A DNA stretch of 64,000 nucleotides from Selaginella moellendorffii (GCF_000143415.4 NW_003314305.1:1274834-1338833), one strand, 5' to 3'; shown: positions 1-64,000, numbered from the stretch's first letter. Notes: a model not told the origin generated them from the sequence alone. Numbers and translations: made by a program.

Positions 1-1888
<1,888 letters not shown>

Positions 1889-1992
1889 ACAAACGCCGAA
1901 AGCTTTCTCAAGTCTAAAGCGTGTAAGTATTCCAAAGACCAATCAAGTTCTTTGATAGAGCTACTATTCATTTTACAGGAATTGCGAAACAC

Positions 1993-2960
1993 TTACACGC
2001 TTTTTCGCGATGGAAAAGGTTGGATGACTTCCAACTTCATGCACAGATCCAAAGCCAGGGCAGCAGCCAAGAACATCACCACGCTTTGCCCGACGAAAAG
2101 AGCTACGGCTTGATACTCCAAAGCCGTCCAAGAACCGGGTAAAACTTGCGTACTCTCGAGTTGTCCAAGAACTACACTAACAAGCCATCGTTTTAGATCG
2201 AACACTTGAAAGAAGAAGAAAAAAACCAAACTTTTACCTCGAACGAGAGCAAATCCTGCCGCGGCTCCGCTCTTGAGCTGGATGTTTCCAAGGTCTCTTC
2301 GAACGATGTAGCGATACGTGACTCCAAACACCGCACAAGTGACGAGAACCAGAGCTTCGCTGATAACCAATCCTGTCACCTCTCGACCGATCAAAGCCAG
2401 CGGCAAGCTCGCAAGAGTTCCAGCCACTGCCGAGACGAGAGCTGCTCGTCCCGATTCCATCCTCTCCACGTCCTCGTCCACGTCCGAAGTTTCCCACTTG
2501 GATCCACCGGCGCGAGCAACGATGAGAGCAATCTCCGCGGCTTTCAGCTCGGCCTGGGCGGAGATCACGTCTTCTTCGCACTGCTCCACCTGGAACATCC
2601 ACAATCCAAAGAATCCATCACTGGAAGAGAGATTATAGAACTTACAAGACGCTCTTGGGCTTGGAGCTCGGGATCATCCTTCTCCCTCGCCACATTGCCG
2701 GCCAGATTCTCCATCTCGCGCTTGGCGGCATCCAGGCGCCGAGCAGCCGCGGACAAATCCCGGAGCAGCGCCTTGGATTCCTCATCGCCGAAAAGCTTGT
2801 CGAGCTCCTCCGACATACCTCCTCGCAGGATTCCATCCTCGCCGCCATCGCCAATCTCCCCCAGCGCTCGAATCCGCCGCGAGGAAGCCCGGCGTCGCCC
2901 TGCATTGCCGGCGCAAAATGGAGAGGAAGAACAAGGGCAACAGAAAACCCTCGCGGCCAT
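1993..2960 (-). CDS. Conserved uncharacterised, probably plastid, membrane protein (coiled coil plus TM helices; resembles AT4G24090-type proteins)
   Basis: ATG at 2960 with a transit-peptide-like N-terminus; hydrophobic C-terminal part with FGVTYRYIVRRDLGNIQLKSG; two short introns link the ORF pieces. Confidence 0.75.
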
Positions 2961-5768
2961 ATCCTCCACGCGGCCATATTCGACACGTGTCAGTCTTTCA
3001 AACCGCCAAGTCGCAACGCATCGCAGCCGTCGGATGCGTCCTACGTGGAATAAGGAAGCCTGACCGTCGCGCCTTTGGTTGTAACACACCGTCTCCTTGA
3101 TTCAAGGGGGCTCACACCACGATACAATGTATGATAGGCCCTGATGTTACAAATATACATATTTTTATGGCCTATGATCTATCTGCAATAAAATAAATGG
3201 AGGTACATGGTTTGGAATTTGAGAACCATGTGGGGCTTGAGACCAACCATGTGGAACAATTATTAAGTGTAGAGCAAATGCCTCAATGCCAGTGTTACAA
3301 TATGGAATCAACATCGTTGCTCCATTGTCCATGCCGTGCGCTTGCCATTTCTTAATGATGATAATATAGCTTTAAATAGTTTAGATAATAGTATTAGTAA
3401 TAATAATGCACCATTTTTTAATCCCATGTTCTTTCTCTCTCCGTTGTTTGTCGCCATTTTTTAATCCCCGACTCCATACTGACCTGGATGGATTTGCTCG
3501 GCCGCGTTGTTAACAATTGATTCCAGAAAACATGTGATTGACTTTGTGGCCGGTTCCATTAGAAAACGCTATTCTAATTAAAATGGTGGTGTTTTCTAGC
3601 CTGGACAAGAAAATAAGCACCGAGCATCGCATTAATTTAGTGTTTGCTTCGTACATCATGCCACTATACGAGTCGGTGCCACTCGAATCGTCCCAAGATC
3701 AACACCACCATCTCCAGAAACACCACGCAGGGTCTATGCATCACTCGAAAGTGATCGCTCCCCTTCGCTCTTTAGGAGAGCCACGATTAATAATTCTTGC
3801 CTGGTGTCCAAAGGATCGAAACAGCCACATTCGCTGTTATTACGTCGTATTATATTGTTAAATCACTTTAAAATTCAATATTAATTATTATAAGATAGTA
3901 TAATCAATGTTTAAAGTGAGAACCAAGTTGAGCTAATCCATCACGCTATGCCCCACATGTTCTCGACAGAATGATCGACAGCTCAATGCTAACACTTGGG
4001 TCGGATGCTCGGCATCTTTGCATTAGTGATTTGTGACACGAAACCAAGTACTTTCGGGCCAAGCGGAATGCATACTTGCAAGCTCTATAAAGGAGCTTGG
4101 TTTATTTTTTTCTAAGGAAGAAAAGAAGAATCCAATTTTTTTTTCAGGTTTTGAACGAGTTCTTTGTCCAAGGCTTTTGTTCTTGGGCCAAGCCAAAATG
4201 AGCGATAGATTCTAGCTGGGATGGATTATAGTTTTGTATGTGCTCGGCTTTGTTAATGCCCCATGGCCCCATATTCCTTCGTAAGTTCCAGTTTTGAGTT
4301 GCGAGCAAACGCAATCTAGAGATACATTACAAGTTGACTAGTTTTTTTTCTTCTAAATTGTTCTTTTTCGAGAGTATAGAGAACCTTGTGAAATGTTTGA
4401 AGCTGATTCAAGCAAGTTATCATTGGAACTTCATACTAGGAAACATTGTCTTTCTCCACCCTCCAATGTTTTATCCTGGATTATTACTCATTGCTAGAAT
4501 TTTTTTGACCTTATAAGAGTGGGTTAAAGAAACCACTTTGAATATTTCTTTGCCAAAAGTCTAGACTAGATTTTTAGATCTAAGTTATCTTCGTATTCTT
4601 GCTCCACTTCACTCCATTTTCTTGGGTTTGATGCTACTCTTTCAATCAATCAAACAACTTCCACGATTTTTGTCTCTTCTCACCACAAAAAATTGGATGT
4701 AGAGCAACGTTTAATAAATCTATGGCTTGATCCTGGCTCGCAGAAACATCTGAGAACTTGGATCACCAGAAAAGTACGGTCGGCTGCTTGTATTTTAGAA
4801 CAAGAATATACCTGTATTCTACGCGCACTAACTTCGAGGCCGTCAGTAAAATACCAAGGCGACGTCTCGAAATCGTCGATTTAACGCACGCTTGTCGGGC
4901 TGCGGCCGACCAGATTCTAACCCCGGCCAATCTAACTTTGTACATTTACTTTCACCTTTTACCCAAGGTACGACTACGCCAACTTGTCGTCATATACGAG
5001 CAATGATAGCCGTCGGATCGCGAGGACTACGTGGTCGCAGTGGAGGCCTTGGGATCTGCCAACCATTATTGTCGCTTCTCTGATAATTTGGAAAACAACT
5101 ATTCATATAAAAAAGTTCAAAATTTTTCAAAATAATAATGCTTTTGTAGCAATTTGATCGTATCCATCCCACTGGCTGTGCTATGGGCCACAGTATCTCT
5201 CTGAAAGCTTACAAGCCACCAATTCTTTCCATCGCTTCATATATTCAATGTGTTGGATTTGAGAAGGTTTGTTCGTTGGTTGCTGCCACCAGTCCTTTCA
5301 AATCCAGCAAAAAGTGGCCGGTCAAAGATGGTCAAGGACCGGTCAAAACCCCCACATTCTTGGGTCAGACTGGTCAGCTAACCATCTCTTCATCCCAAAT
5401 CCCATCCATTCCAAACACACACACAACTCTCATTCATCCCAAAGCCTCTGCTCCACCCACCACAATTCTGGGTCACCAAAATTTCACAAATCCCCACAAG
5501 CCTCTCACCATCACCATTGAAACCATGTTTCCAAAAGAAAAAGGAAAAAGAGAAAAAAAGTTTCAAGGAAAACCATTTTTCCAAAAAATATTATATATAT
5601 TTCAAGAGCCCACCACCTCACTTCCCTCCTCATCTGCTGTGCACACCACTTTGTTTACTCTTATTTTTTTCTTCTCTCTCTCACAAACAAAAGCCTGTTT
5701 GCTCTCATCTTTGCTCATTGTATTCTCCACAAATCGAAGAGAAAGAGGAGGCTGATTTTGGCTAAGTT

Positions 5769-5780
5769 GCAGGAGCAGCA

Positions 5781-5814
<34 letters not shown>
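5769..5814 (+). repeat. (CAG)n microsatellite upstream of the AHL gene
   Basis: Run of cag/gag triplets read directly. Confidence 0.9.
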
Positions 5815-5818
<4 letters not shown>

Positions 5819-6849
5819 CTGTTTTGGGTGTGCACTTAAACGTTTATCTCACTTTTTTTTCCTCATTTTTCCTTTTTTTTGCTTTCTTTCTTTCTCTACC
5901 TGGCCACAAGGTACTTTAACAAGACTTTTGTACAAGGATTTCCTTCTGATAATTCAGCTCCTGAGCAGTAACAGGAGCTCAGGAGAGCAGCGGCAGTAGC
6001 AGCTTTGAGTGCTTGGGTTGTCTCGCCGTGACGACGAAGCAGTCAATTCCCCCTCCATTCAATCATCCAATCAGAGGGTCGACTTGTCAATGATCATAGC
6101 TGCTGAACTCTCCCTCTCGCCCCCACGAACACACACGCGCTCTTCTTTTTAATCACCCCGGATCGTTTTTTCTTTTCTCGCTCCGCTCGCTTTGTTTTAC
6201 TAAACTCCCCCTCTCCGGCATTGCTAGATTTCTCTTCTTCTTCTTTGATCCAATCCATACATCCTTTGCTAGCTTTCCAGTGGAAGCTCGAACAATACCA
6301 AAAGTTTGATCTTCCCCATCCTGGCGCGCCAAGTGTACCATCAAATCCAGGAGACCATCATTTGATCTTGCTCGCAAGGAGAGAGAAACCAGCACAAAAG
6401 CGAGAAAAAGGAGGGTTTTTGATCCATCACAACGCAATGGTCGTCGCGTCCTCGAGCTTATCCCCAAAAGATCGAGCGGTGGGCTCTCTTCTTGAATGAA
6501 GGCCAGTGACAGGAGGAAGAATCTTTCCAAGGTTTGGTTTTTGTCCCGACTGGACATCACACTTCTCTCTCCCCTCTACGTCCTCTCTTTCTCCTCTCTA
6601 GATAGAGCTCTCTCAAGAACTGGATTGGATCCAAGCACAAGAACGTCACCGAGCCTCCAGTGCTAGCGAGGGCCGCATCTTCTGTACAGTCTAGTGGGTT
6701 TCCTTCCTTGCCACAGTGTGGTGGAGCGATCTTAGGATCCAAATGCGCGGCTATGGAGCTTGAGAAGAAGACTCACAAAGCATAAGCTTCTTGGATCAAG
6801 TAAGCATAGCTCAAGCGTTAAGTGATCTTCCGCGAAGCAGAAAGTTTCC

Positions 6850-6920
6850 ATGGCTGGAATTCCAGGATCTTTCCAGCACCAGCTCCAGCTCCTCCACCAG
6901 CAGCAGCAACAGCAACAGCA

Positions 6921-6953
<33 letters not shown>

Positions 6954-7905
6954 TCACCAACACCATCACCTCGGCGGCGGCGGCCACTCGAACGACGACG
7001 ACGAGAATCACTCGAACAACAGCAGCGGGGGCAGCAAAGGCGGTGGCGGAGTCGTGGGTGGAGGAGGACGGATCAACAACAACAACAGCAACTCCAAAGG
7101 AATTAACAACAACAACAACAACGCCGCGCTCCTCCAGGCCGGCTCTTCCTCCTCCTCGCTGCTGCTCAAAGATCACAGCCACAGCGGCGGTGGTGGCGGC
7201 GGCGGCGGCGGCGCAGGCGGCGTTGGTGGCGGCGAGGTGGTAGTCCGCAAGCCGCGCGGACGACCGCCGGGCTCCAAGAACAAGCCCAAGCCGCCCATCA
7301 TCATTACGCGCGACTCGGGCAACGCGATGCGCCCCCACGTCCTGGAGATCGCCGGCGGCTGTGACGTGGGCGAGACGCTGGCGGCATTCGCGCGACGCCG
7401 GGCTCGCGGGCTGTGCGTACTGGGCGGTAGCGGTACCGTGGCCAACGTGACGCTGCGGCAGCTGGCGGCGCCGGGATCCACTGTCACCTTTCACGGTAGA
7501 TTCGAGATTCTTAGCATATCCGGTGCCTTTTTACCGCCGCCAGCCCCGGTCGCGGTCGCGGGGCTGACGGTGGCACTGGCCGGGGCGCAACAGGGGCAGG
7601 TCTTAGGGGGCAGCGTGGTCGGGGTGCTCATGGCGGCTAGCCCGGTACTAGTTATCGCCGCGTCATTTGTAGGGGCGACGTACGATCGGCTGCCATTGGA
7701 TGAGAGCCTCGAGACAGGTGGCGAGAATCCGGGCGTCCAAGGGAACCACCACCTTGTGAATGTGTCGCCCGGTGGGGCTGGGGGAGGCTCAGGTGGGGCG
7801 AGCCAGCAGGAGATGGCCTTGTTAAACCTGGCACAGAATTCACTGGGGCAGTTGCCACCTGAGGTCTTGGCCTGGGCAGCAGCTGGGAATAGGCCACCAT
7901 TTTGA
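6850..7905 (+). CDS. AHL: AT-hook motif nuclear-localized protein (intronless clade-A type, PPC/DUF296 domain) with poly-Q/N/G N-terminus
   Basis: AT-hook [17 protein letters not shown]; PPC signature [26 protein letters not shown]; 351-aa ORF. Confidence 0.95.
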
Positions 7906-8294
7906 TGAATCTCTCTTTTTTTTTCCTTCTTTTTCTCCTTTTTTTCCTGCTTTGTTTGTTGTCCAAGTTCCTTCGAGAGGGAATGTCCAGGGTTTTTTTT
8001 GCTGCTGCTGGAGGAGTGAGTTCTTTCCTTTCCCAAGTTCTTGGAGGGGCAAAATCTCATCTTTGAGACCTATCAAGGTGAGAGAGATCACAGAGAGACA
8101 AGACAACAAAAAACTTTCCAAGATCTTCTACTTGTTCTCTTTCTTCTAACTTAGCATATAAGAGTGAGCCCACAGGTATGGGATCTCACCAAAGTAAAAT
8201 TATTTCTCTTTCTTCTTCTTCTTGGTTTTCCTTGGGACTGTATAACATCAATTTGACATTCTTTTCTCTCCTAATATTATTAATATCATCATCA

Positions 8295-8319
8295 ATAATA
8301 ATAATAATAATAATAATAA
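8295..8319 (+). repeat. (AAT)n microsatellite
   Basis: aataataata... run. Confidence 0.85.
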
Positions 8320-8509
8320 CGAATTTTGTTGCTTTTGACTTAAAGCTGTTATAAATTTTAATTTTAATTTTAAATTTAAGAACCAGTTCCACAAACATTG
8401 GATCGAATGATTCAATCAAATATCGACTAAACTAAAAACGTTCGCCGAATGAAAAACGCATAAATCGCGACTACCAAAACTGTCTCTAGAAGAAACAAAT
8501 AAAAATGTT

Positions 8510-9248
8510 CTATATCTGCGGTAGATTCGTAGATCGAAGAAACTGCTTCAAGACCTTTTTATCGTCGTCGATCCGGGCCTTTTCGATGGAATTCGCGGGC
8601 TTGATCTTCCTCTTCTCGTCGAGCATCCACTGGAAAAGCTGGCGCTGCTCGTTGGCCGTGACTTTCCTGTGAGGAACTCGCGCGGGAGGAGCTTGGGCCG
8701 GCGGCGGCGACTCTGCGGCGTCCTTTTTCTGCGCACGCTGCTTCTTGCTCGATTTTGGTGTAGTCTTCGCAATTAAATAGCCTGGGCCAACGAAGAACAA
8801 AAAAAAAAACCAAGTGTAAGTCATCAAACTCTTTTTTTGTTCTTCACCTTTGCTGCCTCTCGATTCACGAGAAGAGTCAACAAGAATGAAGAACCAGGGA
8901 GATTTTTACGTACCACCAATGCAGACATTGATCACGAGGAAGACGCCCACAAAGCCTCGCAATTTGAGGAGAAGCGATTGCTTTGGCACCACCACTTCCT
9001 CTCGCCGTGGCTCAGCCCACTTGCCTGGAGCAAAGCACAAGTACTAAATCAATGCAAGGGCCCTCTATCTCTCCCTATTCCCTCTCTCTCCCTCTCTCCC
9101 TCGCTCGCTCCAGATTACGAGAAATCTTCGAGAAAAATCGCGCAAATAGGAGCGAGATCGATCAGAGAAGTAGCGCGTACTCACTCTTGGGTGCTGGAGC
9201 TGATCGAGGACCCAACGCGATACTCCGCAAGCGCTCCAAAGCTTTCAT
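8510..9248 (-). CDS. Small single-TM conserved plant protein (AT1G55160-like), 3 exons
   Basis: ATG at 9248 and phase-compatible GT-AG introns; TM segment FVGVFLVINVCIGGYL; C-terminal motif EQRQLFQWMLDEKRKIKP...IDDDKKVLKQF. Confidence 0.75.
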
Positions 9249-9395
9249 CACGATCCAACACGACGATGCCACTTTAGGGCAAGAATGAACATCCCTTCGA
9301 ATATCCTTAAGTATATGCTTATAAAGATCCCACCGCATATTCTAATTTTATTCCAAAATTGTCTCCTCGAGAAGAAAAAAAAAAGCCTTCTTCCA

Positions 9396-10865
9396 TCACA
9401 CCACGAAGATAAGCTCTCGCCACAGACCCGATGCCTTGTATGGAATCGCCGACACAATTTTCTTCCCTTCCATGAGTGGAATCTCGTCGGGCTGTGGGAG
9501 TTTCTCTCGCCAGATGAAATCGTTTTCGTGCTCGCATTTTCGCAGCATCTCGTTCAGTGCTGTGATCTCTGCCTTGAACACCAGCTTGGACGTACCATCC
9601 CCTGGAACAAGGAAAAGTAATTCGCTTTCATGAGATTGATTGATCCAAGAGTGATCCAATCCAAACCTGGAGGCTTGGCAAGGTGTGCTTTCCTCGACAC
9701 CAGACGGAGAATCCCCGCGGCCATGCCCAGCCGCTCGATCTTCTTAAACTCTTCCGCGATGAGTCGCCGGCATCTCGCCTCGTGGAGAACACTGGAAGCA
9801 GTCATGAACCTCTAGAATGAATCTATCTCCGTTAGCCTTTCACAGTGAAACTAGAAAAAGGAAAGAAAAACTCACCTTTAGCTTGTCTGAGATGTCAATC
9901 CAGTCAGTGGAGCTAGCTTGCAATAGATTGATGGCTTCCTCGAGAAACATCACGACGCCATAGTGGAGTTTCGCGACGAGGCTCCCGCTCGTCATGTTCT
10001 GCTCGGCTTTACGAACGGTGACGGCCTGAAAAAGATGGTTACACAAAGAAGGTGAGAATAATTGCTTCGTACCTGCGCCTCAGCCAAACAAACAAGACTC
10101 ATTGCCGTTGCCATTGACGAAGTAAGCTCGGGAGATTTGTCCAATGATAGTAACGTTTGCAATCCTGGAAGCAAATCCTGGGACAAGTGATGATACACAC
10201 CGGACGCTCTACGGAAAAGCATTGCGGACTCGACTAAATCTGGCAAAACGACAGTCAAAATCAATCAGGCTATCAACAAGGAAATCTTACCGGTCGCAAG
10301 CAACTCCATGGCTCTTTCTCTTAACAACGCCGCATAAAGAGAGAGCATCATTGCTAGCTCGAAACGTAGATCGTCAATCCGGCAGTACTTCGGCCCTCCC
10401 AAGCCATGGCCGGAAGGGCCACACAAAGCACTCGTCCACCGAAGTTTCAAGTCACTTGTCCACTGCAAGATCTGTAAATTCTGCTGCTGTATCACGTTTG
10501 CCACTAGATTCTCAAGCAGAGGAAGATACTTCTCCAGCTTTTGTAGGTCCTAGAGAAAAACAAAGTGATTCTCAGCAAAGAATCCTCGAAAGCCACATAC
10601 CTGCAAGATGGGAGATGTAACGCCGCCAGCCATCTCTCTCGCAATTGCGGCGGTGAGATTGCTACTTCCATTGATGGATTCTTCAATCGCTTTCCTTTTA
10701 GTGCTGAGATCCTTGAGCTGTTCCAAGGTTCCAGAGTCGCGGGCATAGTACGTAGCCTCAAACACCACCTAGAAACACAGCAAACAAGAGCTTTACGAAC
10801 AGTAAATCAAGAACACCTACTCTCTTTGTCTTGAGCTTTGATGGATCTCGAAAGTGAAGCAGCAT
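9396..10865 (-). CDS. BRO1-like domain endosomal-targeting protein (AT5G14020-like), multi-exon
   Basis: MLLHFRDPSKLKTKR|VVFEATYYARDSGTLEQLKDLS...REMAGG, LRWTSAL, FELAMML, FRRASGVY, CLAEAQ, ENDFIWREK. Confidence 0.85.
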
Positions 10866-10901
10866 CTTTCACCTTCATTTGACACTACACTACCGCGACA
10901 A

Positions 10902-11169
10902 TCAATCGCTCCTCTTGCGCTCACTGGCAGTCTCGAGCATAGACGCGCTCTCCAGGGCCTTGAGCTCCGCAAGATGATCCAGCGCTTCTTGATATTTCGA
11001 TCGCTGCAAGCCAAGAACGTAGAAACAAGAAATCAGCCATGCTGGATCTACCTACATTCGCCCGCCAATCCATCCATACCTTGTACCGCTGCTCCACGAG
11101 CTCCGCGACGTAGAATCCCACGAGCGAGAATCCGACAACGCTGGTGACGAACAGCAGATGACGATTCAT
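10902..11169 (-). CDS. Spliced 63-aa single-TM microprotein or uORF directly upstream of the BRO1-like gene
   Basis: Exon 11169-11080 MNRHLLFVTSVVGFSLVGFYVAELVEQRYK; 76-nt GT-AG intron; exon 11003-10902 RSKYQEALDHLAELKALESASMLETASERKRSD*; telobox-like motifs upstream. Confidence 0.6.
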
Positions 11170-11616
11170 GCCGCCGCGAGTAGCTGAGCCGCCAGAGAGA
11201 AGATCATCCCCGGGCACACGTGCGCGCGCGCTCCAATCTAAACCCTCAGCGCTGCCAAGCGCAAGAACCCTAAAATTCTCCTCTACTTTGACTGACGCGG
11301 GGGCCCTTTTGCATTGGATGCGTCGCGCCTCGCTCTCGAGGAAGCCGCCGCCGACCAATTACGGCCCGCCACGTGGCACCATACGCACCGACATTTCAAC
11401 CCGGCTATATTCTCCTGTACGAACGGTAAGAACGCGACACGCCGTACACCATGTCTGATGTTCTTGGAAGATCTATAAAACGATGTTCTATCAAATTCCA
11501 AGACAATAGATCATAGAATTGCAAACTTCCTACTGAGAAACCACTCGTGAGACAAGAGCGTAGAACCAAAGAACTTTAGTAAGAACACTTGAAACGAAGA
11601 ACTCCATAGCTAGCTT

Positions 11617-13338
<1,722 letters not shown>

Positions 13339-14333
13339 CTAGCTCACAGATCGGGCGCCGAAACACCAAGAACTCCCTCGAGGAAGGGCGTTTGCAAAGA
13401 CGCCGCCAAGAGGGGAGAAGAACCGAGAGAGAAGCGGGAATGGCAAGATAGGGCTTTATTTCAACGGCACAGATGTTATGGCCGTTTCACGATCTGTAAC
13501 GTGGAGGCATCTCAGCCGCTCGACGTGGACGGCTGTCTCAGCACGCTATCTTTAGGTCTTTGCCGTGGTTTCAAAACTCCCGCCAAAAAATATTTCGTCG
13601 CCGCCAAAACCTTGCGAATATTCTCGTGGCAGGGAATATTCCAGAGCTATTGAAGAAATCACATGAGAGAAGCGCGCCTTTTTGCAGGGAGCAAGTGCTT
13701 GAATTGCAATTGCAAGTGCCATGGCAGCGCATTTGCATAGAAGAGGAGGTTGGGACCAATTCCTCCATCCTTCCTAAATTTTAAATTTTTTTTTCAGTTT
13801 CTTTGGTTTGTGTTTTTGTGCAGCATGTGGCAATTTAGAGCAATGTTTCGGTTGCGCCAGGATATTTTTAAAAAAAGAAACAAACCAGAAAAAACATGTG
13901 GACAAATGTAGCTATAAAAGTCCTGTAACTCCAAATCTCTGTTGTGTGAGAGAGGTTTTCCATTTTTTTATGATTATGATGCCTCAAATGATTTGGAGGG
14001 GGTGGAAGACAAAGGCCAACAACAACCAGAAAAAAGAAGGGAAAAAAAGAATGATTTTGTTGCATTCATGGGTATGCCCAGCCACCATTTGCAGAATTCG
14101 CACAATAGCAGTTGAATCGCACCTTTCCTTTCCACAACACCCACCAGCAGAAACCCCACAACTTGTTGGTGATGTTCCCCTGCACTTGTTACAAAAGCTG
14201 CAGCACCCCTCTGACTTGCTGAACAGCCTCCAGAAAAACAAGGAAAAATCAGGGAAGATCAGTTGACCCCATCCCCTCTCTTTATTAAAAAAACAGGAGC
14301 AGCAGCATCACCTTTGCTGAATTCAACTGGATT

Positions 14334-14450
14334 TCAACTGGTAATCTCATACTTGGGATCTGCCACTACATAGTGATATGCCACCACCAGCACAAAAATG
14401 CATATTCCCAGGAAGTTTGCAAAGAAGCCCAGATCCTGATCATCAATCAT
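14334..14450 (-). CDS. OST4: Oligosaccharyltransferase subunit 4 (38-aa microprotein)
   Basis: [35 protein letters not shown] matches plant OST4; ATG follows a 5'UTR intron acceptor. Confidence 0.92.
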
Positions 14451-15632
14451 CTGCAAAACAAAGCCCAAATTTTTTTTTACCGCTGCTAGATGTAGATCCA
14501 GAATCTCGTGGCGCCCAGATGGAGAGTGGGCTCTAGCAAAAACGACGGGCATCATACCTTTCCGGATGGACCAAACCCCGCCCCTTGCGAATAAAGCCCT
14601 AGGCAGCTGCGAGCGAATTAGGGCTCCTCATGTGCTGTTTTCTGACCGTCCACGTGGATGGTCCCGATCTCCCGAGCAAGGCAATTGAAGAACGCATGTA
14701 CCATCTCTTGGTCTTTTGCGCTTTCTTGTTTGTTTTCGCTGCTTCCGAGACAAGCAATGTTTATGGGCGCTGGCTGAGAATCCAGGTATCGTGTTTGTGA
14801 ACAGTGTCGGGTCCGAAAGTTTTTTCTCGCCAAATATCTGAAGACCAACTTTGTTTTTCGCTCCTCGTCTGTTGCTCTTGTAAGCCTTCTGTCGCGGAGG
14901 CCTTAATTCCATGTGATCCTGTCGTGTCGTTGCCAAGATGTTCTCCCCGAGAAATCAGACAGAGTGTGCTCCAATTGAATGCACCTGGTTGCAGCACCGT
15001 ATCGTTTTTTGGACATCTGATGGGTGTTTGGCCTACACAAGTCTAATCCCGAAATGGGGTATACTAGACTAGACGTAGCCTTTACACAAGCAAAGCACGC
15101 GAAATGGACCATGCCCATGGAAGATCTTTCTGTTTTTTGTTTCTCGAGAATTGATAATGTTATCCGGTTCATATGGGTTCATCCGGTTCATAACTTCCGA
15201 CGTAAGTTACAGCGGCGGGAATGTTTCTTTCTTGTTCTTGCTTATAGAATATGACTCTTCCTTATTTATTAATTGGGAACCAGATGCTCTCAGTCAAACG
15301 TTCAGTCTCATTTTGTGTTCTCCCACTTTAAAAAAGACCTATTAATATATATAATTATTGATTTGCTAGGATATCGGGAAATAAGAAAATATAAAGAAAG
15401 GAAAAGAGAATGTTTAGTCCGACTTACGTGGTTTTGCACCTCGCGGCCTCTGACAAGATTGGCAGCATGTACGAACAACTCAGAAGACAGTAATGTGTTC
15501 CTCCGTAAAAAAAGCAGAAAAGGAAAAAAAAAAAGGAAAGCTAGAAAAAAAAGATAACAAATTTAGAACAGCTTGCAAAGTTCGAGTCTGACACGAATGT
15601 ATACGCACTATATCGAACTGAGGAGAAGACGA

Positions 15633-15664
15633 AAGAAGAAGAAGAAGAAGAAGAAGAAGAAGAA
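15633..15664 (+). repeat. (GAA)n microsatellite
   Basis: Direct reading. Confidence 0.85.
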
Positions 15665-16809
15665 AAAGCAAAATGTGATGAGTCTAAAAACTGTCTCTCG
15701 TCCCCCATGCCAGGCCACATGAGAGCTGTAAATTGTGCTCACATCGCCAGCACCCCCTTCACTCCCGGGTAGCAATCGCTCGCCAAAGCGATTGAAACCT
15801 CCCCGCGTCTACAGATATGGGAGGAGGAACCAAATGCAAATTGCCCGATGGTGACAACCAAATCATCTTGCAAATCCATATCATATTATATGATATCAAC
15901 CAGCTCTCCCTATGGTTAAGCGGTCTCTTCACACCATACTTTCCCACGGGTTTAGCGTTAAGTTCGCAACACAATCCGACCGACACCCCCGGCCATATTG
16001 GCCCCCCCAGTTTGAGCAAGTCAATACATTCGGGCATTGCCAAGATCATGAAAGGTGGTGGTTGAGAGATGGAAGCATGTCCCCCTCCACAGTTAATATT
16101 TCTAGTTTTTTTCCATCCTTCCATTTTTTTCCGTCGGGACTTGTAGGGCTTACGCACGTCCCAAAGCCCTCCTGTTCTGTATATAAGAAGTACACACACA
16201 GTGCCATTCCAAAAATACACAGTGCTACTACTACTACTACTACTACCACCACTACTACAAAGGGAGAGTGCGAGAGTGCGAGAGAAGCTCAGCGAAGCGA
16301 GTGAGAAAAGTAGCTCACCTTTTGTTCGCTCGTCAATCTTCTCGCCGGCACTGCTGCTGCTTGCTTGGGCCCAAATCTCTCCTCTTTGTCTTTGTTTTGT
16401 CTTCCTCGGTGGCGTTTGCTTTGCATCATTGCGGAAACACCAGCCGGAATCTACAGTTCAACGAAAACCAAGTCAAGCACAATCTTTCTTCTCGAAACAC
16501 GGCACTGGCTGCGCTAGCAAGCAAGCCTAGTGGCCATTCGTTTACCTGTCTCGCATTCCTTCGTTGCGCATTCGTTCCATCTTGTCGGGCGGCTCCAAAG
16601 CATCTCTCACAGCTCGTAAATTCTTTGTTTTTCCACTTCTCGCTCGTGTGGTTTGTCCTGAAGCAGCTTAAAAAGCCATCACTCTGTTTCGGAGGAATCG
16701 CTTCCCTGCAGTCGCTCAATCAGTAAGGCCGAGAGAACAAAAAAAAGAAAAAAAAGAATAGAAAAAAAGCTTGCAAATACTTACCGAGAGAGAAAGAGAG
16801 CGATCGAAG

Positions 16810-18237
16810 ATGCTTGAGATTGAGCAGAGCGTTGCTGACGAACACATCCGCAGTCACAACCACTTTGAGGTGCTCCAGTGCATAGATCGCACCAACGGTA
16901 CCGGGAGGAAGGAGAAGGTGCTGTCAGACGACAGAGAGCGTCTCAATTTCCTGGAGCTCATGTCGCTCAGCACTGTCCCAATGGCTTTAAAGGCCATAAC
17001 TCTCCTGGACGTGCCTCAGATCATGGCTGACGCGGAGCAAGGCACCATGCTGTCTGCACGACAGATCTCCAAGCGAGTCAGCTCCAACAAGAACAAGAAG
17101 AGCGTTAACGTCAATCACCTGGACCGCATCCTCCGCTTCCTGGCCAGCTGCGACATCTTCAGGACCAAGAAGGTGGACGACGAGTCGGGCGAGCCGGAGC
17201 AAGTCTACGGCCTCACCCCGATTTGCAAGTACTTGCTGCGGAACGCTGGCGGGGCTTCACTGTCGACGTTGCTGCTAGTGAGGCACGACAAGCAGCTGTT
17301 CCAGTCGCTGCATCACCTCCACGATGCCGTGCTCGGGGACGATGTCCCGTTTGCAAAGGCTCACGACCGCAACCTGTTTGAGTTCCTGGAAGCCAACCCC
17401 CAGGAGAGCCAGCTCTTCAACACTGCCATGTCCGACATGTCGGAGATCTACATGGAAGCCATCGTGAACAATTACCACGGCTTCAAGGATACCAAGACGC
17501 TGGTGGATGTCGGGGGTGGCACTGGATCCAGCCTCGCAATGATACTCGCCAAGTATCCCCACATTCACGGGATTAACTTCGACCTTCCTCACGTTGTTGC
17601 TGGTGCTCCGGAGTACGATGGTCAGTACTAGTCTTTCCCTTCTTCTGCTTTCTTCCTGTTTGCTTTCCTGTTTGTTTTCCTGTTGCCTTCGTGTGCCTTG
17701 CTCGCTTTGGCTTTGAGAAGTATATCACGTCGCTGATGGCTCTTATCTTTCAATCCTCTTCAGGAATGAAGCACGTTGGAGGAAATATGTTCGAGCAAAT
17801 CCCAGGCGGAGACGGGATGTACTTAAAGGTAACTCGACAAGACCTGCATAAAAGCTTTTGCATTATCTATCCCAAGTCCGTCAGTTGATAAGGAGTGTCT
17901 AACTTGCCTGATGCTTTTAATGCCGCAGCACATAATGCACAACTGGAGCGACGATGCCTGCATCAAAGTGTTGAACAACTGCTACAAGTCGCTCAAGAAC
18001 GGAGGCAAGATCATAATGGTGGAGTTCCTCGCACCTGACCCGGGGGATCACAGCCAGCGAGCTCGGGTGGCTCTAAGTTACGACTTGGTCATGATGGCGC
18101 ATTTCCTTGGCAAGGAAAGATCTGAACGCGAGTTCCGAGATCTGTTAAGAGCAGCAGGATTTTCGCAGATCCGGATCGCTCTCAGGGTCGACTGCGTCGC
18201 TGTTGTAGAGGCCCACAAGAACCCGTACGCTCGATAG
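16810..18237 (+). CDS. COMT-family O-methyltransferase, 3 exons (16810-17620, 17764-17828, 17929-18237)
   Basis: Dimerisation region LDRILRFLAS; SAM motifs LVDVGGGTG, INFDLPHV, GGNMFEQIP, HIMHNWSD, GKERSEREF. Confidence 0.93.
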
Positions 18238-20249
18238 TAGAGCTCAGATCCCCTGATGTTTCCATTCCACCCGATAAGAGACACATAACGTACCTCCTCC
18301 CGTTGTAAAGAAAAAAACAAAGAAGAAGACGAGAGAGAAATAGCAGCTCCTAGGGCCTGCATCTCCTTCGCCATCTCCTTTCCTATAAAATCGAATGGGG
18401 AAAGCATTTCAAAGTCAATATCCAGTGTCACCACACCCGAAAATTCCAAACTCACATCAATTCTCAAGCATACCTCTCTGCTTGTTTTGTTGTCTCGTAG
18501 CTTGCTCCATTATAGCTCCCCGGCTATATACATAATGAAAGGAAGCAGCTCTGGATAATTTTCACGTGAGCTCGATAGATACTTCACAACGGACCCCCGC
18601 CTCGCTCCACGCGCCGTCCGCTGTCGAGAATGGGATACCATACAGTTCGTTTTCGCTCGCGAATCTATGCAACTCAAGGGCCCGGCTCGCCACCACAAGG
18701 CACTGTTATTGGTGACCAAGGTGGGCTGCCCACGTGAGAATGGTGGCCCATGTTTCCGAGAACTTTGATCTATAACTGGTCAACTGGATCACATCTTCCT
18801 TTATTGTCCCTGGCTCGTAGCTGAATCAGCAAACAAGAAAAAATCGACCAGTTAGAAGCTTGGAACTGACTAGAAACCACAGTTAAGTACGGAGAAGAAA
18901 GACGTCCCACTGACCTGTGCGCCACACGGTTTTGGAGATTTACTCGGTTGACTTGATCAGTCGCCCGACTTGAGAGAAGGATTCAACGTATCAAATCGCA
19001 TCGAATCGTATAAGCCGCCGAGTTATCTGCTCTCAACCAGATTTCCAGATTCTCCGCGAAGCTGAGTAAGCGTTGGAGTGGTCCACAACGGCCCCGTAAG
19101 TCGCAAGTTTGTAGCCTCCGTTTGAGCGGTTTAGATACGCGGGTTGACATCTGGCTCCATACAACTAGCTCCATACAAGTCAAAAACGCTGCTTGGCGGT
19201 GCGCGTTGCCAGATCTCGTGGAAGTTTGATCGATCCTAGAAGGACCAGGTACGCTGCTTTGTGGAAAAAGAAATAGCGAGCGATCAGTCGGGAGGAGTTC
19301 AGTAGCGTTAAAACTTATAAGGACTTCGAAAGAAGTTCAAGAGCACCTCGGCTCGATAATTCTAGAAAAGTAGCAAAGGAATTTAGTTAGCCAGACAAAT
19401 GAACTACAAAGCAAACGAAAAACAAGCATGGAAAGAAAAGCTGTCAAGTCTGTGTGATCTCGAGGAGGTCGGATGCCTCGAGGCACAGAAAGATCGAATG
19501 CTTAAAAGGAGCTCATCAATCTTAAAGCCAGGCTAAAGTACCAAACCAAAAGGCATTTCTTAGGACAAGAAAAACGGTGTTTTAAGATCAGTTAGCCAGA
19601 CAAACACACTGCATTGAAAGAATAGAAGGATTGTCCAGGAGCTTTTCCTGGAGCAGAGCTCCAAGAACACAAACTGATCAGGTCAGGGAGCTACGCACAA
19701 TGCCTGCTAGATCGATTGAGGGAGCGAGAGAGATTCGAGGCGCTTACCAAGATCCACGCGAGCGGCGACGCGCGCTCCCCGCCCTCCCGAAACCCTAGAA
19801 TGAATGAACAAGGTTGTGAGGATTCAAAACTATCTCCATGGGACTTTCAGCAAACGGTTCACAATTGCTTACATCTCCACCGTCCCCCACGAATTGTACG
19901 GCCCCGATGTGGGCTTGCCAAAAAAATCGTACGGACACACGGCAAAAGAGGATTTGATGCTATAGATAAACATTTCGGTTCCTCGGTATAGAGGTTGCCG
20001 ATACAGGAAGTTTGATCCTTTTATATGTTTTTACAGTGGCTGGATTGTGGAGTGTTGCCATCAGCTTCAATGCCACTGGATTTAAGTGATTTTCATCCGC
20101 GAGGCTCGCATGGTATCGATTTCTCAGCATGCATGAAGTTAAAGAGAAACCTCGTGAAGAGATGCGAAGAATATACCAGAGATACTTTAGATTAGGGCGA
20201 AACTTTTTATAGAATGGAGTCGTGGTGCTCGATGGAAATTTTTTTTCAG

Positions 20250-21045
20250 GGTACTCGCATTGAGGTCACGAAAGAAGGTTTCAACTTGTTTTCTTTTCTT
20301 CTCGTCTGTAGTTTATTGACTAAAATCCAGCTTGCGAGACATGGCTTAAAAAAGTGCTAGCTGCGTTTCAGGATTTGTCGCGGACGTCGACATTAAATCC
20401 GAAAGGTATCGATGATAAGTGGTCTTCATGAAAGAGCTAAAATAACATGTGAACGTTGCAGAGCTTGATACGTATCTTACGCATCTTACGCTTGATACAT
20501 ATTTTACGTATCTTACTCTTGATACGTATCTTACGTATGTTACGTATCTTACGCTTCTGGCGGTACAACGGTGTTTTCACCTACGGTCCAGCGCCTGGAG
20601 CACCTTACTACGGCAAGCTCGATGGCATCAAAGTCGAGTGTGACAACGAGAGAAGGAAACGCGCTGCGACCAGCTACTCGGGACCGGTATCCTCGTCGCT
20701 GAGAAGCGACTGGAGAGTGATGGAGGGAGCATTCGTGATGTTTAACGTTCCTTGGGCTAGTGAAGGCTTCCCCGAGTCCAAGGTACACACTCTAAGATCT
20801 CGTTGTCTTTTCATAGCGGTTTGCAGACGAATTTCTATCCGGGACTGCAAGCTCATCGCCCTGCTTACAAGCATACAGCAAGGGAAAGCGGTGGAATCCA
20901 AGTATCTCACGTATGTCAAAGTAAGTCGCTCAAAAAGCTTACAGGAAGAGCGTAAGATTTTTCATTCATAGGTGAAAGCGTTCCTGGTGGAAGACTGTTC
21001 CAAGTAGGATACATCGATGTCAGTGGCGGGGTTGTGACGAGGATT
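20250..21045 (+). pseudogene. Sphingosine kinase (SPHK/LCB kinase) remnant, internally deleted
   Basis: Exon pieces GFVADVDIKSERYR, RYNGVFTYGPAPG, FNVPWASE, AVESKYLTYVKV, GYIDVSG match the plant SPHK motif order; stops and deletions present. Confidence 0.75.
20464..20556 (+). repeat. Minisatellite of 27-nt units built from a TATCTTACG 9-mer
   Basis: cttgatacgtatcttacgcatcttacg-like unit repeated about 3.5 times. Confidence 0.85.
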
Positions 21046-21560
21046 TGATAGCTGAGAGCAGTGGTACGATGCAAATGTCTCAATTCCAGGCATCTCTCTA
21101 TAAGATTCAACGTGAGTTTTTTTTTTTTCGCTTTCATTCAATTTTCGTACTAGCTGAAAATGCTGTTGTGGGGATACATACGATCAGTGTTCAGCTTTCC
21201 AGGTATTTCTGGTTCTGTTTATTCGCGTAACACGCTGCGATTTTGTTATAATGCACCTCTTACGAGCAGCGGAGCATTCATGTCCAGGTGCTAAGCTTGT
21301 GGCGGAATGTACACGAGTGAAGCCTTGCACGTCCCTTCCTTACAGGTCTCTGTCTATTTTGGATAGAAACTTATTTCCTTCTTTTGTAAAGTGTAGTTCT
21401 TCCATTCCATCTGAAGACCCTCTAAAGTTACATGAGTACCGGCTGCTTGGAAAGCCCTTGATGGAGCTTATGAGCACGAAAGAGTCGCTTCACAATGCCA
21501 TGGTCCTTGTAATGAGGATCGACAAAGACATCGCAATTTCGAGGTAGTGGAAACTTTATT
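21041..21560 (+). pseudogene. DHAD internal-exon remnant fused to the SPHK remnant
   Basis: ggatttgatagctga, cattcatgtccaggtgct, gaagaccctct and gagtcgcttcacaatgccatggtc match the intact DHAD at 52.8-53.7 kb. Confidence 0.85.
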
Positions 21561-21929
21561 TTTCTGGTTACTGAATTCGTTCGCGATGTGCAGGACACAA
21601 AGTTTGCTCGCCTTATAATAGATCACTTCGATTTATTGCGGATCTATTAAGTGAAGCATTGATAGTTTGCCCTTCCGAGCAAACCACGTAAGCTGCGCAG
21701 CCCTTGCTCGGTCTTTCAGCTCCTCGGGGGTGTTGAAATGACGGCCATGGGATCAGCACCGACATTCATGGATTCACAGAGAAGGGGTGTTGTGGAGGCA
21801 ATCAGCGCAAGAGGACTGTGAGATGCCGATCATGTAAGTAGATCTTCTTGCTGAGTGTGATTTCCTTTTCCTGGACTTTTCTTTGCCGGAGAGATCGATC
21901 GTTTTCATCAATGAAGACTAACTCCCAGC

Positions 21930-22860
21930 AGCTCGCATTGAGGTCACAAAAGAAGGTGTTTTCTCGTGACATAAAACTTTCTCTGTTTCACCAGCTTCAT
22001 GCGAGAGAGATGGCCAACTCAGTGAATACCACGCAGTATGATGGAGCTCCACTCCTTTTGCAGAGGCAATTACGCATGGCTTACGCCTAACTGGTATCCT
22101 CGGCAACTGGAGAGTGATGGAGGGAGCATCCGTGATGGTTTTGCTGCAAAACGTTCCTTGGGGTAAACCCGAGTCCAAGGTCACACTTAAGATTTCGCAT
22201 TCTCTTACGTCCATAGCAGTTTGCAGATGGTCTTCTGGATCTCATTGTTCTCTGTGACTCAAGTTCATTGGCCTGCTTACGAGCATACAGCGGTGGAATG
22301 CAAGTATCTCACGTATGTCTCACTCAAAGCTTTGTTTGATCTTTGATGCATTTATAGGTGCAAGTGTTCCCAGTGGAAGAGTGTTCCAAGGAGGATACAT
22401 CGACGTTGATGGTGAGGTAATCGATCACGGAGGAACTGTCAACGTGAGTTCTTTCTTATCGTTTTCATTTTTTTGGTTTGTAGCTGCAAATGCTACCAGC
22501 TACCAGGCATATTTTTGGTTCTTTTTTCTTTCGAGAATTTGTTGTTTAACGTACTTCTGACGAGCAGCGACTGAAAGTTTGCAGCATTCGTGTCCAGGTC
22601 CTGAGCTTGTGGCGGAATATACACAGCTGGCCAGTGCCAGAGAAGCCTTGGGTCCTTTATACAGGTCTTTGTCTCTTCTCGATAGAATTTATCTTCTTTT
22701 GTACATGCATATTTTCCATTCCATTTAAAGACTTGGAATCACACTTTCCATTCCTCAAGAGTGCCTGGAAAGCACTTGACAGAGTTTTTGAAGCTGAAAG
22801 ATACGAGAGTCACTTGACATGCCATTGTCCTTGTAAAGGCGCTGGGTAGTGGCAACTTTG
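21930..22860 (+). pseudogene. Second SPHK-DHAD chimeric remnant
   Basis: QLHAREMANSVNTTQYDG, NVPWG, DGLLDLIVL, GGYIDVDGEV, followed by DHAD-derived GGTV and HSCPG. Confidence 0.75.
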
Positions 22861-23169
22861 ATCCCCTGGCAATGATGATTCCCCACCATTGTGTTGCTCG
22901 CCAACAAAGTTGGCTATCTAAAGGTCTGTTTCATTCTCAATGTCCCAGTCTTTTGTGCTATTTCAGGTAAAGGATTTCAAAAAGCTGTGACATTCGCTCG
23001 ACATTCACTGGAAAAGTTCTTGTCACCCAAATGTGAGGTAGCTTTTGTATAGTGTAGCATCTTTGTGATTCTTTCTAGTGCTAGGATCCAATTATAACAA
23101 TGAAAATATGATTTATTACAAATCTTTGAATTTCACTATAAGACAAACTATAACATTTTTATCAAAACC

Positions 23170-23660
23170 CATGACGAACAATGTCCTCTCAACTCTGAAG
23201 GATATTTTCAAAATACTTTTGCAGCTGCTACTACTACCCTATCACCCTTGCCAACATTCTTTGCCTCACCCACCACATCATCCTCAGTATGCACTATTTT
23301 GCACACCACCAATTTCAACCATATTATCATAAAAAAAAGCTTTAAACAATAATTTCTTAAATATTACTTATTTCCATTAGACCACTTGCGCTTAACACCT
23401 TTAACTGCACAAATAGCTCAATATAGATAAGTCATTCAAGAAGATATTAAAAAAATTGTTGCTCAAAACTCTTCCCAAAAACAAAGACAACGAAGGCATG
23501 GGTGAAGTTGGAATTAGTGGCATAACAACCAAAGGTGACAATGGCAACAAAGTCAAAACTAGAATCAGATGTGGTAGGTGAGGCAGACAATGCTGGTGAT
23601 GCTGACAAGGACAAAGCTAGTAATGCCAGCAAGGGGAATGAAACAACAAAGAATTTATCA
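23170..23660. mobile_element. Degenerate copy of the foldback element seen at 39.7 and 47.4 kb
   Basis: Starts with the same terminal sequence (ctcaactctgaaggatattttcaaaatacttttgca); its flank 22870-23160 is the reverse complement of the flank next to the other copies. Confidence 0.5.
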
Positions 23661-23809
23661 TACCGCTGAATGTCAAACATTGAAACATCCAGACTCCACA
23701 TCGCTCTTCAACCGGATGCCCAGCCTATGCCTAAAACGGGTATATGGAAGAGGTACACAGAATATCTCAGAGAATGCCCAAGCATGGTCTGCTCACCTGG
23801 ACAGCGTTA

Positions 23810-24350
23810 CATGCCTAAGGCTTCAATGGTATTTGCCGTGTACATTCCACCACAAGTTCCAGGACATGAATGTTGCAAAACGTTCAGTCGCTGCTGGTCA
23901 GAAATGTGACCACCAACATATTCTCGGTAGCTGTCTGTACGTTAACAAAAACAAACCGAAACACAGCATAAGCTTCGTTTACGTGACCACCATGAGAAAC
24001 AAAACGAACCAGAAATACCTGGAAAGCTGACACTATATCGTACGCATGCCCGTTCAGGACTCCTGGCTGAATCAACAGTTTCAGCAAGTGCGAACAAAAG
24101 AAACCAAAAAGAAAGAGAAAACTTACTTTGATAGTTCCATAATGCTTGGTTGATTCAGCCTTCCCATTGCAATGAGAGTTCCTGGCATCTAAAGCACAAA
24201 GGAAGAATGAGAAGACCAAAAAGAAACAACAATGAGAAAGGGGAGCATAGTCGGTCACCTCGCAGCCTGGAATGGAGACATTTGCATCGTACCACTGTCC
24301 ACCCATGACAGTCTCGATGCTATCAGCTATAAAATCCCGCGACTGCAAGC
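23810..24350 (-). pseudogene. DHAD fragment (end of exon 1 to exon 4), inverted
   Basis: [28 protein letters not shown] plus downstream exons and introns homologous to 52.8-53.4 kb. Confidence 0.9.
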
Positions 24351-24364
24351 TAAAGCAAGCTAAA

Positions 24365-24960
24365 TGAGGGACGCTATCCTATCCCTCCAATCTGTTTTTA
24401 CGAAGGCACCTTCATGATTCCGGAGGAAAAGCTTTATTTTCTGGATTATGAGAGTAAGACCTGGAGCAGCATTCCAACTGAGAATCTTTCACTTGTGAGT
24501 TATGTTTTTATGTTCACACCATCTTTGGTGCCTCCATGATGCTATAAATCAAAGTGGCACTGTTACGGGCTCTGAAGCGAGTTCAGCTACAGATTCTACA
24601 GCTGCTGATCTCGTTCCACAAGAACATGCCTGAACTTTGCTGCCACTGTCCGTGAGAGTTAAGTTACAGAGATACTTTTTTTCGTTCTTGATTCATCCGT
24701 TTGCGTTCCTTTTGCTCCACTTCATTCTGCAGTATACGGACCTGTGTCCAATAAAAAAATGTCAAAAGCTTTGAAAACAAATCTCACAGCTTGTAACATT
24801 CGCTGCAACCTCTCAACCTCTTCATTGAGATTCTGGACGTACCAGAACAACTCGGGCATTCAGTATTTTATTTGTAGTTGGGTTGATATCTTGACGAATG
24901 TACATTCAAAGATCATGCTTCTAGTAAACTTCTGAAACTATTGCCCATATTAGAAACTTG
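24365..24960 (+). pseudogene. 3' end and 3' flank of the F-box gene (third copy)
   Basis: cgctatcctatccctccaatctg...gtgcctccatga is near-identical to 34565-34735 and continues into its flank. Confidence 0.9.
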
Positions 24961-25010
24961 TCTGATTTAAATCTTACAGTAATCCTTTATAAATGTAATA
25001 TGAAAAACGT

Positions 25011-25473
25011 GAAGAACAGAACCACAGGATCCCCATTTGCAACAATTGCTTCTTGAGGTGTGTGTTCCAGTGGTTTTTAATCTCGTTGTCAATTCGTCCA
25101 GGAATGTGCGATGCGATCACGGACAACCTGAAAGTGAAACACGCAAGAACTTAGAGAACGCAGAATTTAGAGGTAAAACTCTACAAACTGTTACCGGTTT
25201 CACAGGATTGAATGCAGCCAGATGTTGAGAAGCTCTTCTTGGGCTGTGATCCCGCCTCGTTTTATATCCGGCCGGAGATAGTTTGTCCATCGCAGCCTGC
25301 ACCGCAACGATTGAGTCCTGCTCGCAAGATCTAGGAGAAACAAGATGTGAGAAAATCGATTCACCCGCTTTCTCCGGTAGCGATTCTTGTGACCGTGTTT
25401 CCGAATGTAAGCGACGAGCTTCTCGGGGGCCTTTCGTGACTCCCTCTTTGCTCCGGCGAGGAGGCCTCCCCAT
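25011..25473 (-). pseudogene. R2R3-MYB pseudogene, truncated, with deletions
   Basis: Homologous to the MYB at 43438-44131 but lacks tggcagcccgaggaaga (first Trp) and other segments. Confidence 0.88.
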
Positions 25474-25687
25474 TGCAAAGCAAGGAGAAGTAAAGAGAGC
25501 GTTCTATAGACAGTGTGATTGTGTATTTATTTGTACACTTTTCCAGTGTAAGAAGCCTGGAGTGTGAGCTAGATTGCTAGACTTCTCCCTTTTGTCAAAA
25601 GGTTTCTTTTGGATTCACCGCTTTAGAGTTATAGACCGTCGCGGCTTTCAAAAGCTTTTCTCTTTTAGACGTTCCAGAAGACCACGT

Positions 25688-25895
25688 TGTAGTGGTGGAA
25701 TAAAGCGGGCGTAAGCCCGGGCGAGGCTCACCCGGCTAGAAGTGGTCAAGCCTGTCACCTCTGTATCGATCCACAGTCGAATCGATCGCTCCGGTCCACT
25801 TCAAGATCCCCCCAATCCTGCCTGGCAAGAAGTGCCGGCTGATCCCCCCGACCACGTCAGTGCTTACATGTCTTGCCTCACTTTGCAGTACGACA
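25688..25895. mobile_element. Solo-LTR-like insertion with a small 3' deletion, in the MYB/DHAD intergenic region
   Basis: Starts TGTAGTGG, ends ACA, flanked by ACGT on both sides; absent from the homologous site at ~44345. Confidence 0.7.
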
Positions 25896-26144
25896 ACGTC
25901 ATGGCTGCCGTATATTTCTTAGTCAATACAGTTGCCGGCCATACAGTACCCAAGTACGAAGGACGTGCTAGAAAGATTGGATTCTTCGCCACGTTTTTCT
26001 TTTGAAAGAAAGTAGGAACAAAGAATTACCTGGACATTTTGATCGTAATTAATCTTAAACTTACAGGGTCCAAAAGCCTAAATTCTGGTGAGAAAATGGA
26101 GCGCGCCCTCGCAAGAATGCGGCACCGGCGGTGAGCTCGATCAG

Positions 26145-26715
26145 GTTCGATCGTGCTGGTTTCTTCCATATGATCTTTCACTCAAAGTTTCCTTTTTTTT
26201 TCCTTTTGCCTTCCATGAAACACAGACACAACGCCTCCCAAGCAAATCCTCAAGGACTACAATGTTACCATGTATGATGCTGGCTTAGTTCCAGGAGCTC
26301 TTGTTTATCTATCCTACAACAATGGTAAGGTCTCTTTGCACGAAGTTCGGTTCTAAGGGATCTCTTTTCCTCCAGATTTCCAAGGGCCATATCTCAAGGA
26401 GATCGTCCTCGCTTCACAGCATTCGGATGAAGAATCCAAAGACCAAGTTTTAGCTCCACCAGTGGGATCTCCTCCTCGAGTAGCATCTCCGGAAGAAACA
26501 CGACCAAGCTCTCGACAAACAGTTCCTGTTGGTAAAGGAAGCAAATGGCTGAAGCATGGAAAATGAAAAGTTTTGGAAAGTAAAAAATGGAAGTTTCGGT
26601 GCAAACTTGGATCTACGAGCCGCTGCCTCAGCGTCACGGATTTCTTCAAGAATCTCTCTGGAAGGCAAAAGATTAAAAAAACAGGAAACTTTGAGTGCAA
26701 GATCATAGGGAAGAA
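26145..26715. pseudogene. PUX1 fragments in both orientations at the centre of inverted repeat 1
   Basis: 26145-26580 matches PUX1 3' exons (+); 26600-26730 matches PUX1 exon 4 and flanking intron (-). Confidence 0.85.
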
Positions 26716-26978
26716 ACCAACACGATCGAACCTAGGCCGGCGCCGCATTCTTGCGAGGGCTCCATTTTCTCCATTTTCTCATTTTCTCACCAGGATTTAG
26801 GGTTTTGGACCAGGTTTAAGATTAATTACGATCAAAATGTCCATGTAATTCTTTGTTCCTACTTTCTTTCAAAAGAAAAAGGTGGCGAAGAATCCAATCT
26901 TTCTAGCACGTCCTTCGTACTTGGGTACTGTATGGTTGGCAACTGCAGTGACTAAGAAATATACGGCAGCCATGACTT

Positions 26979-27204
26979 TGTAGCGGCCAATACTAATCCC
27001 GTACTGCAAAGTGAGGCAAGACATGTAAGCACTGACGTGGTCGGGGGGATCAGCCGGCACTTCTTGCCAGGCAGGATTGGGGGGATCTTGAAGTGGACCG
27101 GAGCGATCGATTCGACTGTGGATCGATACAGAGGTGACAGGCTTGACCACTTCTAGCCGGGTGAGCCTCGCCCGGGCTTACGCCCGCTTTATTCCACCAC
27201 TACA
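26979..27204. mobile_element. Solo-LTR-like insertion, 226 bp
   Basis: Terminal inverted ends TGTAGCGG...CCACTACA; flanks ACTT/ACGT; empty site in the 44 kb copy. Confidence 0.75.
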
Positions 27205-27422
27205 ACGTGGTCTTCTGGAACGCGTCTAAATGACAAGACAAGCTTTTGAAAGCCGCGACGGTCTATAACTCTAAAGCGGTGAATCCAAAAGAAACCTTTT
27301 GACAAGAGGGAGAAGTCTAGCAATCTAGCTCACACTCCAGGCTTCTTCCACTGGAATGTGTACAAATAAATACACAATCACACTGTCTATAGAACTCTCT
27401 CTTTACTTCTCCTTGCTTTGCA

Positions 27423-28077
27423 ATGGGGAGGCCTCCTCGCCGGAGCAAAGAGGGACTCACGAAAGGCCCCCGAGAAGCTCGTCGCTGACATTCGGAAACA
27501 CGGTCACAAGAATCGCTACCGGAGAAAGCGGGTGAATCGATTTTCTCACATCTTGTTTCTCCTAGATCTTGCGAGCAGGACTCAATCGTTGCGGTGCAGG
27601 CTGCGATGGACAAACTATCTCCGGCCGGATATAAAACGAGGCGGGATCACAGCCCAAGAAGAGCTTCTCAACATCTGGCTGCATTCAATCCTGCGAAAAC
27701 GGTAACAGTTTGTAGAGTTTTACCTCTAAATTCTTGCGTTCTCTAAGCTCTTGCGTGTTTCACTTTCAGGTGGTCCGTGATCGCATCGCACATTCCTGGA
27801 CGAACTGACAACAAGATTAAAAACTACTGGAACACACACCTCAAGAAGCAATTGTTGCAAATGGGAATCCTGTGGTTCTGTTCTTCCTGATGGCAGCTAT
27901 TTCCACCTCGACGCTCGCTTCAATCCTGAGGAGTACCTCCTCTCTCGGACGATGAGAATGATCCATACATTGCTGAAAGGTGACGCACCTGGTAACCAGA
28001 TAAATCCTCTACAAGGAAAACGAATGTTAGAAACGAGCGAGTTTTGGACGACCATTTTAAAGGCTGTTGAAATGTGA
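27423..28077 (+). pseudogene. R2R3-MYB pseudogene with multiple frameshifting deletions
   Basis: Full-span homologue of the 43.4-44.1 kb MYB with deletions in R2, R3 and the C-terminus. Confidence 0.88.
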
Positions 28078-28154
28078 CACTGTATTCTCGGAACTTCTGG
28101 AGAAGAAATAAGAAGCGTCAGTAATCATACAAATAAAACTCGCTTACCATCGTG

Positions 28155-29377
28155 TTACTTCCAGTTGAGAACAAATGGTCTGCATACACCGGTTTTTGCC
28201 TCCTCCTTTTGTGCCTTGTCGTAAGCTTTACCACTGTAATCTCTCCGGGCTAGATCTTGTAAGAAACGTCTCAAGCGGTTCTCAGCACGGACGCATTTCG
28301 TTGATCGATGCTCCCACAGCGGATCCTTCATTGGAAGCTTGTCTCTCATGTAAATCCTTCCCTTGAGGTTCTTTATAAGCCACCGGAGCTCCTGAAACAC
28401 GAAAGAAACGTATTTAAGTGTTTATCACAAAGACAAACTCACCTCTCTGTCAAACATCTCGTATGGTAAACAATGGATGTCATTGTGGATATTCAAGTTT
28501 CCGGACATGAGGCCATCAAACCATTTGTCAGACAAGCTCATGGTATACTCTTCCATCTATGAAAAATCATTCTTGATTAGAAAGATTTCAAAAGGACCTC
28601 ATGCATACCTCATTGTCTCTAATTCCTCCAATTCTCTTGATGGCAGGCTCTTCGCGTTGCAGACTATGCAAAACATACTCCACCACAGAAGGGCTGGCAT
28701 TGTGAAGCAAACCCGCTGCATTCAGACAAGAACATCTATCATCCATCACAAGAAAGAATGAGCTCTCACCCAAGTAGTTATAGAGCCTTCGCTTTCCAAC
28801 CAAAACTCCAGTGGCTTCCATCTTCTGGAAAAAAGGACCAAAAAGACCATTTTTTAGATAGATTGTGATGGTCGAAGGGAGAAAAACTACCTGGAGCGTC
28901 ATAACAGCATCATAGCATTCGTCCGGTAAGCATCCCCATCTTCGAAACAAAGAACAAAAAGGAAAGGTAAAAAGAGACGAAAAAATGGAACCAAATAACC
29001 AAAGAAACAAGGAAAAAAATGCAAAGAGAAAGAAAAATCACTCACTTGATAGCATTGTTGAGGCTCGTTGTGGAGAATGTAGCAAGAATTTTGGCCATAT
29101 GCAAAGACCAACGTCCCCTCTTCTTGAGCAGCGATTTGCATTTCCTAGTCGGCTCAAAATCCCCCTCGGGATCACTCTCGATGTCCCAATCGTCCAGCGG
29201 CTTCTTTGGTGCCAATGGCGGCTTCACGGGAATCCCCGCCCCAATCTTCGGTCGCTTGGATCTCTCCTGGAATCCTCTGCTGAAAAGGAGCAGCGCGGCA
29301 TACCTCCAATCCAATACTCCAATGCGCCTCTCCAATCCAGTCGTGGATCGTCCAGCTAGCGCCCGCGACGCGATCAT
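28155..29377 (-). CDS. Unrecognised multi-exon protein, possibly organelle-targeted; best-preserved of three copies
   Basis: ATG at 29377 (MIASRALAGRSTTGL...), splice-flanked ORF segments, last exon ...CRPFVLNWK*; exon structure not fully resolved. Confidence 0.5.
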
Positions 29378-29464
29378 GAACCCTAGAAATAATTTTCCCC
29401 CCATTTCAGTGACGTCAGCGTTGCCATATATAGCCCTTTCTTGGAAGAACCCTAATAAGGTTTT
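29378..29464. promoter_or_regulatory. 87-bp divergent interval (orphan gene / PUX1) with telobox-like AACCCTA motifs
   Basis: Head-to-head ATGs at 29377 and 29465; aaccctag and aaccctaa inside. Confidence 0.55.
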
Positions 29465-30536
29465 ATGGCGAGCGAAGCGCATTCTTCGCCCGGCGCCTGG
29501 CAGCAATCGCTGGTTTGTATCGTTTGATGAACTCTCCAATCCTGAAAATCCTCTCTTACAGGCGGCAGTGAGAAGCTTGATTGGAAGAGATCTCCGTGTG
29601 TTCGTCAATCCCGCGGCGTTGGAGGCCCCGATTCAGCACGCGACTGGCAAAGGCGAGAGAAGTCCTTTCCGAGTTTTCGATTTTGATGGGTATGATTCTG
29701 ATGGGGCAGAGGAGGCCGAGAGCGATGAATTCTACGAGCTAACTCCGGAAGATTATGCCCGATTGGTGTCCAAGAAAAGAGAAGGTCGGCAGGTTCGATC
29801 GTGTTGGTTCTTCCATATGATCTTTCACTCAAAGTTTCCTTTTTGCGTTTTTTCTTTTGCCTTCCAGAGAGATTCTTGAAGACAGCAAAAATCCGTGACG
29901 CTGAGGCAGCAGCTCGTAGATCCAAGTTTGCTAAGGTACTGAAATTGTCTGGATCGCCCGACTTACATTCTTTTCCCCTCGCAGGCCACACTTCGTGTCC
30001 AGTTCCCGGATAGCATCATCGTTGAGGCCGATTTTAGTCCTCTAGATCTGGTTTTGGAGCTTGTTACAATGCTGGAAAAATTGCTGCTAAAGCCAGAGAT
30101 CCCGTTCCATCTGTGTAAGTTCTCCTCTCAAAACTCTTTTTTTGTTCTAGTTCATGAAGCTTACACTTTGAAAGACAGACACAACGCCTCCCAAGCAAAT
30201 CCTCAAGGACTACAATGTTACCATGTACGATGCTGGCTTAGTTCCAGGAGCTCTTGTTTATCTATCCTACAACAATGGTAAGGGTGTCTTTGCACTTAGT
30301 TCCAGCGGTTCTAAGGGATCTCTTTTCCTCCAGATTTCCAAGGGCCATATCTCAAGGAGATCGTCCTCGCTTCACAGCATTCGGATGAAGAATCCAAAGA
30401 CCAAGTTTTAGCTCCACCAGCGGGATCTCCTCCTCGAGTAGCGTCCCCGGAAGAAACACGACCAAGCTCTCAACAAACAGTTCCTCTTGGTAAAGGAAGC
30501 AAGCCCAGGCCCAAATGGTTGAAGCTTGGAAAATGA
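29465..30536 (+). CDS. PUX1: Plant UBX-domain protein 1 (CDC48/p97 regulator), apparently intact
   Basis: DEFYELTPEDY, FLKTAKIRDAE, LRVQFPD, FHLYTTPPKQ, AGLVPGALVY, C-terminal PRPKWLKLGK*. Confidence 0.88.
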
Positions 30537-31061
30537 AAAGTTTTGGAAAGTAAGTTTCGGTGATTTCGTGGAGACACGGGGTTGAGTTGTAAATTGTGGA
30601 AAAATCAATAAAAATTATATCTTGACGAATGTACATTCAAAGATCATGTTTTTAGTAAACCTTTGAAACTATTGCCCATAGAAACTTGTCTAATTTAAAT
30701 CTTACAATAATCCTTTATAAATGAAGATGTTATAGAACAACTACAAATAAATATTGAATGCCCGAGTTGTTCTGGTACATCTGGGATCTCAATGAATAGG
30801 CTGAGAGGTTGCAGCAAATTTTACAAGCTGCGAGATTTATTTTCAAAGCTTTTGAAACTATTTTATTGGACACACTGCAGAATCAAGTGGAGCAAAGCAA
30901 ACGGATGAATCAAGAACGAAAAAAGTATCTGTGTAAATTAACTATCAGGGGACAGCGGCAGCAGAGTTCAGGCATGTTCTTGCGGAACAAGATCAGCAGC
31001 TGTAGAATCTGTAGTTGAACTCGCTTCAGAGCCCGTAACAGCGCCACTTTGATTCATAGCA

Positions 31062-32043
31062 TCATGGAGGCACCAAAGATGGTGCGAACATCAAAACATA
31101 ACTCACAACTGAAAGATTCTGAGTTGGAATGCTGCTCCAGGTCTTGCTCTCATAATCCAGAAAAAACAGCTTCTCCTTGTCCGGAATCATGAAGGTGCCT
31201 TCGTAAAAACAGATAGGAAGGATAGGATAGCGTCCCTCATTGAAATCACAGCTTGCCTCCTGAACAAGTTCGTTCGATGCACAGTCCAACCTCATCAGGC
31301 TCATCTGGCCTTTTAGCACAGCCACCATGAAAAACTGAGTTGCTGTTGTTACCATCCATTTGTACACAGAATTGTCCCTGAAAGATGAGCACTCAACAAA
31401 CCATCTCATTTCTTCCATGTTGAAGCTCAAAATCCCCCACATACGGCCATGTTCGGCAGAAAAATAAGCGTTGCTGTTAGCCATCCCAACTCCATATTTG
31501 AGATTATCCCAGCCAGGAAGGTAATCCACCGTGTCCCACACTCCCGATGTTGAGTGATATACATGCAATTGGTTTTCTTCATCTCCCGCTATACAAATCC
31601 AGTAACTCTGCATGGACGGTTCCAATACCAGGGCACAATCAATATTCAGGCATATCTGTGCTGCTTCCAGGGGCGGCGGGGGAAGCACCTTGAGAGATTG
31701 GGTGAGCGGATTGAGAGCAACATAGTCACGGCCCATCTTTACAAGCCTTGACAACCCTGATGTGACCGTAGACATCCTGACGGACCCAATCCTTCTGTGC
31801 TTCAGATCCAGCAACGAACGGGTTGCAGCTATAGAGTTCCTTACCATTTCGAGTTATACCCAAGACACGAGGAGGGCAAATCTGCTTGTTTATAGAGTGG
31901 TGTGCTGAATGGAACTTTGCAAATCTTGGTGAGTCTATGAGATCCCTCCACCGTTTGCACACGGCCCTGACGCGGCGGTGCAAAACAACTGCTGGCAAGC
32001 GCTTCAAAACCTCCTCTTCAACTATGTGCACCAAGATATCCAT
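31062..32043 (-). pseudogene. F-box gene copy with a frameshift
   Basis: Lacks ggtggattgctgtttgg (17 nt) near 31740 relative to 33716-34735, splitting the ORF. Confidence 0.85.
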
Positions 32044-32099
32044 ACCTACCCTTACAGAAAGGGCTTCTTCTAGGTAACAAACCGTCAAAAAACATTCAT

Positions 32100-32551
32100 G
32101 TACAATCCGTCCTCCTCGATCCGCTCCATTGCTATGGAGCTCCTTCCAGGCATCGCAGGAGCAGCCTCCGGCAGATGCCAAGCAGGAATTTCGAGCTTAA
32201 TCTCCCAGCTTGTACCATTTGCTGCAGCCTCTCAGCCTCTTCATGGAGATCACGGACTTACCGAAACAACTCTGGCACAACATTTTAAATCTTTAGAGCG
32301 TTGTTTCCAGATCATGTATCTGTAACGTTTTGCTTGAAACAAGTCCAAGATACCGGCAAGAAACGAACCCTGCCCTCCGAAGCCTCCCTCCCTATTCCTC
32401 TTGCAGTGGGCATTTTGCCGGTTTTACTATGCTGAGTGAACTGGATAGTGGCAAGATCGTCAGTCAGGTCCTTGGCTTTCTTTCCCGCAATTCTTAGACT
32501 TTGGAAGTCACAACCTCACACAGTGTTACCATTGTCTGTAAAGACTAACCT
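32100..32551 (-). pseudogene. Inverted partial copy of the FIP37-like remnant
   Basis: Reverse complement of 33176-33630. Confidence 0.7.
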
Positions 32552-32559
32552 CCAATTCG

Positions 32560-32730
32560 CATTCTTTTCTCCTCGCAGGCCACACGTCATGTCCAGTTCC
32601 CGGATAGGACCATCATTGAGGCAGATTTAGTCCTATAGATCTGGTTGTGGAGCTTGTTACAATGCTGTAAAAATTGCTGCGAAAGCCAGAGATCCCGTTC
32701 CATCTATGTAAGTTCTCCTCCCAAAACTCT
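32560..32730 (+). pseudogene. Isolated PUX1 UBX exon remnant
   Basis: Matches 29985-30130 with indels. Confidence 0.8.
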
Positions 32731-32794
32731 TTTTTTTTTTTTTTTGTTCTAGTTACATAATCTTATATGTTTGTGTTTTTATATGTTGTTATTA

Positions 32795-33630
32795 CCTCGT
32801 CTGATCTTGGACCATATAAAATCTCTCCAAGCATCCGAAGCTGCTTGAAAGACCAGGTTTGCAAGTTTGGTGTTGTGAGCTGTGTATTTTCATTTTCCTT
32901 TTTGTTTTCTGATTGTCTTTTCACAGCGCGCATCTTCCAGGCGTAAGGAAGCTGTCATGCTGATCCAATTGTCAAACAAGGAGCGCAAGAAATTGCAGAG
33001 ATGAAGGCATCTCTCTTCAATGTTTCTATTTTCTGTTGCGATTGCACTTTAGACTCTCGTTCACGATTTCAAGCTTCCGTTGAGGCCTCCAACGCTTGAT
33101 CTTACAACTTTGTTTGGTCTCAGTCACGTCGTCTTTTGCTGGATCCTGCTATACATGCACAATTTACGCGTATGAAGGTTAGTCTTTCCAGACAATGGTA
33201 ACACTGTGTGAGGTTGTGACTTCCAAAGTCTAAGAATTGCGGGAAAGAAAGCCAAGGACCTGACTGACGATCTTGCCACTATCCAGTTCACTCAGCATAG
33301 TAAAACCGGCAAAATGCCCACTGCAAGAGGAATAGGGAGGGAGGCTTCAGAGGGCAGGGTTCGTTTCTTGCCGGTATCTTGGACTTGTTTCAAGCAAAAC
33401 GTTACAGATACATGATCTGGAAACAACGCTCTAAAGGTTTAAAATGTTGTGCCAGAGTTGTTTCGGTAAGTCCGTGATCTCCATGAAGAGGCTGAGAGGC
33501 TGCAGCAAATGGTACAAGCTGGGAGATTAAGCTCGAAATTCCTGCTTGGCATCTGCCGGAGGCTGCTCCTGCGATGCCTGGAAGGAGCTCCATAGCAATG
33601 GAGCGGATCGAGGAGGACGGAATGCAGCTT
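32795..33630 (+). pseudogene. FIP37: FIP37/WTAP (m6A writer subunit)-like pseudogene
   Basis: Exon remnants RRKEAVMLIQLSNKE..EIAEMK, SRRLLLDPAIHAQFTRMK, IQFTQHSKTGKM, IGREASEGR|IHDL follow FIP37 motif order; stops and frameshifts present. Confidence 0.75.
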
Positions 33631-33715
33631 CTTGTACATGAATGTTTTTTGACGGTTTGTTTAACGTTTTTAAACTGCAAACTACCTAGAAGAAGCCCTT
33701 TCTGTAAGGGTAGGT

Positions 33716-34735
33716 ATGGATATCTTGGTGCACATAGTTGAAGAGGAGGTTTTGAAGCGCTTGCCAGCAGTTGTTTTGCACCGCCGCGTCAGGGCCGTGT
33801 GCAAACGGTGGAGGGATCTCATAGACTCACCAAGATTTGCAAAGTTCCATTCAGCACACCACTCTATAAACAAGCCGATTTGCCCTCCTCGTGTCTTGGG
33901 TATAACTCGAAATGGTAAGGAACTCTATAGCTGCAACCCGTTCGTTGCTGGATCCGAAGCACAGAAGGATTGGGTCCGTCAGGATGTCTATGGTCCCATC
34001 AGGGTTGTCAAGGCTTGTGGTGGATTGCTGTTTGGAAAGATGGGCCAGGACTATGTTGCTCTCAATCCGCTCACCCGAGCTCTCAAGGTGCTTCCCCCGC
34101 CGCCCCTGGAAGCAGCATATATATCCCCGAATATTCATTGTGCCCTGGTATTGGAACCGTCCATGCAGCGTTACTGGATTTGTATAGCGGGAGATATAGC
34201 AAAGCAATTGCATGTATATCACTCAAGATCGGGAGTGTGGGACACGGTGGATTACCTTCCTGGCTGGGGTAATCTCAAATATGGAGTTGGGATGGCTAAC
34301 AGCAACGCTTATTTTTCTGCCGAACATGACTGTATGTGGGGGATTTTGAGCTTCAACATGGAAGAAATGAGATGGTTTGTTGAGTGGTCATCTTTCAAAG
34401 ACAATTCCCCTATTCAAATTTGCTGGTCTATATACAAATGGATGGTAACAACAGCAAATCAGTTTTTCATGGTGGCTATGGTAGAAGACCAGATGGGGCT
34501 GATAAGGTTGGACTGTGCATCAAACGGACATGTTCAGGAGGCAGGCTGTGATTACAATGAGAAACGCTATCCTATCCCTCCAATCTGTTTTTACGAAGGC
34601 ACCTTCATGATTCCGGACGAGGAAAAGCTTTATTTTCTGGATTATGAGAGTAAGACCTGGAGCACCATTCCAACTCAGAATCTTTCAGTTGTGAGTTATG
34701 TTTTTATGTTCACACCATCTTTGGTGCCTCCATGA
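33716..34735 (+). CDS. F-box protein with an F-box-associated/beta-propeller-like C-terminus, intronless, 339 aa
   Basis: EEVLKRLP...RVRAVCKRWRDLIDSPRF F-box; CGGLL, YVALNPLTRALKVLPPPP. Confidence 0.88.
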   Translation: MDILVHIVEEEVLKRLPAVVLHRRVRAVCKRWRDLIDSPRFAKFHSAHHSINKPICPPRVLGITRNGKELYSCNPFVAGSEAQKDWVRQDVYGPIRVVKACGGLLFGKMGQDYVALNPLTRALKVLPPPPLEAAYISPNIHCALVLEPSMQRYWICIAGDIAKQLHVYHSRSGVWDTVDYLPGWGNLKYGVGMANSNAYFSAEHDCMWGILSFNMEEMRWFVEWSSFKDNSPIQICWSIYKWMVTTANQFFMVAMVEDQMGLIRLDCASNGHVQEAGCDYNEKRYPIPPICFYEGTFMIPDEEKLYFLDYESKTWSTIPTQNLSVVSYVFMFTPSLVPP

Positions 34736-35259
34736 TGCTATAAATCAAAGTGGCACTGTTACGGGTTCAGCTACAGATTCTACAGCTGCTGATCTCGTTC
34801 TGCAAGAACATGCCTAAACTTTGTTGCCGCTGTCCGTGAGAGTTAAGTTACACAGATACTTTTTTTCGTTCTTGAGTCATCCGTTTGCTTTGCTCCACTT
34901 GATTCTGCAGTGTGTCCAATAAAAAAGTTTCAAAAGCTTTGAAAATAAATCTTGCAGGTTGTACATTTGCTGCAACCTCTCAGCCTTGAGATCCCGGATG
35001 TACCGGAACAACTTGGGGCATTCAATATTTATTTGTAGTTGTTCTATAACATCTTCATTTATAAAGGATTATTGTAAGATTTAAATCAGACGAGTTTCTA
35101 AGGGCAATAGTTTCAAAGGTTTACTAGAAGCATGGTCTTTGAATGTACATTCGTCAAGATATAATTTTTATTGATTTTCCACAATTTACAACTCAACCCC
35201 GTGTCTCCACGAAATCACCGAAACTTTCCATTTTCTTACTTTCCAAAACTTTTCATTTC

Positions 35260-36051
35260 CCAAGCTTCAACCATTTGGGCTTGGGCTTGCTTCCTTTACA
35301 AACAGGAACTGTTTGTCGAGAGCTTGGTCGTGTTTCTTCCGGGGACGCTACTCGAGGAGGAGATCCCGCTGGTGGAGCTAAAACTTGGTGTTTGGATTCT
35401 TCATCCGAATGCTGTGAAGCGAGTACGATCTCCTTAAGATATGGCCCTTGGAAATCTGGAGGAAAAGAGATCCCTTAGAACCGCTGGAACTTCGTGCAAA
35501 GAGACCCTTACCACTGTTGGATAGATAAACAAGAGCTCCTGGAACTAAGCCAGCATCGTACATGGTAACATTGTAGTCCTTGAGGATTTGCTTGGGAGGC
35601 GTTGTGTCTGTGTTTCAAAGTGTAAGCTGCATGAACAAGAACAAAAAAAGAGTTTTGGGAGGAGGACTTACACAGATGGAACGGGATCTCTGGCTTTAGC
35701 TGCAATTTTTCCAGCATTGTAACAAGCTTCAAAACCAGATCTAGAGGACTAAAATCGGCCTCGGGAACTGGACACGAAGTGTGGCCTGCGAGGAGAAAAG
35801 AATGTAAGTCGGACGATCCATGGAATGACAATTTCAGTACCTTGGCAAACTTGGATCTACGAGCTGCTGCCTCAGCGTCACGGATTTTTGCTGTCTTCAA
35901 GAATCTCTCTGGAAGGCAAAAGAAAAAACACAAAAGGAAACTTCGAGTGAAAGATCATATGGAAGAACCAGCACGATCGAACCTGCCGACCTTCTCTTTT
36001 CTTGGACACCAATCGAGCATAATCTTCCGGAGTTAGCTCGTAGAATTCATC
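35260..36051 (-). pseudogene. PUX1 copy lacking 5' exons and with deletions
   Basis: Reverse-complement homologue of 29724-30530; deletion in the UBX exon near 35762. Confidence 0.88.
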
Positions 36052-36059
36052 TACGAGAA

Positions 36060-36917
36060 ATTTTCAGTAAACGTGCCACTGACCTTTCAGAAATTTAGTA
36101 ACAGAGTTCCGTTTATCGCTGATCTTAAGCCCAGAGTGGAGGACTTGCATAAGGTCTGTAATTCCCAGTTTGTGGTGACTCACAATATATTGCGATGTCA
36201 CAGATCGGTGGAACGCCTGGCGTTTTAAAGTATCTGCTTGAGGAGCGCTACCTCAATGGCGACTGCATCGCTGGTAACTTCAAGAAATGGAGTCATCTTG
36301 CGCAAAGTAACGTTTTTTTTCTCTCTCTCTCTCTTTTCTGGTATGTCCAATGACTGGCAAGACCTTGTCGGAAAATATATCCATCTGCCCGCCCTTGAGC
36401 GAGGGACAGGTAACTTAAAGTTTAACCTGGTGTTTCCTTGACATAATATTTTACAGGATGTCATACATCCACTCGATCGGCCTATCAAGTCGACTGGCCA
36501 CATACAGATCTTGTATGGAAACCTTGCTCCCGATGGCTCTATGCTTTCAGCGCTGTCTGAGAATCCTCAAAGCTTCAAGGTATGCTTTTTTTCTCTCAGT
36601 CCAGAGCAAGATATAAGTCACTGGTGATCGGTGAAATTCTCAGGCTCCGTGATTGTTATCAGGGGAGAAGGTCCAAGGGTGGTCCGGGAATGCCTGAGAT
36701 GCTAACACCTCATGGATCATGGATGGGATTTTGGCCGAGGACGAGCTAGCGGCACGAAAGAAAGCGTGGACAGCGCCACCTCTCAAGGCAACTCGTGGAA
36801 CGCTATACAAGGTATGAACAAAGCTAATAGAAAGCTGTCAAAAGTTTCACGGTGAATTTGATTTCCTTGCAGTACATCAAGAATGTGAAGTCCGCCTCGG
36901 AAGGGACCGATGAATAG
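36060..36917 (+). pseudogene. DHAD 3'-half remnant with many deletions
   Basis: Collinear with 53745-55064. Confidence 0.9.
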
Positions 36918-37011
36918 AAATTTTCTGTGAGACCAAGTTTGTATAGAGAAGTTTTAACGCGCTGGTAAAGTTTTTCCAGTATTTGGCGGTCCAGTATTTT
37001 TGTTCAGCACT

Positions 37012-37076
37012 CCGACTTTAGCTCAGTTGGAAGACGTGCTCCAGACATCCTTAGGTCGCTGTTTCGATTCCTCGGA
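37012..37076 (+). pseudogene. tRNA-Tyr pseudogene, anticodon arm deleted
   Basis: ccgactttagctcagttgg...ccagacatccttaggtcgctgtttcgattcc, syntenic with 55167-55249. Confidence 0.8.
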
Positions 37077-37109
37077 AACTCCTTTTGGAAGTGAGGTTTT
37101 TTTTTCTCA

Positions 37110-37680
37110 TATGGAATCAAGGATGGAATCGGTAGATTCCGACGTCGCCGCTTGCACTAGGCCGACCGGCGGCTGGGAGAGCCGTCGATTGCGCCAGCTG
37201 GACCACGACCCGTGGAGGATGCGTAACACGTGGGATAGAATATGCCGTTCGTACGTCACCGAGGTGTGTACCATCTGCGCCGCGGTGTCGGGGTGTGACC
37301 ACCGGTTCGTGGAGCGGCACGCCGCGGTGAAAGTGACGCAGGGTGAGATCCGGTGCCCGGCGGTGAACTGCGCGGTGAGTTTCAGCGACGAAGAGTGTGG
37401 GCGTTTGCTGTCCGAGAAGACCTTGGAAATGCTGGCCAAGCGCGTCATGGACTTGAGCATCCCGGACGGAGTATAAAGTGTATCTGTCCGTACAAGGACT
37501 GCTCCGAGATGATGAGCTGGAGGTGTCCGAGTCCACAATCGTCCAGCTCGGCATCCGCGTCGGCAGGGGCTTGTATGACGTTTCAGCTCTGCGTGACGTT
37601 GGTTGCTGAAAACGCTGGCAAAGAGGCGCCAGTATCGAGCGTGACGGTGGATGCGAACACATTAAATGCAACTATGTGAA
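37110..37680 (+). pseudogene. RBR E3 ligase remnant
   Basis: Collinear, deleted copy of 55460-56385. Confidence 0.88.
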
Positions 37681-37881
37681 TGTTTTCTTTTTCTTTAATC
37701 CGTCATTAAATCAGTCAATACTTCACTTAATGACAGTTTAAATTATATGAACAATGTCTATTTTAATAAAATATATGTTAATAATGAATTTTAGACAATT
37801 CACTTTGAAAGAAAAAAATGGATTTCTGCAATTAATTGAAAGCTTTTGAAATTTTACGAACATTCAATCTAGGATTGATTA

Positions 37882-37953
37882 ACCTTCATAGCTCTTTTGG
37901 TTAGAGCACCCATTTAGTAAGAAAAGGTGCTGGGTTCAAATCTCAGTGAAATA
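37882..37953 (+). pseudogene. Degenerate tRNA-Thr(AGT)-like sequence
   Basis: ttcatagctc..ttggttagagcaccc-tttAGTaag...ggttcaaatctcagtgaa resembles plant tRNA-Thr(AGT), with broken stems. Confidence 0.6.
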
Positions 37954-38044
37954 AAAGTGTCTATAATAGTACGAATATTCGATCGCTTAGTGGGCTTTCG
38001 CGAAGCGCATCGAAATCCGGGGCCGGCCCGGAATAAGCATTTTT

Positions 38045-38530
38045 GTGGAGGCGATCGCTCAGCGCTGGCCTGGTATGGTTGAATCTCGCGAAATATCGTG
38101 GTATTCTTAACTGGATTTCGTGTTCTTGAGGGGAAATGCAGGCTTTGGAATGGCCGTGAGTGGCGAGTGCAAGAACAAATTCCTGGAGCTCCAGATCTTC
38201 AAGATCGATGATGCCGCCAACGAGGTCGTGGTGGAGAAGCTGCCGAGAGCTACGATGATTTTGCAGCGTTCTTGCCAGAGAGCGATCGCCGGTATGCTGT
38301 CTTTGATTTCGATTTCGTGACAGAGGATCTGTGCCAAAGAGCAAGATTTTCTTCATTGCATGGTATGTTTCGATTCCTTTCGTCTTTGATAGCTTGCTCG
38401 ATAGAGTGATATCTCTCTCAGATAGTCTTCCTTTCAATCTCTTCCTCGCTAGCATTTTCTCAAGCTTTTCTCAAGCTCTATTCTAGAGCTTTATAGATGG
38501 ATCTTAGCTCCATTGTTCGTTTGGTTCAGG
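38045..38530 (+). pseudogene. ADF remnant
   Basis: [21 protein letters not shown] with deletions; collinear with 56990-57550; last exon missing. Confidence 0.88.
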
Positions 38531-38559
38531 CAGTCAAATTCCTCGCTATCTCTGGCAAC

Positions 38560-39060
38560 CGACAATAATGCTGCTGCGAGCGCATTCGGGATTGGATCGA
38601 GTGGAGCGAAACTGAGATCGGGGCTAGGATGCGAGAGGGTTTTCTGTGGGCGCTGCTGCTCGCGACTTGTGGCGCCATCGCTCTGGATGCGCTGGGTCGG
38701 TGCTGGAACGAGTTGCGTCAGGGCGAACAGCAAGGTACGTCAATCGATCGATCGTTTGAGCTTGGAGAATTCTGATTTCTTCTATTTCTTTGTTATTCGG
38801 GTAGAATCAAGGCGAGAGCACTGCTCTGGACGACGCGGACGCGCTGGCTTCTCGAGACAGTATGGAAGATGGAGGTGGAAACGTCCGGGGCAGTGTAGCG
38901 GGGGAAAAGAATCACGAATCGGTCGAGACGGAGGGGGAGGAGAAGAGGCCAGTGTGGATTTCTCGCGGGAGTTTGGAAGACACTGGGGGAAGTGATGCGA
39001 GCGAAGTGCTCGAAACTTTCACTGGCACCGACCAGAAAAACGACGGGGTCCGAGGCATCA
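38560..39060 (+). pseudogene. 5' remnant of the plastid-protein gene at 58064
   Basis: Collinear with 58050-58590. Confidence 0.85.
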
Positions 39061-39064
39061 TGTT

Positions 39065-39306
39065 TCTGCTGGAAATTCATGTTGTGTGATTTCCAGGTTG
39101 AGGATCCAATCGCCATGGGCTCTTGACATTGAGAAGCGACTGATTGATCTCGGCGTGGCCGAGGACAAGCTAGGATACGCCAGCTAGCGGCACGTGGACA
39201 GCGCCAGCCTCTCAAGGCAACTCGTGGAATGTGGTGGATTTGAACTAGAGACGTTTTAATGCGGTGGTAAATCGCTGGTTCGAATCCGGCCACTTTTTAC
39301 TCGGAA
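39065..39306 (+). pseudogene. Additional DHAD 3' exon plus tRNA-Tyr T-arm remnant
   Basis: cttgacattgagaagcgactgattgatctcggcgtggccgaggac; tcgctggttcgaatccggc. Confidence 0.7.
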
Positions 39307-39705
39307 ATGATGCGGATTTTGGCATGCGGGCATGATGCCTGGCATACCACGCCACGCGGGGGTAAGCGAACCCGGTCTCTTTTGCTCTTATACATGCTGC
39401 CCCATAATAACACTCACTACCCTAGAAACACTCTTGTAGATTCTATCCTATCTTCTCCATGCTCTAATGATTTCGTTTGTGTGCATGATGTCCTGATGCA
39501 GCAATTCTCTACTAAGGCAGAGCACTTCTTTCCCACTAGCGACCATGTTAGGCAATGGGAGGAAGCCTCTGAGCTGGTTGCATTCCTGGAGCAGCTGAAG
39601 AATGACGACTTTGTTGCTGTAGACAAGGTTTTTCTCTTTTTACTCCTTGCTCTTTGCTTCCCATTTCTTTCTTTTTTGTTTTCTATGTTCATTTTTTTGC
39701 TTTTA

Positions 39706-40661
39706 ATCATATAACAATCTTTGCTTTGCAGCTGTTGTTACTGCCACCTCATCATCTCCACCATCCTCACCATCCTTGCTGTCTTCATTATTGTTGCTAT
39801 CTTTGCCATCACCACTCGATTTGCCGGAACTGCCAATGCTAACCATTAAAGGCTCACTGCCAAACTCACTGAAACCGCCAATGTTAGCCGTGAATGGCTC
39901 ACCGTTACAGTCATCTGAACTGCCAACATCAACTGCCAAAATCGTCATGTCACCAATTTCATGTGCCATAGCGTCCTTGGGAAAACCCTTGAAAGGTGAG
40001 TTTTTGAACTTTTTTTTAAATGCTCTTTGAACGTTTGAGTGCTTATTCAGTCTGAGTGCGTGATCCCGAATACACTTTTGATTGCAAGTGAGGGAAAATT
40101 AAAATTTACGTGAATAAGAGGTACCGGAAAATAGTTGAGCCAAAACCTGATAGTGGCACATTACATTCGAGGCTTTTGTGGAAATCTTCGAATGTAATGC
40201 ATAGGGCCACTATAGGGCTTTAGCTCGACCATCTTTCAGTACCTTCTGTTCATGTTAGTTTTGATTTTTCCCCATTCACGATCAAAAGCATTTTCGGGAT
40301 TACATGCTCTGACTGAATTGACTGAGTATTCAGATGTTTGAAAAGTATTTAAAAAAAAGTTCAAAAAATCATCTTTTGAGGCTCTTCCCAAAGACGTTGT
40401 GGTGCATGGAATTGGTGACATGATGGTTTTGGCAGTTGGTGCTGGTAGTTTCGGCGAGTCTAGCGGTGAGCTATTGGCTACTAGCACTAGCGGTTTCAAT
40501 GAGTTTGGCAGTTAGTGCTGGCAGTTCTGGCAAGTTGGGGGGTGATGCGAAACATAGCGAAAATAACAAGGATGGTGAAAATGGCAGAAACAATGAGGTG
40601 GTAGTAACAATAACTACAAAGCACTTCAAGAATGTCCCGAAAGCTAGGATTGTTATGTGAT
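39706..40661. mobile_element. ~950-bp foldback (long-TIR, non-autonomous element-like), copy A
   Basis: Ends atcatataacaatc / gattgttatgtgat; centre cattacattcgagg...cttcgaatgtaatg; arms complementary along their length with internal 45-nt repeats. Confidence 0.75.
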
Positions 40662-40879
40662 AGGTTTTGTAGAGCATCGCATTTTGTCTTATGAAATTCA
40701 AATATCGATAATAAAACATATTGTCATTGTCATGTTTGGCCAGTGCGAAAACAGATAAACTACCAAACATTTCTGGGCAACAAAAACTTTTCCAATGAAA
40801 TGTTGCAGCTTTCTAAAATCGAATAACACAAAAGGTGAAGACCAGGACAATGAGAGTAAGCTCCGGGCAAAGGCAAGCA

Positions 40880-42062
40880 ACACAATGGTAGGGAATCGTC
40901 ACTGGCAGATCAAACCCAGTCCCATTACAAGGACAATGGCATGTCAAGAGACTAGCAACTCCGTCAAGTGCTTTGGAATGGACAAGATCTATCGAGAAGA
41001 GACAGAGACTGAAGGACCCAGGCTTCACTGGCACTGGCCAGCCATGTATATTCCACTGCAAGCTCAGGACCTGGACATGAATGCTGCAAATTTTCAGTCG
41101 CTGCTCGTCAGAAGTACGTTAAACAACAAATTCGCACCAGGAGAACCAAAAACATTTTTGTACACTGATCATATGCATGCCTGTTGATAATTCAGGCATA
41201 CATGTTGATAATGTTGGTTGCTGATAGCATTTGCAGCTAGCATGAACAAAAAAAACGAAAATGAACTCACGTTGACAGTTCCTTCATGATCATTACGTCA
41301 GTCACCATCAACGTCAATGTATCCTCCTTGGAACACTCTTCCACTAGGAACACTTGCACCTATATATGCATCAAAGATCAAACAAAGCTTCGAGTGAGAC
41401 ATACATGGGATACTTGCATTCCACCGCTGTATGCTCGTAAGCAGGCCAATGAACTTGAGTTCCAGAGAACAATGAGATCCAGAAGACCATCTGCGAACTA
41501 GAACAAAAAAAAAAAGAGTTTTTGAAGGAGAACTTACACAGATCTCTGGCTTTAGTAGCAATTTTTCCAGCATTGTAACAAGCTCCACAACCAGATCTAG
41601 AGGACGAAAATCGGCCTCAACGATGATGCTATCCGGGAACTGGACACGAAGTGTGGCCTGCGAGGAGAAAAGAATGTAAGTCGGACGATCCATGGAGTGA
41701 CAGTTTCATTACCTTAGCAAACTTGGATCTACGAGCTGCTGCCTCAGCGTCACGGCTTTTTGCTGTCTTCAAGAATCTCTCTGGAAGGAAAACAAAAAAA
41801 AGGAAACTTTGAGTGAAAGATCATATGGAAGAAACCAACACGATCGAACCTGCTAACCTTCTCTTTTCTTGGACACCAATCGAGCATAATCTTCCGGAGT
41901 TAGCTCGTAGAATTCATCGCTCTCGCTCCTCTGCCCCATCAGAATCTTACCCATCAGAATCGAAAACTCGGAAAGGACTTCTCTCGCTTTTGCCGCCTCC
42001 AACGCCGCGGGACGAACACACGTGAGAATTCTTGGAAGAACCCTAATAAGGTCTTTATGGCG
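40880..42062 (-). pseudogene. PUX1(5')-SPHK-DHAD chimeric remnant, unit A
   Basis: PUX1 5' exons joined through a hybrid intron (~41492-41540) to SPHK exons DGLLDLIVL and GGYIDVDG, then DHAD pieces. Confidence 0.75.
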
Positions 42063-42233
42063 ATCACGGAAGCGCATTCTCGGCGCCTGGCAGCAATCGC
42101 TGGTTTGAACCGTGTGATCGAACTCTCCAATCCTGAAAATTCTCTCTTACAGGCGGCAGTGAGAAGCTGGATTGAAAGACATCTCCAAGTGATTTTCCCG
42201 CGCTAGGGTGGGGGGAAATTATTTCTAGGGTTT

Positions 42234-43345
42234 ATGATCGCGGACGATCCACGAGTGGATTGGAGAAGCGCATTGACGGATTGGATTGGAGGTATGCCAC
42301 GCTGCTCGCGAGATTCAAGCGGCCGAAGATTGGGGCGGGGATTCCCGTGAAGCCGCCATTGGCACCAAAGAAGCCGCTGGATGATTGGGATATTGAGAGT
42401 GATCCCGAGGGGGATTTCGAGCCGACTAGGAAATGCAAATCGCTGCTCAAGAAGAGGTTGGTCTTTGCATATGGCTATCCAAAACGACTGATTTTTCTTG
42501 TTCTTTGTTCCCTTCCATGTTTTTTTCCTGGTTCTTTGGTTCCATTTTTTCTTCTGTTTTTCCCTTTCTTTTTCGTTCTTTGTTTCGCAGATGGGGATGC
42601 TTACCGGACGAATGCCATGATTCTGTAAAGACGCTCCAGGTAGTTTTTCTCCCTTCGATCGTCACAATCTATCTAAAAAAATGGTCGTTTTGTTCCTTCT
42701 TCCAGAAGATGGAATTTTAGTTGGAAAGCAAAGACTCTACGACTACTTGGGTGAGAGCTCGTTCTTTCTTGCGATGGATGATAGATCTTCTTATGTAAAT
42801 GTAGCTGGTGGAGTATATTTTGCACAGCCTGCAACGCGAAGACCCCGCTATCAACAGGATTGGAGGAATTAGAGACAAGGAGGTACGCATCACCTTTTTG
42901 AAAGCCTGGAATGATTTTTCTTAGATGGAAGAATGCACCATGAGCTTATCCAACTTACTGTAGTAGTTGCCACTATTGTTGAGAGAGAGGAAGAACTATG
43001 GTTAGAATGAGTTAGTTGGAAAAGAAATCTATAAAACAGATGGTTTGGTGGCCTCATGTCCGGAAACTTGAACATTCAGAATGACATCCATTGTTTGCCA
43101 TACGAGATGTTTGACAGAGAGGTGAGTGTGTCTTTGTGATAAAGTCTAAATACGTTTCTTTCGTGTTTCAGGTCTCAAGGGAAGGATTTCCATGAGAGAC
43201 AAGCTTCCAATGAAGGATCCGCTGTGGGAGCATCAATCAACGAAATGTATCCGTGCTGAGAACCGCTTGAGACGTTTCTTACAAGATCTAGCCCGGAGAG
43301 ATTACAGTGGTAAAGCTTGGAGGGTATGCATTTGTTCTCAACTGG
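42234..43345 (+). pseudogene. Deleted copy of the orphan gene at 28155-29377
   Basis: KRPKIGAGIPVKPPLAPKKPLDDWDIESDPEG shared; several deletions. Confidence 0.75.
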
Positions 43346-43437
43346 AAGTAGCACGATGGTAAGCGAGTTTTATTCGTATGATTACTGACGCTTCTTATTT
43401 CTTCTCCAGAAGGTCAGATCATTCCGAGAATACAGTG

Positions 43438-44131
43438 TCACATTCCAACAGCCTTTAAAATGGTCGTCCAAAACTCGCTGGATTCCATCGTTTCTAACAT
43501 TCGTTTAGTACCTCCTCTCTCGGACGATGAGAAAGATCCATCCATTGCTGAAAGGTGACGCACCTGGTAACCAGATAAATCCTCAGGATTGAAGCGAGCG
43601 TCGAGGTGGAAATAGCTGCCATCAGGAAGAACAGAACCACAGGATCTGTGAGTCAATGGATCAATCCCCATCTGTAACAATTGCTTCTTGAGGTGTGTGT
43701 TCCAGTGGTTTTTAATCTCGTTGTCAGTTCGTCCAGGAATGTGCGATGCGATCACGGACCACCTGAAAGTGAGAAACGCAAGAACTTAGAGGTAAAACTC
43801 TACAAACTCTTACCGGTTACCCAGGATTGAATGCAGCCAGATGATGAGAACCTCTTCTTGGGCTGTGATCCCGCCTCGTTTTATATCCGGCCGGAGATAG
43901 TTCGTCCATCGCAGCCTGCAACTCTTGCCGCAGCGATTAAGTCCTGCTCGCAAGATCCAAGAGAAACTATGAGACGAAGATGTGAGAAATCGATTCACCT
44001 GCTTTCTCCGGTAGCGCTCTCCAATTCTCGTGACCGTGTTTCCGAATGTAAGCGACGAGCTTCTCGTCTTCCTCGGGCTGCCAGGGGCCTTTCGTGAGTC
44101 CCTCTTTGTTCCGGCGAGGAGGCCTCCCCAT
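43438..44131 (-). CDS. R2R3-MYB transcription factor, 3 exons, copy A
   Basis: [72 protein letters not shown]; canonical intron positions. Confidence 0.92.
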
Positions 44132-44647
44132 TGCAAAGCACGGAGAAGTAAAGAGAGCGTTCTATACACGCTGTGATTGTGTATTTATTTGTACACTTTT
44201 CCAGTGTAAGAAGCCTGGAGTGTGAGCTAGATTGCTAGACTTCTCCCTTTGGTCAAAAGGTTTCTTTTGGATTCATCGCTTTAGAGTTATAGATCGTCGC
44301 GGCTTTCAAAAGCTTGTCTTGTCTTTTAGACGCGTTCCAGAAGACCATGTCATCGCTGCCGTATATCTCTATGGAAAAACTTAGTCAATGCAGTTGCCGA
44401 CCATACAGTACCCAAGTACGAAGGACATGGAGAAAGTTTGGAATGTTCGCCACCTTTTTCGTTTGAAAAGAAAGTAGGAGCGAAGAATTACCTGGAGCTG
44501 GACGTTTTGATCGATCATGTCATTCATACATCATATAAATTTAAATATAATTATAATTAACTAATAATAAGTATAATTATTACAGTTATAATTAATTACT
44601 AATGTCTATAACTATAACTAATTATATTATTTCTTAAAGGTAGAGAT

Positions 44648-44696
44648 AAACCCTAAAGGTCCAAATCTTAAACCCTAAAGGGTCCAAAACCCTAAA
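44648..44696 (+). promoter_or_regulatory. Triple telobox (AAACCCTAA) just upstream of DHAD copy A
   Basis: Three AAACCCTAA motifs within ~60 nt of the ATG. Confidence 0.6.
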
Positions 44697-44709
44697 TCCT
44701 GGGGAGAAA

Positions 44710-47050
44710 ATGGCACAGCTACTGGGGAGCGCTCTCGGCCCGGCGCGGCCAATCCCTCGCAAGAATGCGGCGCCGTCCTCCATCGCCAGGGCATCGGTGA
44801 GCTCCTCCCCCACAGAGATCGCCGCTCCATCGCGGCAGCAGGGCGCCGGCGAGCACGCGATCGTGTTGAATCGCTACAGCAGCCGCGTGACGCAGCCCAA
44901 ATCCCAGGGCGCGTCGCAGGCCGTGCTCTATGGCGTGGGGCTGCGTGACGAGGACATGGCCAAGGCGCAGGTCGGGATCTCCTCGGTGTGGTACGAGGGC
45001 AACACTTGCAATATGCATTTGCTCAAGCTCTCCGAGGCTGTCAAGGAGGGCGTGCGCGAGGCTGGCATGGTGGGATTTCGATTCAACACCGTGGGGGTGA
45101 GCGATGCCATCTCGATGGGCACCGAGGGGATGTGCTATAGCTTGCAGTCGCGGGATTTGATAGCTGATAGCATCGAGACCGTCATGGGTGGACAGTGGTA
45201 CGATGCCAATGTCTCCATTCCAGGCTGCGATAAGAATGTAGGTGATCGAGCAAGCTCTTTCGAAAACTTCTCTATGCTCTCCTTTCTCTTTCTTGTTTCT
45301 TTTTTGTTTTCTCATTCTTTCTTTTTGCTTTTAGATGCCAGGAACTCTCATTGCAATGGGAAGGCTGAATCGACCAAGTATTATGGTTTACGGAGGAACT
45401 ATCAAAGTAAGTTTTCTCTTTCTTTTTGGTTTCTTTTGTTCGTGCTTGCTGAAAGTGTTGGTTCAGCCAGGAATCGTGAACGGGCATACGTACGATATAG
45501 TGTCAGCTTTCCAGGTATTTCTGGTTCTTTGTTTTTCTCATGGTGGCCGCGTAAACGAAGCCTATGCTGTGTTTTCGTTGTCTTCTCGGTTTATTTTTCT
45601 TAACGTACAGAGCTACGGAGAATATGTTGGTGGTCACATTTCTGACGAGCAGCGACTGAAAGTTTTGCAACATTCATGTCCAGGTGCTGGAGCTTGTGGT
45701 GGAATGTACACGGCAAATACCATGGCCAGCGCCATTGAAGCCTTAGGCATGTCCCTTCCTTACAGGTCTCTCTCTTAGTCTTTTACGTGTTTTCCGATAT
45801 TATTTATTTGTTATTTCTTTTGTAAATGCAGTTCTTCCATTCCAGCTGAAGACCCTCTGAAGCTACAAGAATGCCGACTGGTGGGAAAACACTTGCTGGA
45901 GCTGCTGAAGATGGACTTGAAGCCGAAAGACATAATCACGAAAGAGTCGCTTCACAATGCCATGGTCGTCGTAATGGCGCTGGGAGGATCGACAAATGCC
46001 GTGCTACACCTGATCGCAATTGCGAGGTAGTGAAAATCTGATCTTTCTGGTTGTTATTGAGTTTCGCTAGTTACGCAGGTCAGTAAACGTACCACTGACC
46101 TTGGACGACTTTCAGAAAGTTAGTGACAAAGTTCCGTTTATCGCTGATCTTAAACCCAGCGGGAAGTATGTAATGGAGGACTTGCATAAGGTCTGTAATT
46201 CCCAGTTTTGTGGTGACTCACAATATATTGCGATGTCACAGATCGGTGGAACGCCTGGCGTTTTAAAGTATCTGCTTGAGGAGGGCTACCTCAATGGCGA
46301 CTGCATCACTGGTAACTTCAAGAAATGGAGTGATCTTGCGCGAAGTAACGTTTTTTTTTTTTGTTTCTCTCTCTCTCTCTTTTCTGGTATGTCCAGTGAC
46401 TGGCAAGACCTTGTCGGAAAATATATCCATCTGCCCGCCCTTGAGCGAGGGACAGGTAACAACTTAAATTCAGCCTGGTGTTTCCTTGACACAATATTTC
46501 ACAGGATGTCATACATCCTCTAGATCGGCCGATCAAGTCGACTGGCCACATACAGACCTTGCTCCCGAGGGCTCCGTTGCAAAAATCACTGGGAAAGAGG
46601 GTCTTTACTTTTCAGGTGGAAATGCATTTTGTTGTTTGTTCTTTTTACTAATTACGAGATTTTTGCTTGCCAGGTCCTGCTCGGGTTTTCGAAGGCGAAG
46701 AAGCTATGCTTTCAGCGCTGTCTGAGAATCCTCAAAGCTTCAAGGTATACTTTTTTCTCTATGTCCAAAACAAGATATGATAATCACTGGTGATCGGTGA
46801 AATGCTCAGGGCTCCGTGATTGTTATCAGGGGAGAAGGTCCCAAAGGTGGTCCGGGAATGCCTGAGATGCTAACTCCTACAAGTGCGATCATGGGTGCTG
46901 GCTTGGGGAAGGTGTGTAAAGTTCGTTTTCTATGTTTCGCCATGAAAATCTCACTCCCTTTCTTTCCAGGAAGTAGCTCTCCTCACGGATGGGAGATTTT
47001 CAGGAGGTTCTCATGGTTTTGTCGTTGGACACATTTGTCCAGAAGCCCAG
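44710..47050 (+). pseudogene. DHAD: DHAD copy A: frameshifted and 3'-truncated
   Basis: Near-identical to copy B but lacks atcttgtatggaa (13 nt) near 46555 and the last two exons. Confidence 0.88.
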
Positions 47051-47444
47051 GTACTCACACAAACGAGCTCATTTCTTGATATGATATAAGCAACTTCTCC
47101 CCACTCGCTCGGTCTCTTTGCTTGTTTCTAGGGTAGTGAGTGTTAGCATGTAGAAGCTCTCATAGATTCTATCCTATCTTCTCCATCAGTTCTGTGCTTC
47201 AATGATTTTGTTTGTGTGTGTGATGTCCTGATGCAGCAATTCTCTGCTAAGGTGGAGCACTTCTTTCCCACCAGCGACCATGTTGGGCAATGGGAGGAAG
47301 CTTGCAAGCTGGTTGCATTCCTGGAGCAGTTGAAGAATGACAACTATGTCACCGTAGACAAGGTTTTTCTCCTTTTACTCTTTGTTCCTTACTTCCCATT
47401 TCTTTATCTTTTGTTTTCCAGGTTGTTCGTTTTTTTTGCTTTTG

Positions 47445-48387
47445 ATCACATAACAATCTCAGCTCTTAGGGACATTCTCGAACTGTTTTGCAATTATTGT
47501 TATTGCCGCCTCATCGTCCCTGCCGTCCTCATCATCTTTGTTTTTTTCCACCATTATTGTTATCTTTGCCATCACTGCCCAACTTGCCGGAATTGCCAGT
47601 TTCAGCTGCCAAAGGTTTACCGTTAGATTCATTGAAACTGTCAGTGGCAGCTGCTAACAGTTCACCGCTAGATTCGTCGGAACTGCCAACACCAGCTGTC
47701 AAAATCATTATTTCTAGGCATTATAGTGTCCTTGGGAAAAACTTCGAAAGGTGATTTCTTTAACTTTTTCTTAAATGCTCTTTGAACGTTTGAACGCTTA
47801 CTCAAGTCGGTTGGAACGCATGATCCTGAATACACTTTTGATTGCAAGTGGGGGAAATTCAAAATTTATATGAATAAAAGGTATTGGAAAATAGTTGAGC
47901 TAGAACCCGATGGTGGCACATTACATTCGAGGCCTCCATGGGAATCCTCGAATGTAATGTATAGAGACATCTTCCAATATTTACTGTTCATGTAAGTCTT
48001 GATTTTTCCCGCACTCCGACCGAATCTATTGAGTAAGCGTTTTGACATTCAAAAAGCATTTAAGAAAAAATTCAAAAAATCACCTTTTGAGGCTCTTTCA
48101 AGGAGATTGTAGTACCTGGAATCAGTGACGTGACAGTTTTGGCAGTTAGTGATGGCAGTTCCAGCGAGTCTAATGGTGAGCCGTTAACAGCTAGCATTGA
48201 CGGTTTCGGTATGTTTGGCAGTGAGCCTTTGGCGGTTGGCATTGATAGTTTCGGGTGGTGATGGCGAAAATAATGATAATGGTGAAGATGACAAAAATGG
48301 TAAGGACAGTGGGGATGATGAGGCGGCAATGGCAATAATTGCAAAGCACTTTAAGAATGTCCTTGAGAGTTAAGATTGTTCTATGAT
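47445..48387. mobile_element. ~940-bp foldback element, copy B
   Basis: Ends atcacataacaatctcagctcttagggacattc / gaatgtccttgagagttaagattgttctatgat; centre cattacattcgagg...cctcgaatgtaatg. Confidence 0.75.
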
Positions 48388-48619
48388 AGATTTTGTAGAG
48401 CATCGCATTTTGTTTTGTGAAATTCAAAGATCAATAATAAAACATATTGTCATTGTCATGCTTAGCCAGTGTGAAAACAGATAACACAGAGGCTACCAAA
48501 CTACCAAACATTTCTGGGCAATAGAAACTTTTCTAATGAATGTCACAGCTTTCTAAAATCCTTTAACTGGAATAATACAAAAGGTGAAGCCCAGGACAAC
48601 AAGAGTGAGCTCTGGGCGA

Positions 48620-49860
48620 AGGCAAGCAATGCAATGGTAGGGAATCGTCACTGGCAGATCAAACCCAGTCCCATTACGAGGACAATGGCATGTCAAGAGA
48701 CTAGCAACTCCATCAAGTGCTTTGGAATGGACAAGATCTATCGAGAAGAGACAGAGACTGAAGGACCCAGGCTTCACTGGCACTGGCCAGCCATGTATAT
48801 TCCACTGCAAGCTCAGGACCTGGACATGAATGCTGCAAATTTTCAGTCGCTGCTCGTCAGAAGTACGTTAAACAACAAATTCGCACCAGGAGAACCAAAA
48901 ACATTTTTGTACACTGATCATATGCATGCCTGTTGATAATTCAGGCATACATGTCGATAATGTTGGCTGCTGATAGCATTTGCAGCTAGCATGAACAAAA
49001 AAAACGAAAACGAACTCACGTTGACAGTTCCTTCGTGATCGATTACGTCACCATCAACGTTGATGTATCCTCCTTGGAACACTCTTCCACTGGGAACACT
49101 TGCACCTATATATGCATCAAAGATCAAACAAAGCTTCGAGTGAGACATATGTGAGATACTTGCATTCCACCGCTGTATGCTCGCAAGCAGGCCAATGAAC
49201 TTGAGTCCCGGAGAACAATGAGATCCAAAGACCATCTGCGAACTAGAACAAAAAAAAGAGTTTTGGAAGGAGAACTTACACAGATCTCTGGCTGTAGTAG
49301 CAATTTTTCCAGCATTGTAACAAGCTACACAACCAGATCTAGAGGACGAAAATCGGCCTCAACCATGATGCTATCCAGGAACCGGACACGAAGTGTGGCC
49401 TGCAAGGAGAAAAGCATGTAAGTCAGACGATCCATGGAGTGACAATTTCATTACCTTAGCAAACTTGGATCTACGAGCTGCTGCCTCAGCGTCACGGCTT
49501 TTTGCTGTCTTCAAGAATCTCTCTGGAAGGAAAACAAAAAAAAGGAAACTTTGAGTGAAAGATCATATGGAAGAAACCAACACGATCGAACCTGCCGACC
49601 TTTTCTTTTCTTGGACACCAATCGGGCATAATCTTCCGGAGTTAGCTCGTAGAATTCATCGCTCTCGGCCTCCTCTGCCCCACCCATCAAAATCGAAAAC
49701 TCGGAAAGGACTTCTCTCGCCTTTGCCAGTCGCGTGCTGAATCGGGGCCTCCAACGCCGCGGGATTGACGAACACACTTGAGAATTCTTGGAAGAACTCT
49801 AATAAGGTCTTTATGGCGACCACGGAAGCGCATTGTCGGCGCCTGGCAGCAATCGCTGGT
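48620..49860 (-). pseudogene. PUX1(5')-SPHK-DHAD chimeric remnant, unit B
   Basis: Near-identical to 40880-42062. Confidence 0.75.
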
Positions 49861-49969
49861 TTGTACCGTGTGATCGAACTCTCCAATCCTGAAAATTCTC
49901 TCTTACAGGCGGCAGTGAGAAGCTGGATTGAAAGACATCTCCAAGTGATTTTCCCGCGCTAGGGTGGGG

Positions 49970-51040
49970 GAGGACGATCCACGACTGGATTGGAGAAGCG
50001 CATTGACGGATTGGATTGGAGGTATGCCGCGCTGCTCGAGAGATTCAAGCGGCCGAAGATTGGGGGCGGGGATTCCCGTGAAGCCGCCATTGGCACCAAA
50101 GAAGCCGCTGGATGATTGGGTCTTTGTATATGGCCATCCAAAACGACTGATTTTTCTTGTTCTTTGTTCCCTTCCATTTTTTTTCCTTGTTTCTTTGTTT
50201 CTTTGGTTCCATTTTTGCTTCTGTTTTTCCCTTTCTTTTTCGTTCTTTGGGGATGCTTACCGGACGAATGCTATGATTCTGTACAGACGTTCCAGGTAGT
50301 TTTTCTCCCTTCGATCGTCACAATCTATCTAAAAAAATGGTCGTTTTGTTCCTTCTTCCAGAAGATGGAAGCCACTGGAGTTTTAGTTGGAAAGCGAAGA
50401 CTCTACGACTACTTGGGTGAGAACTCGTTCTTTCTTGCGATGGATGATAGATGTTCTTATGTAAATGTAGCTGGTGGAGTATATTTTGCACAGCCTGCAA
50501 CGCGAAGAGCCCGCTATCAAGAGGATTGGAGGAATTAGAGACAAGGAGGTATGCATCACCTTTTCGAAAGCCTGGAATGATTTTTCTTAGATGGAACAAT
50601 GCACCATGAGCTTATCCAACTTACTGTAGTAGTTGCCACTATTGTTGAGAGAGAGGAAGAACTATATAATCTTGATAGTGGTTTTATATATAGTTTACAT
50701 GAGAACCAAGTAGGTAGTAGTAGGAGTTGAATTTGGTTAGAATGAGTTAGTTGGAAAAGAAATCTACCATACAAGATGTTTGACAGAGAGGTGAGGTTGT
50801 CTTTGTGATAAAGTCTAAATACGTTTCTTTCGTGTTTCAGGAGCTCTGGTGGCTTATAAAGAATCTCAAGGAAAGGATTTCCATGAGAGACAAGCTTCCA
50901 ATGAAGGATCCGCTGTGGGAGCATCAATCAACGAAATGTATCCGTGCCGAGAACCGTTTGAGACGTTTCTTACAAGATCTAGCCCGGAGAGATTACAGTG
51001 GTAAAGCTTGGAGGATATGCATTTGTTCTCAACTGGAAGT
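49970..51040 (+). pseudogene. Third, deleted copy of the orphan gene
   Basis: Homology to 28155-29350 with deletions and frameshifts. Confidence 0.75.
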
Positions 51041-51128
51041 AGCACGATGGTAAGCGAGTTTTATTCGTATGATTACTGACGCTTCTTATTTCTTCTCCAG
51101 AAGGTCAGATCATTCCGAGAATACAGTG

Positions 51129-51819
51129 TCACATTCCAACAGCCTTTAAAATGGTCGTCCAAAACTCGCTGGATTCCATCGTTTCTAACATTCGTTTAGT
51201 ACCTCCTCTCTCGGACGATGAGAAAGATCCATCCATTGCTGAAAGGTGACGCACCTGGTAACCAGATAAATCCTCAGGATTGAAGCAAGCGTCGAGGTGG
51301 AAATAGCTGCCATCAGGAAGAACAGAACCACAGGATCTGTGAGTCAATGGATCAATCCCCATCTGTAACAGTTGCTTCTTGAGGTGTGTATTCCAGTGGT
51401 TTTTAATCTCGTTGTCAGTTCGTCCAGGAATGTGCGATGCGATCACGGACCACCTGAAAGTGAGAAACGCAAGAACTAGGTAAAACTCTACAAACTCTTA
51501 CCGGTTACCCAGGATTGAATGCAGCCAGATGATGAGAACCTCTTCTTGGGCTGTGATCCCGCCTCGTTTTATATCCGGCCGGAGATAGTTCGTCCATCGC
51601 AGCCTGCAACTCTTGCCGCAGCGATTAAGTCCTGCTCGCAAGATCCAAGAGAAACTATGAGACGAAGATGTGAGAAATCGATTCACCTGCTTTCTCCGGT
51701 AGCGCTCTCCAATTCTCGTGACCGTGTTTCCGAACGTAAGCGACGAGCTTCTCGTCTTCCTCGGGCTGCCAGGGGCCTTTCGTGAGTCCCTCTTTGTTCC
51801 GGCGAGGAGGCCTCCCCAT
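51129..51819 (-). CDS. R2R3-MYB transcription factor, copy B
   Basis: Same motifs and exon structure as copy A; few substitutions. Confidence 0.92.
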
Positions 51820-52377
51820 TGCAAAGCAAGGAGAAGTAAAGAGAGCGTTCTACACACGCTGTGATTGTGTATTTATTTGCACACTTTTCCAGTGTAAGAA
51901 GCCTGGAGTGTGAGCTAGATTGCTAGACTTCTCCCTTCTGTCAAAAGGTTTCTTTTGGATTCATCGCTTTAGAGTTATAGATCGTCGCGGCTTTCAAAAG
52001 CTTGTCTTGTCTTTTAGACGCGTTCCAGAAGACCACGTATATCTCTATGGAAAAACTTAGTCAATGCAGTTGCCGACCATACAGTACCCAAGTACGAAGG
52101 ACATGGAGAAAGTTTGGAATGTTCGCCACCTTTTTCGTTTGAAAAGAAAGTAGGAGCGAAGAATTACCTGGAGCTGGACGTTTTGATCGATCATGTCATT
52201 CATACACAGTTGTCATTATAAATTTAAATATAATTTTAATTAACTAATAATAAGTATAATTAATTACTAATGACTATAACTATAACTAATTATATTATTT
52301 CATAAAGGTAGAGATAAACCCTAAAGGTCCAAATCTTAAACCCTAAAGGGTCCAAAACCCTAAATCCTGGGGAGAAA

Positions 52378-55064
52378 ATGGCACAGCTACTGGGGAGCGC
52401 TCTCGGCCCGGCGCGGCCAATCCCTCGCAAGAATGCGGCGCCGTCCTCCATCGCCAGGGCATCGGTGAGCTCCTCCCCCACAGAGATCGCCGCTCCATCG
52501 CGGCAGCAGGGCGCCGGCGAGCACGCGATCGTGTTGAATCGCTACAGCAGCCGCGTGACGCAGCCCAAATCCCAGGGCGCGTCGCAGGCCGTGCTCTATG
52601 GCGTGGGGCTGCGCGACGAGGACATGGCCAAGGCGCAGGTCGGGATCTCCTCGGTGTGGTACGAGGGCAACACTTGCAATATGCATTTGCTCAAGCTCTC
52701 CGAGGCTGTCAAGGAGGGCGTGCGCGAGGCTGGCATGGTGGGATTTCGATTCAACACCGTGGGGGTGAGCGATGCCATATCGATGGGGACCGAAGGGATG
52801 TGCTATAGCTTGCAGTCGCGGGATTTGATAGCTGATAGCATCGAGACCGTCATGGGTGGACAGTGGTACGATGCCAATGTCTCCATTCCAGGCTGCGATA
52901 AGAATGTAGGTGATCGAGCAAGCTCTTTCGAAAACTTCTCTATGCTCTCCTTTCTCTCTCTTGTTTCTTTTTTGTTTTCTCATTCTTTCTTTGTGCTTAT
53001 AGATGCCAGGAACTCTCATTGCAATGGGAAGGCTGAATCGACCAAGTATTATGGTTTACGGAGGAACTATCAAAGTAAGTTTTCTCTTTCTTTTTGGTTT
53101 CTTTTGTTCGTGCTTGCTGAAAGTGTTGGTTCAGCCAGGAATCGTGAACGGGCATACGTACGATATAGTGTCAGCTTTCCAGGTATTTCTGGGTCTTTGT
53201 TTTTCTCATGGTGGTCGCATAAACGAAGCCTATGCTGTGTTTTCGTTGTCTTCTCGGTTTATTTTTCTTAACGTACAGAGCTACGGAGAATATGTTGGTG
53301 GTCACATTTCTGACGAGCAGCGACTGAAAGTTTTGCAACATTCATGTCCAGGTGCTGGAGCTTGTGGTGGAATGTACACGGCAAATACCATGGCCAGCGC
53401 CATTGAAGCCTTAGGCATGTCCCTTCCTTACAGGTCTCTCTCTTAGTCTTTTACGTGTTTTCCGATATTATTTATTTGTTTTTTCTTTTGTAAATGCAGT
53501 TCTTCTATTCCAGCTGAAGACCCTCTGAAGCTACAAGAATGCCGACTGGTGGGAAAACACTTGCTGGAGCTGCTGAAGATGGACTTGAAACCGAAAGACA
53601 TAATCACGAAAGAGTCGCTTCACAATGCCATGGTCGTCGTAATGGCGCTGGGAGGATCGACAAATGCCGTGCTACACCTGATCGCAATTGCGAGGTAGTG
53701 AAAATCTGATCTTTCTGGTTGTCATTGAGTTTCGCTAGTTACGCAGGTCAGTAAACGTGCCACTGACCTTGGACGACTTTCAGAAAGTTAGTGACAAAGT
53801 TCCGTTTATCGCTGATCTTAAACCCAGCGGGAAGTATGTAATGGAGGACTTGCATAAGGTCTGTAATTCCCAGTTTTGTGGTGACTCACAATATATTGCG
53901 ATGTCACAGATTGGTGGAACGCCTGGCGTTTTAAAGTATCTGCTTGAAGAGGGCTACCTCAATGGCGACTGCATCACTGGTAACTTCAAGAAATGGAGTG
54001 ATCTTGCGCAAAGTAACGTTTTTTTTTTGTTTCTCTCTCTCTCTTTTCTGGTATGTCCAGTGACTGGCAAGACCTTGTCGGAAAATATATCCATCTGCCC
54101 GCCCTTGAGCGAGGGACAGGTAACTTAAAAATTATCCTGGTGTTTCCCTTGACATAAATTATTTTACAGGATGTCATACATCCACTAGATCGGCCGATCA
54201 AGTCGACTGGCCACATACAGATCTTGTATGGAAACCTGGCTCCCGAGGGCTCCGTTGCAAAAATCACTGGGAAAGAGGGTCTTTACTTTTCAGGTGGAAA
54301 TGCATTTTTGTTGTTTGTTCTTCTTTTTACTACTTACGAGCTTTTTGCTTGCCAGGTCCTGCTCGGGTTTTCGAAGGCGAAGAAGCTATGCTTTCAGCGC
54401 TGTCTGAGAATCCTCAAAGCTTCAAGGTTTACTTTTTTCTCTCTGTCCAAAGCAAGATATGATAATCACTGGTGATCGGTGAAATACTCAGGGCTCCGTG
54501 ATTGTTATCAGGGGAGAAGGTCCCAAAGGTGGTCCGGGAATGCCTGAGATGCTAACTCCTACAAGTGCGATCATGGGTGCTGGCTTGGGGAAGGTGTGTA
54601 AAGTTCGTTTGCTATGTTTCGCCATGAAAATCTCACTCCTTTCTTTCCAGGAAGTAGCTCTCCTCACGGATGGGAGATTTTCAGGAGGTTCTCATGGTTT
54701 TGTCGTTGGACACATTTGTCCAGAAGCCCAGGTACTCATACAAACGAGCTCATTTCGTCTCTATTTGTTAAATTCATGTTGTGTGATTTCCAGGTTGGGG
54801 GTCCAATCGCCTTAGTCCGAGATGGAGATAGAATCACTCTTGACATTGAGAAGCGACTGATTGATCTCGGCGTGGCCGAGGACGAGCTTGCGGCACGAAA
54901 GAAAGCGTGGACAGCGCCACCTCTCAAGGCAACTCGTGGAACGCTATACAAGGTAAGAACAAAGCAAATAAAAAGCTGTCAAAGTTTTCACGGTGGATTT
55001 GATTTCCTTGCAGTACATCAAGAATGTGAAGTCCGCCTCCGAAGGCTGCGTGACCGATGAATAG
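52378..55064 (+). CDS. DHAD: Dihydroxy-acid dehydratase (IlvD family, plastid), apparently intact
   Basis: Transit peptide; [84 protein letters not shown]; ends GCVTDE*. Confidence 0.96.
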
Positions 55065-55166
55065 AAATTTTCTGTGAGACCAAGTTTTGTAGAGAAGTTT
55101 TAACGTTTGGTAAAATTGGTAAAACTAAACCTGGAGATGGAAAAAAAACTGGTTTTTTTCAGCAAT

Positions 55167-55249
55167 CCGACCTTAGCTCAGTTGGTAGAGCGGAGGACTG
55201 TAGTGATCCAGACATCCTTAGGTCGCTGGTTCGATTCCGGCAGGTCGGA
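55167..55249 (+). tRNA. trnY-GUA: tRNA-Tyr(GTA) with a 10-nt intron (55204-55213)
   Basis: CCGACCTTAGCTCAGTTGGTAGAGCGGAGGACTGTAG|intron|ATCCTTAGGTCGCTGGTTCGATTCCGGCAGGTCGGA; upstream CAA and downstream T-run. Confidence 0.96.
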
Positions 55250-55363
55250 AACTCCTTTTTGTTTTAATCTTCTTTTTTTGGATTTATTTTTTGGAGATTC
55301 TCGTTCTTCTTTGGGTCCAGGGCTATCTTTTAAAGTTCTCCTCATTCTTCTCTCTCCATTGCA

Positions 55364-56515
55364 ATGGCGGATGACATTCTCGCTTTTGGCTTGCAGATGA
55401 TGGAAGCGATCCAAGTCTCGCAGCAGCAGGGATTTGGGGGAGACGATCACGCAGCATCCAGCATGGAATCAAGGATGGAATCGTTAGATTCCGACGTCGC
55501 CGCTGTTCTTCGCGTATACTTGGCCGACGTCATCAAGTGGCAGCAGGAGGAGGCCGACCGGCGGCTGGCGGAGCTGGAGCAGCGCAGGGAGAGCCGTCGA
55601 TTGCGCCAGCTGGACCACGACCGACGGCTCGCAGAGGATCTCCACCGGCACTGGAACGTGTTGGGGGACACGCACTACCGGCGCGCGGACGAGCCGCTGC
55701 CGGTGGAGTTTGACGACGTGGGGTACTGCGGGGAATATGCGCCACCCGTGGGAGAGAATATGCCGCCCGTACCGGCCGCGGACGTCACCGATGTGTGTAC
55801 CATCTGCGCCGAGAACCGGTTTCCAGCGAGATGGTCACGGTGTCGGGGTGTGACCACCGGTTCTGCGTCCACTGCGTGGAGCGGCACGCCGCGGTGAAAG
55901 TGACGCAGGGTGAGGTGAATATCCGGTGCCCCGCGGTGAACTGCGCGGTGAGTTTCAGCGACGAAGAGTGTGGGCGTTTGCTTTCCGAGAAGACCTTGGA
56001 AATGCTGGCCAAGCGCGTCAAGGACTTGAGCATCCCGGCGGAGTATAAAGTGTACTGTCCGTACAAGGACTGCTCCGAGATGATGGACAGGCGGGAGCTG
56101 GAGGTATCCGACTCCACGTCATCGTCCAGCTCGGCATCCGCGTCTGCTCGGGCCTGTGTGACGTGTTCCAGATGCGAGAATAAGATGTGCTTGCGGTGCA
56201 ACGTGGCATGGCATGTCGACATGTCGTGTGACACGTTTCAGGCGCTTCCTGCCCACCTGCGTGACGTGGAAGGCGCGATGTTGCACACGCTGGCAAAGAG
56301 AAAGCAGTGGGCACAGTGTGAGAGGTGTGGGCGGATTATCGAGCGTGACGGTGGATGCGAACACATTAAATGCAAGTATGTGAATTTTTCTTTTTCTCTT
56401 TAAATTTGGAGCTTTTTTAAAAAAACTTTCTTGCAGATGCGACTATGAGTTTTGCTACATGTGCGGAAAGAAATGGATTCGTGCAAACCATTCTTGCGTA
56501 AGAGCTTTCAATTAA
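55364..56515 (+). pseudogene. RBR (RING1-IBR-RING2) E3 ubiquitin ligase with a 1-nt frameshift in RING1 (pseudogene or sequence error)
   Basis: CTIC in one frame and CDHRFCVHC, CPAVNC, YCPYKDC, CERCGRIIERDGGCEHIKC|CDYEFCYMC in another; switch at ~55820. Confidence 0.8.
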
Positions 56516-56983
56516 TTGCAGTTTGGATTTCCTTTAATCCATCATTAAATCCAATCAATTTCTAGTGTTAAAATGATGGTTTAAAGGAAATTTAAAAAGA
56601 TATGTTAATCTAGGTCTTAGTGTAGTATAATACGAATAATCTAAATTAATGTGTTTTAGGTTGGTTAACCAATATGAATATTCGATTTAACAACAGATTA
56701 AAATAAAATTAAAGTAGTAAAAGTAAATTTTATTCAAATATTAAATCCTCAGTGAAGTGTTCGATTAGCGAGTAAAGTAAAAGGGAAAAGTTTTGATCAC
56801 TTTAATCAGTACGAATATTCGATCGCTTAGTGGAGGTCCTCGCCCTAGCTAGTCGATGCCAACACTTTCGCGAAGCGCGTCGAATTTCGGGGCCGGCGTC
56901 CCGGAATAAGATCATCGCAGCTAGGTCTGGAGCGATCTCCAGCATTTCTTCTCTTTTGTTGCAGAGATTTTGAGGTGAATCCT

Positions 56984-57920
56984 ATGGCTTCTTGGAGGCG
57001 ATCGCTCAGCGCTGGCCTGGTATGGTGTGGATCTCGCGAAATATCGGGGTTTGCTTAGCTGGATTTCGTGTTCTTGAAGGGAAATGCAGGCTCTGGAATG
57101 GCCGTGAGTGGCGAGTGCAAGAACAAATTCCTGGAGCTTCAGAGGAAGAAGGCGTACCGCTACCTCATCTTCAAGATCGACGACGCCACCAACGAGGTCG
57201 TGGTGGAGAAGACGGGCGCTCCTGCCGAGAGCTACGATGATTTCGCAGCGTGCTTGCCAGAGAGCGATTGCCGGTATGCCGTCTTCGATTTCGATTTCGT
57301 GACAGAGGATTTGTGCCAAAAGAGCAAGATTTTTTTCATTGCATGGTATGTCTCCATTCCTTTCCTCTTTGATAGCGTGCTCGATAGAGTGATATCTCTC
57401 TCAGATAGTCTTTGCTCGCAGTTCTTTTCAATCTCTTCCTCGCTAGCATTTTCTCAAACTTTTCTCAAGCTCTCAGCTAGAACTTGGAGGATAGATTCTA
57501 GAGCTTTATAGATGGATCTTAGCTCCATTGTTCGTTTGGGTCAGGCAGTCTTTCTCGCAATTCTCTCAATCTCTTCCTCGCTAGACGTTCTCTCTAGCTA
57601 TAGCTAAAACTTGAAGGATCGATTCTAGAGCTTCTAGATGGATCTTAGCTCCATTGCTCGTTTCGATGGGCCAGACAGTCTTCCTCGCTCGCTAGCATTT
57701 TCTCAAACTTTTCTCAAGCTCTCTCTTAGAATCTTTATAGAAATTCATTGCGATCTTTCTTTTTCTCAGGTCCCCAGATCTTTCCAGAGTGAAGAACAAG
57801 ATGATCTACGCGAGCTCCAAGGACAGGATCCGGCGAGAACTCGATGGAATCCACTATGAAGTTCAAGCAACCGATCCAACCGAAATGGACATAGAAGTCA
57901 TTAGAGATAGAGCCAATTAA
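56984..57920 (+). CDS. ADF: Actin-depolymerizing factor (start either ATG 56984 or ATG 57022)
   Basis: [60 protein letters not shown]. Confidence 0.94.
57395..57730 (+). repeat. Imperfect ~130-bp tandem repeats in ADF intron 2
   Basis: Recurring ctcgctagcattttctcaaacttttctcaagctctc and ttctagagct..tagatggatcttagctccattg. Confidence 0.75.
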
Positions 57921-58063
57921 TTAAACACAAATCCAATCTATCCACTCAACCTAATGTGCTGCCATATGGTGCTGCCACGTATCGCCACGTGTAGGCTCAC
58001 TTTCGCGCCACAATTCTCTCTGGTTTTTTAGGGCTCCAATCGAGCTTCTTAGGGCAACTGGCA

Positions 58064-59175
58064 ATGGCGATGATCAATGCTAGTGCTGCTGCGAGCGCAT
58101 TCGGGATTGGATCGAGTGGAACGAAACTGAGATCGGGGCTAGGATCCAAGAGGGTTTTCTGTGGGCGCTGCTGCTCGCGACTTGTGGCGCCATCGCTTTG
58201 GATGCGTGCTGGAACGAGTTGCGTCAGGGCGAATAGCAAGGTACGTTGATCGATCGATCGATTGATCGAGCTTGGAGAATTCTCATTTCTTCTATTTCTT
58301 TGTTCTGTGGGTAGAATCAAAGCGAGAGCATTGCTTTGGACGACGCGGACGCGCTGGCTTCTCGAGACAGTATGGAAGATGGAGGTGGAATCGACGTCCG
58401 AGGCAATCTAGCGGACGGAAAGAATCACGAATCGGTGGAGACGGAGGGGGAAGAGAAGAGTCCAGTGTGGATTTCTCGCGGGAGTTTGGAAGACACTGGG
58501 GGAAGTGATGCGACCGAAGTGCTGGAAACTTTCACTGGCACCGACCATAAAAACAACGAGCAAGAGTCTGGAAAGGTTGGGTCCGAGGCATTCGATTCCA
58601 GGCGGGAGAAAGATCTGGACGATATCGAGCAGCAGTATCTCTTGAATGACAAGCTCGCGGCGAGCGGGAGTGGAGTCCAGGCCGCAGCAGAGTCGATTAC
58701 AGGGAACTCGGAGGCAGTCGGGGAGAATCTGAAGAACTTGCTCCAGGAAACTCTTCCAGACGGAGGTAAAAATCCAGTTTTTAGCACTCCAGAGACCCCG
58801 GATTCTTCCCCCGGCGGAGAGAATGCCAGTGCTTTTCTTCCCGGTTCCTCCGGACGAGACTGGAGAGTCTGGGCCACGGCGATTCCAGACGAGCAGGAGA
58901 AATCCAAGAAAACTTTGGGGAATAGCGAATCAAAATGCGACGAGGGATCGAAAACAAAAGATCCAGGTAAGCGTTTTTCTTGACCAAAGATCGAATTTTT
59001 GCCTTCGGTTGTTCCAGCCAAGATTGCTGATCGATTGGGATACTTGGAAGAGATCGTGATGAAAAAGGATAACAGCAAATCCCCCGAGGATTACAATCGC
59101 CGCGCAACTATCTTTGAGAAGAGCGATCAGGCATTCAAAGCAGAGAAATCTAACAAAGAATCAACGGCATCGTAG
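58064..59175 (+). CDS. Uncharacterised, probably plastid-targeted protein, 3 exons
   Basis: Transit-like N-terminus, acidic middle, in-frame splicing to a last exon with DYNRRATIFEKS. Confidence 0.7.
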
Positions 59176-59238
59176 CTATACTTTTCCTTCTTGTATGTAA
59201 ATAAAGAGAAAGAAAATCAGGGTTTTTTTTTCTCTCTA

Positions 59239-59661
59239 ATGGAGGGCTCGAGCGAGACGCCGGACGTGAAGCCAGAGAAAAAGCCTGGCGATCACATGAA
59301 TCTCAAAGTGAAGAGCCAGGTAAAAGAAGCCATTGATTTCACTGGCAGGGGTTGGATCTCTTGGTTTCTCTTGCTTGTTTGATGATCTTGTAGGATGGAA
59401 ACGAGATTTGCTTCTCGATCAGGCGTAACACGCGGTTGGCGAAGCTTATGAAGGCCTATTGCGAGCGAATGTCGGTGGCACCGGACTCGATAGCGTTTCT
59501 TCTAGATGGCAAAAGGCTCCGTGAGGATCAAACACCAGAGGAGGTAGCGTTTCTTCTTTTCCTTTTCTTTTTTTTTTCTTGATTGTTCTTTGTAGTTGGA
59601 AATGGAAGATGGCGATGAAATAGATGCCATGCTTCACCAGACTGGAGGAATGCCGTTGTAG
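59239..59661 (+). CDS. SUMO: Small ubiquitin-like modifier, 3 exons
   Basis: HMNLKVKSQ|DGNEICF...KLMKAYC...QTPEE|[21 protein letters not shown]. Confidence 0.95.
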
Positions 59662-59739
59662 TTTCTGCACCTATTACAGAATCTCTTGAAATTTGATTGC
59701 CTCGTGACTCAATCCCTCTTTTTGATAGTCAAGAAGACG

Positions 59740-59960
59740 GGCCTTTTTTAGGTGGATTGAAGAGGCTCCGCAGGAGGGCCGTGAGGATTTCCAGCACTGC
59801 ATTTTTGCTCGGGTTCCTTCTTGACAAACGCCTCGGCCGTTCGGTTTACTTCTTTTAAGTTATGAATCATGAAGAACTTGTGGCCTTACCTCACTCGCTC
59901 CTTGTGGTTGCTGGCAAGAAGTTCGTGTCGAAGTGCCATCTTTTCGTTTTCATCCCAATG
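59740..59960 (-). pseudogene. Degenerate duplicate of the 3' end of the At4g18257-like gene
   Basis: cttcttgacaaacgcct and gaagaacttgt..cttacctcact..tccttgtggttg shared with 61420-61660. Confidence 0.65.
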
Positions 59961-60267
59961 AGATCAACATATACATTTCGACAGTGCGTGACAAGCCTCA
60001 TCTCGCACAGCAACATTGAAAGTCCGGATTCCTATGGTAATGTTTGCCCTTGGTGTCCATGGAAGTGCCTTGCGATATGTTCTCAGACATATTACGGAAG
60101 CGAAGCAGAGAGAGGCAGAAGCGAATCGAAAAGGCACAGTTACATTGAAAGTGTTCAAGATGTTTATTTGTTCTTCATGGTGGCACAAACATATATGTAG
60201 AGAACTTGTCAGTGTTGAACAGCCACGCGTACAAAGAAGTTTGTTAGTTGTATACTATAAGTTCTAT

Positions 60268-60806
60268 CATGGACGCTACCAAGGCCATGAAGCACCATCG
60301 TCGCACTTTAGAAGTTGCGAATGAGCTCTTCAAGGGGGAGGAAACGAGGAAGACGCTACGGTGCTGGATAACACACACGGACAAGATGTGGACATATGCG
60401 GAAACATCAGAATCGCCTCTTCAGCTCGTCATGAGCTTTGCAGACGTTCACGAGAGTCTCGAGGTGATCGACCTGAAGAGGTTACCCAGATCAGACTGCT
60501 GCTCGGCTTGTGGCACAGGCACGAGCAAAGCGCGACTTTTGCCACTCCTCGGACCACCAAAAGTGCATCACGCTTGGGGACGCGGGGAAGGTCGATGTTT
60601 GGATCTGCGACTCGTGTTCCGTCGGAGAGGAGCACTGCGAAGAGGAAGATCCCAAGAATTCCCGCAGGAAGATGGATAATCCAGTCCCGCGACACATAAT
60701 ATACATCCGCTCCCATATGCGTAAGCTTGATCGGTGCCACTCCTTGCAACCGGCGGGTAACTTCTTCGAAAATCTTCCCGGAACCGCACAACCTTCTCCG
60801 ACTTGA
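60268..60806 (+). pseudogene. PHD-finger-like ORF split by a frameshift
   Basis: CSACG in one frame, then CHSSDHQKC...WICDSC in another, near 60540. Confidence 0.45.
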
Positions 60807-61340
60807 CATCTATCGCATGGTCTACTCTATTCTGGGCTCCAGGAACTTCAGTGCGAGAATCGTCGCCTCTTCAGCATTCCAACCTATGCGAGAGAAGTTG
60901 GTGTCGATGGCGATAGCATTCACCCAGCGGGCCACTTCCTCCGATCTGAGCTTCATAGTCGCCAGCTCTGTCCGTTCGGCAATAAGGCCAAGAGCAAACG
61001 CCTTCAGATAGCCTGGCTTTTCTCTCAGCTTCGCAGCCTGTGTTTTCAGAGCTGAGCTTGTGCCCAAAATCAAACACAACGTAAACCTTCCGCTCAAGCG
61101 CTCCCAAAACCTTGAAAACGCTTTTCAGCTCCCACATATGATCATCGGAGTCCAAGATGAATTCGATGACATCCAGCATTACCTTGCGGCCCATGTAGTG
61201 AAACATCTTGTGCTCGGTGGAGGTATAGGAGCCCACTTCTGGGATTGCAAGCTTCCTGGATTCAGCACCTTTGTAATCTTTGTTATTAAGTTTAGGAATT
61301 TAAGGCTTTTACTAATCATAGAATTCAGCCTCCCGAGAAT

Positions 61341-62378
61341 TCACGCTTGTTGCTCTTGTTGAAGAGGCTCTGCTGGTGGGGCGTGAGAATTCGCAGCACT
61401 GGACTTGTGCTTCTCGAGTTCCTTCTTGACAAACGCCTTTCTGAGCCTCGCCCTTTGTTTCTCTGCAATGCTCTGCCTTCGTTGCTTGAGCTCCGCAGCT
61501 TTCTCCCGCGCTTCCACCGTTTCTCGATTCACTTCCCTGTAGCGACAGGCAAACAAAAAAGAGGTTTTTTTTAGTTCTGGATCACGAAGAACTTGTGCTC
61601 TTACCTCACTAGTTCCTTGTGGTTGGGACCGTAAGTTGGCTTCCCCGGCAAGAAGTTCATGTCGGACAGGCTCTCGGGCTCGTCGTCGTCGGCTGAAGTC
61701 TCGCCCCTCCTGTTACGTTCCATCTCTTCCTTTTCGTCTTCCAGGAATCCCTTGCGGAGGAAGTCCACACTGTACTTCTCCTTTTCTTCCTCGTCGGGGA
61801 GCTCTCCCCTTACCAGCTTGTCATACAATTGAGCTTTCTTCTCGAGCGCTTCGTAGCTCGCGGTGCCATCTCTCTCCTGTTTGAAGATGAGCTTGTCCCT
61901 GGAAATCAAAAACTATACGAGTGTTATGAAAGTATCGAGTATGAAATGAGAAAGAAGAAGTCACAAGAACTGGAGAACAAACTCAGACATGAAAGGACAT
62001 CCATGGAGAAATCGAGGAGACAAGACTGAAAAGGAAGAATTTAAACGCTAGGAGCTAAGAGCTACGCATTAAAGAAGTTTTTGGAAACTTTAATCGTGAA
62101 CTAGGAGCTAGAAACAGGGAAGAAAAAAAAATGTACCTCGTCTCGCGATCATCCACGCCAGGATTCTTCTTGCTGAAGAGATCACTCTTCTTCCGGGAGC
62201 GAACAAGCACGGTAGAATCGCCCTGCTTGACTGCTTCCTGGGTTTGATAGAGCTGCGCCCGGAGCTCCACAATGGAGCCCGCCCCCACGCCCTCGATCAC
62301 CTTCTGCTTCTTGGGCATCACCGACGACTCGGTGAGCCATCCCAGCGATTCCACACGCCGCTCCCTCCGCGCCTCCAT
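61341..62378 (-). CDS. At4g18257-like (CCDC174/DUF4078-type) coiled-coil protein, 3 exons
   Basis: VESLGWLTESSVMPKK, SYEALEKKAQLYDKLVRGELPD, KYSVDF. Confidence 0.82.
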
Positions 62379-62456
62379 GGTCGTTCGCGCCTAGCTAAAC
62401 CCTAATCTCCGGAAGAACCCTAAAATTTTGATAATCTATATAGGTAGCGTGGAAAC
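62379..62456. promoter_or_regulatory. 78-bp divergent interval with telobox-like motifs
   Basis: Head-to-head ATGs at 62378 and 62457; aaaccctaa and aaccctaaa; tatata. Confidence 0.55.
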
Positions 62457-64000
62457 ATGGCGAGGCGCAAGCAGAACGCGCCTCTCAAGGCATCCAAATC
62501 TCCCATCGATGAGCCGCCGACGAAGCGCCGGAAGAAATCCGTGGAATCGGTGAGCAAGAAATGGCAGGATGTAGTGTCAGTGTCGATCGACAGAGAGAAG
62601 GACGCAGAGATTGGGGAAATTGCCCTGGAGGATATTTCAGTCTCCCTGCTGGAATCCTCGAGCGGCGGCATTCCAGGGGTGAGGCTCCGGTTCTCAAGCA
62701 GCGCCTCAAGATTCGGTCAGCTGGGAGTAGTGGACGATTTGTCGCTGGAGGTTTTCCAGGAGGAACGTGTGATCTCTGGGAAGCTGGATTGTGCGGAAGA
62801 GATCTACTCGAGCTTGGTCTTGCTTGTGAAGAAGAGGTTCGCAGGCTTAAGGTACGAAGCTGAGAGAGTCCGAGTTTTTATCACCAGTGGATTATTTCTG
62901 GCATGTGAAGAGGAACCAAGCCATATGCTGCGAAGATCTCTTCAGAGTTTGATCGTTTGGTTGAGGCCGGAGCTCTCTATCGATTTCTTCTACGGCCCCG
63001 AGACAAGAAGTAAGAGCCAGAATGAGGTGTTTGATCCTTCGAGCTTATACCGAGGAGTCCAGAGGCAAAGGTGTGATTCTTTCTTCGTCGAAATTCTTTT
63101 GTTGCTGATACTTATCATTGCAGAGATGAGCCATGCTGGAGCGTGGCTCTTGAGGGGCTATTGCCGGAACTTAGAACTTACCAACAACAAGCAGTGTTTT
63201 GGATGGTTCAGCGAGAAACAGCCGACCCGGCCGTGGAAGAAGTCGTGCGAAAGAGGCACCCGCTTTGGGTATTAGTGGAGTCTTTGGATAAAGAGAAGTC
63301 TTTCTACTACAACGTTTTCAAGTACGCCATCTCTCTTTTGCATTGTTGGTCAGTGAATTTGTTTTCTCATTGTCTTGCAGTGGGATGGTTTCTCGCGAGC
63401 CTCGAGATTGTTGTAGCTATGTTCGTGGGGGCATACTAGCTGGTACGCTGGATTCTTTTGTCGAAATATTCTTACAGTTTTATTTTGTACTTGTAGATGA
63501 AATGGGGCTTGGAAAAACTGTCGAGGTGCTGGCTTGCATTCTAGCAAACAGACACGAAGGACCTGCAATGTGGGAGCCTGCGGTTGAGAAACTGCAGCAC
63601 AGGCTGGATGACCGTAAGAACGAGAGAGTTGAATGCATCTGCGGCGATGATGACGCTGGCGGCATGATGGTTCAGTGCGATCATTGCCATGTCTGGCAGC
63701 ATACATCTTGCGTTGGCTATTCGCCTCCAAAAAAGAAGAAGACCAGGAAGAGCAAGGAAGCAGACGAAGATGACAACGCTTTTGCTTGCGATGGATGCTT
63801 TGAGGTGATTGCAAGCACGGAGGTTGAAGGCGTGTGTGGGGCTACTCTCATAGTTTGTCCCACGGCGATACTGAAGCAGTGGCAGGAAGAAATCGTCAGG
63901 TACTTTGCAATATTTTCTCTTCCTTGAAAATACTGATTGCGTCTTTTTCTAGGCACACAAAACTGGATGCAGTGAAAGTTCTAGTTTACGAAGGTGTGAG
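62457..64000 (+). CDS. SHPRH: SHPRH-like SNF2 helicase / E3 ligase, continues beyond the window
   Basis: LRTYQQQAVFWM, GGILA|DEMGLGKTVEVLAC, embedded PHD (CICG..QCDHCHVWQHTSC), ATLIVCP..ILKQWQEEI. Confidence 0.9.

What the first reader, a model, noticed from the sequence alone, without database searches (positions are those of the whole stretch)
19800..55064. 35-kb self-shuffling gene block with reciprocal single-copy retention
Seen: much of this region is made of copies of neighbouring genes. An ancestral order can be rebuilt as FIP37+, F-box+, PUX1-, orphan+, MYB-, DHAD+, tRNA-Tyr, RBR, ADF. It recurs as an inverted copy (26.7-32.5 kb), an internally deleted direct copy (24.4-26.1 kb), a shrunken copy (36-39 kb) and two tandem units. 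Intact copies are spread across different duplicates: PUX1 and the best orphan copy in the inverted block, F-box at 33.7 kb, DHAD only in unit B, ADF at 57 kb. Only MYB keeps two intact copies. Inference: fractionation of the kind known after whole-genome duplication, occurring at a single locus, with dosage selection returning genes to one copy.
Basis: partly seen in the sequence, partly recalled or inferred. Interest (0 to 1): 0.78.

Follow-up and report, generated by a model that had tools for sequence, protein, structure and literature searches.

The report
Nested local gene duplications decaying in spikemoss
A 38-kb stretch of the spikemoss Selaginella moellendorffii genome has been copied onto itself at least five times, and the spare gene copies are being erased by small deletions; this is a clear but ordinary case of duplicate birth and death, with nothing pointing to selection on gene dosage.

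Summary
91% of 19.8-55.1 kb has a paralogous match in the window, against 0% in the left flank.

The window lies on the 1.63-Mb scaffold of Selaginella moellendorffii. The other haplotype scaffold encodes matching paralogues (two MYBs, PUX1 plus a decayed PUX1, an R-type and an I-type F-box), so this is not an assembly artefact.

- PUX1 in the inverted block
- F-box open reading frame at 33.7 kb
- two MYBs
- DHAD in unit B only
- tRNA-Tyr
- ADF

Corrections:
- FIP37 is only a fragment.
- The duplication runs on to 58.6 kb.
- There are further remnants at 20.7-24.4 and 39.07-39.29 kb.
- The RBR gene is frameshifted.

Some spare copies were complete and constrained for a long time (DHAD-A omega 0.03, ADF copy-0 omega 0.09) and then broke, which is fractionation-like. 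However:
- Most pieces are fragments, or copies of copies that were already dead.
- Loss is mostly one-sided.
- The intact F-box shows no constraint.
- Long coexistence of two constrained copies argues against dosage selection.

Decay runs through deletions of about 10 bp without microhomology. The scan has noted the same kind of locus, and the same deletion pattern, elsewhere in this genome.

The parts
20706..23311 (.). Oldest debris: two copies of the 'Z-edge' sequence joined to DHAD exon 2-5 fragments
   Evidence: 7-25% substitution divergence from Z and DHAD of units A and B.
23809..24357 (-). Inverted DHAD fragment (end of exon 1 to exon 4)
   Evidence: Pfam ILVD_EDD_N; 6% divergence; omega 0.97.
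24363..26215 (.). 'Direct' fragment block and left arm of the small palindrome: F-box 3' piece (24363-24880), dead MYB (25029-25687, minus strand), MYB-DHAD spacer
   Evidence: The MYB shares deletions of 17, 7, 9, 7 and 20 bp with the inverted MYB copy, so it was copied from a gene that was already dead.
26216..26658 (+). Centre of the small palindrome, holding a copy of the last two PUX1 exons
   Evidence: tblastn with PUX1 proteins; 3.3% divergence from 30169-30553.
26659..32554 (.). Inverted block. Contains dead MYB (about 27400-28100, +), orphan ORFs (28158-29037, -), intact PUX1, a spacer, a broken F-box and the FIP37 3' fragment. 29724-32554 is the left arm of the large palindrome
29465..30536 (+). 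PUX1, intact: six exons with GT-AG introns
   Evidence: The exon set translates exactly to XP_024541190.1; exon hits.
31065..32196 (-). F-box pseudogene with a 17-bp frameshifting deletion and a 21-bp deletion
32555..33172 (.). Centre of the large palindrome: PUX1 UBX-exon fragment (32560-32754) and the 5' part of the FIP37/WTAP fragment
32900..33600 (+). FIP37/WTAP gene fragment, not an intact gene
   Evidence: Two consecutive ORFs hit Pfam Wtap positions 39-61 and 61-92, below threshold; a conserved FIP37 (WTAP-family) motif was found only here.
33716..34735 (+). F-box, intact 339-codon ORF in the right arm (33173-36051)
   Evidence: Pfam F-box. 95% identical to the allele EFJ36088 of the other haplotype. 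Omega 1.2 against its twin; no excess of change in the broken twin.
35256..36051 (-). 3' part of PUX1. The 5' part, the orphan, MYB and DHAD exons 1-5 are missing through an inferred deletion of about 4.1 kb, whose junction lies at 36051|36064
36064..39045 (+). Shrunken copy ('copy 0'): DHAD exons 6-14, tRNA-Tyr, RBR, ADF and the 5' part of the next gene, all riddled with deletions
   Evidence: 2982 bp against 4811 bp in the intact copy; 12 gaps against 1 extra base in the DHAD part.
39073..39290 (+). Third remnant of the DHAD exon 12-13 plus tRNA-Tyr 3' half. The B box is intact at 39277-39287. It sits just upstream of unit A, separated from Z_A by about 140 bp of filler (39291-39430)
39431..47075 (+). 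Tandem unit A: Z_A (39431-41500), truncated dead PUX1 (41495-42150, -), orphan, MYB_A (43438-44131, -, intact), DHAD_A (44710-47050, exons 1-12 with a 13-bp deletion in exon 9 and no exons 13-14)
47076..47156 (.). A-to-B junction filler. It holds a 23-nt inverted copy (47123-47145) of the sequence just left of Z_A (39408-39430)
47157..54756 (+). Tandem unit B: Z_B with a self-inverted stretch of about 940 bp (47445-48387) and an inverted DHAD exon-4 piece, dead PUX1 (49240-49900, -), orphan, MYB_B (51129-51819, -, intact)
52378..55064 (+). DHAD, intact: 14 exons, 13 GT-AG introns of 50-97 nt, 608 codons
55167..55249 (+). tRNA-Tyr(GUA) with a 13-nt intron, intact
   Evidence: Rfam tRNA, 59.7 bits; ARAGORN.
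55364..56500 (+). RING-between-RING (IBR) gene with a frameshift inside RING1 at about 55815-55830
   Evidence: Pfam IBR; frame analysis.
57083..57920 (+). ADF, with both large exons open
   Evidence: Pfam Cofilin_ADF; ORFs.
58081..58558 (+). 5' part of an unnamed gene. This is the right edge of the old long duplication, and the edge lies inside the ORF 58315-58980

Best explanation
This is a hotspot of nested local segmental duplications in Selaginella moellendorffii. Redundant copies are then lost by neutral, deletion-driven decay.

**Inferred ancestral order:** (FIP37 fragment) - F-box - PUX1 - orphan - MYB - DHAD - tRNA-Tyr - RBR - ADF - next gene.

**Inferred order of events**, from synonymous divergence and shared deletions:
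1. An old long duplication running from inside PUX1 to inside the gene after ADF. This gave copy 0 and the unit-B-plus-downstream copy (pS about 0.1).
2. An inverted duplication of F-box to MYB, which built the large palindrome (pS about 0.04).
3. A deletion of about 4 kb in the right-hand copy. It removed the 5' part of PUX1, the orphan, MYB and the 5' part of DHAD.
4. A second inverted duplication of the already dead MYB (about 3%).
5. Amplification of a Z-to-tRNA tandem unit, the last step giving units A and B (pS about 0.02).

Older fragments at 20.7-24.4 kb record still earlier rounds.

**Decay.** Purifying selection keeps at least one working copy of each needed gene. The other copies accumulate deletions with a median of about 10 bp and no microhomology. 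Some broke soon after duplication. Others stayed constrained for a long time first (DHAD-A, ADF copy-0).

**Shown:** the block structure, gene status, divergences, omega values, deletion statistics, and matching sets of paralogues encoded on both haplotype scaffolds.

**Inferred:** the order of events, the ancestral order, and the neutrality of loss.
For: - **Structure:**
- **Species and haplotype:** PUX1, MYB_A and MYB_B translate exactly to XP_024541190.1, XP_024541225.1 and XP_024541226.1 of the 1,630,749-bp scaffold.
- **Other haplotype:** the 4,463,058-bp scaffold has two MYBs (XP_024518613, XP_024518621), PUX1 (XP_024518664), a decayed PUX1/Z model (EFJ36084), an R-type F-box (EFJ36088) and an I-type F-box chimera (EFJ36485).
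- **Intact DHAD_B:** 14 exons, all GT-AG.
- **DHAD_A:** a 13-bp deletion in exon 9 and no exons 13-14, yet 10 synonymous against 1 non-synonymous difference, and exons 0.69% against introns 4.4%.
- **ADF copy-0:** omega 0.09.
- **Dead MYB copies** share five deletions.
- **Copy 0** is 38% shorter than its intact counterpart, with 12 gaps against 1 insertion in the DHAD part.
- **Deletions:** 31 of 4 bp or more, median 10 bp, microhomology 0.84 against a null of 0.76.
- **Literature:** S. moellendorffii is reported to have 6,693 tandem gene duplicates and no whole-genome duplication (PMC5750206).
Against: - No outgroup DNA was available, so parent and daughter copies and the exact order of events are not rooted.
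- A/B divergence is uneven: 0.3-3.6% in well-aligned parts and up to 30% in the palindromic part of Z. Gene conversion or further rearrangement may therefore blur the ages.
- The origin of Z and of the junction fillers is unexplained.
- The neutrality of loss is the default model, not a demonstrated fact.
- The other haplotype scaffold carries a second PUX1-like RefSeq model (XP_024516658) whose position I could not find.
Confidence: 0.8

Rival explanations
1. One reading: fractionation of the whole-genome-duplication kind at a single locus, with dosage selection actively returning each gene to one copy and the survivors distributed reciprocally among the duplicates.
For: - One intact copy for PUX1, F-box, DHAD, tRNA-Tyr and ADF, spread over three blocks.
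- DHAD-A and ADF copy-0 were constrained genes before they broke.
- From general knowledge, DHAD is usually single-copy in plants.
Against: - Two constrained DHAD copies coexisted for most of pS 0.026, and two ADF copies for longer still. That is not what selection against a double dose predicts.
- Loss between the two long copies is one-sided.
- Only one gene pair is reciprocal.
- The F-box shows no constraint.
- RBR is frameshifted in its only near-complete copy and broken in its duplicate.
- Many copies are fragments, or copies of dead copies.
- MYB is still present in two copies in both haplotypes.
Confidence: 0.1
2. Assembly or haplotype-merging artefact: some duplicates (above all units A and B, about 2% apart) are the two haplotypes stacked in one scaffold.
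For: A/B divergence is low.
Against: - The window has no N.
- The A-to-B junction is unique sequence holding a 23-nt inverted templated piece.
- The separately assembled other-haplotype scaffold also has two MYB genes with a decayed PUX1/Z model between them, and both F-box types.
- A and B differ by 43 indels and by a strongly diverged Z part.
Confidence: 0.03
3. Transposon-mediated capture: the gene pieces, especially the old debris at 20.7-24.4 kb and Z, were gathered and moved by a Pack-MULE- or Helitron-like element rather than by local duplication.
For: - Z holds a self-inverted stretch of about 940 bp and an inverted DHAD exon piece.
- The same Z-edge-plus-DHAD composite occurs four times.
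Against: - All captured pieces come from genes of this same locus.
- The large blocks are collinear multi-gene segments that include introns and spacers.
- No transposase or helicase domain was found in the few Z and left-debris ORFs scanned.
- No terminal repeats flank the blocks. This was not searched exhaustively, and the rest of the genome could not be searched.
Confidence: 0.05
4. The palindromes built from dead MYB, F-box and PUX1 copies are functional: they are transcribed into long hairpins whose small RNAs regulate the intact paralogues.
For: - Arms of 1.2 kb (2.9% apart) and 2.9 kb (3.8% apart) with short spacers.
- The inverted-duplication model of plant MIR gene origin exists (PMC3237417).
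Against: - No expression or small-RNA data were available here.
- The arms decay at the same indel rate as other dead copies.
- An earlier follow-up note on another palindrome in this genome reported no hairpin transcript (unchecked).
Confidence: 0.05

Closest known systems
Birth-and-death evolution of tandem and segmental duplicates (non-functionalisation of redundant copies)
   Same: - Repeated local duplication.
- One copy kept by purifying selection, the others becoming pseudogenes.
- The youngest duplicates are still intact (MYB A and B).
- S. moellendorffii is reported to be rich in tandem duplicates (PMC5750206).
   Different: The density and nesting are unusual: direct, inverted and tandem events, at least five of them, within 38 kb. 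They involve unrelated housekeeping genes rather than one expanding gene family.
Post-polyploidy fractionation by short deletions, biased to one homeologue (maize; PMC2893956)
   Same: - Genes are removed piecemeal by short deletions (5-178 bp in maize; a median of 10 bp among the within-alignment gaps measured here).
- One of two long copies takes nearly all the losses (copy 0).
   Different: - The duplicates here are local, not whole-genome.
- The deletions lack the flanking direct repeats reported in maize for 10 of 16 cases. Here microhomology is 0.84 against a null of 0.76.
- Many copies here are partial rather than full-length.
Complex rearrangements with inverted duplications and templated junction insertions (replication-based template switching, FoSTeS/MMBIR type; from general knowledge)
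   Same: - Duplication plus inverted duplication.
- Junctions with short inverted templated pieces (23 nt at 47123-47145).
- Junction fillers made of nearby sequence.
   Different: The mechanism is only inferred from junction anatomy. The events are spread over time (pS 0.02 to 0.1 or more) rather than arising in one burst.
Reciprocal gene loss and the gene-balance (dosage) hypothesis
   Same: F-box survives in one arm of the large palindrome and PUX1 in the other.
   Different: This is a single reciprocal pair. There is no evidence of dosage sensitivity, and two constrained DHAD and ADF copies coexisted for a long time.

Membership tests
Whole-genome-duplication-style fractionation acting locally | The lost copies began as complete, working duplicates | tested here: inconclusive
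   - Yes for DHAD-A (omega 0.03, P=5.5e-4 against neutrality since birth) and ADF copy-0 (omega 0.09, P=0.006).
- MYB-inv and F-box-inv are full-length copies.
- No for the PUX1 copies in units A and B (cut at the Z junction), the next-gene fragment, the DHAD fragments at 20.7-24.4 kb and in Z, and MYB-dir, which was copied from a dead gene.
Whole-genome-duplication-style fractionation acting locally | Loss by short deletions | tested here: met
   31 deletions of 4 bp or more, median 10 bp. Copy 0 has 12 gaps against 1 insertion in the DHAD part. There is also one deletion of about 4 kb at 36051|36064.
Whole-genome-duplication-style fractionation acting locally | Survivors distributed reciprocally between the duplicates | tested here: not met
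   - Copy 0 against unit B plus downstream: every surviving gene is on the unit-B side.
- Only F-box and PUX1 are reciprocal between the palindrome arms.
Dosage (gene-balance) selection for single copy | Duplicates are removed faster than neutral decay, or two copies are deleterious | tested here: not met
   - Two DHAD copies stayed under purifying selection for most of pS 0.026, and two ADF copies for longer.
- MYB is duplicated in both haplotypes.
- A direct fitness or expression test is not possible with these tools.
Assembly or haplotype-merging artefact | Duplicates absent from an independent assembly of the same locus | tested here: not met
   The other-haplotype scaffold (4,463,058 bp) carries a matching set of paralogues.
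R2R3-MYB gene (MYB_A, MYB_B) | Two Myb repeats, the usual three-exon structure (133 and 130 nt for the first two exons), open frame | tested here: met
   Pfam Myb_DNA-binding. Exons of 133, 130 and 325 nt; 195 codons; exact match to the RefSeq proteins.
Dihydroxy-acid dehydratase (IlvD/Edd family), copy B | Complete N- and C-terminal IlvD/Edd domains in an uninterrupted spliced frame | tested here: met
   - ILVD_EDD_N positions 1-285 and ILV_EDD_C positions 1-182 are covered exon by exon.
- Collinear with bacterial IlvD residues 8-541.
- 14 exons, all GT-AG, 608 codons, one terminal stop.
FIP37/WTAP gene | Full WTAP domain in an open frame | tested here: not met
   Only Wtap model positions 39-92 of 155 are matched, below threshold, in two short ORFs. 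A conserved stretch that follows this region in Arabidopsis FIP37, as I recall that sequence, is missing.

The most novel reading that the evidence does not exclude
The locus is more than passive debris. Two ideas fit the data but are untested:
1. The two palindromes made from dead MYB, F-box and PUX1 copies give long hairpin RNAs whose small RNAs tune the surviving paralogues, an early stage of the inverted-duplication route to MIR genes.
2. The tRNA-Tyr gene, through its TFIIIC-binding B box, acts as a recurrent breakage or template-switch site that keeps seeding new duplications. A B-box-bearing tRNA remnant lies about 140 bp upstream of unit A's left edge.
Probability: 0.08. Interest if true: 0.55.

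Novelty: new member of a known kind. Interest (0 to 1): 0.3.

Why it matters
Selaginella is reported to lack whole-genome duplication (PMC5750206). Local duplication of this kind is therefore its main source of new gene copies.

This locus shows several stages of the process side by side:
- fresh intact duplicates (MYB A and B);
- a duplicate that was constrained for most of its life and has just broken (DHAD-A);
- older copies shrinking by small deletions (copy 0);
- near-vanished remnants (39073-39290 and 20.7-24.4 kb).

It gives a second, independent measurement of the deletion pattern in this genome: about 10 bp, with no microhomology. That differs from the direct-repeat deletions described for maize fractionation.

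It does not reveal a new kind of system, and it does not support dosage selection.

Tried and rejected
No DNA of the other haplotype could be fetched, and all haplotype evidence is at protein level.
- **Typed peptide anchors.** I worked from printed coordinates instead.
- **Automatic spliced model.** One guided by a bacterial IlvD placed spurious introns where the bacterial protein gives no support, so I dropped it for the hand-checked exon set.
- **'Born truncated'.** My first idea, that DHAD-A was born truncated because unit A ends in intron 12, is rejected by omega 0.03 and by the exon/intron contrast. The remnant at 39073-39290 suggests the older unit reached the tRNA.
- **Orphan ORFs.** No Pfam hit and no protein-atlas relative. 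Whether they form a gene stays open.
- **F-box exact look-up** was negative. The v1 model EFJ18567 is a 673-aa chimera reading from the F-box through copy-0 pseudogene pieces.
- **Selaginella genome paper** (PMC3166216) is not held.
- **Earlier notes** searched by sequence for Z gave nothing.
- **MYB-A against MYB-inv** over the whole CDS is inflated by misalignment. The trimmed comparison was used instead.
- **Joined models.** Exon sets were checked in scripts only for frame, splice sites, codon differences and identity to fetched RefSeq proteins.

Full report
**What the window is.** The first exon of a UBX-domain gene, searched by reference, found only Selaginella moellendorffii proteins. 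Three exon sets in the window translate exactly to RefSeq proteins of the 1,630,749-bp scaffold:
- PUX1 = XP_024541190.1
- MYB_A = XP_024541225.1
- MYB_B = XP_024541226.1

The allelic proteins of the 4,463,058-bp scaffold differ by a few residues. That scaffold is therefore the other haplotype of this heterozygous assembly. The flanks hold ordinary genes: DHFR-TS, alpha-tubulin and an O-methyltransferase.

**Observation.** Self-BLASTN shows that 91% of 19800-55064 has a paralogous match of 100 bp or more. The figure is 0% for the 19.8 kb to the left.
- tandem units A (39431-47075) and B (47157-54756);
- a large palindrome (29724-32554 against 33173-36051);
- a small palindrome (25011-26215 against 26659-27886);
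- an inverted block (26659-32554) collinear with PUX1-orphan-MYB of units A and B;
- a shrunken copy (36064-39045) of 53748-58558.

- The duplication runs to 58558 and cuts an unnamed gene there.
- A third remnant of the DHAD 3' end plus the tRNA lies at 39073-39290.
- Older debris at 20.7-24.4 kb is made of DHAD pieces and a 'Z-edge' sequence.
- The 2-kb Z segment at the head of each tandem unit contains an inverted DHAD exon piece and a self-inverted stretch of about 940 bp.

**Gene status.**
- *DHAD_B* (52378-55064) has 14 exons, 13 GT-AG introns of 50-97 nt and 608 codons. Its exons cover both IlvD/Edd Pfam domains and are collinear with a bacterial IlvD.
- *DHAD_A* keeps exons 1-12 with all splice sites. 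It has a 13-bp deletion in exon 9 and lacks exons 13-14.
- *PUX1* is intact only in the inverted block. The copies in units A and B are cut after the UBX exon at the Z junction and are frameshifted. The right-arm copy lacks its 5' part.
- *F-box:* the open reading frame at 33716-34735 is intact. Its twin at 31065-32196 has a 17-bp frameshift and a 21-bp deletion.
- *MYB:* MYB_A and MYB_B are both complete at 195 codons. The inverted and direct MYB copies share deletions of 17, 7, 9, 7 and 20 bp, so the direct copy was made from a gene that was already dead.
- *tRNA-Tyr(GUA)* at 55167-55249 is intact. The copy near 37.0 kb has 12- and 6-bp deletions.
- *ADF* is open at 57.1-57.9 kb and broken in copy 0.
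- *RBR* in copy 0 is full of deletions. The 'good' copy also has a frameshift inside RING1, so the window holds no clearly intact RBR.
- *FIP37* is only a WTAP fragment, with Pfam positions 39-92 matched below threshold.
- *The orphan ORFs* have no detectable relatives.

**Ages.** Substitution-only divergence is as follows:

| Comparison | Divergence |
|---|---|
| Unit A vs unit B | about 2% |
| Small palindrome arms | 2.9% |
| Large palindrome arms | 3.8% |
| Copy 0 vs intact copy | 4-6% (up to 10%) |
| Inverted block vs units A/B | 4-10% |
| Leftmost debris | 6-25% |

Synonymous divergence gives the same order: A/B 0.015-0.026; palindrome arms 0.04-0.047; copy 0 against the intact copy 0.08-0.22; inverted block against A/B 0.08-0.12.

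The simplest history is:
1. an old long duplication from inside PUX1 to inside the gene after ADF;
2. an inverted duplication of F-box to MYB;
3. a deletion of about 4 kb at 36051|36064;
4. a second inverted duplication of the dead MYB;
5. amplification of the Z-to-tRNA unit, ending with units A and B.

Without an outgroup, the order and the choice of parent copy are inferences.

**Is it an artefact?** No.
- The window has no N.
- The A-to-B junction is unique sequence with a 23-nt inverted templated piece.
- The separately assembled other haplotype has two MYB genes with a decayed PUX1/Z model between them, an intact PUX1, an R-type F-box and an I-type F-box chimera.

**Testing the interpretation.**

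*In favour.* DHAD_A against DHAD_B shows 10 synonymous and 1 non-synonymous differences. Exons differ by 0.69% and introns by 4.4%. If DHAD_A had been neutral since birth, one or fewer non-synonymous changes out of 11 has P=5.5e-4. DHAD_A was therefore a constrained, presumably complete gene for most of its life, and its two lesions are recent. The remnant at 39073-39290 suggests the older tandem unit reached the tRNA. Truncation by a later junction deletion is therefore plausible. ADF in copy 0 shows the same pattern (8 synonymous, 3 non-synonymous; P=0.006). Loss of once-working duplicates does happen here.

*Against.*
- Most 'copies' are fragments cut by breakpoints, or copies of dead copies.
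- Between the two long copies every surviving gene is on one side.
- Only F-box and PUX1 are reciprocal.
- The intact F-box has omega 1.2 against its broken twin. With paralogue outgroups, its lineage took 12 amino-acid changes against 11 for the broken twin.
- RefSeq lists no protein for that F-box in this haplotype, and the v1 model is a chimera.
- MYB has two copies because units A and B are the youngest event. Both haplotypes keep both copies.

Long coexistence of two constrained DHAD and ADF copies is the opposite of what selection against a double dose predicts. Neutral loss of redundant copies, with purifying selection on the last one, explains everything seen.

**How copies decay.**
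- Copy 0 is 2982 bp against 4811 bp in the intact copy. In the DHAD part it has 12 gaps against one inserted base.
- Across four block pairs there are 31 deletions of 4 bp or more with clean flanks. Their median length is 10 bp and their microhomology is 0.84 bp against a null of 0.76.
- This agrees with an earlier follow-up note on another locus of this genome (s1-368730).
- It differs from maize fractionation, where most deletions had flanking direct repeats (PMC2893956).

**Comparison and novelty.** The locus belongs to a known kind: a cluster of nested segmental duplications undergoing birth and death. It sits in a genome reported to be rich in tandem duplicates and to lack whole-genome duplication (PMC5750206). 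The scan has noted similar loci elsewhere in this genome. Its value is as a tidy time series, and as a second data point on the deletion pattern.

**Limits.**
- No expression data were available.
Exons were searched by reference, and exon sets were only checked inside scripts.
- The position of XP_024516658, a second PUX1-like model on the other scaffold, is unknown.

Noticed in passing
window 55760-55930: The RING-between-RING gene next to tRNA-Tyr has its N-terminal ORF, ending in the first Cys-x2-Cys, in one frame. The rest of RING1, the IBR domain and the start of RING2 (which continues in the next exon) are in another. This is a frameshift at about 55815-55830 with no room for an intron. 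It is either a recent pseudogene or a sequence error.
   Followed up: partly
window 39246-39290 (B box 39277-39287): A remnant of the tRNA-Tyr 3' half with an intact B box lies about 140 bp upstream of tandem unit A, separated from it by filler (39291-39430). No 30-bp array was seen here.
   Followed up: partly
window 47445-48387 and 39722-40661: Each Z segment contains an imperfect self-inverted stretch of about 940 bp (66% identity) with a 45-bp tandem repeat. Its origin is unknown and there are no Pfam hits. It could be an old foldback element or an older inverted duplication.
   Followed up: partly
other haplotype proteins EFJ36084 and XP_024516658 (P0002, P0133): On the other haplotype, the decayed PUX1 between the two MYBs carries an exon stretch identical to the working PUX1. 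A second, apparently complete PUX1-like RefSeq model also exists on that scaffold. Haplotypes may therefore differ in how far decay, or gene conversion, has gone.
   Followed up: partly
window 33716-37473 (protein EFJ18567, P0144): The v1 gene model SELMODRAFT_444516 (673 aa) is a chimera. It reads from the F-box through the spacer, the dead DHAD, the dead tRNA and the dead RBR of the shrunken copy. It is an annotation artefact created by pseudogene fragments with open frames.
   Followed up: yes
window 57401-57688: A small internal tandem duplication of about 150 bp (12% apart) lies in the intron region after ADF exon 2.
   Followed up: no
window 20463-20553: A 27-bp (9-bp sub-period) tandem repeat sits at the left edge of the duplicated area.
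   Followed up: no
window 16762-17628: A COMT-like O-methyltransferase exon lies just left of the finding. With DHFR-TS at about 1-1900 and alpha-tubulin at 11.6-13.0 kb (minus strand), the single-copy flank is ordinary.
   Followed up: no
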